A stretch of DNA of 64,000 bases, taken from the NCBI GenBank assembly GCA_051294905.1, contig CM119372.1, positions 14,820,001 to 14,884,000 of the forward strand, in the 5' to 3' direction. The position numbers and the translations under genes are program-made. The notes below the pieces were generated by a model that saw only the letters and a list, made by a program, of their open reading frames with translations, was not told the origin of the DNA and did not search any database. This DNA comes from Botryllus schlosseri. Its lineage: Eukaryota. This document shows, one piece after another, positions 1 to 64,000 of the stretch (position 1 is its first letter; each line of letters opens with the position of its first letter).

Positions 1-69
1 ATTAGATTACTGGCATTTCGCTCTAATTTAGTGAAAGTAGACAACTAGAATTATCTAGTTGTCCAAGTC
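1..69 (-). mobile_element. End of a CTAATT-repeat hAT-derived element (family L) in the UNC93-like intron
   Basis: Reverse complement matches GACTTGGACAACTAGATAATTCTAGTTG... at 31371 and 32761. Confidence 0.75.
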
Positions 70-281
70 GGGTCATAAGTAGCATTGTATACACCTATAA
101 TATACATTTCTATTCAACTGTTGTCCATAATATTATAAAGAGCATACTCTGTGAAGCGTGCAAGGTCTCCGTTGACCATATACCAAAACTTACTATTAAT
201 AGTAATAATAGTATTACTAATAATTAATAATAGAATTATAGGATAAAAATCCAGCTCGGGCTGCGTCTCGCTTTCTCTTAC

Positions 282-652
282 TTGCATGGAGGTTAATTGC
301 AAGAAAAATAAAATGTCCGAGTTCACCGCACCAAACGCACGTTTTCGCTCCATATCGCCGAATAAGTAACGGTAAGAAGAAAAGTGATAAAGTAGCTCCA
401 GATAGATATATACATGCGACAGCACCTGTTCCTGCAAAATAGGGTCATTCAATTCTTTCCAAGGAGGGCGGTGCGTGTCCAGTCCATGCAGGTCACCATT
501 CCACCAGACTTACCTAAGCCTTCTTCTACGTTTATACTGGATTGAAGACTCAGGAGAGATCCATAGGAAGAATAGACAAAGAATACTCCAACTGCCCACA
601 GATAAAATCTTCTCCACAGAGTCTTCGTACTCGAACGCTTTTCCGATGTCAT
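282..652 (-). CDS. UNC93A: UNC-93-like MFS membrane protein, exons 1-2 (gene continues beyond the left window edge)
   Basis: Exon 1 652-514 (ATG..G|GTAAG), 82-nt intron, exon 2 431-282 (TTTTGCAG|..A|GTAAG). Joined translation MTSEKRSSTKTLWRRFYLWAVGVFFVYSSYGSLLSLQSSINVEEGLGTGAVACIYLSGATLSLFFLPLLIRRYGAKTCVWCGELGHFIFLAINLHA matches the UNC-93 N-terminal pattern (YG-L-SLQSS-N-EEGLG...P-LI-R-G-K). Family-level call; orthology not tested. Confidence 0.85.
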
Positions 653-1429
653 AACTACTCGCGGTTATAGCGATTTATTCTAGTAATTGTTGCCCAGAAA
701 AGCGGTCAGGATTGGCTTTTAGTCGATTTCAAGTTCTTAGTTTAACATATTCCGATCGCTTTTTTCCGACCTCCCTGCTTATTATCCATACGCCTGAATC
801 TGCATAAAATGGCAGTTTGTAATTATCAAACATTTTCAGACTCAACTAAACATTTAAAATTAAGACTTTCCAGGTGATACTCGGCTTATAGCAATTTTGT
901 ACCCGGGATAACGGCGGGATTAACTGTGTACGCGTTATGCAGTCCGTAACCTCGAAAATTATCTGTTGCGTGCTTCAAATTCAATTAGTATACCCCCGTC
1001 GCGTCGGGCAACAATACAAAAGAAGCACGTTTTAGAGCTTCAGTTGAGAGCACCAGTGTACCTTTTTCTGTAGTCGCGCGTCAAGAAATTCATATAGAGG
1101 ATTACATTTTATCTATAGTATTGGTAATTTCATACATTGCAATTAATTTTACCCTCTCTCAGTCTTGGTGGGTCGTGGAGCGGTAATGGCCGGAACCGAT
1201 TTTTTAAATATGCGTATTTTTGCTTGGGCACGGAGGTTATAACCATAGTAATAGATAATAAATTTCATTGAATCGCGCGAGGCGCGAAGAAAATCCTGAA
1301 ATATCAATCTCCCACAAAATACACTATAATTTATGCGGCAGTGCAGCAGTTACGGCCCTAATCATTACATAACCATTTGATGCATGATTACGACATTATG
1401 CTGTGTCTGCTAAAAATGCATGCATGCAA

Positions 1430-2410
1430 CTGTGTTGGGATGACTCGAGTCATGACTTGACTCGAGTCAGACTCGAGTCACTTTTTCGTATGACTTGACT
1501 TCACTCGAGTCACTTTGCTAAAATGACTTGACTTGACTTGACTCGGCGTATCAGAAATATGGATTGACTCGTGACTCGGAGCAAAATTCACGAGTCAATT
1601 TCAAGTCATCAAGTAATCGGTGTCGATAAAATCACTGTATCTTGCGCATGCTCGGATTGTTCGCGAAACGCTGGTGTAACCCGTGAGAGCGACCAATCAT
1701 TCAATGATCGTGCGTTTTACTGAGCCGCCATTGTTCCATCACAAATATATTGATCGCAAACGAAGTGATCGTAGCTTACAGCCTACGTTGACGTAAACTA
1801 TAGTATGGTTAAGTAATTTAATAGCAAAAGGTATATTTCTGTTCTGTGTTCTTAACCTAACCAAACCTCTTGTTTTCTTGTTTAATTGAAATTGAATTCG
1901 AAAATAGTTTATATAGTCCTTAACCACAGCAGGCTCGAATTGTATCATATCAATTTGCAAAAGGGTGATGTATTGCATCTTATCAATTCGTTTCTCTGTT
2001 CTCTATTTTGGCTGGTAACTATAAACTGAGGCTGTGCAATTACTTACGTAGTTTATTAGTTCTACTTATATGTGAGCGATACAGCGCCTTACTTGCGTGT
2101 ATATTTAACTCTATATCCCTTCATCGGTTCAAAGTGAATGACCACTCAATCTATATTTCAGACAGCTAGCAAAGTACAATGACGTAATCACGCCTCATAC
2201 CTCGAAAAGGCAATTTGACTTGAATTGTGACTTGACTCGTGACTTGACTTGACTTGACTCGACTTGACTCGAGTCACCTCCAAAAATCGACTGACTTGAC
2301 TTGACTCGAGTCACCTTCAAAAATCGATTGACTTGACTTGACTCGAGTCAAAATGTGCATTGACTCGAAATGACTCTTGACTCGAAGGTAGTGACTTGAT
2401 CCCAACACTG
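1430..2410. mobile_element. hAT-type MITE with GACTCGAGTC/GACTT subterminal repeats
   Basis: TIR CTGTGTTGGGA / TCCCAACACTG; 8-bp TSD GCATGCAA (1422-1429, 2411-2418). Confidence 0.85.
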
Positions 2411-4741
2411 GCATGCAAAAGTCATTGATAGATCCATTAAAGTCTTCAACTAATGGAGCGAACCTCCAAATACTAAATCCGCAAATATATATAGTCAATA
2501 TCACCGCCGTCGTCGTCAGGTGTAGGCCTATTCTTGATATGTTCAATATCTTGGATTTTGATATCTCCGCTTCATTTCACATGGTCAGTCAGCTACTGTA
2601 AAACTGCCTCGATACGTTTTACCGTCAAATGCGAAGTTGTTCGGTTCAATTGAACTCGATGTGTCTTTAATGCAAATCAATTTTGCTTGGAGAACCGCAC
2701 GATTCGTCCTGACTCAAGCCTATACTTAACATAGGTCCAACAGCCAACCGGTGTATCTTGCTCGACTGATAACGGTTGACAATCAACGGTATACTTCCCG
2801 AAATTATCTGTAATACCATGCGAAAGTATTCAGTAATTCCCAACGGTCTGTTTCAATGTACCGTCTAACTGTGGGCTGTCTTTATTGAGCTTGTATTACC
2901 GATTTCCGGTTTCTAGCCAACGCGAAAGGGGTTCATGAGCGCCAGCGAGCGATTAATTTCTCGTCATGTATGAGTCGACATCAGTGGTGACTACTGGCTT
3001 GGCTACCCATCGAATTGGAAAGCTTTCCAAAATCGTTGTTCTGTTGATATTTGTTCAATTGGATGTCATATTTCATTTACCCAAATCTTTTAATGATTGG
3101 ATATGACTATGTAATTTGCCCCATTTGTATTCTACCGACGGACCGACTAGCTTTCTAGCTCGCGGTCCGCATTCAACATTTATATCCATTCACGGGTCGC
3201 ACTATATCCCAGTCAACAAAATGGGAAGCCATCGCCCGGCGTATCATACGCTTTCGATGGCAAGATGATGCTTCAAAATATACACTTTTTGCACTTCAGC
3301 GCTTGGCTCATTAACCCTTTCATTGCCGCGCATTAACCCGCTCGCTACTACAGCTTACAACCGCTATTAACTAGGGATGGTGTGAACCCCTGAAAGGTTC
3401 AGGTTCGTGTGAACGCGAACCTTTTTGAAAGGTTCTGTGTAAACGCGAATGTGAACCTCATGACGTCACGTAGCGACGACTCGGGCCACATAATGTAATG
3501 CCACAATGCTGAAGTACATATTGACGTTTTGAACGTCGCCAAATGTATCTACTTGGAAAAGCAAATAATATAATCATCCTATAAAATCAATATCTTCTTT
3601 GCCAACAATTTCGACGAGAACTTGCCAGGGAATGTAAGCCTATGGCTTAACGGCCTAGGCCAGACCGGACAATGTACTCGGCGTCTGAGTATTGCTACTT
3701 TCATATTTAGCAGGATGTAAAACGGGTTTCTATTCTTGTTACCGGTATTACCCCATTAACAAGTTATACAGCAGTAGCCAACACCCCAATCGCACGGATT
3801 TGGTTGTTATGATACAATAAACATATGCAATCAAGATTGACCCCGTAAAAGCGTGCTAGATTTTTTACATCAGACAACGATATCAATTTCAATGATTGGT
3901 TAAATAAGCACCATTCGCTGACTACCTACATGCAGTGTGTCGCTCTTGATTTCATGTGATTGCGGGTCAAGCTCAGAGCGGAGACACAAACGGAAACCTG
4001 GCTATTTCGAGCAAATTTTTGCAACAAAGTATGTTAAATTTTTAAGATTTTCATGGTGCATGATCGTTTAGTGTTGATTTTTCTATGCTGCCAACACCAT
4101 GGATAGAGTGGACCGCAGAAATGCAATAAATTGATGTTATAATGAAATGAACGATGTTATAATGAAGTGAAAATTGCAGATGTGGTCAAAGCAGTCAAGA
4201 AAGCTACTCAAGTATAAGTGGAAGTAGCGACGAAAAAATCTACTGAAGTTCGAGTAGAAGTACTTTTTTCATAAGCAACCTAAAAATACTTGAAGTAGAA
4301 GTAGAATTGACTGATTATTATCTACTTAAGTAAGTAAGTAGTTGTGAAAGCGATCGTAATTCGTTCGCATGGATTGTCAAAAGCTGCATATTGAGCTATG
4401 CGAAACTTGTAAAGTTTGATTCATGTTGATGCATACCAGGAGGTATCCAATTTTCGACAGCACAAGCATTTGTCCGCATCATGGGACGAAAATGATAGTA
4501 TTGATATGGAAATGCGGTACTAATCCTCTCCCCGTTTTAGAAACTATCCTGGTATGGCACCCTCCCCCATAATACAATGCCTGTAGTTTAGTCGAAGAGC
4601 AATACGGAGAAGTTGTACCGGATACGGTGTAAACACTTTGCGCGATTAGTAAACGTTAATAAAAAATTTGGTGGATCGTAAAAATGCCATATTGTATAGC
4701 TTTATTTCAGGAAATTAAAGGCATTACTACACTTGCTTTTA

Positions 4742-5458
4742 GTGGCGAGATAGCGTAGTGGTATAATTGGGGTTGCATTTAAAAGAAAAATCAATTTAAA
4801 ACAAACATGTTCAAAACAAGGCCCTAATTTAAAACATGTTTTTTATTGTTTTTTTTACTATTTTTTATTAAGCCACGACGTCACGAGTATTCAATTGTGA
4901 CGTAATAATAATTCGACATTGACAATTGAAAATATAGGGTAAATATAGCTCCTTTAACGAAATATCTGTACTAACAGTGTTGAACCGACTATTTTGAGGG
5001 CTCCAACCATCCAATATCGATATACGTCGGCTAAATCGGGTGGTAAGTGTCCGTAGGCTCATGCAATATGTTCTTGGGAAGTATTTACACAATTATGGCG
5101 TAATTTTACAACTTAAAGAAAACACAATTTTGTTTTGTTAAAGGCCTTTGCTTAAAACACAGTTTAAAACTTGTTTTAAAACACCGTTTGTTTTAAATGC
5201 AACACTGGGTATAATCCACAGCCACAAAAACCAATCGCTTGTTGGTTCGAGTCCGACCGAGGTCGGCTCCAGGATTCTTACTTAAGTGTTGGAGGTTCAT
5301 CTAGGCTTCTCCTCGCCATCTCATCCACGTAAGCTGTGGCTTGCAAAAAGCCTAGAAGTGGGCCGTGCTAAAAGTCGGCAGATATGGAATCGAAAATTAG
5401 AAATATCGGTCATATTAGTCGACAAACACCATGAATACCACAAAACAACAACAACAAT
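4742..5458 (+). mobile_element. tRNA-derived SINE interrupted by a MITE (4768-5207)
   Basis: A box TAGCGTAGTGG, B box GGTTCGAGTCC, (CAA)n tail, 11-bp TSD ACTTGCTTTTA. The inner MITE has TIR ..GTTGCATTTAAAA and TSD GGTATAAT. Confidence 0.85.
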
Positions 5459-5957
5459 ACTTGCTTTTACACTTCAACATGTATGTCCCTCAGACAAAAG
5501 AACTGAAATTAATTAGAACTCAAACAGGAGTATCTAGAACTGAATGTTAAAGATGATTGCTGAAGGGGGCGTAGAGAGCAGGACAGATTCGACAAGGTAC
5601 AGAGCAGGGCTGGGCAAATGACGGCCCGCAACACCGCTTTGTGCTTCAAGAAACATTTTAAAAATAATGATAAAATCATATTATTGCAGCTACTTGAAGA
5701 AACTTTATTTTTTTCAATTTACCATCGGCACCGAAAAATCGCGACTCGAGTTCTCAGGGATATCTGGAACTTCTAGATATCTCTGAACTCAAAGTAATGA
5801 TACTGGGAATTGAAAGAGAAATATGAATACTACTTCTAAAATCGGAGAATATATGTCATGTCTTTAGTCCAGAAAGTTTCAAAGGTGGTATGCTAAGACG
5901 GGTCTAAAGCTAAAAAAAGTCAGAGTCTACTTTTCCAGATTAGGACATGGCATGGAC

Positions 5958-6542
5958 CAGGGTTGTAATGACTCGAGTCATGACTCGACTCGAGTCACGA
6001 TTTTCTGATGACTCGACTTGACTCGAGTCATTTTCTCAAAATGCGGAAATGACTAGACTCGACTCGAGTCAATTTCTGTATTGACTCGACTTGGACTCGA
6101 GTCATTGTGCATGACTCGAGCCAAGTCATATGACTCGAGACGCTGACCGCCAAGACCGACATTTCATTGTAATTTCGAAGAATAGTATAGTAACCACACT
6201 ATTTGGATTTCGTCTATTGGTACCGGTACTTGAAAATGCGACCAGAAACTGCTAAAAGTGAGGAAAATTAGTATATTATGAATGCGAACCATTAGATATC
6301 ACCAAAGAGAGTTATAAAAGGTGGGTTTAATATGACACGAACAGGAATCTGAGCAGTCAACACAATGACTCGGACTCGACTCGAGTCATAATACCGTGAC
6401 TCAGACTCGACCCTATTTTCGCTGACTAGGACTCGGACTTGACTCGGTGGTGAATTGAAAATGACTCGACTTGACTCGAGTCACAACTATAAAACTGAGA
6501 TTGACTTGTGACTCGGTGCCTTGTGACTTGGTTACAACCCTG
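5958..6542. mobile_element. GACTCGAGTC-repeat MITE, family C
   Basis: TIR CAGGGTTGTAA / TTACAACCCTG; imperfect TSD G(C)ATGGAC. Similar copies at 16764 and 63292. Confidence 0.85.
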
Positions 6543-7227
6543 GATGGACTGCTAGATTACATGTTAAGTAAATGCTAGATTGCGAGGTATCAGTTTCAAA
6601 CGTTATGATGGGACTAGGGACATATATACTGTGACGAAATATTTCATATGGGCGACAATGCGGTGTGAACGGAACCATGCAACCCGCCACCTTAATTGTA
6701 TTCACCGATAATTTCGTGAAATCATATTGGTCACTCCAATCCTCTACTTCTACTTGACAAGCTGAAAATGGCGAAGAGTAAGTAAGTCGATCACAAAATA
6801 TTACGAAGTAGAAGTAGCGGGAAATCATATCTACTTGAGTAAGTACCCAAGTAGTGGAAAAGTACTTGAGTACTTCAAAAAAGTAGAAATAGTTCGTTAC
6901 TGACCACCTCTGGAAAATTGTAATATATGAAAAAGGTTCACAGTGCAGCACCTACCAAGGTTCGTTTGTGAACGCGAGCCACTTAATTTCTGAGGTTCAT
7001 ACACAGAACGCGAACGTGAACCTCACGTTCACACCATCCCTACTATTAACCCAATCGCTACCTCAATCATTGTTGCTTTCTGGCATACATATTGAGCCTT
7101 ATGTTTCAAAACATCACAATTTGACAATGTGTTTTCATTGTCGTGTTAGTTACAATAAAACCACGATCAAACATACGGAATACCGCTCAAATACAGACAG
7201 ACAGTCATATAAAATGCATGGAACAAC

Positions 7228-8620
7228 CAGAGGTGGTCAGTAACGAAGTACATCTACTTTTTCGAAGTAATCAAGTAGTTATTCTCTACTTCTGGTACTT
7301 ACTCAAGTACATCTGATTCTCGCTACTTCTACTTCTACTTCGTAATATTTTGTGATCTACTTACTTACTTTTCGCTATTTTCAGTTTGTCAAGTAGAAGT
7401 AGATTAACCCTTCAATCACGAAGAGGGCCTAAGGAGTTTCGGGGCTGTTTTCACGGAGTATCAAATTTAATTTTCATAAAAGTTGAGTCAAGCCCAGAAT
7501 TTTCGTCGCGCTTCGCGCTCAGTGGATACGGAGAAGCCGCTTCGCGCTCAGTGGATACGGAGAAGCCAGCATGATTTCACGAAAGTATCGGCGAATATAA
7601 TTTTGGTGGCGGGTTGGCGTGGTTCCGTTCACACCGAATTGTCGCCCTTTGCCCATATTAAATATTTCATCACAGTATATATGGCTCATCATAACGTTTG
7701 AAACTGATGTTTCGCAATCTAGCATTTACTTATCAAATCGTGATCTAGCAGTCCGTGGCGTGTCCTGATCTGGAAAAGTGGACTCGGACTTTTTTTTTAC
7801 TTTTAGAGCTGTTTTAGCATACCACCTTCGAAACTTTCTTGACTAAAGACATGAAATACATTTTCCGCCTTTAGAAGTAGTATTTATATTTCACTTTCAC
7901 TTCCCAGTATCATATACTTTGAGCTCTAATTAATATCAGTTCTTTTGTCTGGAAACATACATGTTGATGTTTTTTGTTTGTTTTGTTTTGTGGTATCCAT
8001 GGTGTTTGTCGACTACTATAGCCATTTACACCAGGCCGATATCCTTCATTTTTATTCCGTAACTGCCTACTTATAGCACCGCTTACGCGGATGAGGCGGC
8101 GAGGTGGCGAGGAGGAGCCTAGATAAACCTCCAACACTTAGGTATAAGAAATCTGAAGACGACCTCGGTCGGACTCGAACCCGCAACCCATTGGTGTTGC
8201 AGCCGCGGAGTATACCACTGCGCTATCTCGCCACCTTACATGTTGAAGTATAAAAGCAAGTGTAGTGTAGCCTTTAATTTTCGGGAATAAAGCTACACAA
8301 CATTGCATTTTTACGATCCACCATATTTTTTACTAATCGCGCAACTGTTTACACCGTATCCGATACAACTTCGCCGTATTGCTCTTCGACTATACAACGG
8401 GCCTTATAATATGGGGGAGTGCGCGATACCATGATATTTTCTAAAACGTGCTGTTCGATCAAAAATAGGATTAGTATCGCATTTCCATATCAATACTATC
8501 ATTTTCATCCCATGAAGCGGAAGAATGCTTATGCTGTCGAAAATTGAATACCTCCTGGTATGCATCAATATGATTCAAACTCGGCAGTCGGCACCCTTCG
8601 CATAGCTCAATTTCCACCTT
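7228..8620 (-). mobile_element. Family B copy (inverted, truncated) containing a SINE at 7968-8236
   Basis: Starts CAGAGGTGGTCAGTAACG; reverse complement of the 50787-52026 copy. SINE TSD TACATGTTGA (7958-7967, 8237-8246). End coordinate approximate. Confidence 0.8.
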
Positions 8621-9588
8621 TTGACAATTCATGAGAACATAGAATGAATTTATCTAACATACTCGCGAATCGGTTTTTCCAAGTACAGCACTAAAAGTAA
8701 TAAACTTGCCCTTGATGTCAATTTAAAATCACACTCATGGTCCGAATTACGTCATTTACGCTTCACTTTCTGTGATGCTTAGCAATTGAAACCTTTCAAA
8801 ATGCATGGGCCTCGAGGTCGGGCTATCGCGCCATCAATGCTATAAAAATATTACTATGATAAGAATATAACCAATCATTATCATGTTGAAATATGTTAAG
8901 AAAAAGTTTAATCAAGTACCCACAGTAATTTGATTTTTAGTACGCATTTTATCAATACTTTTACGTGTCTTGAGGATTTCGCGGGCCGCACAAAACGACG
9001 TCGCGGGCCGTAGTTTTCCCACCCATGAGGTCTGTGGCATAAATGAAAGTATTTGAATTACTTATTGTCCGGCCAAATTTTGAAAATTGGGAAGTAGATG
9101 ATTAATTACCGGTTTCATTTGGCTTCATTTTGAAAACTTTGCCTGTATTGGGATCATCTATTGAAGGAAAAATAATACTATCATTGAAATGTATAGAAAT
9201 GTGTTCATCTGCTGCCATCTGTCCCGAGGCATAATGTTGGCAACCGTGTGAGGGCTATACCCCTATGGGTTCGTCAAAGTGAAATATCAACAACTTTTCC
9301 AATTTCTCGAAAAAAAAATCCCCATGATACTCCCTGCTCAGATAAAAAAAACTTTTGACCTGGTTCTTTGAATTGAGTTAAATCCATAAGGAGCATCACG
9401 AGACAAAAGCACTAAAAATTTTTGCCAGGAATAGTTTTGCGAATAATTAGTTTCAAAAATCATAAAAGTCAATGAAAGTCAGAAAAACGTCGACCATTTT
9501 CCATCAAAGTTGGGATGTCAGTCAAAACACCTTGAGTTCGAATTTTAGAAAGATTGCTTCCTTAGTTTTTAAGTTATAGGTCTATCAC

Positions 9589-10941
9589 CAGGCCGTGTTA
9601 TTTTGGGCATTTCAGGAGCCAGATGCCCAAACTGCCAAAAATAAAAATTTGAAAATGTCAAAAATAACCAATTTTTGGCATATGCCAAAAATAAAACGGC
9701 CTGCCAATAGTGTGTTTTGTTCATGGTGTTGTGTTAACAGGACCACGTTACAAGCGAGAAGAGCGTGTGTGAAGGGCAGGTTTCTTAATCTGGGTCTAGC
9801 CTACCCATTAGGGGTGTAAGCATGTTGTCCTAAATGGTGTGGGCACAGCGAGATTGAACGGCTGACTGCATTTGGTTTAAGTCATACTTTCCATTTGTTC
9901 AAAGGCAATTTTACGGCCATTTTTGACCGGCTTGCCGAGCGCTAAATTTGATAAAACGGTATAAATGGAAAGCTGCCGCTGCACTGATTACTAAAATATA
10001 AATTGGTTTCTGCTCATGGATCTGGAACCCCCAAATTCAACCACGATTTTCGCATTGTGATCGATTCGGACATTGTGACGCAACAAACTGTCTGGCTATT
10101 TCTGAGCTGCAGTCTCGTTTTGCCAGACAGTCTTGTTGCGTTAATGTTCTTAAACAAGCTAACCTTCCCAGGACTCTTCCATGTGAGTTGGTAATATTAA
10201 AGCCATCTGAAGTTACAAAAGTCCTCCGAAAATATGTCGGTAAACTTGAAGGAGATGGGTTGGTCGGGCTACAAAATAGAATGTGTCGAGAGACAACACA
10301 GGAAACTCCTGGAAAAGTATCGGGAAGAAAATTCTTTCCGCGCTGAGATCGATGGCACCAGCGAAGTGATCTCTTTTCATGATGCTTGGAAGCCGGTTCG
10401 GCCCTCCGAAAATTTTGAAGGTCTGAAAACCTTTTGTGGAGGACTGGCAACATTCTCTCCCTCAACGGCTACTGTTGAAGCCGATATTTCCCAGATTCGT
10501 AGGGCGAAAAATGAATTCAGGAGAAACTTAGCTGACTCAAGTTCAGAAGCACTGTTACAGTGCAAACAATTTAAGTCTATTCAACAGCTATGACAATCAG
10601 GTGTTGAGCGTGTTTGTTAGGCTTATCTTTCTTTTTGCTTATTGGCACCGATTCCGAGTGGATACTGCACATTTTGTGGTTTCGTTTGATATTATTAACC
10701 TATGTAATCGCTAGGTTTTTTCTTATTATTATTGTTTGTTGGCACTGATTATAAGTGGATGCTGCACATTTCGTGGTCTCTTTTGATAAACTGACCCAAA
10801 TAAAGCGTTTTTATGGCAAATTCGAGTCTGAAACTATCTATTTAGAGGACGATGCCAAAACCGCCAAAAATAAATATTGAAAAATGCCAAAAATAAGCTA
10901 TTTTTGGCAGTTTTGGCATATGCCAAAAATAACACGGCCTG
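9589..10941 (+). mobile_element. Internally deleted hAT-like transposon with C-terminal transposase remnant (10234-10593)
   Basis: TIR CAGGCCGTGTTATTTT / AAAATAACACGGCCTG; TSD TCTATCAC/TCTATGAC. Remnant FCGGLATFSPSTATVEADISQIRRAKNEFRRNLADSSSEALLQCKQF. Confidence 0.8.
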
Positions 10942-10979
10942 TCTATGACTGATTTTGTATTTCGAAGGGTAGCCTAGCA

Positions 10980-12408
10980 CAGTGCTCTTCAACCGGGTGT
11001 TTCGCACACCCCAGGGTGTGCAATATGGTACAATGTTCATATCAGCTGTCCGTACCATGTAAGTAACATTCCTTTTGTGATACCATATAAGCAAATGTTT
11101 CTGAGTTTCTCCCCAACATTTTAAAGTTGGTAATGGACTAAGTGGCTCCTTTTGGATTAGAACAGGATGAAATTGTTGTATGTTCCGCTTGCGATATATG
11201 TCTATAATGATTCTTGAGGAAACCATGCACAGCGAGAGCCCAGAAATAGTGAATTGGTACTATCCGCGAGATGCTTATAAATAGCGCAGTGTAGGCTACA
11301 TCATTGCAGGGGCGTGGACAGGGTGTCTCATGGAGTCGCGTTTGCAAACCAAAGTGCTAGAAGGTGGTCTGGTAACCTCGAGCCCTAATTAGTATTTAGC
11401 ATAGCAAATAAGTTGCAGCCTTGTTTATCCTTATTTCAAAGGACCAGAGGTGGCCAACCTGCGGACGCACGGTGGCATCCAGCCGTTAAACAATAATTAT
11501 GCGGCGTGTGTTGGCGACCGTCGAAATGCCATTTGAATTGGTTCCCAAATCGTTAGAAGATTTTAAACTGAGCAATTTGTTCGCGCCTCGCGCGATTCAA
11601 GGTGACTTGAGGTTTTCGTTTTTGATATAATAGCGTAATCTGAGTCCCTCCGTACAAATGCGAACCGCAGAGGAAAATGATGCATCGCGTGAAGAAATAC
11701 CAAATCGGAATAGTTACCGTCTCACGAATAAAAGTTTTACTGTTACGTTATCCGATTCCAATGTATATTTCGACTATGCTTACAATCTTGATAGGAGGTC
11801 ATAAATAACAACATCCAACAAAGGGAACAATAAAAACCGGAAGATGCATCATTATAAATTAGTGCCCAAAATTTTCGGAGACCATCAGCTCTATCGTTTA
11901 ATATGATAACGTGGGCTAAAAATGGATAAATAATATTTGACAGTAATATATGAAACAACCAATATTATCGACGAAATAAATTTTCCAGACGTCAAATGTT
12001 TTTGTGGTCCTCGCGACAAGAATGGGAATCCAGATTTATACTCGCGATTTTGGTGCATAGATATTACGCCTGCGGGGATGTTCTGCTGCTACAACTAAAA
12101 ACTTTTGTATGCAAGGCATATCTCAAGAAATGAGTGATGGCACAGAACACGTCTCCGCTTTGCGAAGTTCCGAGTAGCCAATATAACAGGAGTATACGAC
12201 GTCCAGACGGGTCACGACGACTCTCCGCCGGAATGCGACAGTATACTATACATGTATTCGAAGCACGGCCGTGAATAACACGGAGGCTAAACTCCCCTGG
12301 ATCAGGCTTAGTATACGGACGAATCAGTGAGTTATCTGGTCAGGGGTGAACGAGTTTCGAGTAAACGCTCAAAGGGTGTACCACGACGAAAAAGGTTGAA
12401 GAGCACTG
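10980..12408. mobile_element. hAT (Buster/Charlie-like) non-autonomous element
   Basis: Perfect 15-bp TIR CAGTGCTCTTCAACC; TSD GCCTAGCA (nnnTAnnn). Confidence 0.85.
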
Positions 12409-12427
12409 GCCTAGCACACCATCCCTA

Positions 12428-13431
12428 GTGTGAACCCCTGAAAGGTTCAGGTTCGTGTGAACGCGGACCTTTTTGAAAGGTTCTGTGTTAACGCGAATGT
12501 GAACCCTATGACGTCATGTGGCGTCTTATTGCTACTTGCAACCATACATTTCAGTGAAGTGATACGTACAGTCGTACACAATACCTAGCGACGACTCAGG
12601 ATATACACTATGCCACAATGGTTAAGTACATGCTGACTTTTTAAACGTCACCATATTTATCAACTGGAGCAATCAAATGCTATAATAATCCAATAAAATC
12701 AATATCTTCCGTCGCTTTGCCGACAATTTCAACGTGGACTTGCAAGGGCATATAAGCGTTCGCCTCAATGGTCCAGGCCAGACCGGTCAATGTGTTGGGC
12801 TTCTGACTATATTGCTACATTGATATTTTGCAGAGTGTAAAACGGGTTTCTATACTTATTGCTTCTGATATTATCTTATGAACAAGTTATACAGTTGCCA
12901 ACACCTCAATCACATGGATTTGGTTTTTATGATACAATATACATATCAAACCAAGATAGATCTCGTACGCCTACTAGATTTTTTTACATTAGGCAACGAT
13001 GTATTATTTATATCAATTTCATTGGTTGGATGAATAAGCATCATTTGCAGACTACCAACAAGTAATGTTGTGTGATTGCGGGTCAAGCTCAAAGCAGCAG
13101 AGAGTCACGAGATGACTAGATATTCACAAACGGAAAGCTGAATATTTCGAGCAAACTTTTGCAACAAAGCAAGTAAAATTTTAGAGATTGGTAAGGTACA
13201 TGCTCGTTTAGGGTTGTTTATTTTATGCTGCCAGCGCCATGCATACGGTGGTCCGAAGTTGAAATGCAAATACTTTTAACCAAAGATGTTACAATGACAT
13301 GAAAATTTGTATTGTATGAAAAAGGTTCACAGTGCAGAACCTACCAAGGTTCGTTTGTGAACGTGAACCTCTACATTTATGAGGTTCACACACAGAAAGC
13401 GAACGTGAACCTCACGTTCACATCATCCCTA
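12428..13431. mobile_element. Family A copy, uninterrupted (about 1 kb), ending 90 bp upstream of the paralog A promoter motif
   Basis: Colinear with 3372-7042 once the nested inserts are removed. Right end ..CACATCATCCCTA; left TIR rearranged. Confidence 0.85.
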
Positions 13432-13521
13432 CACTGATATTAACCTTTTTTACAAACACCATCCTAACAATCTATCGGCAAGTTACGAAAAACAGTGCCT
13501 CAGGTGATTCAGCAGAATTTC

Positions 13522-13598
13522 GTTATGTAATACCTTGCATAACACTTAAATTTTAGATGCGACATTGTCGTTCATGTTTGGCTCATTGCCTATATATA
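13522..13598 (+). promoter_or_regulatory. Promoter of SOUL paralog A: inverted double D-box/CEBP-like site plus TATA
   Basis: GTTATGTAATACCTTGCATAAC at 13522-13543 (21/22 identical to the site upstream of paralog D); TATATATA at 13591-13598. Confidence 0.65.
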
Positions 13599-13697
13599 CC
13601 GTGCACTTTCAGCAGACAGTCAAAACAAGCTGATTGAATCGAACCAGACGGCAATCAAAGAAGAATTTCACTACGGCAAGAACTGCATCAAGTGACA

Positions 13698-14745
13698 ATG
13701 AATCTAGTAACAATTTCAACCGTCGTAGCCGTAGCGATAACCTGTCTCAGTGGCGACGTCGTCACAGCACAAGACTCGGTTTCCGATTACGGTCAAATTG
13801 AGATTGCACCCTATAAGACTGTCGAACGTTTCAATGAGGTAAGCTACATTTGGCGTTCTCCAGTCAGTGAGATGACGTGCTTACAACGCTGTCTTATTGT
13901 AGGACACCCCACGTTACGCTTACGAAGAGAGGATATACCCAGCTGCATGGTGGGTTGCGACAAAATCTAATAATGGCTTCAACCAACTTTTTTCCTACAT
14001 CAGCGGCATGAACGCGAATGGTAAAATCATATCTATCATTACTAACCAACAACGCTCAAGCGATATTTCTTTCTCTGTATAGGAACTAAAATTGCTATGA
14101 CGGCCCCTGTTTTGAACACGATTTCCCAGACTGAAAGCGGGTACTCTTCTGAAATGGCCTTCTATATTCCGAAGAAACATCAGGAAAACCCTCCTGAGCC
14201 AACAGGAGACGGTGTTACATTGAAAAAACTCTCACCCATGACTGTCTACGTGAGGTAAGTTGCTTTCCTGGTATATGTTCTACTCTACCTGACAGTCTGG
14301 ATGCCAATATAGCGATATATAAACTGAAACGTTAAACGAGATTAGATGATAATGACCAACTGCTCAGTGCTCACACTTGTCCGGCACCATTGAATTAACA
14401 TGTACTGACTACTGAGGTTCCAGTTAAATAATTTCCCAGGAGACGATGCATACATCAATTAATTCTAATGATAGTTCGATCTTTCATGTGGTTAAATGTG
14501 AGATATAAAAGTCGTTGTATTTTATTTGGGTCCTATCATAATTCCGTTTATTACACCGTTACAGAACGTACGGAGGCTGGTCGAACATCAAGGCAATTCA
14601 ATTTGAACTAAAAAGACTTGTCACATCCTTGAACAGAGATGAAAAGAAATTCCTTAAAGATGACGTGTATACAGCGGGCTACGATAGTCCTATGCGTTTC
14701 TTCAACAGAAGAAACGAAATATGGCTTCTCAAAGATCCTCAATGA
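13698..14745 (+). CDS. HEBP2: SOUL/HEBP-family heme-binding protein, paralog A, 203 aa, predicted signal peptide
   Basis: Exons 13698-13838, 13903-14020, 14083-14254, 14565-14745. All introns GT-AG; 612 nt open frame. SOUL motifs YEERIYP, GFNQLFSYISG-N, KIAMTAPV, MAFYIP, NPPEPT, VYVRTYGGW, AGYDSPMRFFNRRNEIW. Hydrophobic N-terminus MNLVTISTVVAVAITCLSGDVVTA. AATAAA at 14781. Symbol is family-level only. Confidence 0.93.
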
Positions 14746-15684
14746 AAAGGGATGCAATTTCGTTTACTTCGTTATCGTTGAATAAATTTTTACGAAAAAT
14801 ATTTACATTGTGTAGTTGTAGGAATTGTAGCACATCAGTAAGTATATTTATCATCGGGAAAATCGAAAATGGCTCTTAAAAAAAACTAGACATCATATTT
14901 GGACTGCGTCTCCGTGTTTGGCGAGGAGAACCTATAGACGCGTAGCACACTTCCCAGAGAGCTTCCAACACCTGATTGAATCATGGCTGCTGTGTTAGAG
15001 AGCAGTTATCTGACACACGGCGCGATGATAATATTAGCAGGGATACGGGTGGTCAAGTACACCTGGTTTTATGGAATGTTTGTTTGCTGAATCGCTGAGC
15101 ACATATTTTGACCTGGAAATATTACAGACCAGCATAACTCATAAACACCATCCAGCAATGGTCAGTAAGTAGGGATCATTGTACAAAATGCGGAGCCCTG
15201 ACGAATACAGGTGTAAGATAACGTAACGGTTAATCTACGATATCTCGAAATCGGATACTATTTCACGCCTAGAAATACTGTAAACCTCGATAAGTCGTAT
15301 CCCATCATACGGAACATGTAATACAAGGCTAAGTACGTTAGTGGAAATGACATATCTGGTAGTCGTGATCAACCCACAGCATTGTCACAAAGTGCAATGA
15401 AATAGATATGGCATGGAAATATACCAAATAATCCTTAATGTAATGTAGAACTGGCATTATAGTCTTTGTGGTCGCATAAGACGTATATATTTGCACTTAC
15501 CACACGTCATTCATACCGCCGTGACGCGATAATGAGTGATGCTGCATAACTCGACTCGAAACTAGGGATGGTGTGAACCTCTGAAAGGTTCAGGTTCGTG
15601 TGAACGCGAACGTTTTCGAAAGTTCGGTGTGAACGCGAACGTGAACCTCATGACGTCACGTAACGTCATATTGCCAATTCCAAC

Positions 15685-18417
15685 CAGACATGGGGTGATT
15701 ACTTCACGAATGTAATCGATTGCGATTACGATTACTTGTGAATCCCGCGATTACGATTACGATTACAGCAAAATCAGGAAGTAGTCGATTACGATTACGA
15801 TTACATTTCAAAAGTAATCACGATTACTCACGATTACATTTGTTTGGCTTCTTAGAACTAATATATTGGAGTTATTGAAAGACAATAGAAGGCTTGCGAT
15901 GAAGATAAGGTCTTATGAGATAACAACTTTCTTTATAAATCATACGTCATTTGCTTGTTACGTCATAATGCACCCATTGCCCAACTATATGCAGGACTAT
16001 TCGTCGCAGCCAACGATTTGCATTCTTGTCAGGTCCTTAACTGCCACACCCCAAACTTACCAATAGGACCGGGAGCGAGCTCTAAGGGGACCCAAAAGTA
16101 TTTCGTAAATCATAAATTATTATAGAGTATTTGCAAGAGAGTTAATTAACTTGAAAATTTTCTTCGAGCTTCGGGATCTAATGTCTCTAAATAGCTTGAT
16201 TTTGAAATGCATACCTCTCCCTCTCAAGAAAAAAAGCCTGCATAATTTATAGGAATATGCATTTCGGTGACCGTCATTGCCCCGGTACGACACACCAAAA
16301 GACGTATGCAATTTCGGCCAACATGCAACTCCACAAAGTGTGCTACCAAAGAATGACCTTGGCCAAAACTTTGGGTATGTGTCCATTGTCAGTAGCAGCG
16401 CTCTGTGGGCGTGACGAATAATCTGGTCCCTCCAATCTGAGCCCCAACAATGCAAATGCTAGCAAGGGTACTCACAGAAGAATGAAGACATGACAATTTG
16501 TGTGTGCGTCTCACGAAAATTTTCTTATAGTCTGCTACGTTTGGGCGAGTGCAGTATCTTTTGATTATATAAAAGGCGGGAGGTCACGAATTAACAACAT
16601 ACAATAAAGTAATTATAACAACATACCAGATGCTATAATTATGAATTACGTGTCCCCAGCTCTACCGGTAAATCTGAATGAATAGCAATATAATGCAATT
16701 ACCAATATTAAGACGAAATTCAGTCATCAACTTGAAAACTGACCACCATGGGGCCCCAATACCCAGGGTTGTAATGACTCGAGTCGCGATTTTTTGGTGA
16801 TTAGACTTGACTCGAGTCAATTTTTGTATTGACTCGACTTGTACTCGAGTCATTTTGCATGACTCGAACCAAGTCTTACGACTCGAGACTAGAACGGCCA
16901 AGACAGACATTCCGTGTAACTTCGAAGAATAGTAAGGTTACCACATTATTTGTATTTCGTCTATCATCATGCAGTCCTGGTACATGGAAATAGGGCCGTA
17001 AACTGTGAAAACTGATAAAAATTACTATATTATGAAGACGAGCCATTCTATATCACTCGAGCAGAGTTGAAAAAAGTGGGTAAAACCGGATTGATCTGTA
17101 AACTGATCTGTGAACATAACGACTTGGGCTCGTAGTCGAGTCAAACACTATGACTCGGACTCGACCCTATACTAGCTGACTTGGACTCGGACTTGACTCG
17201 CGGGTGAATTGAAAATGACTCGACCTGACTCGTGTCAAAACTATAAAAGTGAAATTGACTTGTGACTCGTAACATTGTGACTTGGTTACAACCAATGTTC
17301 CCTCTAATTTTTGACGGGTCTGCGCACACTGACCAACTCACTGCGCAGACCCTTGGAAAACAGTGCGTAACAACTAAAAAAGAGGTCATCACTTCGGATT
17401 TTCAGTGCGCAACTTGAATTTTCTGTGCCCAGAGACCGTGAAAGCACTGCGAATTTGCGCACGTGCGCAGCTTAGAGGGAACATTGGTTACAACCCTACC
17501 AATACCAACGATTGGAGTGGGGGCGAATTGCTGTTTTGGTCCTGATTGTACCTAGAACGCACGCTAACATGGTGTATAAGCGGATGGCTATGGCGACAGG
17601 TATAAATGTCGAGTGGAGAATTGTGAAATAACGATTAGCGCCCGTTTCAAGTAGAGTCATATGAGAATAAGATAAAGTGAACTTAAAATTCTACCTTCCA
17701 CTTAATACAGATACTGCAAGGTGCCGTTACGAGAAACGGCAAATAACGGCACGGTTATGATATATATCAGCAGCTGTTGATTTTAACCATCGTAATGTTT
17801 TATTTGACGAGTACAAAATTTCAAATCTTTGTCCGGTGTACGTACAATACATACGTATACTACATAGATAGGCCTACTGCTCGCCAAGCAGCAACGGTCA
17901 AACTGCGTATATCTAAGCATACCCAAACATCAATACATAAGTTACTATTAGAAACCAGGCAGAGTGGTGAATATTATCTTGCTGCGAAATAGTGGCGTCT
18001 GGAGCGTATTGATAACCTGATATACGTCATGGCTTACACTATTCTAACAATCACACAACAATGTACATCGAATACATATTTACTACGTGTGGATACTTCT
18101 TACGCAAGGACGAGCAAAGCTAATGCTTCTGACGTAATAATGAGAAGTGGCGTTTGAAAATCAACCGTTTCCGCTATCAATAACCTGGTATAATATCTCT
18201 TCCTTGTTCACGAATGTTCAGTTATGTCATATTCCTTGTACAAATAAAAAGTAATCGTCCTTTCACAAAAAAATCGATTAGATATGTGAAGTAGTCGATT
18301 ACGATTACGATTACTTTGGATTTTTTTCGAATGTAATCGATTGCGATTACGATTACTTGAAAATGCTGTAATCGTCGTAATCGATTACGATTACTAATCG
18401 CGATTACCCCATGTCTG
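15685..18417. mobile_element. GATTAC-repeat hAT-type element (family F)
   Basis: TIR CAGACATGGGGT / ACCCCATGTCTG; TSD ATTCCAAC; (CGATTA)n subterminal arrays. Confidence 0.88.
16764..17498. mobile_element. Family C MITE with a 194-bp MITE (17293-17486) inserted in its right TIR
   Basis: Outer TSD CCAATACC. Inner TIR CAATGTTCCCTCTAA with TSD GTTACAAC. Confidence 0.88.
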
Positions 18418-19300
18418 ATTCCAACCCTACATTTCAGTGAAGTGATAGCCTATATTAATGTACAACGATACCTAACGAGGACTCGGACCACATAATGTCA
18501 CAATACTGAAGTACATATTGACGTTTTAAACATCGCCAAATGTATCAACTGGGACAATCAAATGATATAGTAATCCCATAAAATCATTATCTTCCGTCGA
18601 TTTGCCAACAATTTCGACCAGGACTTGGAAGGAAATATAAGCTTACGCCTTAACGGTCCAGGCCAGACCGGACGATGTATTCGGTGTCTGAGTATTGCTA
18701 CGTTGATATTAAGCAGAGTATAAAACGGGTTTCTGCACTTGCTACCGATATTCCCCCTTTAACACGTTATACAGCAGTAGCGAACATCCCAATCGCACGG
18801 ATTTGGTTATTATGATTAAATAAACATATGAAATCAAGATTGGCCCCGTACATCAGATAACGATATCAATTTCATTGTTTGGTTGAATAAGCATCATTCG
18901 CTCACTACCTACATATAGGTTATTTCGCTCTTGATGTTATGTGATTGCTGGTCAAGCTCATAGCAGAGAGTCGCTAAATATTCACAAACGGAAAGATGGA
19001 TATTTCGAGCAAACTTTTGTAACGAAGCAAGTAATTTTTTTGAGATTGTCAAGGTGCATGCACGTTGAGTGTTGATTTTTATGCTGCCAGCGCGATGCAT
19101 AGAGTGGGCCGCAGTTGAAATGCAATAAATTTCAACCAAATATGTTATAATGAAGTGAAAATTGTAATATTTGTAAAAGGTTCACAGTGCAGAACCTACC
19201 AAGGTTCGTTTGTAAACGTGAACCTCTAAATTTCCGTGGTTCACACACAGAACGCGAATGTGAACCTCACGTTCACACCATCCCTACTCGAAACCTAATA

Positions 19301-20425
19301 TAGGGTGACGATATTTTTGTGGAGCAAATTCCGGACACTCTTCAGTGCCCACTAGCGGATTTTAGAACGAGGCACGGCACATTGTATGTCAATATGGCGC
19401 CACACAAGCAAAGCTTTGCCTATCGTACAAAAGTGGTCACGATCCGGATCAGGATCCGTTATAATGTTAGGTCGGTGCATTTATGAGGTTGTGTGTCGTA
19501 AGAACCAGTACTGAAACAATATTTTTCTGTCTCTCCCGTCCAAGTAAACACTGGTCTTGAGCCCACCATAGGGTAATCGATGCAACTTCTGGGGAGCTTA
19601 CTATATACTTCTGGTTTCTATAGGCATCTGGTCGCTGAATGCTGTGAAGGAAATCTGTCTATAATATTGGTTCTTCCATATATTGCTATAAAATTTTGGT
19701 CCTCTCTCCGCCCACATGATCATGATGACTTTGAAAATGCAGCGAACGTAATGATACGTCATAAAGTCATGTCATGTCACACGGATAAGACTATTTATGA
19801 GCCTAAATGTCGTTTCGCACCAGCATGTCGCACATCCGGTGGTTTTCCTTTTCAACCCTTTATGATCGTGACTCCATTTCTAATTTGAAAATATTCTGTG
19901 ACCCATCAGCTCAAAATTTGACAAGCTGATCATTGAAAAACGGTCCGCACCTTTGCCCAGACTTACTCACGGCCTATTTTGGAAGCTGATTACGCTCAAT
20001 ATCTTCGCGAACCCCAGAATATACGCAGACGACTCCCAGGTTTACAGCCGCTATCTTTGACTAAAGCATCTAAATGGCCAAGGAATATACCGTTCTCCTA
20101 TAATTGCGATTACAATTAGACTTATTTCAATAATTGATGGTTATTTTTATATATTTTTGATTGCATGTTTGGCGAGGGCGGTGGTTCACATGTTAAAATC
20201 AATGATTGTAACACTAAATCGCGCCCAGTGGAAGGAACAATTTCAAGTGGCATAAATCTGCCCAAAAATAATATCGTTTATGTTGATTTACGAAAAAATT
20301 TTGATACCATTTCAAGCCTTCAAAATTCCGGACATCTAGGCATATTTTAGAATTTCCTCCCGGACGCAGTTTGAACAGTGAAATTTCGGACTTGTCCGGG
20401 AAATTCCGGACGTATGGCAACCCTA
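19301..20425. mobile_element. hAT-type non-autonomous element (TAGGGT.. TIR, CCGGAC subrepeats)
   Basis: TAGGGTGACG / GGCAACCCTA ends; TSD ACCTAATA/GCCTAATA (7/8). Confidence 0.75.
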
Positions 20426-20610
20426 GCCTAATACAATACTCTATTCAAAATCGAACCACTCAGCTCAGGTACTCGGTTTAGCCCCTGGAGGCCCACTCTC
20501 AAGTCATAACTGTAAGTGGAGGGGTATAGAGCAAAAGACTCTATTCACACATGTTTTGATAATAGAAACGATTGTTGATATACGCTGTTCTTTCGAATTC
20601 TCTACTAGTT

Positions 20611-20654
20611 GCTGACGATTACCCCTGACGAGTGTCAGCCGAAAATATTCGGGT
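20611..20654 (+). ncRNA. Minimal type I hammerhead ribozyme (Penelope pLTR)
   Basis: ACCC-CTGACGA-G-TGTCAGC-C-GAAA-ATAT-TC-GGGT: stem I ACCC/GGGT, conserved core, 1-bp stem II, palindromic AATATT stem III, UUC cleavage triplet. Confidence 0.8.
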
Positions 20655-20751
20655 TCATTTTAATATGAATATACTATTCAATTGTATATTGAAGTTCTGT
20701 ACCTCAAAGAAGCTGTTCAGATAATAGAATAGTATATTCATATTGAAATGA

Positions 20752-20795
20752 ACCCGAATATTTTCGACTGACACTCGTCAGGGGTAATCGTCAGC
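20752..20795 (-). ncRNA. Minimal type I hammerhead ribozyme (Penelope pLTR, sense to the ORF)
   Basis: Minus strand reads GCTGACGATT-ACCC-CTGACGA-G-TGTCAGT-C-GAAA-ATAT-TC-GGGT. Confidence 0.8.
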
Positions 20796-21433
20796 AACTA
20801 GTATAGAGAATTGGAAAGAATTTGCAGTTAAAACAATCGTATCACAAAATATGACGTCACCAGCATGGAATGAAATCTCAAAGAAGAGAGATTTCAATGT
20901 ACTCTTTTAAGATGATACACCAACTCCTTCTGTAGACCGAGCTTGGTCTGATGTATTTTGATAAAGGTCGACTGCAAGGCACACAGATGAAAGTGTGAGC
21001 GACCCCTTCCGATGACGCGAAATCTGTCGTATCGATAATTATTTTCACAAGCGGGATTATCCAACAGATGTTTACGAATGGGAGATTTATGTCCTTTGAT
21101 CGCTCAGCATCAAGCTTGAGCTGATGAGCCAGGGGCGAGCTTTTCACCGAGCGTGATGCACGTGTTCTGATAAATCTAGGGACATGCTGGCTTATACGTT
21201 CCTGCAAACGCTTCAACGTTGTTCCAACGTAGCCACAATCACAGTGGCACTTATATTCGTACACTACATTACTTTGTTGAACTGCAGGAAGCACGTCTTT
21301 ACGTGTTGAAGTGAGCAGTTGCGTTGCCGTCAAAATCACATTAGTTTTCACTGTGTCATTCCATGCTGTGACGTCATATTTTGTGATACGATTGTTGATA
21401 TGCAATGTTATTTCCAATTCGCTACTAGTTACT

Positions 21434-21466
21434 ACCCTGACGAGTGTCAGCCGAAAAAATTCGGGT
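21434..21466 (+). ncRNA. Degenerate hammerhead ribozyme copy
   Basis: ACC-CTGACGA-G-TGTCAGC-C-GAAA-AAAT-TC-GGGT. Palindrome broken and upstream GCTGACG lost. Confidence 0.6.
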
Positions 21467-22794
21467 TCATTTCAATATTAATATGCTGCTCAATTGTATA
21501 TTCAAGTTCTGTACCTCCAAGAAGCTATTTTGACAATACGTCATACGACTTTACCATACTGGAACAGTCCCATAAACATTCAGGGGTGGGCAGACCCATT
21601 CCGTGTTCGAGGCGCATATTGCGAAACATAATGTTGCTACACAGCAAACCATCAAAAATACGGATTTAATCACTCGTAATGAATCACAGAATTTCACATT
21701 CCTTGTCGACACTACTGACTGAGAACACTGCAGCTAAACGCTCCAGAACGTATTGACCTGGTAGTATACGTCTCACGCACTTGAAAATACAATGTCCAAA
21801 ACAATAGTTTTAAAGGGGCACCAAGCTCTAAATATGATGTGGTCTCAAATTAAAGATGAAATTGGGAAAAACTGTTTGGCTGCAGCCATTTCCTACAGAA
21901 AGCCGCCGTCATGGAACTGCAGCTAAAAGTTAATTCAAGCTATCCGCATTTCACGCCAGCTGCATAAGCAAAATTTTCAATCCATGGCTGGAAAAATTGG
22001 AAACACCTGAAAGGTTCAGGTTCATGTAAACGCGAACCTTTTTGAAAGGTTCTGTGTAGGGATGGTGTGAACGTGAGTTTCACGTTCGCGTTCTGTGTGT
22101 GAACCTCAGAAATTTAGAGGTTCACGTTCACAAACGAACCTTAGTAGGTTCTGCACTGTGAACCTTTTTCATATATTACAATTTTCACTTCATTATAATG
22201 GCTTTGGTTGAAATTTATTGCGTTTTATCTTCGGGCCACTTTATGCATAGCGCTGGCAGCATAAAAAAGCAACATTAAACGAGCATGCACCCTTCTTGAC
22301 AATCTCAAAAATTTTACTTGCTTTGTTACAAAAGTTTGCTTGAAACATCAAGCTTTTCGTTTGTGAATATTTAATGACTCTCTGCTGTAAGCTTGACCCC
22401 AATCACACAACATCAAGAGCGAAATACACTACATGTAGTCAGCGAATGATGTTTATTGCTTATTCAACCAATCAATGAAATTGATATCGTTGTCTGATGT
22501 AAGAAATCTAGCAGGCGTACGGGTCAATCTTGGATTACCAGAGAACCCGGCCCTTGGAGAACCCGGCCCTACCAACTCGGCCCTCGGAGAACCCGGCCCT
22601 TGGAGAACCCGGCTCTCGACGAACTCGGCCCTCGGGAAATTTTGTATATCAAGCACGTGTGGTCTACTTGTTGTGGTATTCACGGTGTTTTTCGACTACT
22701 CTGGACCTCGGTGAATGCGGCCCTCGAACAATTTTGAATTAAAAATGCATTAAATGTGTACCCGGCCCTCGGGAAATTTTGTATTCACCGGCAA

Positions 22795-23060
22795 TCCTAA
22801 TATCCCACCTCCGTCAACCCTAATATCCTAACCCTACCCCTAATATCCCATCTCCGGCAACCCTAATATCCCACCCCGACAACCCTAACCCTAATATCCC
22901 ACCTCCGGCAACCCTAACCATACCCCTAATATCCCACCCCCGGCAACCCTAATATCCTAACCCTAACCCTAATATCCCCCCTCCCCCAACCCTAGTATCC
23001 TACCCGAACCCAATATTCCACTCCCCGAACCCTAATGTCTCCCTACCCCACCTCAACCTA
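22795..23060. repeat. Degenerate CCCTAA-containing (telomere-like) tandem array
   Basis: Repeated AACCCTAATATCCC(ACCTCCGGC) units with embedded CCCTAACCCTAA. Confidence 0.8.
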
Positions 23061-23126
23061 CAGTTGCATTGCCCTCAACAGCCTGCTCTGACCAACTTCA
23101 CACAATCAATTGAATCAGGTAAATGT

Positions 23127-23284
23127 CACATCTAATATAATGGAATAAAAACGACAAAATCACATCTAATATAAATAAAAACGACAAAATCACATCTAAT
23201 ATAAATAAAAACGACAAAATCACATCTAATATAAATAAAAACGACAGAATCACATCTAATATAAATAAAAATGACAAAATCACA
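23127..23284. repeat. 30-bp minisatellite, about 5 copies
   Basis: Unit CACATCTAATATAAATAAAAACGACAAAAT; explains the repetitive ORF at 23098-23283. Confidence 0.9.
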
Positions 23285-26052
23285 AAAATCTAATCTAATC
23301 AGGTTTGTTATTCTTCACAAATGGGCCCATTAATCCCAGCAATTTATTTCAGTAGGCGACGGGGTGTCTTCCTTCCTTTCTTGAATTCCCTCCAGAGTTT
23401 ATACAACTGCCCATCAACTAATCGGCACTCTTTGCGGCGTCGTTTTTTAACGATATGTGAAAGTCGCGTTCTTTCCCGCGCTTGGCGCTTGCGCAATCCG
23501 TGATCACGTGATCTGATCACGCCGTGACTGCGTGACCTACGCATGCCCTGGCCTCCTTACAAGACCAACAAATCAGTTGATAATAACATTATTACTTTAT
23601 TAATTCATATTAATACTTGTGAATACACTTAATTTCAAAATTTCCCGATGAATTCACCGAGGGCCGGGTTCTCCAAGGGCCGGGTTCTCCGGCAACCGTG
23701 TCTGCATTATCTGTGACTGAATTTACAATCGTTACAACGGTTGCCATTTCAACTGTTCAGCCAAATACTGTATCTTGTAATAATTTCTGATTAAAATTTG
23801 TGATACTCATTTCAGTTAATCTACGAGTTATTTTATTGCTATGTTTAGCCTTTATTTTACGATGGAGACTGAAGCCATGAAGTGACTGCGATATGCCCAA
23901 ATATCAGTATACGTCTGATGGTGAATTGAAAGAAATGCGGCGTTGGCGAAGGCAACAGTTCATAAAATATCGTTCTCTAAGCATTGGTTCAGCCTGCAGC
24001 GACAATGTCCTTGATCAGCCGATTGTCACTACTATTGTTATCTCGCTTTCTGTACATCGATGAATATGAGGCCAGTGGAATTAACCCAGATACCAGAGAC
24101 CAAGCCAAGCCTCAACGTGGGTTTTATCATTCACAATTGGGCTCTGAATGAAGTTAGCGTCCCACACAGCGAGCTGGCTGCTGATGGTAGCTCCGCGCTG
24201 CCTTGACCCTATTCTTCACGCCAAGACACAGACTTGTTTGATAAACCAGATTTTGTCTGCATTTCAATTAAAGAACAGGAATAGTTGTATCAAACTTGTC
24301 ACGGAAAGAACATCTCTCTGTATCTCGACTGAAATCAATGTGTCGTTTTATGCATTTTATATGACTGCCTGTCTGTATTTGACCGGTATTTTGAATGTAT
24401 GCTCGTGGTGGATTTTATTATAACTAACACGATAATAAAAATATATTGTCAAATTGTGATGTTTTGCAACATAAGGTTAATATATCTGCCAGAAAGCAAC
24501 AATGACTCAGGTAGCGATAGGGTTACTAGCGGTTGTAAGCTGCAGTAGCGAGAGGGTTAATGAACGGCAACTAAAGGGTTAATGAGTCTGCAGCTGAAGT
24601 GCGAAAAGTGTATCTTTTGAAGCATCATTTTGACATTGAATGTGCAAAATACGCCGGGCGATCGCTTTCCATTTTGTTGACTGGGATGAGGTTCACGCTC
24701 GCGTTCACAAAGAACCTTTCAAAAAGGTGCGCGTTCACACGAACCTGAACCTTTCAGAGATTCACACCATCCCTAGTTCTGTGTGAGCGCGAACCTATGA
24801 CGTCACGTGACGTCATATTGCTAATTCCAACCCCACAGTTCAGTAAAGTGGTATACAAGATACCTAGCGACGACTCGGGCCACATTATGCCACAATGCTG
24901 AAGTACATGCTGACATTTAAAACGTCCGCAAATGTAACAACTGGAGCAATCAAATGCTATAATAACTCCATCAAATCAATATATTCCGTCGCTTTGCCAA
25001 TAATTTCGACGAGGACTTGCAAGGGGATATGAGCTTACGCCTGAAAAGTCTATAGGCCAGACCGGAGATTATATTCGGCGTCTGACTATTATTGCTACAT
25101 TGATATTGAGCAGAGGGTAAAGGGGTTTATGCACTTCCTACCGCTATGACCCCATGAACAAGTTATACGGCAGCCAACACCCCAATCGCACGGATTTCGT
25201 TTTTATGATACAATAAACACATCAAATCATAATGGATCCCGTACGCCAGCTAGATTTCTTATGCAGCCAGCGTCATTCATATAGGGTGATCCGAAGGTGA
25301 AATGCAAAGAATTTTAACGAAAGATGTTGAATAACGTGACAAAATGTAATACTCAACAAGGTTCGTTTGTGAACGTGAACCTCTAAATTTGCGAGGTTCA
25401 CACACAGAGCAGGAACGTGAACCTTGCAATCACACCATACCTATAAGTAAATAAGTTTAACGGCACTTCAAGGTACCAAGTTGTGCTTTCACCCCCATTC
25501 CAACATTCCAATGGAGATTATCCATTCCATTATGGAGATATATAACAGGGATGTATGGTCGGTTCTTCGTGTACCAGCCCAAGAAATCTAGAAGGGTGCT
25601 AGTATGATAAGCAACAAGTCGTCAACTGAATCAACAAACCTTTGGGTTTATATCTTTGTAAATCTGACTTTAAAGGGGTCAGTGCGTCACTGATCATGAT
25701 GAACCTCACTGCACGTAGCTGCCATCAATATATGGCTGTAGGAACTGTTGTGCTACGCCTATACGCTTAACGCTACATACGACCATGACCAAGCTCTGTT
25801 TCAATTGGATTTTCGAAAATATTCGAATAGAATAACCAATAATCGGCAATACGATTACAACGCTCTCTACTCAGTCTCAATCATGCATCTCATGCCATTT
25901 TTAGAATAGATCATAATATCAGCGAATTAAAATTACACTTATAATGGAATTACATAAAGAAATACGGGGTATATACGGACGTATCAATTATGCTCGCAAT
26001 ATCAACGAAATAATGCACGCTTTAAATGTATAGTGTCGCACAAACCCCTGAA

Positions 26053-29000
26053 CTATTCAGCCAAAATCCAAACTTCGTTTCTGCGCCCCCAAAGGCGATA
26101 AGGGCTTTCGTATGCAGCAATGTAGAATTGGCCCTTTCTATAAGGCATCCCGTCTTTTTGGAGTAATCCTTCTAGCTTTTCCAGTTCATTCTTCTCTTTC
26201 CGTTCATTCGTCCAACCACTATAGGCACTGTAGAAAACAGCAGCAACCGTCGAGTCCTTATGATTTGATATGGAAATCGTAATGTTTTACGCATATTTTA
26301 CTAACGGAAAAAATTCCAAATCTTCGGTCTGTTAAGAGGAATTGCCTGGTATACCTACTGCTTGCCTAAAGGCAAAGTTCGAACTGCGTTTACCCAAAAA
26401 TAACCATTTAAGCAAACATCAAACATCAATAAATTACGATAATATTGGAATCTATATGCAGGTTGGAGATTATCGTCCCCTTACGAGCTAATAATAATAA
26501 TAACCTGGTGATGACCAGACATATAAGGCACCGTGGATCGAATGTCTCTCGAGTACGAGGGGGTATAGTTCGCTACTTGCAACGAAAATACGAGGAAAGC
26601 TAATAGTTGTGGTGTAAAAATTAGCAGTGAAGATCACAAATCCCGAGTTTATACCCTCAATAGCTTCCTACAACGATCTATTCTCTGGTAATGTTCACAA
26701 ATGATCAGTTTATGTCATATAGTCCTATATGTCATATTGCATTACCAATTACGGCTACAATTAATTGGATATGTTGTAATCGTCCTAACCGATTATAATA
26801 ATCAGAATGCACGAATATCCCCGAGGATGCATTTAAAACAAATGATGGTTTAAATAACTTTGTTTAAAACACGTTTAAAACTGTGTTTTAAACAAATTGT
26901 TTTCTTTTAAGGTGCATAATTATGCCATAAGTGTGCAAATACTTTTAAAAAATCACATTTTCTTTGAGCCTACGGCCGATTACCACCCGATATAGCCGAC
27001 CTATACGATACGGGATGGTTGGAACCTCGAAATAGTCAGTTCTATAGCTATAGTACGTATATATAGATCGGTACGGAAGGTATGTTCTGATGATGGTGAC
27101 CGCCGAGCGTAAAAATGCTGCATGACGATGTAGTCCTGGTTAAAGATGGAGCTATATTTACCCTATATTTTCAATTGTCAATGTCAATCCGCTATGACGT
27201 CACAAATAAATACCCTAATTATCCCATGTCTGAATCGTACCGTGAATAATTTTTCCACTTACAAATTATTAAAAAAAAATTGCATCATATGGTAACCATG
27301 AACTAGTTCCATAGAGTTAGATGTCTTGTTCTCAAGGCCATATAGTTTAACAAACCTAGTGTACGTACATGTACTGTATATATCATTGTAGTATACGCGT
27401 TTACAATGTACATACGGTGATTGAATCAAGAACTTCGCATAACCTGGCGTTTACAATGTACATTGTACATACAGTGATGGAATCAAGAACTTCGGATAAC
27501 CTGGCATAGATGCGCATTCCTGGTGTCGTCGATAGATATACATCTGAGTTGGTTGGCCGAGGAGGTTTATCGTGAAATTGTTTCGGCGTGTAGAACGACA
27601 TTTCATGTTTATTGTCGCGACTTGTCGGTTTATCCTCCACACCGTCGTATGACATCAATACAGGTACTGTCATACTGATATTTGCATCTAAACAGAAATG
27701 GTTATGGGCTTCTGGTATTCTGAAATTAACTGGTATCGTTTTATAGTAACATATTTATGTCCATGTTGCTAGTAATCGAAGAGTCCGATCAGTGTGTGGC
27801 GCCGACTTTTACTTTTGCATGGGGTGGCGGCAGGCGCGTAGCCAGGGGTGTCGGAACCCCCTCCTTTTGAAACGCAAAACCCCGTCCTTTTGAAATGACC
27901 ATTCTGACGCTAATATTCAGTTGCAATTCAACAAGTCGTATTATCAGTGTTACGCGGGACCGCGTCCAATTAGCGAGACTCGTCTGTGCACGCATATCGC
28001 ATCGCAACACGATCGCAACACGTAACGCGACACGATCTCCCGCTGATATGGTTGCGAAATTTGGTCATTCATTGCCGCGTGCTCGGCATTCGTCGCTGGA
28101 CTGAGCAGTAACACGGCGCGACAATTCTGGTCTGGAACACGAAAGACAGACAAGAAATATGATTGGCGCGGCCAATCAGTAATTATCCCTTACCGCCAAC
28201 ACAATGGGTTTTTACTTAGTATTGAGTAGCTCGCATCACGACAGTTGGTTGCTGATTAAAACATCGATTTTGACTGCATTGCTGCATTTCCCGATTTACG
28301 TGCGCAAAGCATAATTGGATTAATATTATATTATGGCCACTGGAATAAATTCCAACTAGCAGGCACACACAACAAAACACTGTTCAACTTTGCGCTCCGA
28401 GAATATTTATCACAAAAATGGTTCACAAAATATTTTAAACGCGGCTTGCGCCCCTCATCGATGCAAATCATGCACTTTAATTTGTAGAAGGTGAACGTGT
28501 ATTTGGTCGTCAAATCGCGATAGGAAATGGTGTTTCTCAGAACGCGCGATGAAATCTACGTTTCTAACGATGAGGTCGAATTTGTACATCTAATAAGGAT
28601 CGTTAGTTTGCTGAAATCAGCATCAGTACGCCATGCGAAATACATAGTAGTGAATAATTTTATCGGACTGTACAATCGGCCGGCAAGGTTGCGCTGATAA
28701 CGAAATTGCAGACATGCCGCAAACCTGCAATAATTACAATTACAGGGTGCGCCCGTCATACCCAAATACCCCGATTCGGCAATGGCAACAAGCACAATTT
28801 GTTCAGACGCGGGCATAAGTTTTAATCAAAAAGATACATAAATACAAACAATATAACACTCAGAGATTGTTACTGTTTGGCGAAAGTGTTTCTGCGGACG
28901 GTAGCAGTATAGAAATTAAACTATAGTAGCAGGCCTGCCTGCGGATGCGCTAAATCAAACCAACAACGATAGTGCACATGAGATATCGATGGCCCATTTC

Positions 29001-32000
29001 GCATACAAATGATTCTCGCTAATTTGCAGTACGCAGCATCGGTAATACGAATGAGTAAATTGGCATTTCAAAAGGATGGGATTTCTAGTTATAAATGAGA
29101 AACTCCCTGGCTACGCACCTGAGGTTTTAATGCCGACAACGCGCTGGGTAATATCAGACCGGGTTCTTCGGTCTATATACGTAGGCTCCGATCAGCAATA
29201 AAATGGTGCGCTTTTAATTAACCACGTGTTATTGCAGTAAGAGCAATATGGGTGCATGCCGCGACCTTATCAATAGAAATACATATCCCAAGAGTTTGAA
29301 ACTCGATCCGCGATATGGTTGCGCTCGATAGAGTACGTCCAGCAATGAAGTTTATTGGAACATATATGGTTCCCGTTCAAACTAATCGAATAAATGCAGA
29401 ATTTGTACCACCGAGAATCTCGTGCTGCAATAATATTTGACAACGTAACTCTACGCCAGGGGTGGGCAAACTTTTGAGCTCGCGGGCCGCATTCAACATC
29501 TGAATCCATTCGCGGGCCGCACTATATAAAATTGGGATTATAAACCAAAACGCAATATTGCTGGTATTTGATTATATAGTGAGGACATGGAGATAACATA
29601 TATGCTTATTTAAAACAAACTAAACATTGCTATAATGATATCGTTCACGCGCCAGAAGCAATGGCGAGATTTAATAGGCTGGTCGCCCTCAATAACCAAT
29701 TTGTCAAAACTATAGAGATATAAAGTCGGTTGTCCCGATTCTTAGAACAGGATTGAAATTTAAATCTGTGAGCAGTGATCTGCTCATAGATTTACCAATT
29801 CCACTTTTGGTTCAGTGCCAGGACACACAATGCTGACAGCATCATAACCATGTTAGCTTCAAACGCGCTTCTACTATATGTGTAGATAAAATATAAAAAC
29901 CCTAATTCTACGCATACAGAGAACGAATCTATTTAAGACACGCGCAAACCGTTTTTATAAGCACATCACTGAAATAATTGAAACTGGAGTGGCCAATCTG
30001 AAATCGCACTCGTGATCCCAATTACGTCTATCTCGTTTGGGATTTCTGTGATGTTTGGCAGTTGAAACCTTTCAAACTGCGTGGGACTTGACATCGGGCT
30101 GTCGCACCAGACATTAAACAGGAACAATAATATAGGAAGTATTTACCTTAGATAAGTGGTTCTCGAACTTTTTAAGACATGCCCCCAACCCCTTATGATG
30201 GTGAAAGATTTCGCGCCCCCTTATCGTCATATCACAAAACGCAACCAGGATGCTATAGCAAACCTAACGGATAGTTTGGTGGCATGGGAGGTTACGACTA
30301 TTGATGAGAGATTTTTAAATATGAAATTCATACTAAAGACAGAGCAATAATTATGAATTGGAAGTAAATCGCGCGTAGCGCGAAAAAAATTTTCAGTTGA
30401 GCTCAGCTTCGCGATCCCCTTCAGATGCTTTCACGACCCCAAGGGGCACGCGTCCCCCAGGTTGAGAACCATTGCCTTGGAATTATCATGGTGAAATATA
30501 GTCAAATCATCTCTGCATTAATTCGATTTTTAGTACGCATTTTCTCAATATTTTTAATAAGTTACTTTAGACTCTCACGGGCCGCAAAAAACGGTGTTGC
30601 GGGCCGTAGTTTGCCCACCCCTGCTCTACGCTCTGTACTGCACAATACGTAGTATTAATAACAAATCAAACACTGACAAGTGACACCGAGAGAATACGAG
30701 TGTACAAAACAGACAAGGATTAGTAGCCTACAGATGATAGCAAACGAGAAAGCGCGCATCTCATCAGTGATTCATCAACTTGCGGACAGCAAAATGGGGT
30801 TCCAAGTCTGACATTGCGATAATTGTTTGCTCATTATAACGACGTTTGAGCTGCATTGTTACATTTTCAGATAAAATTTGGCAAAGCCTTGTTAGGGTAA
30901 TGAATATGCTCACTTTGCGCAGGAATGACTTTGAATTCGCAGGCATGCACAAACGCACTGTCCTATTTCGCGCTCCAAGCCCCCAATTAAAGAGACTATC
31001 ACGGAACTACCTCAAGAATTATTTTTTAAACGAATATGGTCGCAAGTACAATTTAACTAGGGGGAGGAGAACGTGAATTGTCGAGAGAGAAGATGGTGTT
31101 TCTCAGCGCCAACGTGTCGAAATCGACGTCATAAACGAGGTTGCTTCGATTGTCTGATTACTAATCACGGGTTACAATTTATTGGGTCGGTTTAATTAAG
31201 CACTAGTTCGTGTCGCCGACGAAGCTGCATATTCAATTAAGCGCGCGCGTATCGGTTAATGGTAAATAGTTGACATTTACGCGTATTATCAAATTAATCG
31301 CTCACAAAATGTTTTGTAAATTCGCAAGGTCAACCAAAAATCTGATTAGCCTGACCGCGTACCTCAACCAGACTTGGACAACTAGATAATTCTAGTTATC
31401 TAATTTCACTAAATAAGAGCAAAATGCCAGTAATCTAATTCTAATCTAATTCATGAAATATTTCTGTGCTCCAATTCTAATTCTAATCTAGTTTGTTAAA
31501 TATGTTTCTAAACTTTAATTTTAATTCTAATCTAATTTATTGCTTTCCGGAAAATGCCTCTTTGTCCGCGACATTTTGCAACGATTTAACAATAATATCC
31601 CTCTCGGGCAGGGAAATCCAGTGCCAAGCCCCCGTCGCATTACTTACGCCCTATATTCATATTAGTTATTGTGACGCATAATACACAGACTAGCACTAGC
31701 TTGTAGTCTGCGAACAACCTTCTAGTTTCGATCACAAACAGAACAGCAGCAACGAAAAATAGATAGTTAACATGAGGGCTTTGGAGCCGGAGCGAGGAGC
31801 CGGAGCCCTGCAGCCGCGCGTTTTCACCAGGGCTGGAGTCGGAGCTCTACATAAAATTCAACCGGAGCCGGAGCTGGAGCCAGTTATTGAGGAGTAGCTC
31901 CGGCTCCGACGTATTTCATAAGATGCTATCACATATGCAACAACCATATCTGCTGATTTCACATAATTCTTCAGCAGGCCTTCGCGAAATTAAAAACTTT

Positions 32001-35000
32001 TGCCTCTTTGGCGCTACCTTTTCTGACTAACCGATTTAACAGCAGATAAATCATATGTTCAATGTTCAATTTTCATACATGAGCGCCGAACCTCGGTAAG
32101 CTAGATATGCCTGTGAAGTAAGGATTTTCGACCGTAAATAGCCTAGCCCCTCTAAGGGATGGCAGAAAAGTAGCCCAAAACGCCATTACACTCAGCAAAC
32201 ATTTGTCGCGGTGCAAGCTACACAATGCGATGTCAGAACCTATGGTGTTTTATGTTGGAGACAAATTACTGCTTTGATACGCGATTTCCAATTTGTAATA
32301 ATCTGTTTCGTGCATTCATTCTTGATGTTTGCGGGATACTCCGGTATCCACGAATTATCGCGCACTGGGACTTGTAAATGTGCTTAGTTTAATTCGTTAC
32401 GGGCACGTCGCAATGTACACGGCACAGTGTTTAATTCGACTATTCGAATCGTTTCATCGGAAAAATAATATATTCCGATAAACTTGATAGACACCGGATG
32501 GAATGGTAACGAGTGCACCAATATCTAACTTCCAACCATTGGCTATTTGGTACAAATCGGATTTCTGTTAACCAGGTCGTAATATCCGCCCATATTGTTC
32601 TTACTGCAGCATACAGTTGAATAATAATCGTAAATTTAAAGATTGAATTCAGCTGTATGGCTTAATGTTAACGATTACAGTGTCAGTGTTAAAACGCCAC
32701 ATCAGAATTTTAATACTGTACACAGCAATGGCATGGAGTAGACAGCGTTCTAGTGCAACTACTTGGACAACTAGATAATTCTAGTTGTCTAATTTCACTA
32801 AATTAGAGCGAAATGCCAGTAATCTAATTTTAATCTAATTTGTGAAATGTTTCCATGCTCTAATTCTAATTCTAATCTAATTTGTGAAATGTTTCCATGC
32901 TCTAATTCTAATTCTAATCTAATTTGTGACATGTGTCTATGCTCTAATGTTAGTTTTAATCTAGTTTATCTATTGCTTTCCTGAAAATGCCTCGTCGTCC
33001 GAGGCATTTTGCAGCGAGTTAACAAAACTGTCCCTCTCGCGCAGGGAAATCTAGTGCCAAGCCGCCATCGCCATACTTACACCGTGCACTCGTGCAGTCA
33101 TAGTAGTTATTATTACGTCATACAGACAAAATAGTTCTTACATTTCGAATTTGATTCACCCTATCACTGACGTTTCGCTACTGATGAGAGTCAGTCGAAA
33201 AGCTTTTAGCGAATAAATTAACAATATGAAGTTATTGTTTCGCGTTATTCTGAAGTTCTGTACCACAAATCACTTGTTCAAATAGTAGTTATTGTAACAA
33301 ATAATATTAACCTGCTAGCCTGTAGTCTGCGAATGACATTTTAGTCTTTGAAACTTTACATTAGTACAACGACGGGCTGACTAACATGATGGGTGATGCT
33401 CATGATTACCACAAAAGAAGTAATTTTTTATTAAAGTAGTACAAATACAACGAGAAATATCATGGTCATAAACGTCATTTTATTTTGAACTATGAGCTGC
33501 GCACGATACCCGACAACGCTTTCCAACGACTACTGAAACGATATCGGTGCTAGCCAGTCAAGTTACTAGCTGAAAGACCATCTCATCCTGAAGATTGATC
33601 TTGTGGGGACGTCGTATGCCATTTTCTTAGCGTCTCTGTCTCAGCAGAGTCTGGGCCATTGCACGTCAAGGCAATATGCTTATAGATATCAGCAGTCTCT
33701 CCATCGATGGAATGCTGTTGCCATCGCCGAAGCCGTTTCAGCTAGTGTGGAATAAAGTTGTTGGGCACAGGTGAATAGTTTATTTTGAAACAACAACAAT
33801 AATTTGAAACTGAAATAAATTTTAATACTTCAAAATGCTTTATTTATCGTATTTCCAAAATCTCAAATCAGATCGCCGGCAGCGATTGCGGTGACCCCTG
33901 GTATAGTAAAAATCGAGCCAAGCTTGGTGTACAGACGTTAACCATTGTCGTGGTTTTGATATGAACTGATTTCTGCTGTATCCATTTCACATTCACAATT
34001 TCATTCAATTTCCAAGTTTTTACGAATTCAGTAATTCTAATTCTAATCTAATTTGGTAAAAACGGTGTAGCTCTAATTCTAATTCTAATTCTAATCTAAT
34101 TTTAAAAAGCTGTGTAGCTCAAATTCTAATTCTAATCTAGTTTGGAAAAACTTGTGTAGCTCTAATTCTAATTCTAATTTAATTTGTAAAAGTTGTGTAG
34201 GTCTAATTCTAATTCTAATCTTATTCGGATAAGTTGAAAATTTTCTAGTTGTCCAAGTCTGAATGATGTCATCGACAATTGACAAGTATTGATTATGACG
34301 TCACAAGCCGGCACGGCGGCACCTATGTCTTCGTTGCTGCATCCTATGTTACTGACGGCTGGCAGACTCTAGATTACTATAGATAACTAACATACGGCTA
34401 GATTAGTAATATTTATAGACCAGGGGTGGTTAACCTTTTCGGCCACATGCAATTAACGAACGAGTGCGCGGTCCATTAGCCGCGCCAAGCGCGTAAAATT
34501 TTCCAAGTTTATAAATGAACTAGGTCAATAATATCAATAAATTGCGGGTCAACTGTATACCGCCCGATGGGCTCAGTTTGCAAGGACAGGACTATTCAGA
34601 ATCTGGACATTTCGATATCGAAGGTTTCCGCTAATATGTGTCAAGCATTTTTAGCCTACATTTCATCGTCGACGATCTTTCTGCAAGCGCAAACGCGACT
34701 TTCACTCGTAATTGCGAATATAGTTAGACTCAATCGGGTAAATTGGGCGTTTTCTTCAGTTTCAGGAGAGGGTAGGCTACCAAGCAAGAAATCGTGTGAC
34801 AATTAAACACGCAAAGCGTGCGGAAAAATTTTACTACTATTTCAGTTCATTGAAATGTACGACGATTTACTCAAAATGTGACTGGACCCTGGATCTGTCA
34901 ATGCGTCGGAACCAGAGGTGGTCAAAGTAGACAAGAAAGCTACTCAAGTAGAGCTAGAAGTAGCGACGAAAAAATCTACTCCAGTAGGAGTAGAAGTACT

Positions 35001-37581
35001 TCTTTCATATGCAACGTAAAAATATTTGAAGCAGAAGTAGAATTGACTGACTGACTTTAAATCTACTCAAGTAAGTAAGTAGTCAGTTGTTAAAACGACC
35101 ATAATTCGTTCGCATGGCCTGTCAAGAGCTGCAAATTGAGCTATGCGAAAGGTGCCGAGCTTGATTCATATTGATGCATACCAGGAGGTATCGAATTTTC
35201 GACAGGATAAGCATTCGTTCGCATCATGGGATAGTATTGATATGGAAATGCGATACTAATCCTATGTTTACTCGATCGTTTTAGAAAATGTCATGGTGTG
35301 GCGCCCTCCTTCATAATATAATGCCCGTAGTTTAGTCGAAGAGTAATACGGAGAAGTTGTATTGGATACGATGTAAACATTTTGTGTGATTGGTAAATTT
35401 TAATAAAAAATACGATGGATCGTAAAAATTCCATGTGTAGCTTTATTACCGGAAATTAAAGGCATTACTACACTCGCTTTTATATTTCAACATGTATGTT
35501 CTGCAGACAAAAGAACTGAAACTAATTAAAAATAGAGAAATACAAATGCCACTTCTAAAGAGCGAAAATCTATTCCATGTCTTTTGTCTATGAAGGTGGT
35601 TTACTAATACAGTTTTAACGTTAAAAAAGGAGATTAGTAGGACACGTCATGGGCCGCTAGATTACGATATGATAGGTAATTGGTAGATTGCGAAACGGCA
35701 GTTTCAAACGTTATGGTGGGCCATATTTACTGTGATGAAATATTTGATATGGGCGACAATGAGGTGTGAGCGGAACCACGCAATACGGTACCTGAATTAT
35801 ATTCACTGATACTTTCGTGAAAACATATTTGTCACTCCATAACTACTGGGCTTTTCTTGAATTTTGTGAATATTAAATGTTGGTACTACGTGAAAACAGC
35901 TCCGAAATTTCTCGGGCTATATTTCTTATTGGGGGGGATTATACTACTATACTACTATTGCGACGAGTAATAGCTATGTTGGCATAGTAGCTAGTAGTGT
36001 GCGAACAACATTCTAGTTTCGATCACAAGTGGAAGTGGAAAAGGAAGTGGAAAAATATTTCGAAGCAGAGAGTGAGAGCATGGACTGTGAATCTGTGATG
36101 TATTGGGTTACTGGAAAAGACAAACTCGTTTTCCTCGTCTCAAGGCTGCTGCTCGAGAACTCGTAGACATGACCGGAACATCAGCTCCACCGGAAAGAGT
36201 TTTCAGCCATACGGGAGAACTCTATAATGCAGGGGTCGCCAACTCAAAACGAATTTCGGGTCACTTTTAAAATTTCGTAGAGGCCGCGGGCGCAAGAATG
36301 CAATATCGAGACAAAATATGCCACACAGTTGGGCAACGACGTTTTTAAAACTTTACGTTAGTACAACGCCATGCTCACTAATATAGGCGGTGGTCATGGT
36401 TACCACAAAAGAAGTAATATTTTATTAAGTAGTAAAAATACAACGAGAAATATCATGATCATAAACGTCATTATATTTAGAACTATGAGCTGCGCTCGAT
36501 ACCTGACCAATGACCAGTGACCACGCTTTCAAATCAATTTCAGCATTTCAAATGCTTTACTTCGCGTTCTTCGAAAATCACAAATCAGATCACCGGTGCA
36601 TGTGGCCCGCGTGTTGGTGACCTCTGGTATAGTGCAAAACGAGCCAAGCTTGGTGTAAAGATGTCATCCATTATCATGCTTATGGGAATGCATTGTGATT
36701 AGATATGAACTGAACTTAATTTGGCTGTAAATATATATTTCTCATTTAAAATTTCATTCAATTTCAAAGTTTCTGCGAATTCAGTAATTTTAATTCTAAT
36801 CTAATTTGGAAAAAATGTGTAGCTCTAATTCTAATTCTAATCTAATTTGGAACAAACTGCGCAGGTCTAATTCTAATTCTGAATCTAATTTGGAAAAATT
36901 CTGTGGCTCTAATTCTAATCCTAATCTAATTTTGAAAAATTGTGTAGCTCTAATTCTAATTCTAATCAAATTTGGAAAAGCTGAAAATTTTCTAGTTGTC
37001 CAATTCTGATCTCAACTCTCAATCGTCGAATTCCGGGGTAATCGCGCAAAACGTAATCACAGTGATCAGTGATCTGACCAATCACCAATAGATCTCAATG
37101 AAATGGGTATATTCAATATTCATGCCCAGCTGTAAGAAGATGATATGCTAGAGAGATCATTGCTCGCAAACGCACACATTAGTCCAGTAATGTACCAGAT
37201 AGGCGGGATTTCGGACAAAATATTTCAAATGCCAACTTACTTTGCTCGTTATACCCAGTGATATAATTGTAAAGCCTTCGAAACGGGCTCTCCGCGGTTC
37301 TCTTGGTGGGATCTATCGTGGTGGTAGACCATTGCAGAGACGAGTATGCACGTTTCTCATAACCCTCTTTCTGGAAATTTAATAGCATTCGATTACTGCA
37401 GACGATATTATTTCTGTTTAACGCTAAATGCCATGCTAAATTATAACTAGTAACTACCCTGCTGCAGTAAGTTTACATATCTAACCGAGGGATTTCTAGA
37501 AATCCCTGATCTAACCTTAAGCTCCACAACGTAAGGGGCCATTTCATATCCTCTGTGCTGATCACACACTTTATCGCCCAT
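26053..37581 (-). CDS. HEBP2: SOUL/HEBP-family heme-binding protein, paralog B, 185 aa, no signal peptide
   Basis: Exons 37581-37516, 37370-37241, 27687-27501, 26227-26053 (66/130/187/175 nt, identical sizes to paralog C), GT-AG introns. Motifs GYEKRAY, PFRRLYNYITGYN, ISMTVPV, MSFYTP, YSGW, AAYESPYRLWGRRNEVW. An in-frame upstream ATG exists at 37650, but paralog C supports 37581. Confidence 0.9.
29457..30623. mobile_element. hAT Buster/Charlie-like MITE (family H) with a nested MITE near 30153-30475
   Basis: TIR CAGGGGTGGGCAAAC; TSD CTCTACGC (nnnTAnnn). Related sequence at about 8660-9027 and 55316-57078. Confidence 0.85.
33112..33281 (+). mobile_element. 170-bp solo Penelope-type pLTR / hammerhead-bearing retroposon
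   Basis: 12-bp TSD ATAGTAGTTATT (33100-33111, 33282-33293); absent from the sister L copy at about 31665. Shares the 3' motif GAAGTTCTGTACC with the pLTRs at 20.6 kb. Confidence 0.8.
33166..33213 (+). ncRNA. Minimal type I hammerhead ribozyme
   Basis: TTCGCTA-CTGATGA-G-AGTCAGT-C-GAAA-AGCT-TT-TAGCGAA: 7-bp perfect stem I, canonical core, palindromic AAGCTT stem III. Confidence 0.82.
36040..36665 (+). pseudogene. hAT transposase C-terminal dimerization-domain remnant split by a MITE (36230-36626)
   Basis: EVEKYF..VMYW../ TRFPRLKAAARELVDMTGTSAPPERVFSHTGELY, then after the MITE YSAKRAKLGVK. SAxxERVFS is the hATC motif. Confidence 0.75.
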
Positions 37582-37699
37582 ATTTCTTTTTCGAGGAGCG
37601 TATATCAGCTTAGCCGGCAAAAAGATTCTTCCTCCAGCACGGTTGAGCATTCTTTAGAATATTCCTTCGACTCATTTCTACAAACTCATTATATTTGTA

Positions 37700-37709
37700 G
37701 TTATGTAAC
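37700..37709. promoter_or_regulatory. Consensus D-box (PAR-bZIP/E4BP4 site) upstream of SOUL paralog B
   Basis: GTTATGTAAC matches RTTAYGTAAY; about 120 bp upstream of the ATG at 37581. Confidence 0.45.
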
Positions 37710-39142
37710 CGATAAAGCTAGTGTGGCAGGCCTTTGATCGCCTATCGAATGAATCAGCTGTTTGTAGTATTCCTCGGTCCAATGACTGCAAACAAATCGT
37801 GTTGGCCGATTGAACTCCAGTTCTGTCGTTGGATATATAGCGTTGTATTTTGCCAAGCCCATTCACAGGCTATACCGCTATACATGATATGCAACCTGCA
37901 ACCTATAACCTGTAACCTGCCCTCGTGTAGATTCGGCGACATGGTTCCTTAATCTCTTTGGGGTGGACCGGCCTGCCTTAATATGTCCGAAAAATCTTAT
38001 CCACTACTAGCACGGTGAAATGAGCAGCGAACACGGTTTCGGACAAGCCTATCATTAGGCGGATTTAGATCACCGAATTTTGCGGAGCGAGATAGCGTAA
38101 TGTGGCACTTCGAATATGGGTTGAATCTTTACCCGGCCTGTAGGAATGAAGTATAACAGTAGGAATGAGTGATAAGGAGTTGGATACTATTTAGCCATGA
38201 TTCAAAATGATGCAGGATTTATATTTCAGACTCAATTCTGGAACTGAATTTGCATTTCAAAATATTATACCCAAAGCTCATGTTTCTATCTGTATTAATA
38301 TATAAATGATAAATACGCATACAACCAAGCTTTGATTGCAGTGTCGTAACAGTATTCCGTCATGTTACTAATGCTACAATTTCAGGAAACAAGGTTTGAA
38401 CGATACTTGTACAATGCCCAATGGGGCGAGCTCGAAGGGGTCCCAAAATATTTCGTGAATTAACATAAATCATAGAGTATTTTTTTGAAAATTTATGCTG
38501 GGCGCGATTTAATGTTGTGAAATCTCTTCATTATTGGGTATTATACCCTTCCCCCAACAAAAAATACGCATGATTTATAGAAGTGGGTGCTTCGGCGTCG
38601 GCCATTACCACGCAACGACGCACCAAGACGTATCTACTTCGAGATATAGGCCTATGCAACATATATATAGATATAGTTTTTTAATTGTCCATAGGCGACT
38701 AAATGGTTGGCGCCGAATGCTCCTGTTTTGGCGATCTGAGCCCCACAAGACGACTGCCATCCCGCAGGGAACATTATTTGCCAGTAAAGAAATACCAATC
38801 TGAAATCGTGTTTGTCTTTTAGTTTAGTATGTTTGAGCGATTTCAATATCTTTTGACATAGCAGATAGGGGGTCACGAAATAACATCATGTATCGGAGTC
38901 ATTATCCCACGAGTCCGTCCGAAGATGTTTAATTATTACACCTTTTCCAACACACCTCACTGAGCTCTACCGGTAAATCTGATTACGTGAGCAGAGAGAG
39001 GATAAAAATTGATAGCAATATACATGCTATGTGGAGGGGCCTGACGAAGTGCTGTTGCGGTCCTGGGTACGGCAGTTATCGCTCTCGTCAGTTTTATATA
39101 TACCGAGAGCCAAATTACAAGGATCGAAATCGGCCCTCACAC

Positions 39143-42100
39143 CATAGTATGCTATATGGTGTCGACACAAGCAAATCTCGCGGCTCAGTGAAATTGATTC
39201 ACGTCACAATTTCCATTTGGCTACAGGCAATTTGACGGTCATTTTTGACCGGCTTGCCGAGCATTAAATTTGGTGAAACGGATATCAATCGAAAGCTGAC
39301 TCTGCACTGATTACGAAAATATAAATTTTATTCCGCTCGCGGCCCTGGAACTCCCACAATCAGCCTCGAATTTTTCATTGTTATGGAGATTGGCATTGGG
39401 ACGTAACCATGCTGTCTAGGGAAACGAGAGAGTAGCTCAAGAGCAAAAGAGCGGCTGCGCAGCGAGAGTGGGTAACTCAGCTGGTGTCGCTCAACGATAC
39501 CGCTGTACTGCTTCTAACGCAAAAGGTCTCTGGCACTCGGAGAAATCCGAATGGTGATTGAATAATGATAAACCAAATTCCAACGTGAACGTCACTGTTC
39601 GGTTAAAACTCCTATATTCCTGACAAGTGCTATTTAGGCCTAGGCTTGGTAATAGAGCATTCCAGTGAAAAACAAAGGTAAGGATTTGGTGGTAACATTT
39701 TGGAATATTTTGACTGGTCCGGCCCGCAAGCGGGCCAAGCCAATCGATATCATAATAATCTGGCATATCCAATGTAGACTACTTAGACGTAGCCTAAATA
39801 TCTCCGTAAGTTGAAGGATAATGCGCGAAAATTGGTAGGGCCCTAATAAATTCTGTGGACCCAGTTCTACCCTTACAAGTCGAGGAAAGGCTGGTAATGT
39901 GTGCTCGCTTTTAGCGAAGCGCATAGAAAAAGCAGTGGCGGCTCGTCCTATAGGGCAACTGGGGCATTGCCCCACCTAAAATTCTGTTCAATAACAGTTC
40001 TTTACCATTTAGAGACGCACAGCAATCTATATATACCGAAATCACAGCGAAAATCGTATTCTTCTTGTCCTTTCGCTTGTAAATGCTCATATATAGCGAA
40101 GTCTCTGCGAAAATCGAATTCTCTTCCGTGTTTTCGCTTTGCGAATGCCTGGCCGGGGCATGCCCCGGTAGCGCTCATAACAAGCTTTCACTGTCTATTC
40201 TCTCAAAGCCGCGCACAATAAAGAAACAGTGATTTACTCTCTCCTATTCATAAAATTACCGAGCAACCGGGGCAACATAGCCTAGTCGCCCTCAAGGTGT
40301 GATGTAACAATCGTATCTATATCTGAACTCGGTTACCGTCATATGCGTTTAGTCGACCTTTGCTGGTATAGGTCGATTTTGATGGTGTTTCACACCATGA
40401 TAATTCTTGAAACTTGGTATGTCATGTCGTGATAGTGGTATTTAACACTGTCCCAAGTTACAGGGTTTCTACTTAAAGTTTAGGGTAGTAATTCCGTTTC
40501 CGAAGTTGAGTGTGTGCTGACCGTCATGTATCGCAAACAGATTTTACTCAAAAGCCGGTATTGGTATCCATTGATTTTGACGATGTTCCATACCGAGATC
40601 GGTCATGACATTTGGTACGGTAAGTCTTAATGTTAGTATCGAACGCTGTACCAAGTTTCAAGTTTGTCACTGTACTGTGTTTGTGGTAATTTCGTTTCCT
40701 AAGTCGAGTGAGAGCTGACTCGTCATTTATCGCAAACATATTTTACGTAAAGCCGGTATTGGTCTCCATTGATTTTAACGATGCTCCTTACCTAGATCCG
40801 TCATGAGCTTTTGCATGGTATGTCTTGATTTTAGTATCGAACGCTGTACCTAGTCTCAAGGTTGGCACTCAATGATTAGGGCAGCAATTTCGTTATCAAG
40901 GTCGAGTATGGTAGAGATGTGCGCTGATCTGACACTTAGCCCACCTAACGCATTGCGGATTTCACGCAAAAGCCGGTGTATCTGTGTTAACGCTAACTGT
41001 GTTCCATACTGAGATAGGTGATGAGATGATGATATCATGAAACAGTTTACTAACATCCTCGGTTTGCATTCAAATATTTACTTTTATTTTATATTCTCCA
41101 ATGTCAATTTCACCGTGAAATTGTGGCCTTCAGGCCATTTGCTTACAATTACAACCCCTGTCAAGCGCGATAGCTGTTTCGTTTTCGATGGCGGCTAAGA
41201 GCTGATCGCTTGATCAGCCTATTCCTCAGTAAATTTTACGCAAAATTCGGTGTTGGTCTGTTCGTATTAATTTTGACAGTGTACCATACCGAAAACGGTC
41301 ATGAGGCTATTTCTCGATGATTTCATGTAACAGTGTACCAAGTTTTCGGCTTTCATCCACGTATTTATTCGGTAATATATTTTCCCAAGGCGATTTTGCA
41401 GCAGACATATAGACACTATAGACCGTAAGCCGTATGTGTCGTGTGACAGTCTCCAGCCTCAAGGCCAAAATCTCCTATGCTGTACCGGGACCGAATTTCC
41501 GAGGCCGCTATCCGTAGTTCTTCAGAATTATGTTTTGGATTCAATATGACATGTCCAATCTATGAGATAACAATTGCGTATGTGTCCGAACTCGTTGACC
41601 TTTCCAGTTAGGCTTACGCAATCTCTCGAGTTATAGTCATTTCCATTGCTGCAGATAATTAGTCAGGTATAGTGCGAACATGAACCGTGTCGAATCTTTG
41701 TTCCGTACGCCGTTTACGCAGTTACCACACTTCAAGTCACAGCTCACCGGCAGACCTCTCGCGGCACATACGTTAAAGTCACTGTTGTCGGGAAGTTCGT
41801 GTTACCGTAGTCCGTACCACCAAGTTACTTGTTTACGTTGGAAAACGCCATTGTGACGTCATCTTGATGAAAAGTCGCTTGCAGCCCTTGCCCCACCACC
41901 CGATATTGTCACGAGCCGCCACTGAGAAAAAGTATCAACAGCGCAGCGTTTCTCTGCGACGCGATTACACTAAGCACATTGCCATTGCCTCGACGTCAGC
42001 TGATCTCACTCTCGCCGCGCAGTCGCATTCTTGCTCTTGAGCTACTCTCTCATTTCGGCAGTCAGGATTGTTGCGTCACACTGCCAATCTCCTCAACAAT

Positions 42101-42322
42101 GAATAATTTGGGGCTGATTGTGGGGGCTCCAGGGCCATGAGCGGAATTTTTTTCATATATTTGCGCAAGCAGTACAGCGTCAGCTTTCGATTGATACCCG
42201 GTTCAACAAATTTAATGCTCGGCAAGCCGTCAAATTGCCTGTAGCCAAATGGAAATTGTGACGTGAATCAATTTCACTGAGCCGTGAGATTTGCTTGTGT
42301 CGACACCATATAGGACACTATG
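39143..42322. mobile_element. P-superfamily-like (Galileo-type) foldback element with about 330-bp TIRs and internal about 200-bp tandem repeats
   Basis: Ends CATAGT.. / ..ACTATG; 7-bp TSD CTCACAC (39136-39142, 42323-42329). Internal repeat units start near 40551, 40750, 40969 and 41262. Confidence 0.78.
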
Positions 42323-42856
42323 CTCACACTGTATCTTATTATCCTCAGTTTTTGTATCATGGTGAACTTGGCGGTCTGTATTGCTGATATCAAGCCTAGT
42401 TGTACGAAAGGATTTAATCCCAAAACGCACTCGATTGTTTTGGTGTATTCCACGCTTTCATGAATGAGTCATTAAAATGTATCATAGAATTGCGGCTCTG
42501 TACCTGCCATACTTTCATAGTCATTTACAGCTGTACTTTTTCGTCTTGTCAATGCAGTCATGGTTGGCGCTCATTCTGCTCAAGATTGTCAATTTCTTTC
42601 AGAAATACCGCGAGATAATTTCAATTAAAAATATATATTTGTAGTAAATGAATGAAAGGCTGAACTTGCGAGGCAATAAACTCGACAGGTATGACATAAT
42701 GGCAAACGAAGGCGATGCAATAGGATCTCTGGAAAGTGTAGCATCGCGTAAACATCTTCTGATGTTGCAATCATTAGTAGGTGTCACACACAATACAGTT
42801 CCGCGAAATAACCATAGCCCAAAACTAATGGTCGGTACACTTCACACCGGACAAAA

Positions 42857-45392
42857 CTAATCTGCCAGAATCCAAACTTCATTTCGACGGCCCCATAGCC
42901 GAAACGGACTGTCGTATCCCGCGATGTAAAATTTTCCTTTTTGATAAGGCATACCGTCCTTCTGAAGTGAACTTTCCAATTTCTGCAACTCTTGCTTTTC
43001 TTTTTGTTCGTTAGTCCAGCCGCTATAAGTGCTGGAATATCAATCGAGCCACAGTTACGCGGGGACTAGACAGAATCTGAAAACAGTGAAACGCATAAGA
43101 ACTGCAAAAATACTTGTGAGCGATAAAGAACAAAACTCGATGCCAGATATGGAAACATACGGATTCGAGAACAAACTGGTCTTATCATGAATATGGTTGC
43201 CAACATTTGAGAATGCGACACAATGAAAACTAGCCTTAACCCACCGCCAAATTTACCGTTATCCTACCCCTAACCTAATCAGATATCTGGCCCTGTCTCT
43301 CAACATAAACCTGCATGGCCAGCCTTTTTCGGCCAACGGGTCACATCAGATTTACGAGCCATTGCGCGGGCGACTTGATTGTTGCTGACCTTTTTTAGTC
43401 GTTCGAGGAGGGATCCGGACTATGTAACGGGGAATAGAAGACTTATCTTAGTACGCATCAAACTCGATAACAATTATGCCATAAAAACTCCTAGCCGCGC
43501 GAAGCACAAAAAGATTTCAAAGTTAATTAATGAATTCGCTCAATAATATTGTTACTTTAATATATTGCGGATCGCCTCTGTAAACCGCTCAGCTCATTTG
43601 ACAAGGACAGGATTATTCAGCGTTTGGACATATCAATATCGAAGATTTCGGTGAACATGTGTCGATCATTTTGTGCAAAGTTTTCATCGCCGACGACCTT
43701 TCTGCGAGTGCAGACGCGAAGTCGCTTGTTGTACGTCACGTTCTGTCATAATTTTGAATATAGTTAGAACCATTTCTGTAAATTGGGCGTAATTTTAATT
43801 GGGCGTAATTTTTTCAGGATGGGGCACCAATACTGAAAGCAAGAAATCGAGTGACAATAAATCGCGCGAAGCGCTAAGAAAAATTTCAAATCTACTAAAT
43901 CTGCCACGAAATATTCCGCTTTATGGTCACATGCCAAGATCTACGAAAATGTGGTAGTCCCCTGGCTACGCCAATGAGTCGGAACTGATATTTTAGTCAT
44001 CAATCTCCCACATATCGCGGTCAGGCTAATCAACTTTTTGGTTGGCCTCGCAATTGAAAGTTCATAATAAATTACCTGGGTAATTTATTTTTTTATAATA
44101 TAACTAATTTCGAAAATTATCTCGCGGGCCACGCCGGTTTTGGCAAATATGAGTGTTGTTCTGAATGCTGATAGGTTTTCCGTTGAAACTCGAATAGAAG
44201 GTGTCGGACTCTTCAAAAAGACGGCATAAATAGACAAAATTGGTTGACACGGCGGATTGGGACGTTCTTAAGAACCCGACAAATCATCACCATCATCATC
44301 ATTAACGCCCTATGGGTCGGGGAGAACATGGGATATTTACAGTAGCCGGAAAACAAAGTACCACAAGTTCAGTTCGATCAAAAAATACTCGACTGAGCGC
44401 GGGATTGGAACGTTTTGCTGCGCCAACCAACCTGACGTAGACGCTCATTCCTGGAGTCGTGGATAGATAGACGTCCGCGTTGGTCGGCTGGGGAGCCTTG
44501 TCGTGAAAATCTTTCGGCGTGTAAAACGACATTTGGTATTTGTTGTCGCGGCTTGTCGGTTTATCCTCGGATCCATCGTACGACATTAGTACTGGTACTG
44601 TCATGCTAATCTTCGCGTCTGACGTAACAAATACGGCATTCATCAAGGTTAGTATGATTGTTGATCGGTTCATATGATAACTGAATGCCGAAAACGATCT
44701 GAGACCTGCTTCGGACTTCGAAATTGTTAAGGGTCATATTATTGTTGCGGCTCGGTTAAAAGTGTATCACGAATTTATAATGACAACAAAATTATCACGG
44801 CCGACGAACTAGGATGTTACACAGCGTTGGTCGGTGAAGGGACATATTTTTATCATCCCGAAGTATAGAGGCAAATTCAATTTTACTAGAAGTAGGCAAA
44901 CCGTGGCCAGCAAGATACTTATATCCGGGTCGAAAGTTGTATTGGCCCTGCGATTCACGTAAAAGGTATAAAGCTAACAACATACAATATATACATTATA
45001 CAATAAAGAAATTCTAATTAATTCAATAAATCATTAGGAACCATCGTTCACCAACGATTCGAGCTCATCCAGTTCAACCAGACTCATAATTTCACACTCG
45101 AGTCAGTTTATAAATATTTGCACGTAGCTTACTTTGTTCGTTGGATCCAGTTATGTAATTGAATAGCTTTCGGAATGGACCACCCAAGCTTTTCTTGCCT
45201 GGCTCCGCTGTGGTGGAGGACCATTGCAATGACGCGTACTCACGCTTCTCATAACCGTCTTTCTGCAACACCAACATCAGTAACGAGCGGCTAGCCACGC
45301 TAAACCCATCCCTTGCATATACTAACCTTCTCCATCACAGAATACGGGGCCATTTCATACCCACGATGCCGATTGAGGACGATATCCGCCAT
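42857..45392 (-). CDS. HEBP2: SOUL/HEBP-family heme-binding protein, paralog C, 185 aa, no signal peptide
   Basis: Exons 45392-45327, 45262-45133, 44618-44432, 43031-42857; GT-AG introns; 558 nt open frame. Motifs GYEKREY, PFRKLFNYITGSN, KISMTVPV, MSFYTP, TYSGW, AGYDSPFRLWGRRNEVW. Confidence 0.93.
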
Positions 45393-45480
45393 TCTGCTCG
45401 ATGTTAGATCGCTTCAAAATCGAAACACTATTATACTGCCGTGGCACGACTGCCGACGGCTTACTATACAAGTTGTACTT

Positions 45481-45523
45481 CTTATGTAATCGAAAACTCT
45501 GTCAAGCGTGACGATGATGTAAT
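45481..45523. promoter_or_regulatory. D-box-like and CEBP/ATF-like sites upstream of SOUL paralog C
   Basis: CTTATGTAAT at 45481-45490 and ATGATGTAAT at 45514-45523, 90-130 bp upstream of the ATG at 45392. Confidence 0.4.
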
Positions 45524-48298
45524 CTGATGAGCTACCACGTAGCAGGCTAGCAGCTGCGTGTCTGCAAATTAAGCTCGTGTTATTGTTGCTTTGATTAGCG
45601 GATTGCTGCTCGGTTGAAAATGAGCGATAGCCTAGCACGCAGCAGTCGATCTGCATACACAAACACACACTTATTTTTCATTAGTTACGGTTTATCAAAT
45701 CATCTCAATTACTCAGATCACAATGCTGCGGTACATTGAAAAGATAGGAAAGTTCAGAATCTGACATCATAGACTAGCTGCGTCACGCCTATGCTCAGGC
45801 CGTGTTATTTTTGGCGGTTCGGGAACCAAATGTCAAAACTGCCAAAAATAAAAATTGTAAAATGACAAAAATAAGCTAGTTTTGGTATTTTTGGCATGTA
45901 CCAAAATATAGATTTTTATGAACAAGTCAACAAGTATCGAAATGAGTCTGCATGAAGCGACAAAACAAGTGTATAACGCTAAATTCCCGAATTGAGGCCC
46001 ATGAACCCTTCGGAAAGCCGCGGTCTACCGTCCAAGAGATCTAATGAGAATGAGAATCTTAGCGTCAACGCAAAATAGTCGAGTACTGAAATCTAGATTT
46101 ACGATATACTGTTGCTTGATCAGCCCGGGTAGTAAATGATATCGCCCCAAAAGTAGACTACTTTATATTGATTTACGAAAAACGGGGAGGGGCATGGCCT
46201 CTTTCGCACCATCCTTAGCTACGGCAATGGCGTGCACAGTCATGCAAAGTTAAATATTTCAAAGTTAATGCATGAATTCGATAATAATGGTAGTTTTTGC
46301 ATAAGGCATATATTGCACATACGTGATCATATGTACTGATAGAGCTTATGGAAGTGGTGTCGAAGAAAAATTTAGAGCACCCATGCGGCATGCTATATTC
46401 ATTATTCGTGCGTTTCTGACGAGTTATCTTGGAGTGGGTTCATTGTGCTATTGTACCAAATAGTCATGTCCTTGTAATCTGAGCCGCGACCTGCAGAGGA
46501 AAATATTGCATACTCTTAGCGAAAAGAGTGTGTATTCACACCAAAAGGATGGTACACGCCAGCAGAACCTAATCAGAATTATATCCCGGTTTTACTCGGC
46601 ATACCTTCCCACGTTTCTACGTGCAAGCATCATTTGGATTAAAATATTGTTTGATTTATACCGTAGTGTAAGTCTGAGATAGCTTCCGGTTCCGTGTACC
46701 GCGGGTGTGAATTCACACCCGTGTACCAACGCCAGTTATATACGTGTGCAATATTTTCCTCCGCTGGTCGCGGGTCGGGGCACATTGATTGCAAGGACAG
46801 GAGTATTTGTTGCCGTCACCACACCTTAGGCGGATAAAAGCCACACCTTAGGCGGACAAAACCCTGCAGCCCATTGATATCGCAGTGAAGGAGTATATAT
46901 AGCATCAGGGCCGTAACTGACGCACCCCGAACCCCCAATTGGGGGGGTGCGAGCTCGAAGGGGGCCCAAAATTATTTCATGAATTAGCATAAGTTATGGA
47001 GTACTTCTTTAAAAATTTATGCAACTTTTTCAATTTTCTTTCGCGCTGTGCGCGTTTAAATATTGACAAATATATGGGTACCCTTCCCCCAACAAAAATA
47101 CGCATGATTTATAGAAATGAGCACTTGGGTGTCGGCGATTACCGCGCCATGACGCACCAAAGACATATGAAGTTATAGGCCTTGTAACATGCGACTCCGA
47201 GAAGTGTGCAAGAACGATCAACAGCGAGAAGACCTTGGCCGAAAAGGACTGTCCTTGTGCGGACCGAAAATTTCGATATAGATACAATACATATATGTTT
47301 ACTTAGGTGCCTAAATGGCTGGCGCCGAATGTTCCTGTCCTGGCGATCGGAACCCCAGACTACAAATGAAATCCCGCAGGAAAAAATTATTAGCCAGTAA
47401 AGAAACATCAATTTGTGAGCAATTTGTGGCTTCGCTTCGCACGTTTAGGCACCACCACCTAGCTCCCTAAACAGTACACTCAATGTCGATGATAAGCATT
47501 GGCTAAATGCGAATATCCTGAGTGGGGTCGGTTTATCACCCTATGGCGAGGTCAAGACCAACGTTTTTGTGGGGGGCTGACGAAGTGCTGTTTCGGTCCT
47601 GTAGCATTATGATACTCGCACCTCGGATGCAATCCACCCGAGTTACAACTCCTTGTTCAAAGTAGCTTTTTCGTGGTTCCGCAACCCGGTCACTAGAATT
47701 AGGCGGTAAGCAGGAATCATATCATCAAGATTGTATTTTCTTGTACGTTTACGCTGAAATCGGAGCAAATTGTGCACTCCGCGGCAGGCGCCTGGTGCGT
47801 GACCAAGATAAAATCGATAAGCCTCACGTTCGATGAAAATCAGCAGGCAATTATTATGTAATCCTCATTCCTGGTGCCAAGTCGAGGTCACACGACAATC
47901 TGCATATGCAGATTCTACGTTGTTAAAAAAAAGAGATTGAATTTTATAAACAGCAGCATCGACGTTGGCAATTTGCTGCTAACAACACCTGTCCAGGCGA
48001 ATTAGAAACGATTACTAGAGCTTACTCATCACATCTAGTCACAAGTTGATGCCTTTTCATATTGTATTACATAAATGGAGCTAAATGCGACCATCACGTT
48101 TGATATTATTGCATATAGCCCGGGCTGGCATGCTATACTGATTTATAAGATTTGTTCCCGTTTCTAATTTGGTTGTCTACTTTGTCTTATTTAACAATTA
48201 TAAAACTTATTTTTTCGTGTCATAAGATTTTTGTAGACCATCTATAATATTGCAAATTTGATATTTCTTTTTCGGCTGGATAACACAGGGTTCATGAG

Positions 48299-50258
48299 CA
48301 GGCCTGTTTATTTTTGGATTTCTCCAAAAATAACAAAAATAGCTTAGTTTTGGATGTTTTCAAGTTTTATTTTTGGAGAATCTCCAAAATTAAGAAATGA
48401 AGCTGTTTTTATCCCTAATACTACTAGAAAACTTCACCGAAAGTTAGTTATTATCATATATTCATGTCCTTCAACACATCGACATCATCAGTGCTCTTGA
48501 TCTAACTTATCAATGCTTTCGTCACAAAGTCTTTGCCCTGGAGAATGGCCTCCAAAATCAGTGACAGACGCCCGGTAAAGACCCTTCTCCCACTTGATGT
48601 TCGTGAAATCGGCTTCGACCGTCGCAGTTGGGGAAACATCGACCAGTAGGGGTCCAAAGAACTGTCGGATGGCTTCAAACTCTTCAATGTTCCAAGTCGT
48701 TGTTCCTGACAAGCGCTGGTCAATAATGCGCTTGGAAGTGACGTCCATTTTGCATCGGAAAGACATGGACTGGAATTGGTCTTCGATATTCTGTAGCTAC
48801 TTGGGTGTCCACTTGTTCGACAGCCGACCCCGGTGTTTGTGGATCAATTCACGGAGCCGCAAATAAAGTAGCCTGTTGTTTATATTATTAGAATCAAAAA
48901 GAGCAAGAACTGTTTGTTGTGTCCTCTCACCTAGGGCCAACGAGGTTGAACCACTTGGTGTGATAGACAGGGCACGACCCTTTCAATATCGGCAACTTCA
49001 ATTTTCTTTATGCCGTTGATGAGCCATGCAATAAGGCTCCCGGCTCTATCGAACGTGGGCTGTGTTTCCTCTTCGTCGATATTCTCGAGAAGGTCGCGAG
49101 GACTCAACACCCCAATCCTCCACGAAGTTGCGTGCCTCAGTGAACTTAGGATTACCATACGTCCTCTTTTTTGACTTTTTTGAAAGTGTCCTCGGAGGAC
49201 GCCCAAATGTCCTCTTTTTTGAGATTTTGTCCTGTTTTTTTAGGATTTCGGTTAAATAGAGGGTAAAATCCGACTGAGATACAGTAAATCAGCTCTGACG
49301 TGACGCTGCTGCGGCGGCTATTTTGGGAGCGGAGCTGGAAATTGGACCTTTTTTTAGTCAACCGACCACGAAGTGGGAAAAATTATCATTTTTACGAAAT
49401 TTACATCTGGTATCGCAAGTTTGAAAATTTTGAAAAAGTGTCCTCTTTCCAGATTTCCAAAATATGGTAACTCCGAATGTACTTGATAGCCCAGCACCCT
49501 CTGACCAGAAAATCGTCCTTGCCGCGAGTGTTATTGTCCCAGTCCTCAGCTGTGCACCGAGCTCGAACGCGTTCGACCATGCGATGTAGCTCCTGCTGCT
49601 CCACGATCAGAAATTCAATAAGTCCCTGAAGCTTCGTGACGGTAGTGCTCAGGTCTGTGGCCATGCGATCGAGCACGATTAGTTGGATCCACCACTGCGA
49701 CGAAGGTGCACAGGCCGGAATTTTCTCGTTCATAACCTCGATTAGCATGATACCGTGTCCATTCAACCAAGTGCTCACGTTCATAATTGACCACCAACGG
49801 GTGTCAACAAACTTGGGCTTGGGGCGCGTACTTTTCATCTCCCGGATCAAGTTCTGTTGCCATCTGAGGTGGCCATTCAATCCCATTGTCGTGTGAACGA
49901 ATAGATTCTTGCAGAGCTGGCGGTATAAGGCCTTCGCCACAAGGTCCAGTGGTGTAACCCGCACCGCACTCGCACAATTTCATACCCGGTCGCCTGTTCA
50001 ACCCTTGTGGCCACGCTTCTGATCCATCCATTAGGTGGAAGTACTTTTAGCGCTTCGGAAACCCCCTCTCACACAAACATGCGGTTTTTGTGAGTTTCCT
50101 GGTTGTTTCGACAGTATTTACGCTGCTCTGACTCGTTTATTTCACTAAGTAACTTGTAAAAACATCATCCAGAAAAAGCTTAATTTTGGATGTTTTCAAA
50201 TCTTATTTTTGGAGAATCTCCAAAAATAAAACCCAATATCCAAAAATAAACAGGCCTG
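48299..50258 (-). mobile_element. Decayed hAT-like transposon with frameshifted transposase fragments
   Basis: TIR CAGGCCTGTTTATTTTTGGA; TSD TTCATGAG. Fragments LIREMKSTRPKPKFVDTRWWSI.. (49401-49964) and SPTATVEADFTNIKWEKGLYRASVTDF/LEAILQGKDF (48488-48766). Nested MITE at about 49148-49475. Confidence 0.82.
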
Positions 50259-50786
50259 TTCATGAGTCTTAAAATAATTTGGGATGATCTAAGACCCTTC
50301 TCTGGCAATATGTGAACTTTGTAGCCTACATCGACAATCTAATCTAACGGGTGGTAAATATGTTTCAATGGCATACTATTCGAGATGTGGGCGAATAGCA
50401 TAGGCTATTCAAAAAGGCATCTGAACCGCGATTGAGTTCGCAGCGGTTTGCCATCTTGAGATCCACTTGAATGTTTTCGTGTTTTTCGCGTGTCTGCGGG
50501 AATGAATCATCGATATACGAAATAGCGTTGCGATCGGCGCAAGATATTTGGCCCGGTGCAGAGTGCGGACAGATTTCGCTATGAGATTATGTAATTGCTA
50601 GGATGCTGACATTGCATAAGAGACAGATTTTCACAACAATGGATGATGTTATATAATGATTCTGGATTGTAATCTCATATAGTTATGTAATTCGCAGAAT
50701 AAAAAAAGGCAGCAAAGCCTTTCATTTTCTGTTTCCATTTGAAGAAGTTTTGACATGTCTTCAAAATTGGTACATGTACCTGTAAT

Positions 50787-52026
50787 CAGAGGTGGTCAAA
50801 GTAGTCAAGAAAGCTACTCAAGTAGAAGTAGAAGTACTTCTTCCATAAGCAACCTAAAACTACTTGAAGTAGAAGTGGAATTGACTGACTTTAAATCTAC
50901 TCAAGTAAATAAGTAGTTGTGAAAACGATGGTAATTCGTTCACATGGATTGTCAAAAGCTGCAAATTGAGCTATGTGAAAGGTATCGAGCTTTATTCATA
51001 TTGATGCATACCAGGAGGTATCCAATTTTCGACAGCATAAGCATTCGTCCGCATCATGGGATGAAAATGATAGTATTGATATGTAAATGCGATAATAATC
51101 CTATGTTTACACGATCAGCACGTTTTAGAAAACATCATGGTATGGCACTCTCCCCCGTATTATAAGGCCCGTAGTTTGATCGAAGAGCAATACGGAGAAG
51201 TTGTATTGGATACGGTGTAAACACTTTGTGCAATTAGTAAACTTAAATGAAAAATATGGTGGACCGTAAAAATGCCATATTGTGTAGCTTTATTTCCGGA
51301 AATTAAAGGCATCACTACACTTGCTTTTATACTTCAACATGTATGTTATCCAGACGAAAGAACTGATATTAATTAGAACTCAAAGTATTTGCTACTGGTA
51401 ATTTGAAGTGAAATATAAATACTAATTCTAAAAGCGGAACATGTATTTTATGTCTTTAGTCCGGAATGTTTCGAAGGTTGGTATGCTAAAACAGCTCTAA
51501 AACTAAAAAAAGTCAGAGTCCACTTTTCCAGATTAGGACACGCCATGAACCGCTAGATTACGATTTGATAAGTAAATGCTGGATTGCCAAACATCAGTTT
51601 CAAACGTTATGATGAGCCATATATACTGTGATGAAATATTTGATATGGCGAAGGGTGACAATGTGGTGTGGACAGAACCACTCAACCCGCTACCTAAACT
51701 ATATTCACCGATACTTTCGTGAAATTATACTGGTTACTCCGTATCCAGTGCGCACGAAAATTCTGGGCTTTACTCAACTTTTATGAAAATTAAATGTTGG
51801 TACTCCGTGAAAACAGCCCGGAAATTCCTCAGGCTATCTTCCTGATTGGAGTATTAAACTACTTCTACTTGACAAACTGAAAATAGCGAAAGTAAGTAAG
51901 CAGATCACAAAATATTACGAAGAAGAAGTAGCGAAAATCAGATCTACTTGAGTAAGTACCAGAAGTAGAGGAAAACTACTTGAGTACTTCGAAAAAGTAG
52001 AAGTACTTCGTTACTGACCCCCTCTG
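50787..52026. mobile_element. Family B element, uninterrupted reference copy (1240 bp)
   Basis: TIR CAGAGGTGGTCA / TGACCCCTCTG; TSD CCTGTAAT. Confidence 0.88.
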
Positions 52027-52411
52027 CCTGTAATTGAGTAGACATTGACGACGGTATTTCTACTTCTACTTGAGTTGAGTAGAAACACGCTTTTCTACTT
52101 TGACCATCTCTGGTTGTAGCAGTTATGCATATTCGTTTCTATTGGAAAATACCTTACATTAAGACTTAGTACTGACATCTTGCGGTTGTCATGCGAGTAA
52201 CGTACACAGATCACCGATGATGGGAATCCCGATCAGCAGCCGTAGCCGAACGAGGTTTTATCGATGTTCAGATCCATATATCCGTAGCATAATTGTTCAT
52301 ATATATAGATAGACAGATGAATTTTCTCGTCACACCCAGGAACAAGAAGAGAACTAATGTCACCAACCAACCAACCTACCGTCCCATATCCGTTCTCCCA
52401 TGCATCGGGAA

Positions 52412-52545
52412 CCGAGCGAGATAGTGTAATGGTTAAGCGTCCGGCTTCTCGAGCGGTAGGTCGTGGGTTCGATCATACCAAAGACTCGAAAAATGGTATC
52501 CGCAGCTATCCTGCTAGGCGGTTAGCAATCACGGATAGCATGGAG
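52412..52545 (+). mobile_element. Second tRNA-derived SINE head with a conserved central domain
   Basis: A box TAGTGTAATGG, B box GGTTCGATC, followed by CATACCAAAGACT..AAAAATGGTA..GCT..CCTGCT.GGCG..AGCA. 3' boundary uncertain. Confidence 0.6.
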
Positions 52546-52689
52546 GAGAAAAAAAACGGGGGCGCAGACTAGATGACCTCATGGGGCCGTATCGCAACTC
52601 CGTCGTCAAAGCATCTCGATGGTGCAGGCGAAAAAGAATATCATATCTCTCTCTCGGGGTTGTATTCGAAAAGTTGCTCCTCTCCCGCC

Positions 52690-52883
52690 CAATGTTCCCT
52701 TTAATTTTTGACGAGTCTGCGCACACTCACCAACTCACTGCGCAGACCCTTGGACAAGAGTGCGTAACGACTAAAAAAAGGGTCATCACTTCGGTTTTTT
52801 TCTGCGCAACCTAGATATTCTGTGCGCAGAGACCGTGTCATCACTGCGTATTTTCGCACGTGCGCAGCTTAGAGGGAACACTG
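52690..52883. mobile_element. 194-bp hAT-type MITE (same family as 17293-17486)
   Basis: TIR CAATGTTCCCT / AGGGAACACTG; TSD CTCCCGCC. Confidence 0.88.
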
Positions 52884-52911
52884 CTCCCGCCTATCCTCAT
52901 TCCTCGCCAAA

Positions 52912-54936
52912 ATGTCTGTCGTTTCCCCTCAACAATTTGGCTTCCGAAACAAACACCAAACCTCACATGCCCTCTTTAGAGTGGCTGGGCAGTATTATGA
53001 TATCTCAGAGAAGCGAAATGTGGGATGTAGCATTTTTCTCGATCTAAAAAAAGCGTTTGACTGCGTAGATCATAAAATTCTCATCTCGAAATTGTCGCGT
53101 TACGGATTTCGGGGCCCACAACTTGAGCTCATGAAAAGTTACCTCACTGGACGCCAACAAATGGTTGCAATCTCAAACATTTTTCTAGGGCTCGGGAGGA
53201 ACCGCAGTAAACCTCCCCCCGAAACGCTTGTGACAGTACTGTGGGTATTGCACCTCAGCACGGCGTCACAAGCGCCGTAATAGGATCCTTTGTGTTGTAG
53301 GAAACAAAGCTCCCATCTCGGTTGCTTCAAACGTTTCTACCTTTTTCTTCTGTTTCAAGGTACAAACGGCTGGCACAAGCAAGTTTTGAAAGGAGGCGTC
53401 TGCGGCCACTGATCCCTTTCGCCGCCATACTTGTGCCCCGGGATACTGGCCCGTCGATGCGGCCTCAGATCCCGGTTCGACTATGAAGGCCTGGCGGCCA
53501 TACTCGTCCTGGGCACGGGTAGTAGTAGTGATTGGACAGTAATGGTTGTACCGCTAGGGTTTCGCATCCCCCAACGTCCAGGGAGGAGATGCTTACCGTA
53601 ATACAACCAAATACTCCAATCACTACTACTACCCAGGACGAATATGGCCGCAATCTCAAACACCTTGTCCTCTCCTCACCCAGTGACCTGTGGTGTACCC
53701 CAAGGCTCAGTACTTGGACCGGTCCTCTTCACCTTATATGTCAACGACATTTTTGAAACCTCCTCATTGAACACCACGGTGTTCGCTGATGATACTCACC
53801 TCCTCTGTTCCGCATCTTCGACGGCAGAGCAGGATGCCCTGACCAGTGACCAAATGCCCAAAGTGCATGAGTGGATGGCCCAAAATAACCTTTGCATAAA
53901 CGCCTTGAAATCCCAATTGCTGACAGGAAATTCAAAAAAATAACCTAGCCGTTAACATCGCTGGTCAGCCCGTTTCCAACACAGAAAATGCCAAATATCT
54001 CGGGGTTTTACTGGACTCAGACATGTCCTGGAAGAGTCATATTCAGTCGCTAGACGCTAAATTATCACCAAGTGCGGCCTGTTCTACAGCCTTAGACGCT
54101 CCATGTCATCCTGGGTTCTTCTGATACTCTTTAAAATCCCTAATCCAATCAAAATTACAATATGGCATCCTCTGTTGGGGGGGGGGCTGTCAGTAAAACT
54201 GCACTCGGGCCACTGCAAAAACTATAAAATAATGTACTCCCGATCATAGCTAGGGACCCGAAGGGGCCTGGTTGTCCATTGTCCATCCAACAAGTTGCTG
54301 CTGAAAAGATTCGGTGTCCTAAACATAGAAGATATGCGGAAACTAGAAATCGCCAAGTTTATGTATCAGTTCCACTGCGGTCATTGCCCCGAATATTCCA
54401 ATGACTTCTTTACCTCGGAAGCAAAAGCGCAAAAGTACAACACACGCGCGTCCACGTCGTCCAAATATCGTATGATCGACCGAAAAGATCATCCCTCTAT
54501 CAAATATGCCGGACCTGATGTGTGGAACAGTATCCCGCCGGCCATCCCACAGTCGACGAGCATGTCCATTGTCCACATTCAAGTCGAAATACGAGCAATT
54601 ACTACAAAATAAATACTATAGTCCATCCTCAAAATTACCGGACCACGACCTGACCTATCGATCATTTTATCATGAGCTGTCCTTCACATTAATTTCATAG
54701 AACGTTCCTGCGTTATGCTTGTGTTTGTATGAACATTCCATTTCGCCTCGTGAACTTACTAACGGATTCAAGCATTTTGAAATACGTTGTAGAATATGTG
54801 CTGAGTTGTTATCGATTTATTTGAATTGTCGCCTTAGAAAATTGAGTAATGTCGTGGCGCAGAAGACCTAACGATGATAGGCGCCACTCCTTTTCTTCTT
54901 CCAACAAATAAATAAATAAATAAATAAATAAATAAA
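52912..54936 (+). mobile_element. 5'-truncated non-LTR retrotransposon (CR1/L2-group LINE), reverse transcriptase pseudogene
   Basis: QFGFR, IFLDLKKAFDCVDHKIL..KL..YG.RG, CGVPQGSVLGPVLFTLYVND, FADDT, KYLGV. Stops and frameshifts present; (TAAA)n tail at about 54905-54936; interrupted at 53180-53649. Confidence 0.9.
53180..53649 (-). other. 470-bp highly structured insertion of unknown identity inside the LINE RT
   Basis: 13-bp TSD GCAATCTCAAACA (53167-53179, 53650-53662); the RT frame rejoins when it is removed. Short T-run at the left end (A-tail on the minus strand); multiple stem-loops. Confidence 0.75.
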
Positions 54937-55454
54937 TGTGTCCATTGTCATGCGCCAAAATGACGGCGCCCCATAGTCCTATTCTAGTAGATTGGCCCTG
55001 CTGAACAAAAGCGACCTGCAGAGGAAAACATTTCATTTCATGAAGAAATGCGGATTTGGGATCACATGAGTCATCTCATTAAATGAGTTTTTCTGTTAGT
55101 TTGGTCGAGTTGGTCTACTATAGTGAGTGATTCTAATATCTGTTGAGTATAGCGACGAATTTTACCGAAGGTCACGAAATAACAATTTGCTTCAACTAAG
55201 TACTATGAACGCACTCGTCCCACCCGAAGCCATCTCGCGAGATCTCCGTGAACAATTGACCAATGATTTATTGCCTATATGTGCATTACTGAGTCTTCTG
55301 AAAATAGATGAAGTGGTATTTGTGCGGCCCGCGAAAGCCTCAAGAAACGTTGTAAAAATTGAGAAAATGCGTACAAAAATCAAATTACTGTGGGTACTTG
55401 ATTAAACCTTTTCTTAATATCTTTCAACAGGATAATGATCAGTAATATTCTTAC

Positions 55455-56441
55455 CAGTACGGTAACTGCCGCACCACAAACCCCCAATTGAGGGGGGGCA
55501 AGCTCGAAGGGGGTCCAAAATTATTTATTGATATAACATAAATTATAAAGTATTTTTTTTAGAAATTTATGCAACTTTTTCATACATTTTTCGCGCCGTG
55601 CGATATTTCATGTTGTCAAATTATTGAATATTGGGTACCCTTCCCCAACAAAAAAATACGCATCATTTATAGAAATGGGCACTTCGGCGTCGGCCATTAT
55701 CGCGCCACGACGCACCAAGACATATAACGTTATAGGCTATGTAGCAATGTAATATGCGACTCCGAGAAGTGTGCCAGAACGATCAGCAGCGAGAAGACCT
55801 TGACCGAAAAGGACTGTCCTTATTCTGACCGAAAACTTCGAGATATATACATATATGTTTAATTGTCCATAAGCGCCTAAATGGCTGGCGCCGAATGTTC
55901 CTGTCCTGGCGATCTGAGCCCACAAGACAGATGCCATCTCTAGGGAACATTATTTGCCAGTAAAGAAATTCCAATTTGAAATCGTGTACGTCTTTTAGTT
56001 AAGTACGTTTGGGCGGTTGCAATATCTTTTTACATAGCGGATAGGAGGTCACGAAATAGCACCATGCAACGAAGTTATTATACCAACGGGTACGCCCGAA
56101 GATGTTTATATTATTTAGGGGTTCTACCTTTTCCAATAATCCTCACACAGCTCTACCGGTGCATCTGATTACGTGGGCAGAGAGAGGATAAAAATGATAG
56201 CAATATGTATGCAATTCCCGATCATATTGACCGATTCAATCATGAATTACAGAAATTTTTCGCGCTTCGCGCGTTAGGTAGAGACAAGCACTTAAATAAC
56301 ACCTGCTGTAGATGACAACTAGGGGCAAACAGCTCATAGCATGAGGGGGAGGGACGCAGCCCCCGGAAGTTCGGTTTATCACCTTGTGGGGGGCATAGGA
56401 CAAACTTGGGGGGGAGCTGACGAAGTGCTGTTACGATCCTG
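55455..56441. mobile_element. hAT-type element family G (other copies about 16067-16760, 38420-39065, 46906-47601)
   Basis: TSD ATTCTTAC (55447-55454, 56442-56449); shared internal GAGCTCGAAGGGG.CCAAAA and terminal CTGACGAAGTGCTGTT..G.TCCTG. Confidence 0.8.
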
Positions 56442-57262
56442 ATTCTTACCATAGTATTTTTTATTCCATTGATGGCGCGATAGCCCGATCTCGACGCCCA
56501 TGTATTTGGCAAGGTTTCAATTGCTCACAGAAAGTGAAAGTAAATGACTTAATTCGGACCGCGAGTGTGATAGATTGGCAACACGAGCGAGCAAGTGTAT
56601 TATTTTTAGTGCTGTACTTGGAAAAACCGATTTGCGAGTGTGTTCGATAGATTCGTTCTTTGTATGAGGAGAAGTATTGTAGAAGCGTCTTTAAAGGTAA
56701 CATGATGGTTATGATGCTGTTAGCATTGTGTGTCCTGGAGTTGGACCAAAAGTACCATCAGCACAGCATATCTGTGAACAGATCGCTGCTCACAGACTCA
56801 ATTTTACATATCCAGTTCTAAGACTCGGGACAACAGACTTTCATATCTAATTTTGACCATGGGGACGACCAGCTTATAAATTCTCGTCAATGTTTCTAAC
56901 GCGTATACGGCATCATCAAATCAAAGTTTTGTTTGTTTTGAATGTACAAATACATATACAGTATTTCCATGTCGTCGGTCATTATATAATCAAATAACAA
57001 TATTGGATTTTAGCTTAATATCCCAATTTTATATTGTGCGTCCCGCGAATGGATACAAATGTTCAATGCCCACCCCTGCTATAGAATATAGACATCATAG
57101 TTGTAGCTTCAAGGTTAAAATGGTTCTATTACTCGTCTATCAAAAAGTAACTAAGAGAACAAGCGAAGCGATTATAATCAGCAGCAATGCTTTCAGGCAT
57201 TCTTGAGCACGTAACTTTTAGACGCGTTGCCCCCGGCTCCACAATAAAACTCGCTGAAATCT

Positions 57263-57325
57263 GTTATGTAATACGTTGCATAACGTACAAAGTTTGGATA
57301 TTTTACGATCACAGATGCTATATAT
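57263..57325 (+). promoter_or_regulatory. Promoter of SOUL paralog D: inverted double D-box/CEBP-like site plus TATA
   Basis: GTTATGTAATACGTTGCATAAC at 57263-57284; TATATAT at 57319-57325. Confidence 0.65.
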
Positions 57326-57406
57326 TTCGGGCATCCACTTCAAAAATTCAGATCGGATTTTAACGTTACGTTAGCACACTCCTTTTCGCAAGACATCACC
57401 ATCAAT

Positions 57407-60388
57407 ATGAAGTTTTTACTGGTTTCTGTGGAGTTAACATTTGTCATCATCATTTGCGCGTTACGCAAATTCGATGTTACGGCGCAAACTTATGTCACCA
57501 AATATGGAAGATCCGATAGTCCGCCTTACCAGGAAATCGGGACATTTTATGAGGTAAAATATTGATAACTTTTATGATCGACTACACCCAGCCACCCACG
57601 TAGCTATACCATGAAGCTTGTAATACGTGATGATTTTCCGATTATAGGGATATCCTGATTACACATACGAAGAAAGGATATACGACTCCGCCTATTGGAT
57701 AACTACACAATCAGCATCTGGTTTCAACATCCTTTTCCAGTATATAAGCGGCAGAAATGTAAAACGTAAGTTAGACGATAAGGACTAGTATTAACAGTTC
57801 ATTAATACATATGTTTCTATTTTGTCTCTCCAGAGAAGAAAATTCCTATGACTTCGCCAGTTTTAACTACCGTTTCATCATTTACATATTATAATGCACC
57901 TGAAATGGCATTCTACCTGCCACCCAACCATCAAAACAATCCACCGTCTCCAACTGACTGGCGGGCCAAATTGAAAAAATTCCCTTCGATGACCGTTTAC
58001 GTCAGGAGGTAAGCATTATGCTCCATGATATTCCTATATCTCATTCTAACTCTCAGACAACGATACATCGTGATAAAACTGCATAGTGCACAGTTGTGAC
58101 GAGGAGATGAAATTAATTTTGACTATAGGTGACCTGTCTTATATATTATCTTCTTTTACGTTTCATTCAGTGTGCATATGCCTTCTTTTTACATCGTCTA
58201 GGACAGGTCGGTGTCTGACTTCAAAGACTACTCCAAGTCGTTTCGACACCGCTTCCTATACTTTCATTGTATCGCAGTCTTGTGGTGTATTGAAATGATG
58301 AAATTGTTAATAATATATTTAATTGAATTGAATTATATATTTGCCCAAAGTTGGTATAAAGTCACTCAGCCCATTGCAGTTTGTGAACCGAGCAGTAGGT
58401 CAGGAGTCGTCTAACTATAGCCCATCTATCTATGCCTGTCGGGTATAGCTAAAATGATATACGACCTAAGTACCAGGCAAGTAAATTGAAACTTGATACC
58501 GTTATTGGCCATCAACTAAGGACTGTACAATAGGGCTGTTCAAAAGTAACTTTTTTTCACGGATTCCTGCCATTCACTTATTAATTTGTCAGGTTACCCT
58601 AAAAAACGCTGCACACCAAATTTGGTTCAATTCTAACAAGTAGAGGACTCCGCAGATCCAATTAAAATTTTTAATTTATTAGGTAAAATTATTTTTTTTT
58701 AATTTCAAATTTTTTTTGCCAACCCCATGAAATTGTTGAGCTGTCTTCAAAGACGATGCAAAACATATTTGAGTCAATTCCGACCAGTAGAAGCGGAGTT
58801 ATGTGAGTTTTTCGTTGATAATTCTTGGATTATCCACCGATCACGGACGGAGTGAATGGCTGGACTCCAGGGGAAAAGTTATTTTTGAACAGCCCTACTG
58901 TACAACAGTGTACACTGCACAGTGCGCTGCAGGGGTCTCGATATCCTCCAATCAGCTCATTACATAGTATTGTGCGTACATTATAGTGTCTCGAACTGAT
59001 GAAGGTATTACCCGTGACCAACATGTAAGGCAGGAACGGGCAACATACGGCTCGCTGGCCGGATCCGGCCCGCGAAGGGATTTTGTCCGGCCCGCGGACA
59101 GTTTTCCGTCTTACATGATAATGTGACCCGCGACCCCAGTCTGCCTAGATTCCCCACTACTTGCTTAGTACGTCAAATTTTAGTGACTGTATGTTATCAT
59201 ATACGTGTACTGTATGCGCACTGCGCAGTGATACGAGAGTGGAGCTACGCGTAAGTTCGTTGAAGCGAGAAGACTTGCATTATCTGTGGCGAGATACCGT
59301 AGTGGTATAATCCACTGCTACAACACCAATGGGTTGTGGGTTCGTGTCCGAGCGAGGTCGACTCCAGAATTCCAACCTAAGTGTTGGAGGTTTATCTAGG
59401 CTCCTCCTCGCCATCTCATCCGCGTAAGCGGTGTCTTACGAAAAGCCTAGAAGTGGGCCGTGCTACAAGTCGGCAGATACGGAATCAAAAACAAGGAATA
59501 TCGGCCTGGTGTAAATGACTATAGTAATCAACAAACACCATGAATACCACAAGCAACAACAACTTGCATTATCGGTAGTTACGATATACTCACTCAACCC
59601 TAATGTCGTTTGTGGTAATCGCGGTGTTAGTCGACTACAATGGTCATTTACACCAGGCTGATATTTCTTATCTTTGATTCAGTAACCGCCGACTTGTGGC
59701 ACGGCACATTTCTATAGGCTTTTGTAAGACACCGCTTATGCCATGGGTCGCCAACACAAAACGGGTCGCGGACCACTTTTCAAATTTCGTAGAGGACGCG
59801 GGCAATCGGGCATGCAGTCAATATCGAGATTAATTAGGCCACACAGTTGAACAACGACGCTATCTCGTCACCTACTTAACCTTAATGAATTGATATCTTG
59901 GTAAATTTGAGGTACCGGGCTTATTGAACGCCTTGAAATCCTAATTAAAGATTGCACCGTGTGTTGATTGATCAGATAGAAGCAGACATGGCGGCGCCTG
60001 TATGACAATGCTATTCTCAAATCCACATGTCTTCGTCATTATCGGCGAGAAATGGCATTCAAGTGACATTGCTTCCTTGTATATGTGGGTAAACGGGCGA
60101 ATAATGTATCGATTCAGCAATCCAGCCGCCAAGTGCTTCATTTTCCTATATCCGGCCCGCCGACTGGAGAAGTTGCCCGCCCCTGATGTAAGGTTTTATT
60201 CACACAGGCGATACGACGGTTGGGGTAGATATGCATCTGTCCAGAGTGAACTCTCCAAACTCAAAAGAAGTGTGACATTCGACAAGAAAAAATTTGTTTC
60301 ATCTATGTATGCCACAGCAGGATATGATGGGCCGAGGCATTCTGGACCTCGGCGATATGAAGTATGGCTTTTTGCTGAAGAAAAGTGA
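57407..60388 (+). CDS. HEBP2: SOUL/HEBP-family heme-binding protein, paralog D, 206 aa, predicted signal peptide
   Basis: Exons 57407-57553, 57648-57765, 57834-58008, 60208-60388; GT-AG introns; 621 nt open frame. Motifs YEERIYD, GFNILFQYISGRN, KIPMTSPV, MAFYLP, NPPSPT, YDGW, AGYDGP..RRYEVW. N-terminus MKFLLVSVELTFVIIICAL...VTAQ. Confidence 0.9.
58531..58897. mobile_element. MITE in intron 3 of paralog D
   Basis: TIR TAGGGCTGTTCAAAA; 8-bp TSD CTGTACAA. Confidence 0.85.
59031..60185. mobile_element. hAT Buster/Charlie-like MITE in intron 3 of paralog D, containing a SINE (59285-59561) and an inverted partial SINE
   Basis: TIR CAGG..CGGGCAAC / GTTGCCCGCCCCTG; TSD ATGTAAGG (59023-59030, 60186-60193). 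SINE TSD ACTTGCATTATC. Confidence 0.85.
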
Positions 60389-61291
60389 CACGAACTGGAG
60401 CTTTGTCTTATTTGATTAAATCGGTACTTTACCATATGACTGCCAGCAGAAAATGCATCGAAAGACCATTGGGATACTTATCATTAGTGCTTTGCTATTT
60501 TTGATTATTTGATTTGTGTATTGTCGTTAGCTGTCCACTGATTTGCATTCACTTGGTGTTAGTAAATTGCAATGACAAATTTCCTACTCTTTCGTATCTC
60601 AACTACCACATACGATGACGATCGCCCCATATATTAGAGGCAATCGAAAGGACCTTTGAGTAAAATATATCGGGCAACAGTGACATGCGGCGATCTCCGT
60701 GGTTGGTGGCGGCACTGACCCCGTCAGAGTCAAATTTACAAATATATAAACCCAAAATGGTAGCTGATTCAAGTTGACCACTTTTTTCGCCCCGGTTCCG
60801 CTCATACCAGTCCTCAAGTTTACCGGACCACGACCCGACATATCGATCTCGCCTTCCGTCACATTCTAACTCCTTTTGTCGCTTGACCATCTGCATTATT
60901 TCATTTACTCTTCATTCAATGTGCATACCTCCTCTTTACATCGCCTAGTTCCGGGTGGGTGTCTGATTTCAAAAACTGCTCCAAGTCGTTTCGACATCTT
61001 CCTATCTTTTCATTGTATCGCCATCTTGTGGTGTTTTGAAATGATGAAAATTCCTAATAAACTGAACTGAACAAGCTTCACTTATCTGTTATTGCAATAC
61101 CGCTCGCAATAAAGAAACGTATGATTCACTTTCTTTATTCATCGTAGGCTACTCGACGAAGTTATGCAACTTCCTAATTGCCGTGATCTATGAGATAACA
61201 GTGACGTATGTGTTGTATGAGTTTAATTTTGGTGCTGGACTTATAATAGTGTTTTGCACCAGATCTATGATAACATTGATAAGAGTATCAT

Positions 61292-61893
61292 CATAGTGTC
61301 CTATATGGTGTCGACACAGGCAAATCTCACGCCTCAGTGAAATTGTATCACGTCACAATTTCCATTTGGCTACAGGCAATTTGACGGTCATTTTTGACCG
61401 GCTTGACGAGCATTAAATTTGGTAAAACATGTATCAATCGAAAGCTGACTCTGCACTGATTACGAAAATATAAATTATATTCCGCTCGTGGCCCTGGAAC
61501 TCCCACAATCAGCCTCGAATTTTTCATTGTTATGGAGATCGGCATGGGGACGCAACAATGCTATCTGGCGAAACGAGAGAGTAGCTCAAGAGAAAAAGAG
61601 CCAGACAGCATTGTTCAGCATTGTTGCGTCCCAATGCTAATCTCCATAACAATGAAAAATTTGAGGCTGATTGTTGGAGTTCCAGGGCCACGAGCGGAAT
61701 AAAATTTATATTTTCGTAATCAGTGCAGAGTCAGCTTTCGATTGATACCCATTTTACCAAATTTAATGCTCGGCAAGCCGGTCAAAAATGACCGTCAAAT
61801 TGCCTGTAGCCAAATGGAAATTGTGACGTGGTACAATTTCACTGAGGCGTGAGATTTGCTTGTGTCGACAACGACACCATATAGGACACTATG
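61292..61893. mobile_element. Short P/Galileo-like foldback (near-complete 600-bp palindrome), same family as 39143-42322
   Basis: CATAGTGTCCTATATGGTGTCG.. arms of about 270 bp; 7-bp TSD GTATCAT. Confidence 0.85.
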
Positions 61894-63291
61894 GTATCAT
61901 ACATCGTTTCATATTATTATAAATCTCGACCAGTAAGTAGGACATATTCGATCAGAGTTACCATATGGTGAGAGGATTGACCACCAGTAATGTTTCCAAT
62001 CGGGAAGGAACGGCGTCTCTTATTTGGTCCCGTAGATACTGTCGAGGGTCGTCGCCCTTCATATTTGGTGCAGTGGATGACGTATTGTTCAACAGCTGTT
62101 TCTGGCGTATGTGTCTGAACTCGCCGACCTTCTTCGTAGGATGTACACCCGTGGTTCTTGAGCTTTATACTAACCGGCGGAACACTTGGACAAATAAACA
62201 AGCCTTCCCGGAACCATGAATTTTTGCTGAGTCCCAGAATTAAAATCTATAAGATCTTATCCATTACAAAAGATGACTTGTGCGGAAAGTAAACTTTAAA
62301 AAAGGGCACTATGGATGCAGGATCACAATGGTAGCCTACATCGTGAATATACATGATACATATCTCGTTTGTTGTGCTTGATATTAGTAAGCCTACACAG
62401 ATTAGTGCGAGCAGGTATATATCACCCTGTATGCATTTTAGGCGCACAGGATTGAGATTTTTAGGTTTTAGGAGGTTTGGATTCTGAAGAAGTGAGTGGG
62501 GCACATTTGGACAATTTTGCTGGGGCCCAATTTTTCAGTGATATCGAAAGGCAGATTTTACAAACAATATAAAATTCAGCAGAATGGTGCGCAGGAACAA
62601 GATCGTCACCAACCCTCCCTCGATAAAACATCCCTTGAAGTGTCACGCAATAAATCGAAGACATCAATGTGATTTTACAACGCTTTAAACCCCCTAGCCA
62701 GATAGACAACCCCCTAAAAAATTTATTCCGTGAGACGCACCCGAACACAAATTAAGTGGCATTTCTTCACGGGACAATGTTTCTCTGCGGATCGCATTTG
62801 CAATGCGGAGCACAGATTGCCAGGTCAAGAATATTAGGCACCTATGGACAAGGGCAAATTGGACAAAAAGCCGAACTTGTTGGCAGCACACTTCGCAGAG
62901 TCGCATGTTGTCAACGTCTGGGTGTGTCGTGACGCGGTAATGGCTGACGCCGAAATGCCTACTTCTATCAATTATGCGTTTTGTTTTGGGGGGAGTGGTA
63001 CCCATAGTAATTAAGGTTACCATACGTCCTCCTTTTTTCGTAAATTGAAAATGTCCTCCGACGACGCCTAAATGTCCTCTTTTTGACAATTCGTCCTCCT
63101 TTCAGCTTTTACAGCTAGGATAATGGACAGATTCAAGTGAAAATCGGCAAAGGTGAAGACCTTTTTTTATGTCGACACAACAAAATTTCCGGTAAATTTA
63201 TCAAAATCAGCTGTTTTCAATTTCAATCGACTAATAACTTTTATGTTTTGCTAAAAGTGTCCTCCTTTCCGGACTCCAAAATTCGGTAACC

Positions 63292-63813
63292 CATGGTTGT
63301 AATGACTCGAGTTGACTCGATTTTCTGATGACTCGACTTGACTCGAGTCATTTTCTCAAAATACGGAAATGAATCGACTCGACTCGAGTCAATCTGTTTA
63401 TTGGCTCGACTTGGACTCGAGTCATATGACTCGAGACTCAGACGGTCAAGACCGACATTTCATTGTAATTTCGAAGAATAATAAAGTCTCTACACTATTG
63501 GGGTTTCGTCTATTGGCACTGGTACTTTAAAATACGACCAGAAACTGTTAAAAGTGACGAAAATTAGTATATTATTAATGCGAAGCATTCGATATCAACA
63601 GGCAGAGTTGTAAAAAGTGGCATTAGCAATACTTTAACTCGAAACTGAACACAGTCTTGAACTCGGACTCGAGTCACAATACGATAACTCGGGCTCGACT
63701 CTCTGCTCGAAGGCGTGGTGAATTGAAAATGACTCGACTTGACTCGAGTCAAAACGATAAAAGTGAGATTGACTTGTGAATCGGAACCTTGTGACTTAAT
63801 GGTTACAATCCTG
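63292..63813. mobile_element. Family C GACTCGAGTC-repeat MITE, more diverged copy
   Basis: Colinear with 5958-6542; TSD not recognisable. Confidence 0.75.
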
Positions 63814-64000
63814 CTTAGTAGTATAATACGACAGTCTAGAGTGAAAATCAAAGTCTAGTTCCTTCGAACGTCAGTAAACAATCACTATCAAGTTAGTGGT
63901 CTTTAAGATGACTTCACGAGCTTCACCTTGCAGAAACATCAACGAAACCACGTATATAAATATATAATTTTTAAAAGGCAGAACTAAATGAAGTTTTCGA

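Follow-up and report, generated by a model that had tools for sequence, protein, structure and literature searches.

What is a cluster of four SOUL-family genes doing in the genome of the ascidian Botryllus schlosseri, and what might turn it on? In physiological terms, what SOUL proteins do is described as still unsettled (PMC7140478). The stretch of DNA analysed here (the window; 64,000 nucleotides) carries, between positions 13522 and 60388, four intact four-exon SOUL (PF04832) genes, called A to D, in the order + - - +. By analogy with fish relatives, they are likely to form an ordinary paralogue cluster under bZIP control that responds to light or ROS. The gene models are as follows.

13698-13838, 13903-14020, 14083-14254, 14565-14745, + strand: exons of SOUL gene A, 203 aa
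37581-37516, 37370-37241, 27687-27501, 26227-26053, - strand: exons of SOUL gene B, 185 aa
45392-45327, 45262-45133, 44618-44432, 43031-42857, - strand: exons of SOUL gene C, 185 aa
57407-57553, 57648-57765, 57834-58008, 60208-60388, + strand: exons of SOUL gene D, 206 aa

Every one of the 12 introns is GT-AG, the phases are 0, 1 and 2, intron 2 of gene B spans 9553 nt, and internal stops are absent from all four frames. In gene B, a duplicated splice donor is present at 27444. Together with the PF04832 matches, this bears out the four intact genes and the + - - + arrangement given in a preliminary description of this DNA, whose exon lengths (118/181 nt for exons 2 and 4 of A and D; 66/130/187/175 nt for the exons of B and C) were reproduced. 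That description also claimed identical intron positions and phases. The phases hold, as do introns 2 and 3, each of which occupies one alignment column across A-D (96; 158, but 159 in D). Intron 1 lies at column 50 in A and D versus 53 in B and C, within a gappy stretch, so that its positional equivalence is only approximate. Three introns in phases 0/1/2 are, we take it, also present in human HEBP2. No fifth SOUL gene or pseudogene was found among 2976 six-frame segments of the window, and about 33% of the cluster span recurs elsewhere in it.

PF04832 is matched by all 12 exons numbered 2-4 (E 1.8e-5 to 2.2e-14), which tile profile positions 14-172 of 173; a search with the four first exons gave no match to it. 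In every gene, one exon or more scores above 27 bits by itself, passing the curated PF04832 cut-off; exon 4 of D alone scores 26.8 bits. A SOUL fold, an eight-stranded sheet accompanied by two helices, is supported for the predicted proteins by sequence matches to HEBP2 and HEBP1 structures. Among solved structures, those of human HEBP2/SOUL (3R8J, 4AYZ, 5GQQ) are the best matches to A exon 3, to C exon 4 and to the family profile. A and C retain the C-terminal GYDSP and R-x-N/H-E motifs; B departs from them slightly, and they are changed in D, the most divergent of the four copies. Its GYDGP form occurs in 1 of the 138 homologues with a match at the motif, and GYDSP in 123.

Purifying selection, which had been proposed for these genes, is evident from a dN/dS of about 0.09 for B/C (pN/pS 0.21; 95% bootstrap 0.15-0.29); pN/pS for A/D is 0.50, with saturated synonymous sites (pS 0.77). 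The tree contains two supported pairs, A+D and B+C, best explained as two old paralogue pairs. A local expansion from one ancestor, as first supposed, is unsupported as stated: A-D are monophyletic in 36% of bootstrap trees, though the AU test does not reject their monophyly (p 0.44). The free tree places B/C outside a supported clade of 21 HEBP2 and mollusc rows (96/88), and the AU test does not reject B/C within the cytosolic HEBP2 clade (p 0.28); the branches are long. Among the matches listed, HEBP2 of fish or amphibians comes closest, with 35-45% identity, and no tunicate-named row occurs among the best 120 of 531 and the best 120 of 549 profile matches. Single exons recovered little: a homologue search with A exon 4 gave one candidate and no match, a metagenome scan with C exon 3 gave four weak loci (32-39% identity), and an Atlas search with D exon 1 gave no usable match. 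Fortunato et al. 2016 reportedly treat SOUL evolution across eukaryotes and may already cover signal-peptide SOULs and tunicate copies.

The 6 junctions tested, those of genes C and D, are all confirmed by spliced reads. Each is crossed by 29-52 raw RNA reads in run X22 and is also present in contigs of X4 and X1. At the 5' end of gene C, six X22 molecules stop at 45436, while contigs extend to 45450 (X1) and 45486 (X4); for gene D, an X1 transcript contig starts at 57364. Junction reads for C and D change in step, numbering 112 and 136 in X22 versus 2 and 0 in X24, two bulk RNA runs of one study, X22 having 1.75 times more letters read than X24. Contig depths are not parallel: X1 has 25.5 for C and 24.6 for D, X4 has 83-100 for C and 8.7 for D. 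Word shares of 0.6-0.7 of X1-X4 on gene A were discounted as expression evidence, since X4 also has intronic contigs.

The feature that points to a mode of control lies upstream. A D-box core (TTATGTAA) precedes all four ATGs, at about -175 (A), -127 (B), -97 (C) and -143 (D). The upstream elements are listed below.

13522-13543, + strand: double bZIP site of A, a canonical D-box with a half-degenerate copy behind it in inverted orientation
13591-13598, + strand: TATA-like element of A, of presumed function, aligned with that of D
37700-37709, + strand: canonical D-box of B, upstream of the B ATG
45482-45523, + strand: upstream sites of C, the core, one mismatch short of the 10-mer, at 45482-45489, and at 45514-45523 a G-variant D-box
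50586-50691, + strand: D-box cluster between the divergent C and D, two canonical and one half-degenerate, in window-unique sequence; possibly a distal element
57263-57284, + strand: double bZIP site of D, 21/22 bases identical to that of A
57319-57326, + strand: TATA-like element of D, aligned with that of A

The preliminary description began the locus at 13522, the first base of the upstream D-box of A; the ATG of A is at 13698.

The RTTAYGTAAY-type 10-mer is exact in A, B and D, and C has the core plus the G-variant. A random 200-nt stretch of the remaining window has the core with a probability of 0.023-0.031. Its presence in four of four promoters has a probability of about 5e-4 to 9e-4 when the two pairs are counted as two independent draws, with the qualification that the motif was seen by eye before testing and that the background is repeat-rich, non-promoter DNA of the same window. 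The window has eight copies of the canonical 10-mer where 1.94 +/- 1.75 would be expected, a number reached in 1 of 100 shuffles; three of the eight are proximal and three more lie between C and D. The 8-mer core shows no window-wide enrichment (13 against 8.1 +/- 3.3; 10 of 100 shuffles as high). The proximal sites lie outside window-internal repeats.

The upstream regions of A and D align with a score of 50, while none of 500 shuffles exceeds 39, and their double site and TATA box are kept despite the saturation of synonymous sites between the two genes. Those of B and C show no such alignment, their score being reached by 136 of 500 shuffles. A scan for the canonical E-box, CACGTG, found none within 300 nt of the ATG of any of the four genes.

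Since the D-box motif lies upstream of all four, induction by light or oxidative stress is likely, as in the zebrafish relatives. There, light and H2O2 induce both hebp2 and soul5, mutation of the D- and E-boxes of hebp2 weakens its response, and the response requires D- and E-boxes jointly (PMC12561580). In Nematostella and Acropora, a SOUL gene has its maximum in daytime (PMC4476465). By analogy to these two genes, PAR-bZIP factors would likely read the upstream D-boxes of A-D, and light or oxidative stress would switch the cluster on. The likely task of the products would then be to bind a hydrophobic photosensitiser, for example a porphyrin, and neutralise it, a step suggested by the family name and disputed for HEBP2. 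We tentatively favour this whole chain, a D-box/PAR-bZIP-driven, light/ROS-induced paralogue cluster whose proteins neutralise a photosensitiser, while doubting that every link of it will hold.

Alternatively, these may be functional bZIP sites through which factors of the C/EBP, NFIL3 or ATF4 type exert cell-type, developmental or immune control, with the proteins acting through protein partners or a non-heme ligand. C/EBP-type factors accept such half-sites, and the second half-site of the A/D element presumably fits C/EBP-type binding as well. The near absence of C and D transcripts from one RNA run and their clear presence in another fit tissue or stage specificity equally well, and the lack of CACGTG near A-D points the same way. 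In the Ciona embryo, Hebp-r.a is a marker of one cell type, the tail-tip cells, where a reporter is expressed from about 0.8 kb of its upstream DNA (bioRxiv 10.1101/2023.05.24.542044); the lack of haemin binding by HEBP2 in one study (PMC3174058) would suit a non-heme role. We nevertheless find control unrelated to light rather unlikely, given that three of the four proximal sites are the exact canonical D-box 10-mer quoted in PMC12561580, where the zebrafish SOUL genes are both D-box and light-regulated.

The proteins themselves appear to fall into two kinds.

13698-13769, + strand: predicted signal peptide of A, 24 codons, ending V-T-A before Q, hydropathy 2.47
57407-57484, + strand: predicted signal peptide of D, 26 codons, hydropathy 2.60
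37582-37650, - strand: possible N-terminal extension of B, 23 in-frame codons from an upstream ATG; a weak lead

The best 11-residue Kyte-Doolittle mean reaches 2.47 in A and 2.60 in D, versus 0.39 and -0.24 in B and C, in agreement with the hydrophobic N-termini, ending V-T-A before Q, that had been ascribed to A and D alone. Residues at -3 and -1 govern signal-peptide cleavage sites. Both A and D have V-x-A before Q, no second hydrophobic segment and no KDEL-type end. The predicted peptide of D is less canonical than that of A, with Glu inside its hydrophobic core and Arg-Lys after it, and could alternatively be a signal anchor. Hydropathy thus predicts that A and D are secreted and B and C intracellular. 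The candidate extension of B is presequence-like (net charge +6, no acidic residue); the same basicity is reached by 17 of 708 random open ATG stretches.

Such a split is nothing special. By the same crude hydropathy measure, 38 of 146 full-length homologues, including those of amphioxus, sea cucumber and crab, have a hydrophobic N-terminus, and secreted SOULs are therefore ordinary. The F/Y/I-C-x(3-5)-D/E/Q-C-P motif found in 14 of these 38 is absent from all four of A-D. What is new is that all four genes have upstream D-boxes, the secreted/intracellular split being already common in the SOUL family.

Would these proteins bind a tetrapyrrole? HEBP1 and HEBP2 had been called established cytosolic tetrapyrrole binders, which is half right: HEBP1 and several plant SOULs bind tetrapyrroles (PMC6739868, PMC3467301), whereas one study found no haemin interaction of human HEBP2 by UV-vis or NMR (PMC3174058). 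The plant SOUL AtHBP3 is likewise reported not to bind hemin-agarose (PMC3467301), so that SOUL family membership does not fix the ligand. A-D lie nearer to HEBP2 than to HEBP1 (profile E 1e-46 versus 8e-34). The histidine that HEBP2 carries in the first strand motif, between its R and its Y, is missing from all four: A, B, C and D have I, A, E and I in this column. It is also absent from the aligned fish and amphibian HEBP2 rows examined. This histidine, at position 42, is reported as haem ligand in mouse SOUL.

The role originally proposed for the cluster was a locally expanded scavenging of dietary chlorophyll derivatives or free heme, with A and D working in gut or blood and B and C acting as a buffer in cells. 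The secreted-type A/D and intracellular-type B/C would suit it, as would the tetrapyrrole binding of HEBP1 and several plant SOULs. We consider it improbable, in view of the closeness to HEBP2, the low bootstrap share of trees that unite A-D, and the behaviour of AtHBP3 on hemin-agarose. It is equally improbable that the D-boxes are clock-output elements giving a daily rhythm without acute light/ROS induction, or that some (B, C) are chance: mammalian D-boxes do direct clock-controlled rhythms (PMC8097283, PMC12561580), SOUL transcripts cycle daily in the two cnidarians named above (PMC4476465), and the B and C sites lack alignable flanks, but the preservation of the A/D footprint goes beyond chance (0 of 500 shuffles) and zebrafish hebp2 and soul5 have no rhythm in constant darkness (PMC12561580).

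Light/ROS induction through D-boxes thus remains our preferred reading. A bolder form of it would see an ancient D-box-to-SOUL response to sunlight and ROS shared by ascidians and fish, and a co-induced photosensitiser-scavenging battery in three compartments, with A and D secreted, C cytosolic and B mitochondrial via its upstream in-frame start. This extension we judge unlikely; if true, it would make the inverted double D-box of A/D a natural and compact element for light responses in an invertebrate chordate. With its 22-bp conserved promoter element, the cluster is an easy place to test whether SOUL genes were under D-box light/ROS control before vertebrates arose; the compact arrangement of secreted and intracellular copies makes it easy, too, to ask if the secreted forms are porphyrin binders. 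Should the connection to light not hold, the cluster would be one of ordinary paralogues, of annotation value only.

How does the cluster compare with known systems? In the literature searched, SOUL/hebp2 was linked with D-boxes and light in zebrafish only, and no published link of D-box/PAR-bZIP to ascidians was found. Like the zebrafish hebp2 and soul5 promoters, A-D are SOUL-family genes with D-box motifs close upstream. The zebrafish promoters have three D-boxes and an E-box, tested by mutation, whereas A-D have one or two sites and no CACGTG, read from sequence; the inverted double D-box of A/D is a further difference. Ciona Hebp-r.a (KY21.Chr10.215), compared by description, is likewise an ascidian HEBP-related gene, and its '.a' suffix suggests paralogues. 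It is known as a tail-tip marker, and the available part of its description does not mention secretion, D-boxes or light. Plant SOUL clade 5 has been assigned to secretory pathways (PMC3467301). The signal-peptide SOULs of Branchiostoma (P0162), Apostichopus (P0172), Scylla (P0176) and Eriocheir (P0038) share with A and D the hydrophobic N-terminus and the single SOUL domain. In contrast to the two-cysteine homologues, mature A and D have no cysteine, like crustacean-type forms such as P0176, and relative to vertebrate HEBP2/SOUL they have an additional signal-peptide-like N-terminus.

The most useful feature of the locus, absent from the preliminary description, is a D-box-type motif upstream of every one of its four SOUL-family genes, here called A to D.

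Gene models, from sequence
13698-14745, plus strand: gene A, 203 aa, predicted secreted pair
37581-26053, minus strand: gene B, 185 aa, predicted intracellular pair
45392-42857, minus strand: gene C, 185 aa, predicted intracellular pair
57407-60388, plus strand: gene D, 206 aa, predicted secreted pair

The D-box sequence TTATGTAA lies upstream of all four ATGs, at -175 in A, -127 in B, -97 in C and -143 in D. The canonical 10-mer, as given in PMC12561580, is matched upstream of A, B and D; upstream of C the core is accompanied by a G-variant. The core is expected by chance in 0.023-0.031 of random 200-nt stretches of the remaining window, the background used here rather than other promoters. 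The joint chance is ~5e-4 to 9e-4, counting the two pairs as independent draws and for a motif noticed before it was tested. Window-wide, the 8-mer core is not enriched (10 of 100 shuffles are as high). A and D have in common a 22-bp double site, that is, a D-box with an inverted, half-degenerate copy (21 positions identical), with a TATA-like box downstream, and the local alignment of their upstream regions outscores 500 of 500 shuffles. The D transcript contig begins 45 nt past the start of the TATA-like box. In C, read ends cluster 46 nt away from the core site; the C contig of RNA set X4, which extends into the C site, counts against this picture. The upstream sites of B and C have no alignable flanks. 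Further D-box matches occur in window-unique sequence separating C from D, which lie head to head (47853-48074 and 50586-50691). The 50586 site is followed by the same second half-site as in A and D, with a spacer of 17 nt instead of 4 nt.

The four genes and their anatomy, as first described, are borne out: each of the 12 introns has GT-AG ends, the phases run 0, 1, 2 in every gene, and no stop codon interrupts any of the four models. The common intron positions hold for introns 2 and 3, which occupy the same alignment columns throughout, but intron 1 is offset by three columns between the pairs, inside a gappy stretch. The Pfam SOUL domain (PF04832) is matched by all exons numbered 2-4 (12/12), and none of the four first exons has any Pfam match. 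When 2976 six-frame segments of the window were scanned with a profile, no fifth copy was detected beyond these 12 exons. In B, a second copy of the exon 3 end, donor included, follows 57 nt downstream (27402-27505, minus strand); the second donor, after 27444, would insert 19 in-frame residues if used.

Purifying selection, already proposed from the intact frames, is supported by the B/C comparison (dN 0.155, dS 1.72, ratio 0.09); between A and D synonymous sites are saturated (pS 0.77; pN/pS 0.50; Nei-Gojobori counts throughout). Protein identity is 45% for A-D, 75% for B-C and 32-41% between pairs. D is the fast copy, with a terminal branch of 1.27 versus 0.22 for A; its C-terminal family motifs are altered, yet the gene is intact and spliced. 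The pairs A+D (100/99) and B+C (100/100) are firm in a 51-row tree. A single clade of four is not rejected (AU test, p 0.44), nor is placement of B/C within the cytosolic HEBP2 clade (p 0.28), both in a 29-row subset lacking some long branches and the majority of fish rows. The closest solved structures are human HEBP2, then HEBP1, and no row named as tunicate appears among the best 120 of either of two profile searches. Tandem multi-SOUL proteins are common among the homologues (P0001-P0008, P0010 and P0042, for example), with 2 to 8 matched stretches and up to 3105 aa.

A and D each carry a single hydrophobic segment, N-terminal and ending V-T-A before Q (hydropathy 2.47 and 2.60), which by the same measure is absent from B and C. 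The proposed secreted and cytosolic pairs survive as predictions, but such a split is ordinary in the SOUL family: this crude measure assigns a hydrophobic N-terminus to 38 of the 146 homologues that are full-length (165-300 aa, beginning with Met; 190 fetched). About 8 of the 38 resemble vertebrate HEBP2 models whose start is odd or extended upstream; amphioxus, sea cucumber and two crabs are among the remainder. One plant SOUL clade is likewise assigned to secretory pathways (PMC3467301). Because the D segment has a glutamate within its core and Arg-Lys behind it, it is possibly a signal anchor rather than a cleaved signal peptide. In B, three upstream ATGs fall in 37582-37689, their presence in mRNA depending on the start site.

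Upstream ATGs of B
-108, minus strand: in frame, stopped 3 codons on
-94, minus strand: out of frame, short uORF
-69, minus strand: in frame, open

The last, 69 nt upstream, would lengthen B by 23 residues, none of them acidic and with a net charge of +6, a basicity reached by 17 of 708 random open stretches and noticed before counting. We treat this predicted extension, dependent on transcript start, as a lead only.

RNA reads were compared over 42600-60700, that is, genes C and D. Of the 12 predicted junctions, all six of C and D are found in raw reads of bulk run X22 (29-52 reads per junction) and in contig sets X4 and X1; those of A and B stand as predictions. Junction reads are plentiful in X22 (C 112, D 136) and near absent in X24 (C 2, D 0), a run of the same study with 1.75 times fewer letters read. 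Expression of C and D, judged from these two samples of unstated condition, is therefore condition- or tissue-dependent. The C:D ratio by contig depth is inconsistent (~1 in X1, ~10 in X4). Many RNA reads match only 52415-52475, the tRNA-like head of a probable SINE, and then diverge from the window.

About one third of the cluster span has repeats elsewhere within the window. By eye, 52873-54612 holds broken frames of reverse-transcriptase-like (LINE) type, split by other insertions. Decayed DNA-transposase-like frames lie at 10000-10600 and at 48330-50250, the latter between inverted repeats 48336-48393 and 50173-50229. A 197-codon open frame at 20560-21530 (minus strand), between direct repeats, resembles by eye the end of a GIY-YIG/Penelope-type endonuclease.

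The most likely reading, held tentatively, is that under light or ROS PAR-bZIP factors would bind the D-boxes of the cluster and induce both secreted and intracellular SOULs, which would then bind a hydrophobic photosensitiser. Light and H2O2 induce zebrafish hebp2 and soul5, and promoter fragments confer the induction (PMC12561580); one SOUL gene has its maxima by day in two cnidarians (PMC4476465); D-boxes have been proposed as ancestrally sunlight-responsive (PMC8097283). No published account of D-boxes with PAR-bZIP in ascidians was found, in a search lying mostly outside subscription journals. Somewhat less probable is that bZIP factors of cell-type or immune control act on the cluster and that the ligand is a different one; a Ciona Hebp-related gene that marks tail-tip cells favours cell-type control (bioRxiv 10.1101/2023.05.24.542044).

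As to the ligand, HEBP1 is described as a binder of protoporphyrin IX and heme (PMC6739868), but the tetrapyrrole binding also ascribed to HEBP2 is disputed for the human protein, reported to show no haemin interaction in UV-vis, NMR or crystal soaking, in contradiction to an earlier mouse report (PMC3174058). Hemin-agarose binding was absent in one of four plant SOULs tested (PMC3467301), and the HEBP2 histidine is missing at the matching column in all of A-D. For these reasons porphyrin handling is plausible but unproven. Scavenging of heme or dietary compounds, the initial proposal, we consider unlikely, and clock output or chance sites equally so.

Against induction by light or ROS through D-boxes, the motifs of the cluster stand with no CACGTG E-box near A-D, whereas the zebrafish hebp2 response requires both D- and E-boxes (PMC12561580).

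Follow-up and report, generated by a model that had tools for sequence, protein, structure and literature searches.

The window analyzed here, the whole 64,000-nt stretch of Botryllus schlosseri DNA (GCA_051294905.1 CM119372.1:14820001-14884000), carries four clustered SOUL (PF04832) genes whose orientation alternates, at 14082-14727 (+), 26065-37373 (-), 42869-45268 (-), and 57830-58009 (+). Minus-strand SOUL exons were located at 37233-37373, 27500-27685, and 26065-26277, and a splice junction joining 27687 to 37241, with CT..AC ends, is supported by four reads with four starts in RNA run X23. The intron removed in this way contains a 170-bp insert flanked on both sides by the 12-nt sequence ATAGTAGTTATT (Table 1). 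An earlier note, made from the sequence alone, had proposed that a hammerhead ribozyme within this insert is antisense to the SOUL pre-mRNA. Because there are minus-strand exons on both sides and reads that splice across, the antisense placement within the intron is secure. This copy is probably inert. The insert and its flanking duplications were also verified at the coordinates first given. The insertion lies in another repeat with empty paralogous copies, which establishes the 12-bp target-site duplication as genuine: at 5 of the 11 empty sites examined (L349, L350, L351, L356, and L357), the overlap between the left and right flanks is precisely 12 nt and surrounds one copy of the duplicated 12-nt sequence, and the remaining 6 align less cleanly. 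The last 6 nt of the left duplication (33106-33111) match the inserted element upstream of its truncation point as well, and so do the first 3 nt of the right duplication match the element. The surrounding repeat is abundant (~32760-34260 and 36700-37000) and is bounded by 42-bp TCTAAT-rich minisatellite arrays; the part flanking the insert on the left has 767 candidate matches in the genome. MITE-like long inverted repeats, with arms of 111-255 nt that are up to 95% complementary, are found at 39140-39470, 59448-59714, and 61289-61870.

Table 1. Positions of the insert, its host intron, and the hammerhead components and copies in the window
Feature	Position	Strand	Evidence
Target-site duplication (12 bp), left copy	33100..33111	+	Empty paralogous sites
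5'-truncated 3' end (pseudo-LTR part) of Penelope/Poseidon-type element, family A, ACTGAC/GTCAGT subfamily	33112..33281	+	
Target-site duplication, right copy	33282..33293	+	Empty paralogous sites
GT-AG intron (9,553 nt) of minus-strand SOUL gene, with the insert inside in antisense	27688..37240	-	Exons and spliced reads
Pseudoknot helix, 5' strand (ACTGAC)	33166..33171	+	
Stem I, 5' strand (TTCGCTA)	33174..33180	+	
Hammerhead core C3-A9 (CUGAUGA; DNA CTGATGA)	33181..33187	+	
One-pair stem II, G10.1-C11.1 (33188/33196), with 7-nt loop	33188..33196	+	
Pseudoknot helix, 3' strand (GTCAGT), in loop II	33190..33195	+	
GAA core strand, palindromic stem III AAGCTT (33200-33205), and H17 = U (33206)	33197..33206	+	
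Stem I, 3' strand (TAGCGAA)	33207..33213	+	
Start codon and first ~19 codons of the 850-aa ORF, part of the terminal repeat	33226..33284	+	
Family-B homologous pseudoknot hammerhead, GCTGAC/GTCAGC	20611..20654	+	
Family-B inverted copy, G-U at first pseudoknot pair	20752..20795	-	
Family-B decayed copy, upstream pseudoknot strand lost	21411..21483	+	

The insert derives from a 2,778-bp autonomous Penelope-like element, of whose terminal repeat it is a copy truncated at the 5' end. A genome search returned 1,486 candidates, and the 40 that were scored are 98-100% identical, several of them spaced 2,778 bp apart. The tandem 2,778-bp units are up to 100% identical, and each carries an ORF of 850 amino acids that starts 19 nt past the predicted hammerhead cut. 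When aligned with the full-length units in locus L032, the insert is collinear and 97.8% identical, with its last 56 bases corresponding to the first residues of the ORF. The predicted protein has 612 homologues and contains an RVT_1 match (E 7e-10), followed at its C terminus by a GIY-YIG-type segment with CxC and two His residues that was read from an alignment; the Pfam GIY-YIG model does not match the 850-aa protein, and among 120 homologues listed it is recorded for 2. A single ORF encoding a reverse transcriptase (RT) and then a C-terminal GIY-YIG domain with two Cys and two His is typical of Penelope/Poseidon elements, as are tandem units acting as pseudo-LTRs, inverted 5'-truncated partners, and an optional 30-40-bp tail, all of which occur here. 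By the clade criteria of Craig 2021, the ORF has neither the CX2-5CxxC linker of Neptune and Nematis nor the N-terminal endonuclease of Naiad, and it reads DKG instead of the DKT of Hydra. The element is therefore assigned, from its domain architecture, to the Penelope/Poseidon type. The family containing the insert (family A) appears young since intact ORF starts at least 98% identical were found in 36 of the 150 matches scored. The earlier note took the hammerhead of the insert for a second family, distinct from the copies near 20.6 kb. The sequences do differ, but they are not independent: family B is a sister family with the same motif before the same ORF start and an ORF 59.7% identical to that of family A, and separate inventions are ruled out. 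Across families that keep the core, ORF identity is 56-70%.

The hammerhead in the insert is type I, with the CUGANGA/GAAA/UH core and stems I-III, and rechecking placed the core and stems I and III where they had been reported. The predicted cut falls between 33206 and 33207. A scan of both strands of the 64 kb for the core plus stems found exactly three motifs, and a model built from the alignment described below added a decayed fourth copy (21411-21483). The same model gave a weak match at 60604-60678 (17.5 bits, E 0.03), perhaps what is left of an old copy. The family-B copies at 20590-20810 form a tail-to-tail inverted pair with one long and one short 3' end, an arrangement described for Penelope insertions. 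Genome-wide, a pattern of the core plus a one-pair stem II has 9,056 matches (some counted repeatedly) versus 29 in a reversed control, so the motif does not arise by chance; the U3-A8 form of the pattern has 1,409 matches versus 48 in the control.

The segment just 5' of stem I was reported to be complementary to loop II, and ACTGAC/GTCAGT in the insert, GCTGAC/GTCAGC (20611/20634) in family B, and the version with a G-U pair in the minus-strand copy are indeed all complementary. The evolution of this pairing was followed in the region before the start codon, using ~60 loci of related elements and 123 metagenome stretches. The resulting alignment has 12 rows, one per lineage and selected by us: A1 (the insert), A2, and B-J from this genome and K from metagenome contigs, with decayed and rearranged copies left out; A1 is closely related to A2, and D to J, and the tree positions of A1 and J were set by DNA likeness. 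The upstream 6-mer and loop II are paired in 71 of 72 cells. Five of the six pairs change on both sides (pair 1, A-U, G-C, U-A, and C-G; pair 2, C-G and G-C; pair 3, U-A and C-G; pair 4, G-C, A-U, and G-U; pair 5, A-U, C-G, and G-C), and pair 6 is fixed. This register is the best among 2,016 possible 6-bp helices; none of 500 shuffles reached its pairing score, and only 18-36% of cells were paired in slid-partner controls. Shuffles ignore kinship, and a tree-aware null was therefore added, in which the parsimony substitutions of each column were placed on random branches of the ORF tree under two branch-length schemes. With neither scheme did any of the 40,000 replicates attain 71 paired cells. 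Double changes on the same branch numbered 6-8 versus 1.0-1.4 expected, with 8 and 0 of 40,000 replicates reaching 6. Covariation in these rows extends to stem I and to the core 3-8 pair. The covariation that the earlier note had called for is thus significant under a parsimony-based, tree-aware null, and the pairing between loop II and the upstream strand is under selection. A helix of 6-7 bp had been proposed, and the six pairs stand; the seventh, a G opposite the first loop base, was dropped because it forms G-U in only 4 of the 12 rows. The suggestion that the pseudoknot compensates for the nearly missing stem II holds in that the pairing is selected where stem II is a single pair, and a gain in cleavage rate would be expected from other hammerheads.

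Family A itself contains a swap at pair 4. At least 323 copies were found with a pattern that left pair 4 free, and the first 100 listed comprise 60 A-U, 39 G-C, 1 G-U, and 0 A-C; the swap is counted as one event because the copies form two clonal lineages. In the metagenome family K (L178-L300), the search pattern placed no constraint on three upstream bases, and these are complementary in 109 of the 113 matches, all of them copies of one family. This family has U-A at pair 1, U17, and a mixture of C3 and U3 with G8, and its start codon lies within the 3' strand of stem I, 3 nt past the cut. Family K was the only motif family found in the metagenome pattern scan, and it has no exact pattern match in this genome. 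A search of prokaryote genomes yielded one stray distant element (L345, 37% identity) with an ordinary 4-bp stem II and, from this one case, the brace seems limited to a clade. L345 is a 1.4-kb contig in a cyanobacterial MAG, with a Penelope-like 3' end and an ordinary minimal hammerhead, and is probably misbinned animal DNA. No relative was found in viral contigs, where three chance pattern matches had no stems.

Other parts of the motif vary among the rows. The C3-G8 core pair covaries to U3-A8 in 4 of 12 rows, and family G (L137, L138, L139, L155, and L156), with intact ORFs, has the core variant U3-C4-G5...A8. Family I (L099 and L135) has A17 and C4, the latter unusual for hammerheads. Stem III is a perfect palindrome in 8 of 12 rows, and the representative of family H has a point change. 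The remaining families E, F, and G (L112-L120 and L137-L139) have near-palindromes of 7-8 nt with a central mismatch, and these same families carry the GTGCC/GGCAC brace. Seven of 12 rows have an AATAAA that overlaps the 3' strand of stem I or comes after it; in the insert (33212-33217), it overlaps the 3' end of that strand. Lying just 3' of the cut, it could be the poly(A) signal of the element. U at position 17 gives a slower cleavage triplet. It is the family A state (314 copies with U versus 7 with another base), which rules out a mutation private to the insert. U17 is also excluded as a novelty, being common in Cervera 2014 Fig. S3 (PMC4209133).

With a probability of about 0.8, we read the locus as an aborted Penelope/Poseidon copy bearing a type I hammerhead that keeps a 6-bp loop II pairing, the pairing likely serving as a tertiary brace for stems I and II, and predicted cleavage requiring a second copy or an element protein to close stem III. 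Since related elements kept the brace through matched mutations, it likely aids folding for the predicted self-cleavage. By analogy with the braces of Perreault 2011 (PMC3088659), the pseudoknot helix would stack on the one-pair stem II and hold stem I parallel to it; closure of the tiny palindromic stem III by a second copy or an element protein would then permit cleavage. Cleavage in dimers is the published model for palindromic stem III (Cervera 2014, PMC4209133; review PMC6765202). For two A1 copies, the predicted cofold is 6.5 kcal/mol lower in energy than two monomers; it has stem I swapped between the copies and the palindromes paired, and loop II is still paired with the core. In A1, B, and C, single-strand folding with a program that cannot fold pseudoknots favors an inactive hairpin in which loop II pairs with the core. 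A helix IV is not conserved: a Y-G pair flanks the pseudoknot strand in 11 of 12 rows, and past it 8-9 of 12 rows are unpaired at each position. The lack of this supporting helix counts against the reading, as do the inactive fold, the core variants of several families, and the slower U17 triplet of family A.

RNA reads were examined in four runs (3-6% of each), and no pile of starts or ends was seen at the cut site, through which depth continues. Across the full unit, the terminal repeat is covered and the body of the ORF hardly at all. These four libraries detect cleaved RNA poorly. A search of sequencing runs listed no carrier recorded as RNA. Three of the four runs are single-cell data, in which second mates map mainly to the sense strand of the element. 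Read lengths and a template-switch sequence suggest 3' poly(A)-primed libraries; if they are of this type, uncut lone sense copies are present in polyadenylated RNA and cut molecules would be invisible.

The hairpin seen in single-strand folds raises the possibility that the upstream pairing was selected as a folding switch, with the upstream strand either freeing the core from the inactive hairpin or blocking stem I so that the template stays uncut. Pairing of loop II with N2.1-N7 is possible in 51 of 72 cells, the hairpin with the core is the minimum-energy fold of A1, B, and C, the upstream/loop II helix appears as a simple hairpin in the minimum-energy folds of A1, E, G, and K, and the genomic copies were copied through an uncut site. 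However, the loop II/core pairing shows no covariation (its score, 0.146, was equaled in 492 of 500 shuffles), and families E, F, and G have lost it, which rules out that hairpin as the pairing under selection. Covariation is seen in the same rows for both stem I and the upstream helix, which can coexist only in a pseudoknot, and the partners of the pseudoknot occupy the same positions as in the solved active pseudoknot hammerhead (Zhan 2024, PMC11300833). A switch is thus unlikely. More improbable still, the fold may be kept as a binding or positioning signal for an element protein or for translation, with self-cleavage weak or incidental. This would agree with the absence of cut ends among the RNA reads, the constant location of the motif 3-24 nt before the start codon, and the behavior of the Anolis hammerhead, which cuts only when protein is added and whose mutants still insert, insertion in vitro being unaffected (Frangieh 2024, PMC11167929). 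Against a mere signal, the catalytic core, including a compensated 3-8 pair, is kept across families with ORFs only 56-70% identical, and this conservation points to selection on catalysis.

The earlier note described the insert as a 170-bp retroposon. Its defined length and clean 12-bp duplication would suit a retrozyme or SINE, non-autonomous but with an independent life cycle, as would the fact that most copies of the family are short. But in 31 copies (30 position-ordered loci and the insert), the 5' ends are scattered from about 50 (51) to >1,500 nt upstream of the cut site, and the 5' end of the insert is shared by no other copy among the 30 loci. The insert is also collinear with the autonomous element and is a single copy instead of an array of the short, fixed-length, ORF-less tandem repeats, each with a hammerhead, that define retrozymes (criteria of Cervera 2020 and the Li 2026 preprint). 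Retrozyme identity is ruled out on these grounds, the free-standing retroposon was abandoned, and an independent life cycle is very improbable.

The 3' ends of the same 31 copies fall +38 to +48 past the cut in 10 and +64 to +78 in 12, and 3 continue into the next unit. The remaining 6 were scored 0-30 nt past the cut, where ungapped extension stopped at indels or deletions, and belong to neither class; one locus, L319, has lost the 3' half of the core. The insert belongs to the long "tail" class, ending 78 nt past the cut, and is truncated ~100 nt upstream of it. These two end classes, 30-40 nt apart, correspond to the tail and the two internal RT starts of the Anolis Poseidon element (Frangieh 2024, PMC11167929). 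Because genomic copies extend past the cut site, the 3' hammerhead of the template must have been uncut or re-ligated. For the insert, reverse transcription would have started ~78 nt past the cut on such an RNA and stalled after ~176 nt, and the product may have been joined to the target through the 6-nt microhomology. Within a tandem transcript, cleavage by the ribozyme would fall 19 nt before the start codon and free an RNA of unit length, and the position of the predicted cut, 3-24 nt before the start codon in 12 of 12 rows, fits such a release. The insert itself is an ordinary truncated antisense copy; the finding is the motif class.

A larger scenario, which we regard as tentative and rather doubtful, is that one Penelope clade uses a fast pseudoknot-braced hammerhead gated by dimers, silent in thousands of lone copies and quick in tandem transcripts, whose cut 3-24 nt before the start codon yields uncapped unit-length RNA that is translated cap-independently and/or circularized as a template for identical tandem units. 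Cleavage of viral 5' UTR hammerheads leads to cap-independent translation (2026, PMC13725137); for the element, translation of this kind after the predicted cut is only a lead drawn from that analogy. If true, the ribozyme would be the first from a Penelope element with enough activity to probe the role of these hammerheads in transposition, which is still debated, partly because those tested lack tertiary contacts and cut poorly. That a Watson-Crick brace was kept through at least six matched double changes shows that the folded ribozyme is under selection. The brace lends itself to clean disrupt-and-rescue mutants, and dozens of copies in the family are intact. The clade also brings the pseudoknot hammerhead into animal retrotransposons, in a pared-down form missed by standard descriptors and by Rfam: the genome has ~10,000 pattern matches, and no Rfam family reaches gathering level in the 64-kb window, where none of the copies is called. 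The family A data add the second lineage with its swapped pair 4, the fixed U17, the verified empty site, the splice junction, and the analysis of end classes.

Several known systems share part of this architecture. The top Rfam match of 4,227 for the motif is RF03152 (PK/RAGATH-1 hammerhead; Zhan 2024, PMC11300833, PDB 8YDC), which has the same type I order, the same G10.1-C11.1 stem II, and a loop II held in a 6-bp helix with the strand 5' of stem I. In contrast, RF03152 has a 5-bp helix IV with an A-rich triplex linker and a long stem III hairpin, whereas the motif has neither a helix IV nor the triplex, a linker of 1-4 nt, a 6-nt palindrome for stem III, and an animal retrotransposon as its host. 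It is not an RF03152 member since it scores 19.2 bits (E 0.68) against a gathering threshold of 56.3 and lacks both helix IV and the long stem III. Pseudoknot braces occur in hammerhead types I-III, including a 5-bp pseudoknot in the human type I hammerhead C10orf118, and a ribozyme with a 1-bp stem II, tested with disrupting mutants, was rescued by compensatory mutation (Perreault 2011, PMC3088659). The Watson-Crick brace joining the stem I side to the stem II side is alike in the two cases; in the portions of that text and supplement covered, it is not described for Penelope elements, and a highly repetitive type I set was excluded from the stem-length analysis. The viral 5' UTR hammerheads share a stem II of 0-2 bp and a site just upstream of an ORF but have a long stem III and no recognized loop-loop contact, with a rate of ~0.01 per min for 1 bp (PMC13725137).

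Among the Penelope-like elements, unclassified "core only" motifs have been noted in Naiads, a different clade (Craig 2021). The Anolis carolinensis Poseidon element PAc has the same RT with a C-terminal GIY-YIG domain, tandem units, two 3'-end classes ~30-40 nt apart, and no RNA reads ending at the hammerhead site; its hammerhead differs in having an ordinary stem II and in cutting 26 nt inside the ORF instead of upstream of it (Frangieh 2024, PMC11167929). The Penelope hammerheads of Cervera and de la Pena 2014 (PMC4209133) are likewise type I, located in a pseudo-LTR near the start codon, with a palindromic stem III suited to dimers, the U3-A8 variant, and common U17 (Fig. S3). The motif has the palindromic or absent stem III and the G10.1-C11.1 pair of these minimal ribozymes but not their long stem II or the extra base after A9: in Fig. 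S3, 56 of 56 representatives have a stem II of at least 3 pairs, mostly with the extra base, and the parts of the paper covered describe no tertiary contact, whereas here a covarying pseudoknot accompanies a one-pair stem II with no extra base. Neither a pseudoknot in Penelope hammerheads nor the combination of 1-bp stem II, pseudoknot, and palindromic stem III was found in the literature covered, which excludes Lunse 2017, Weinberg 2015, and part of the Cervera 2014 supplement, sources that may bear on novelty. In the motif, the palindromic, dimer-type stem III of Penelope hammerheads occurs together with a 1-bp stem II and a 6-bp pseudoknot, features known from bacterial and phage hammerheads (Perreault 2011; Zhan 2024).
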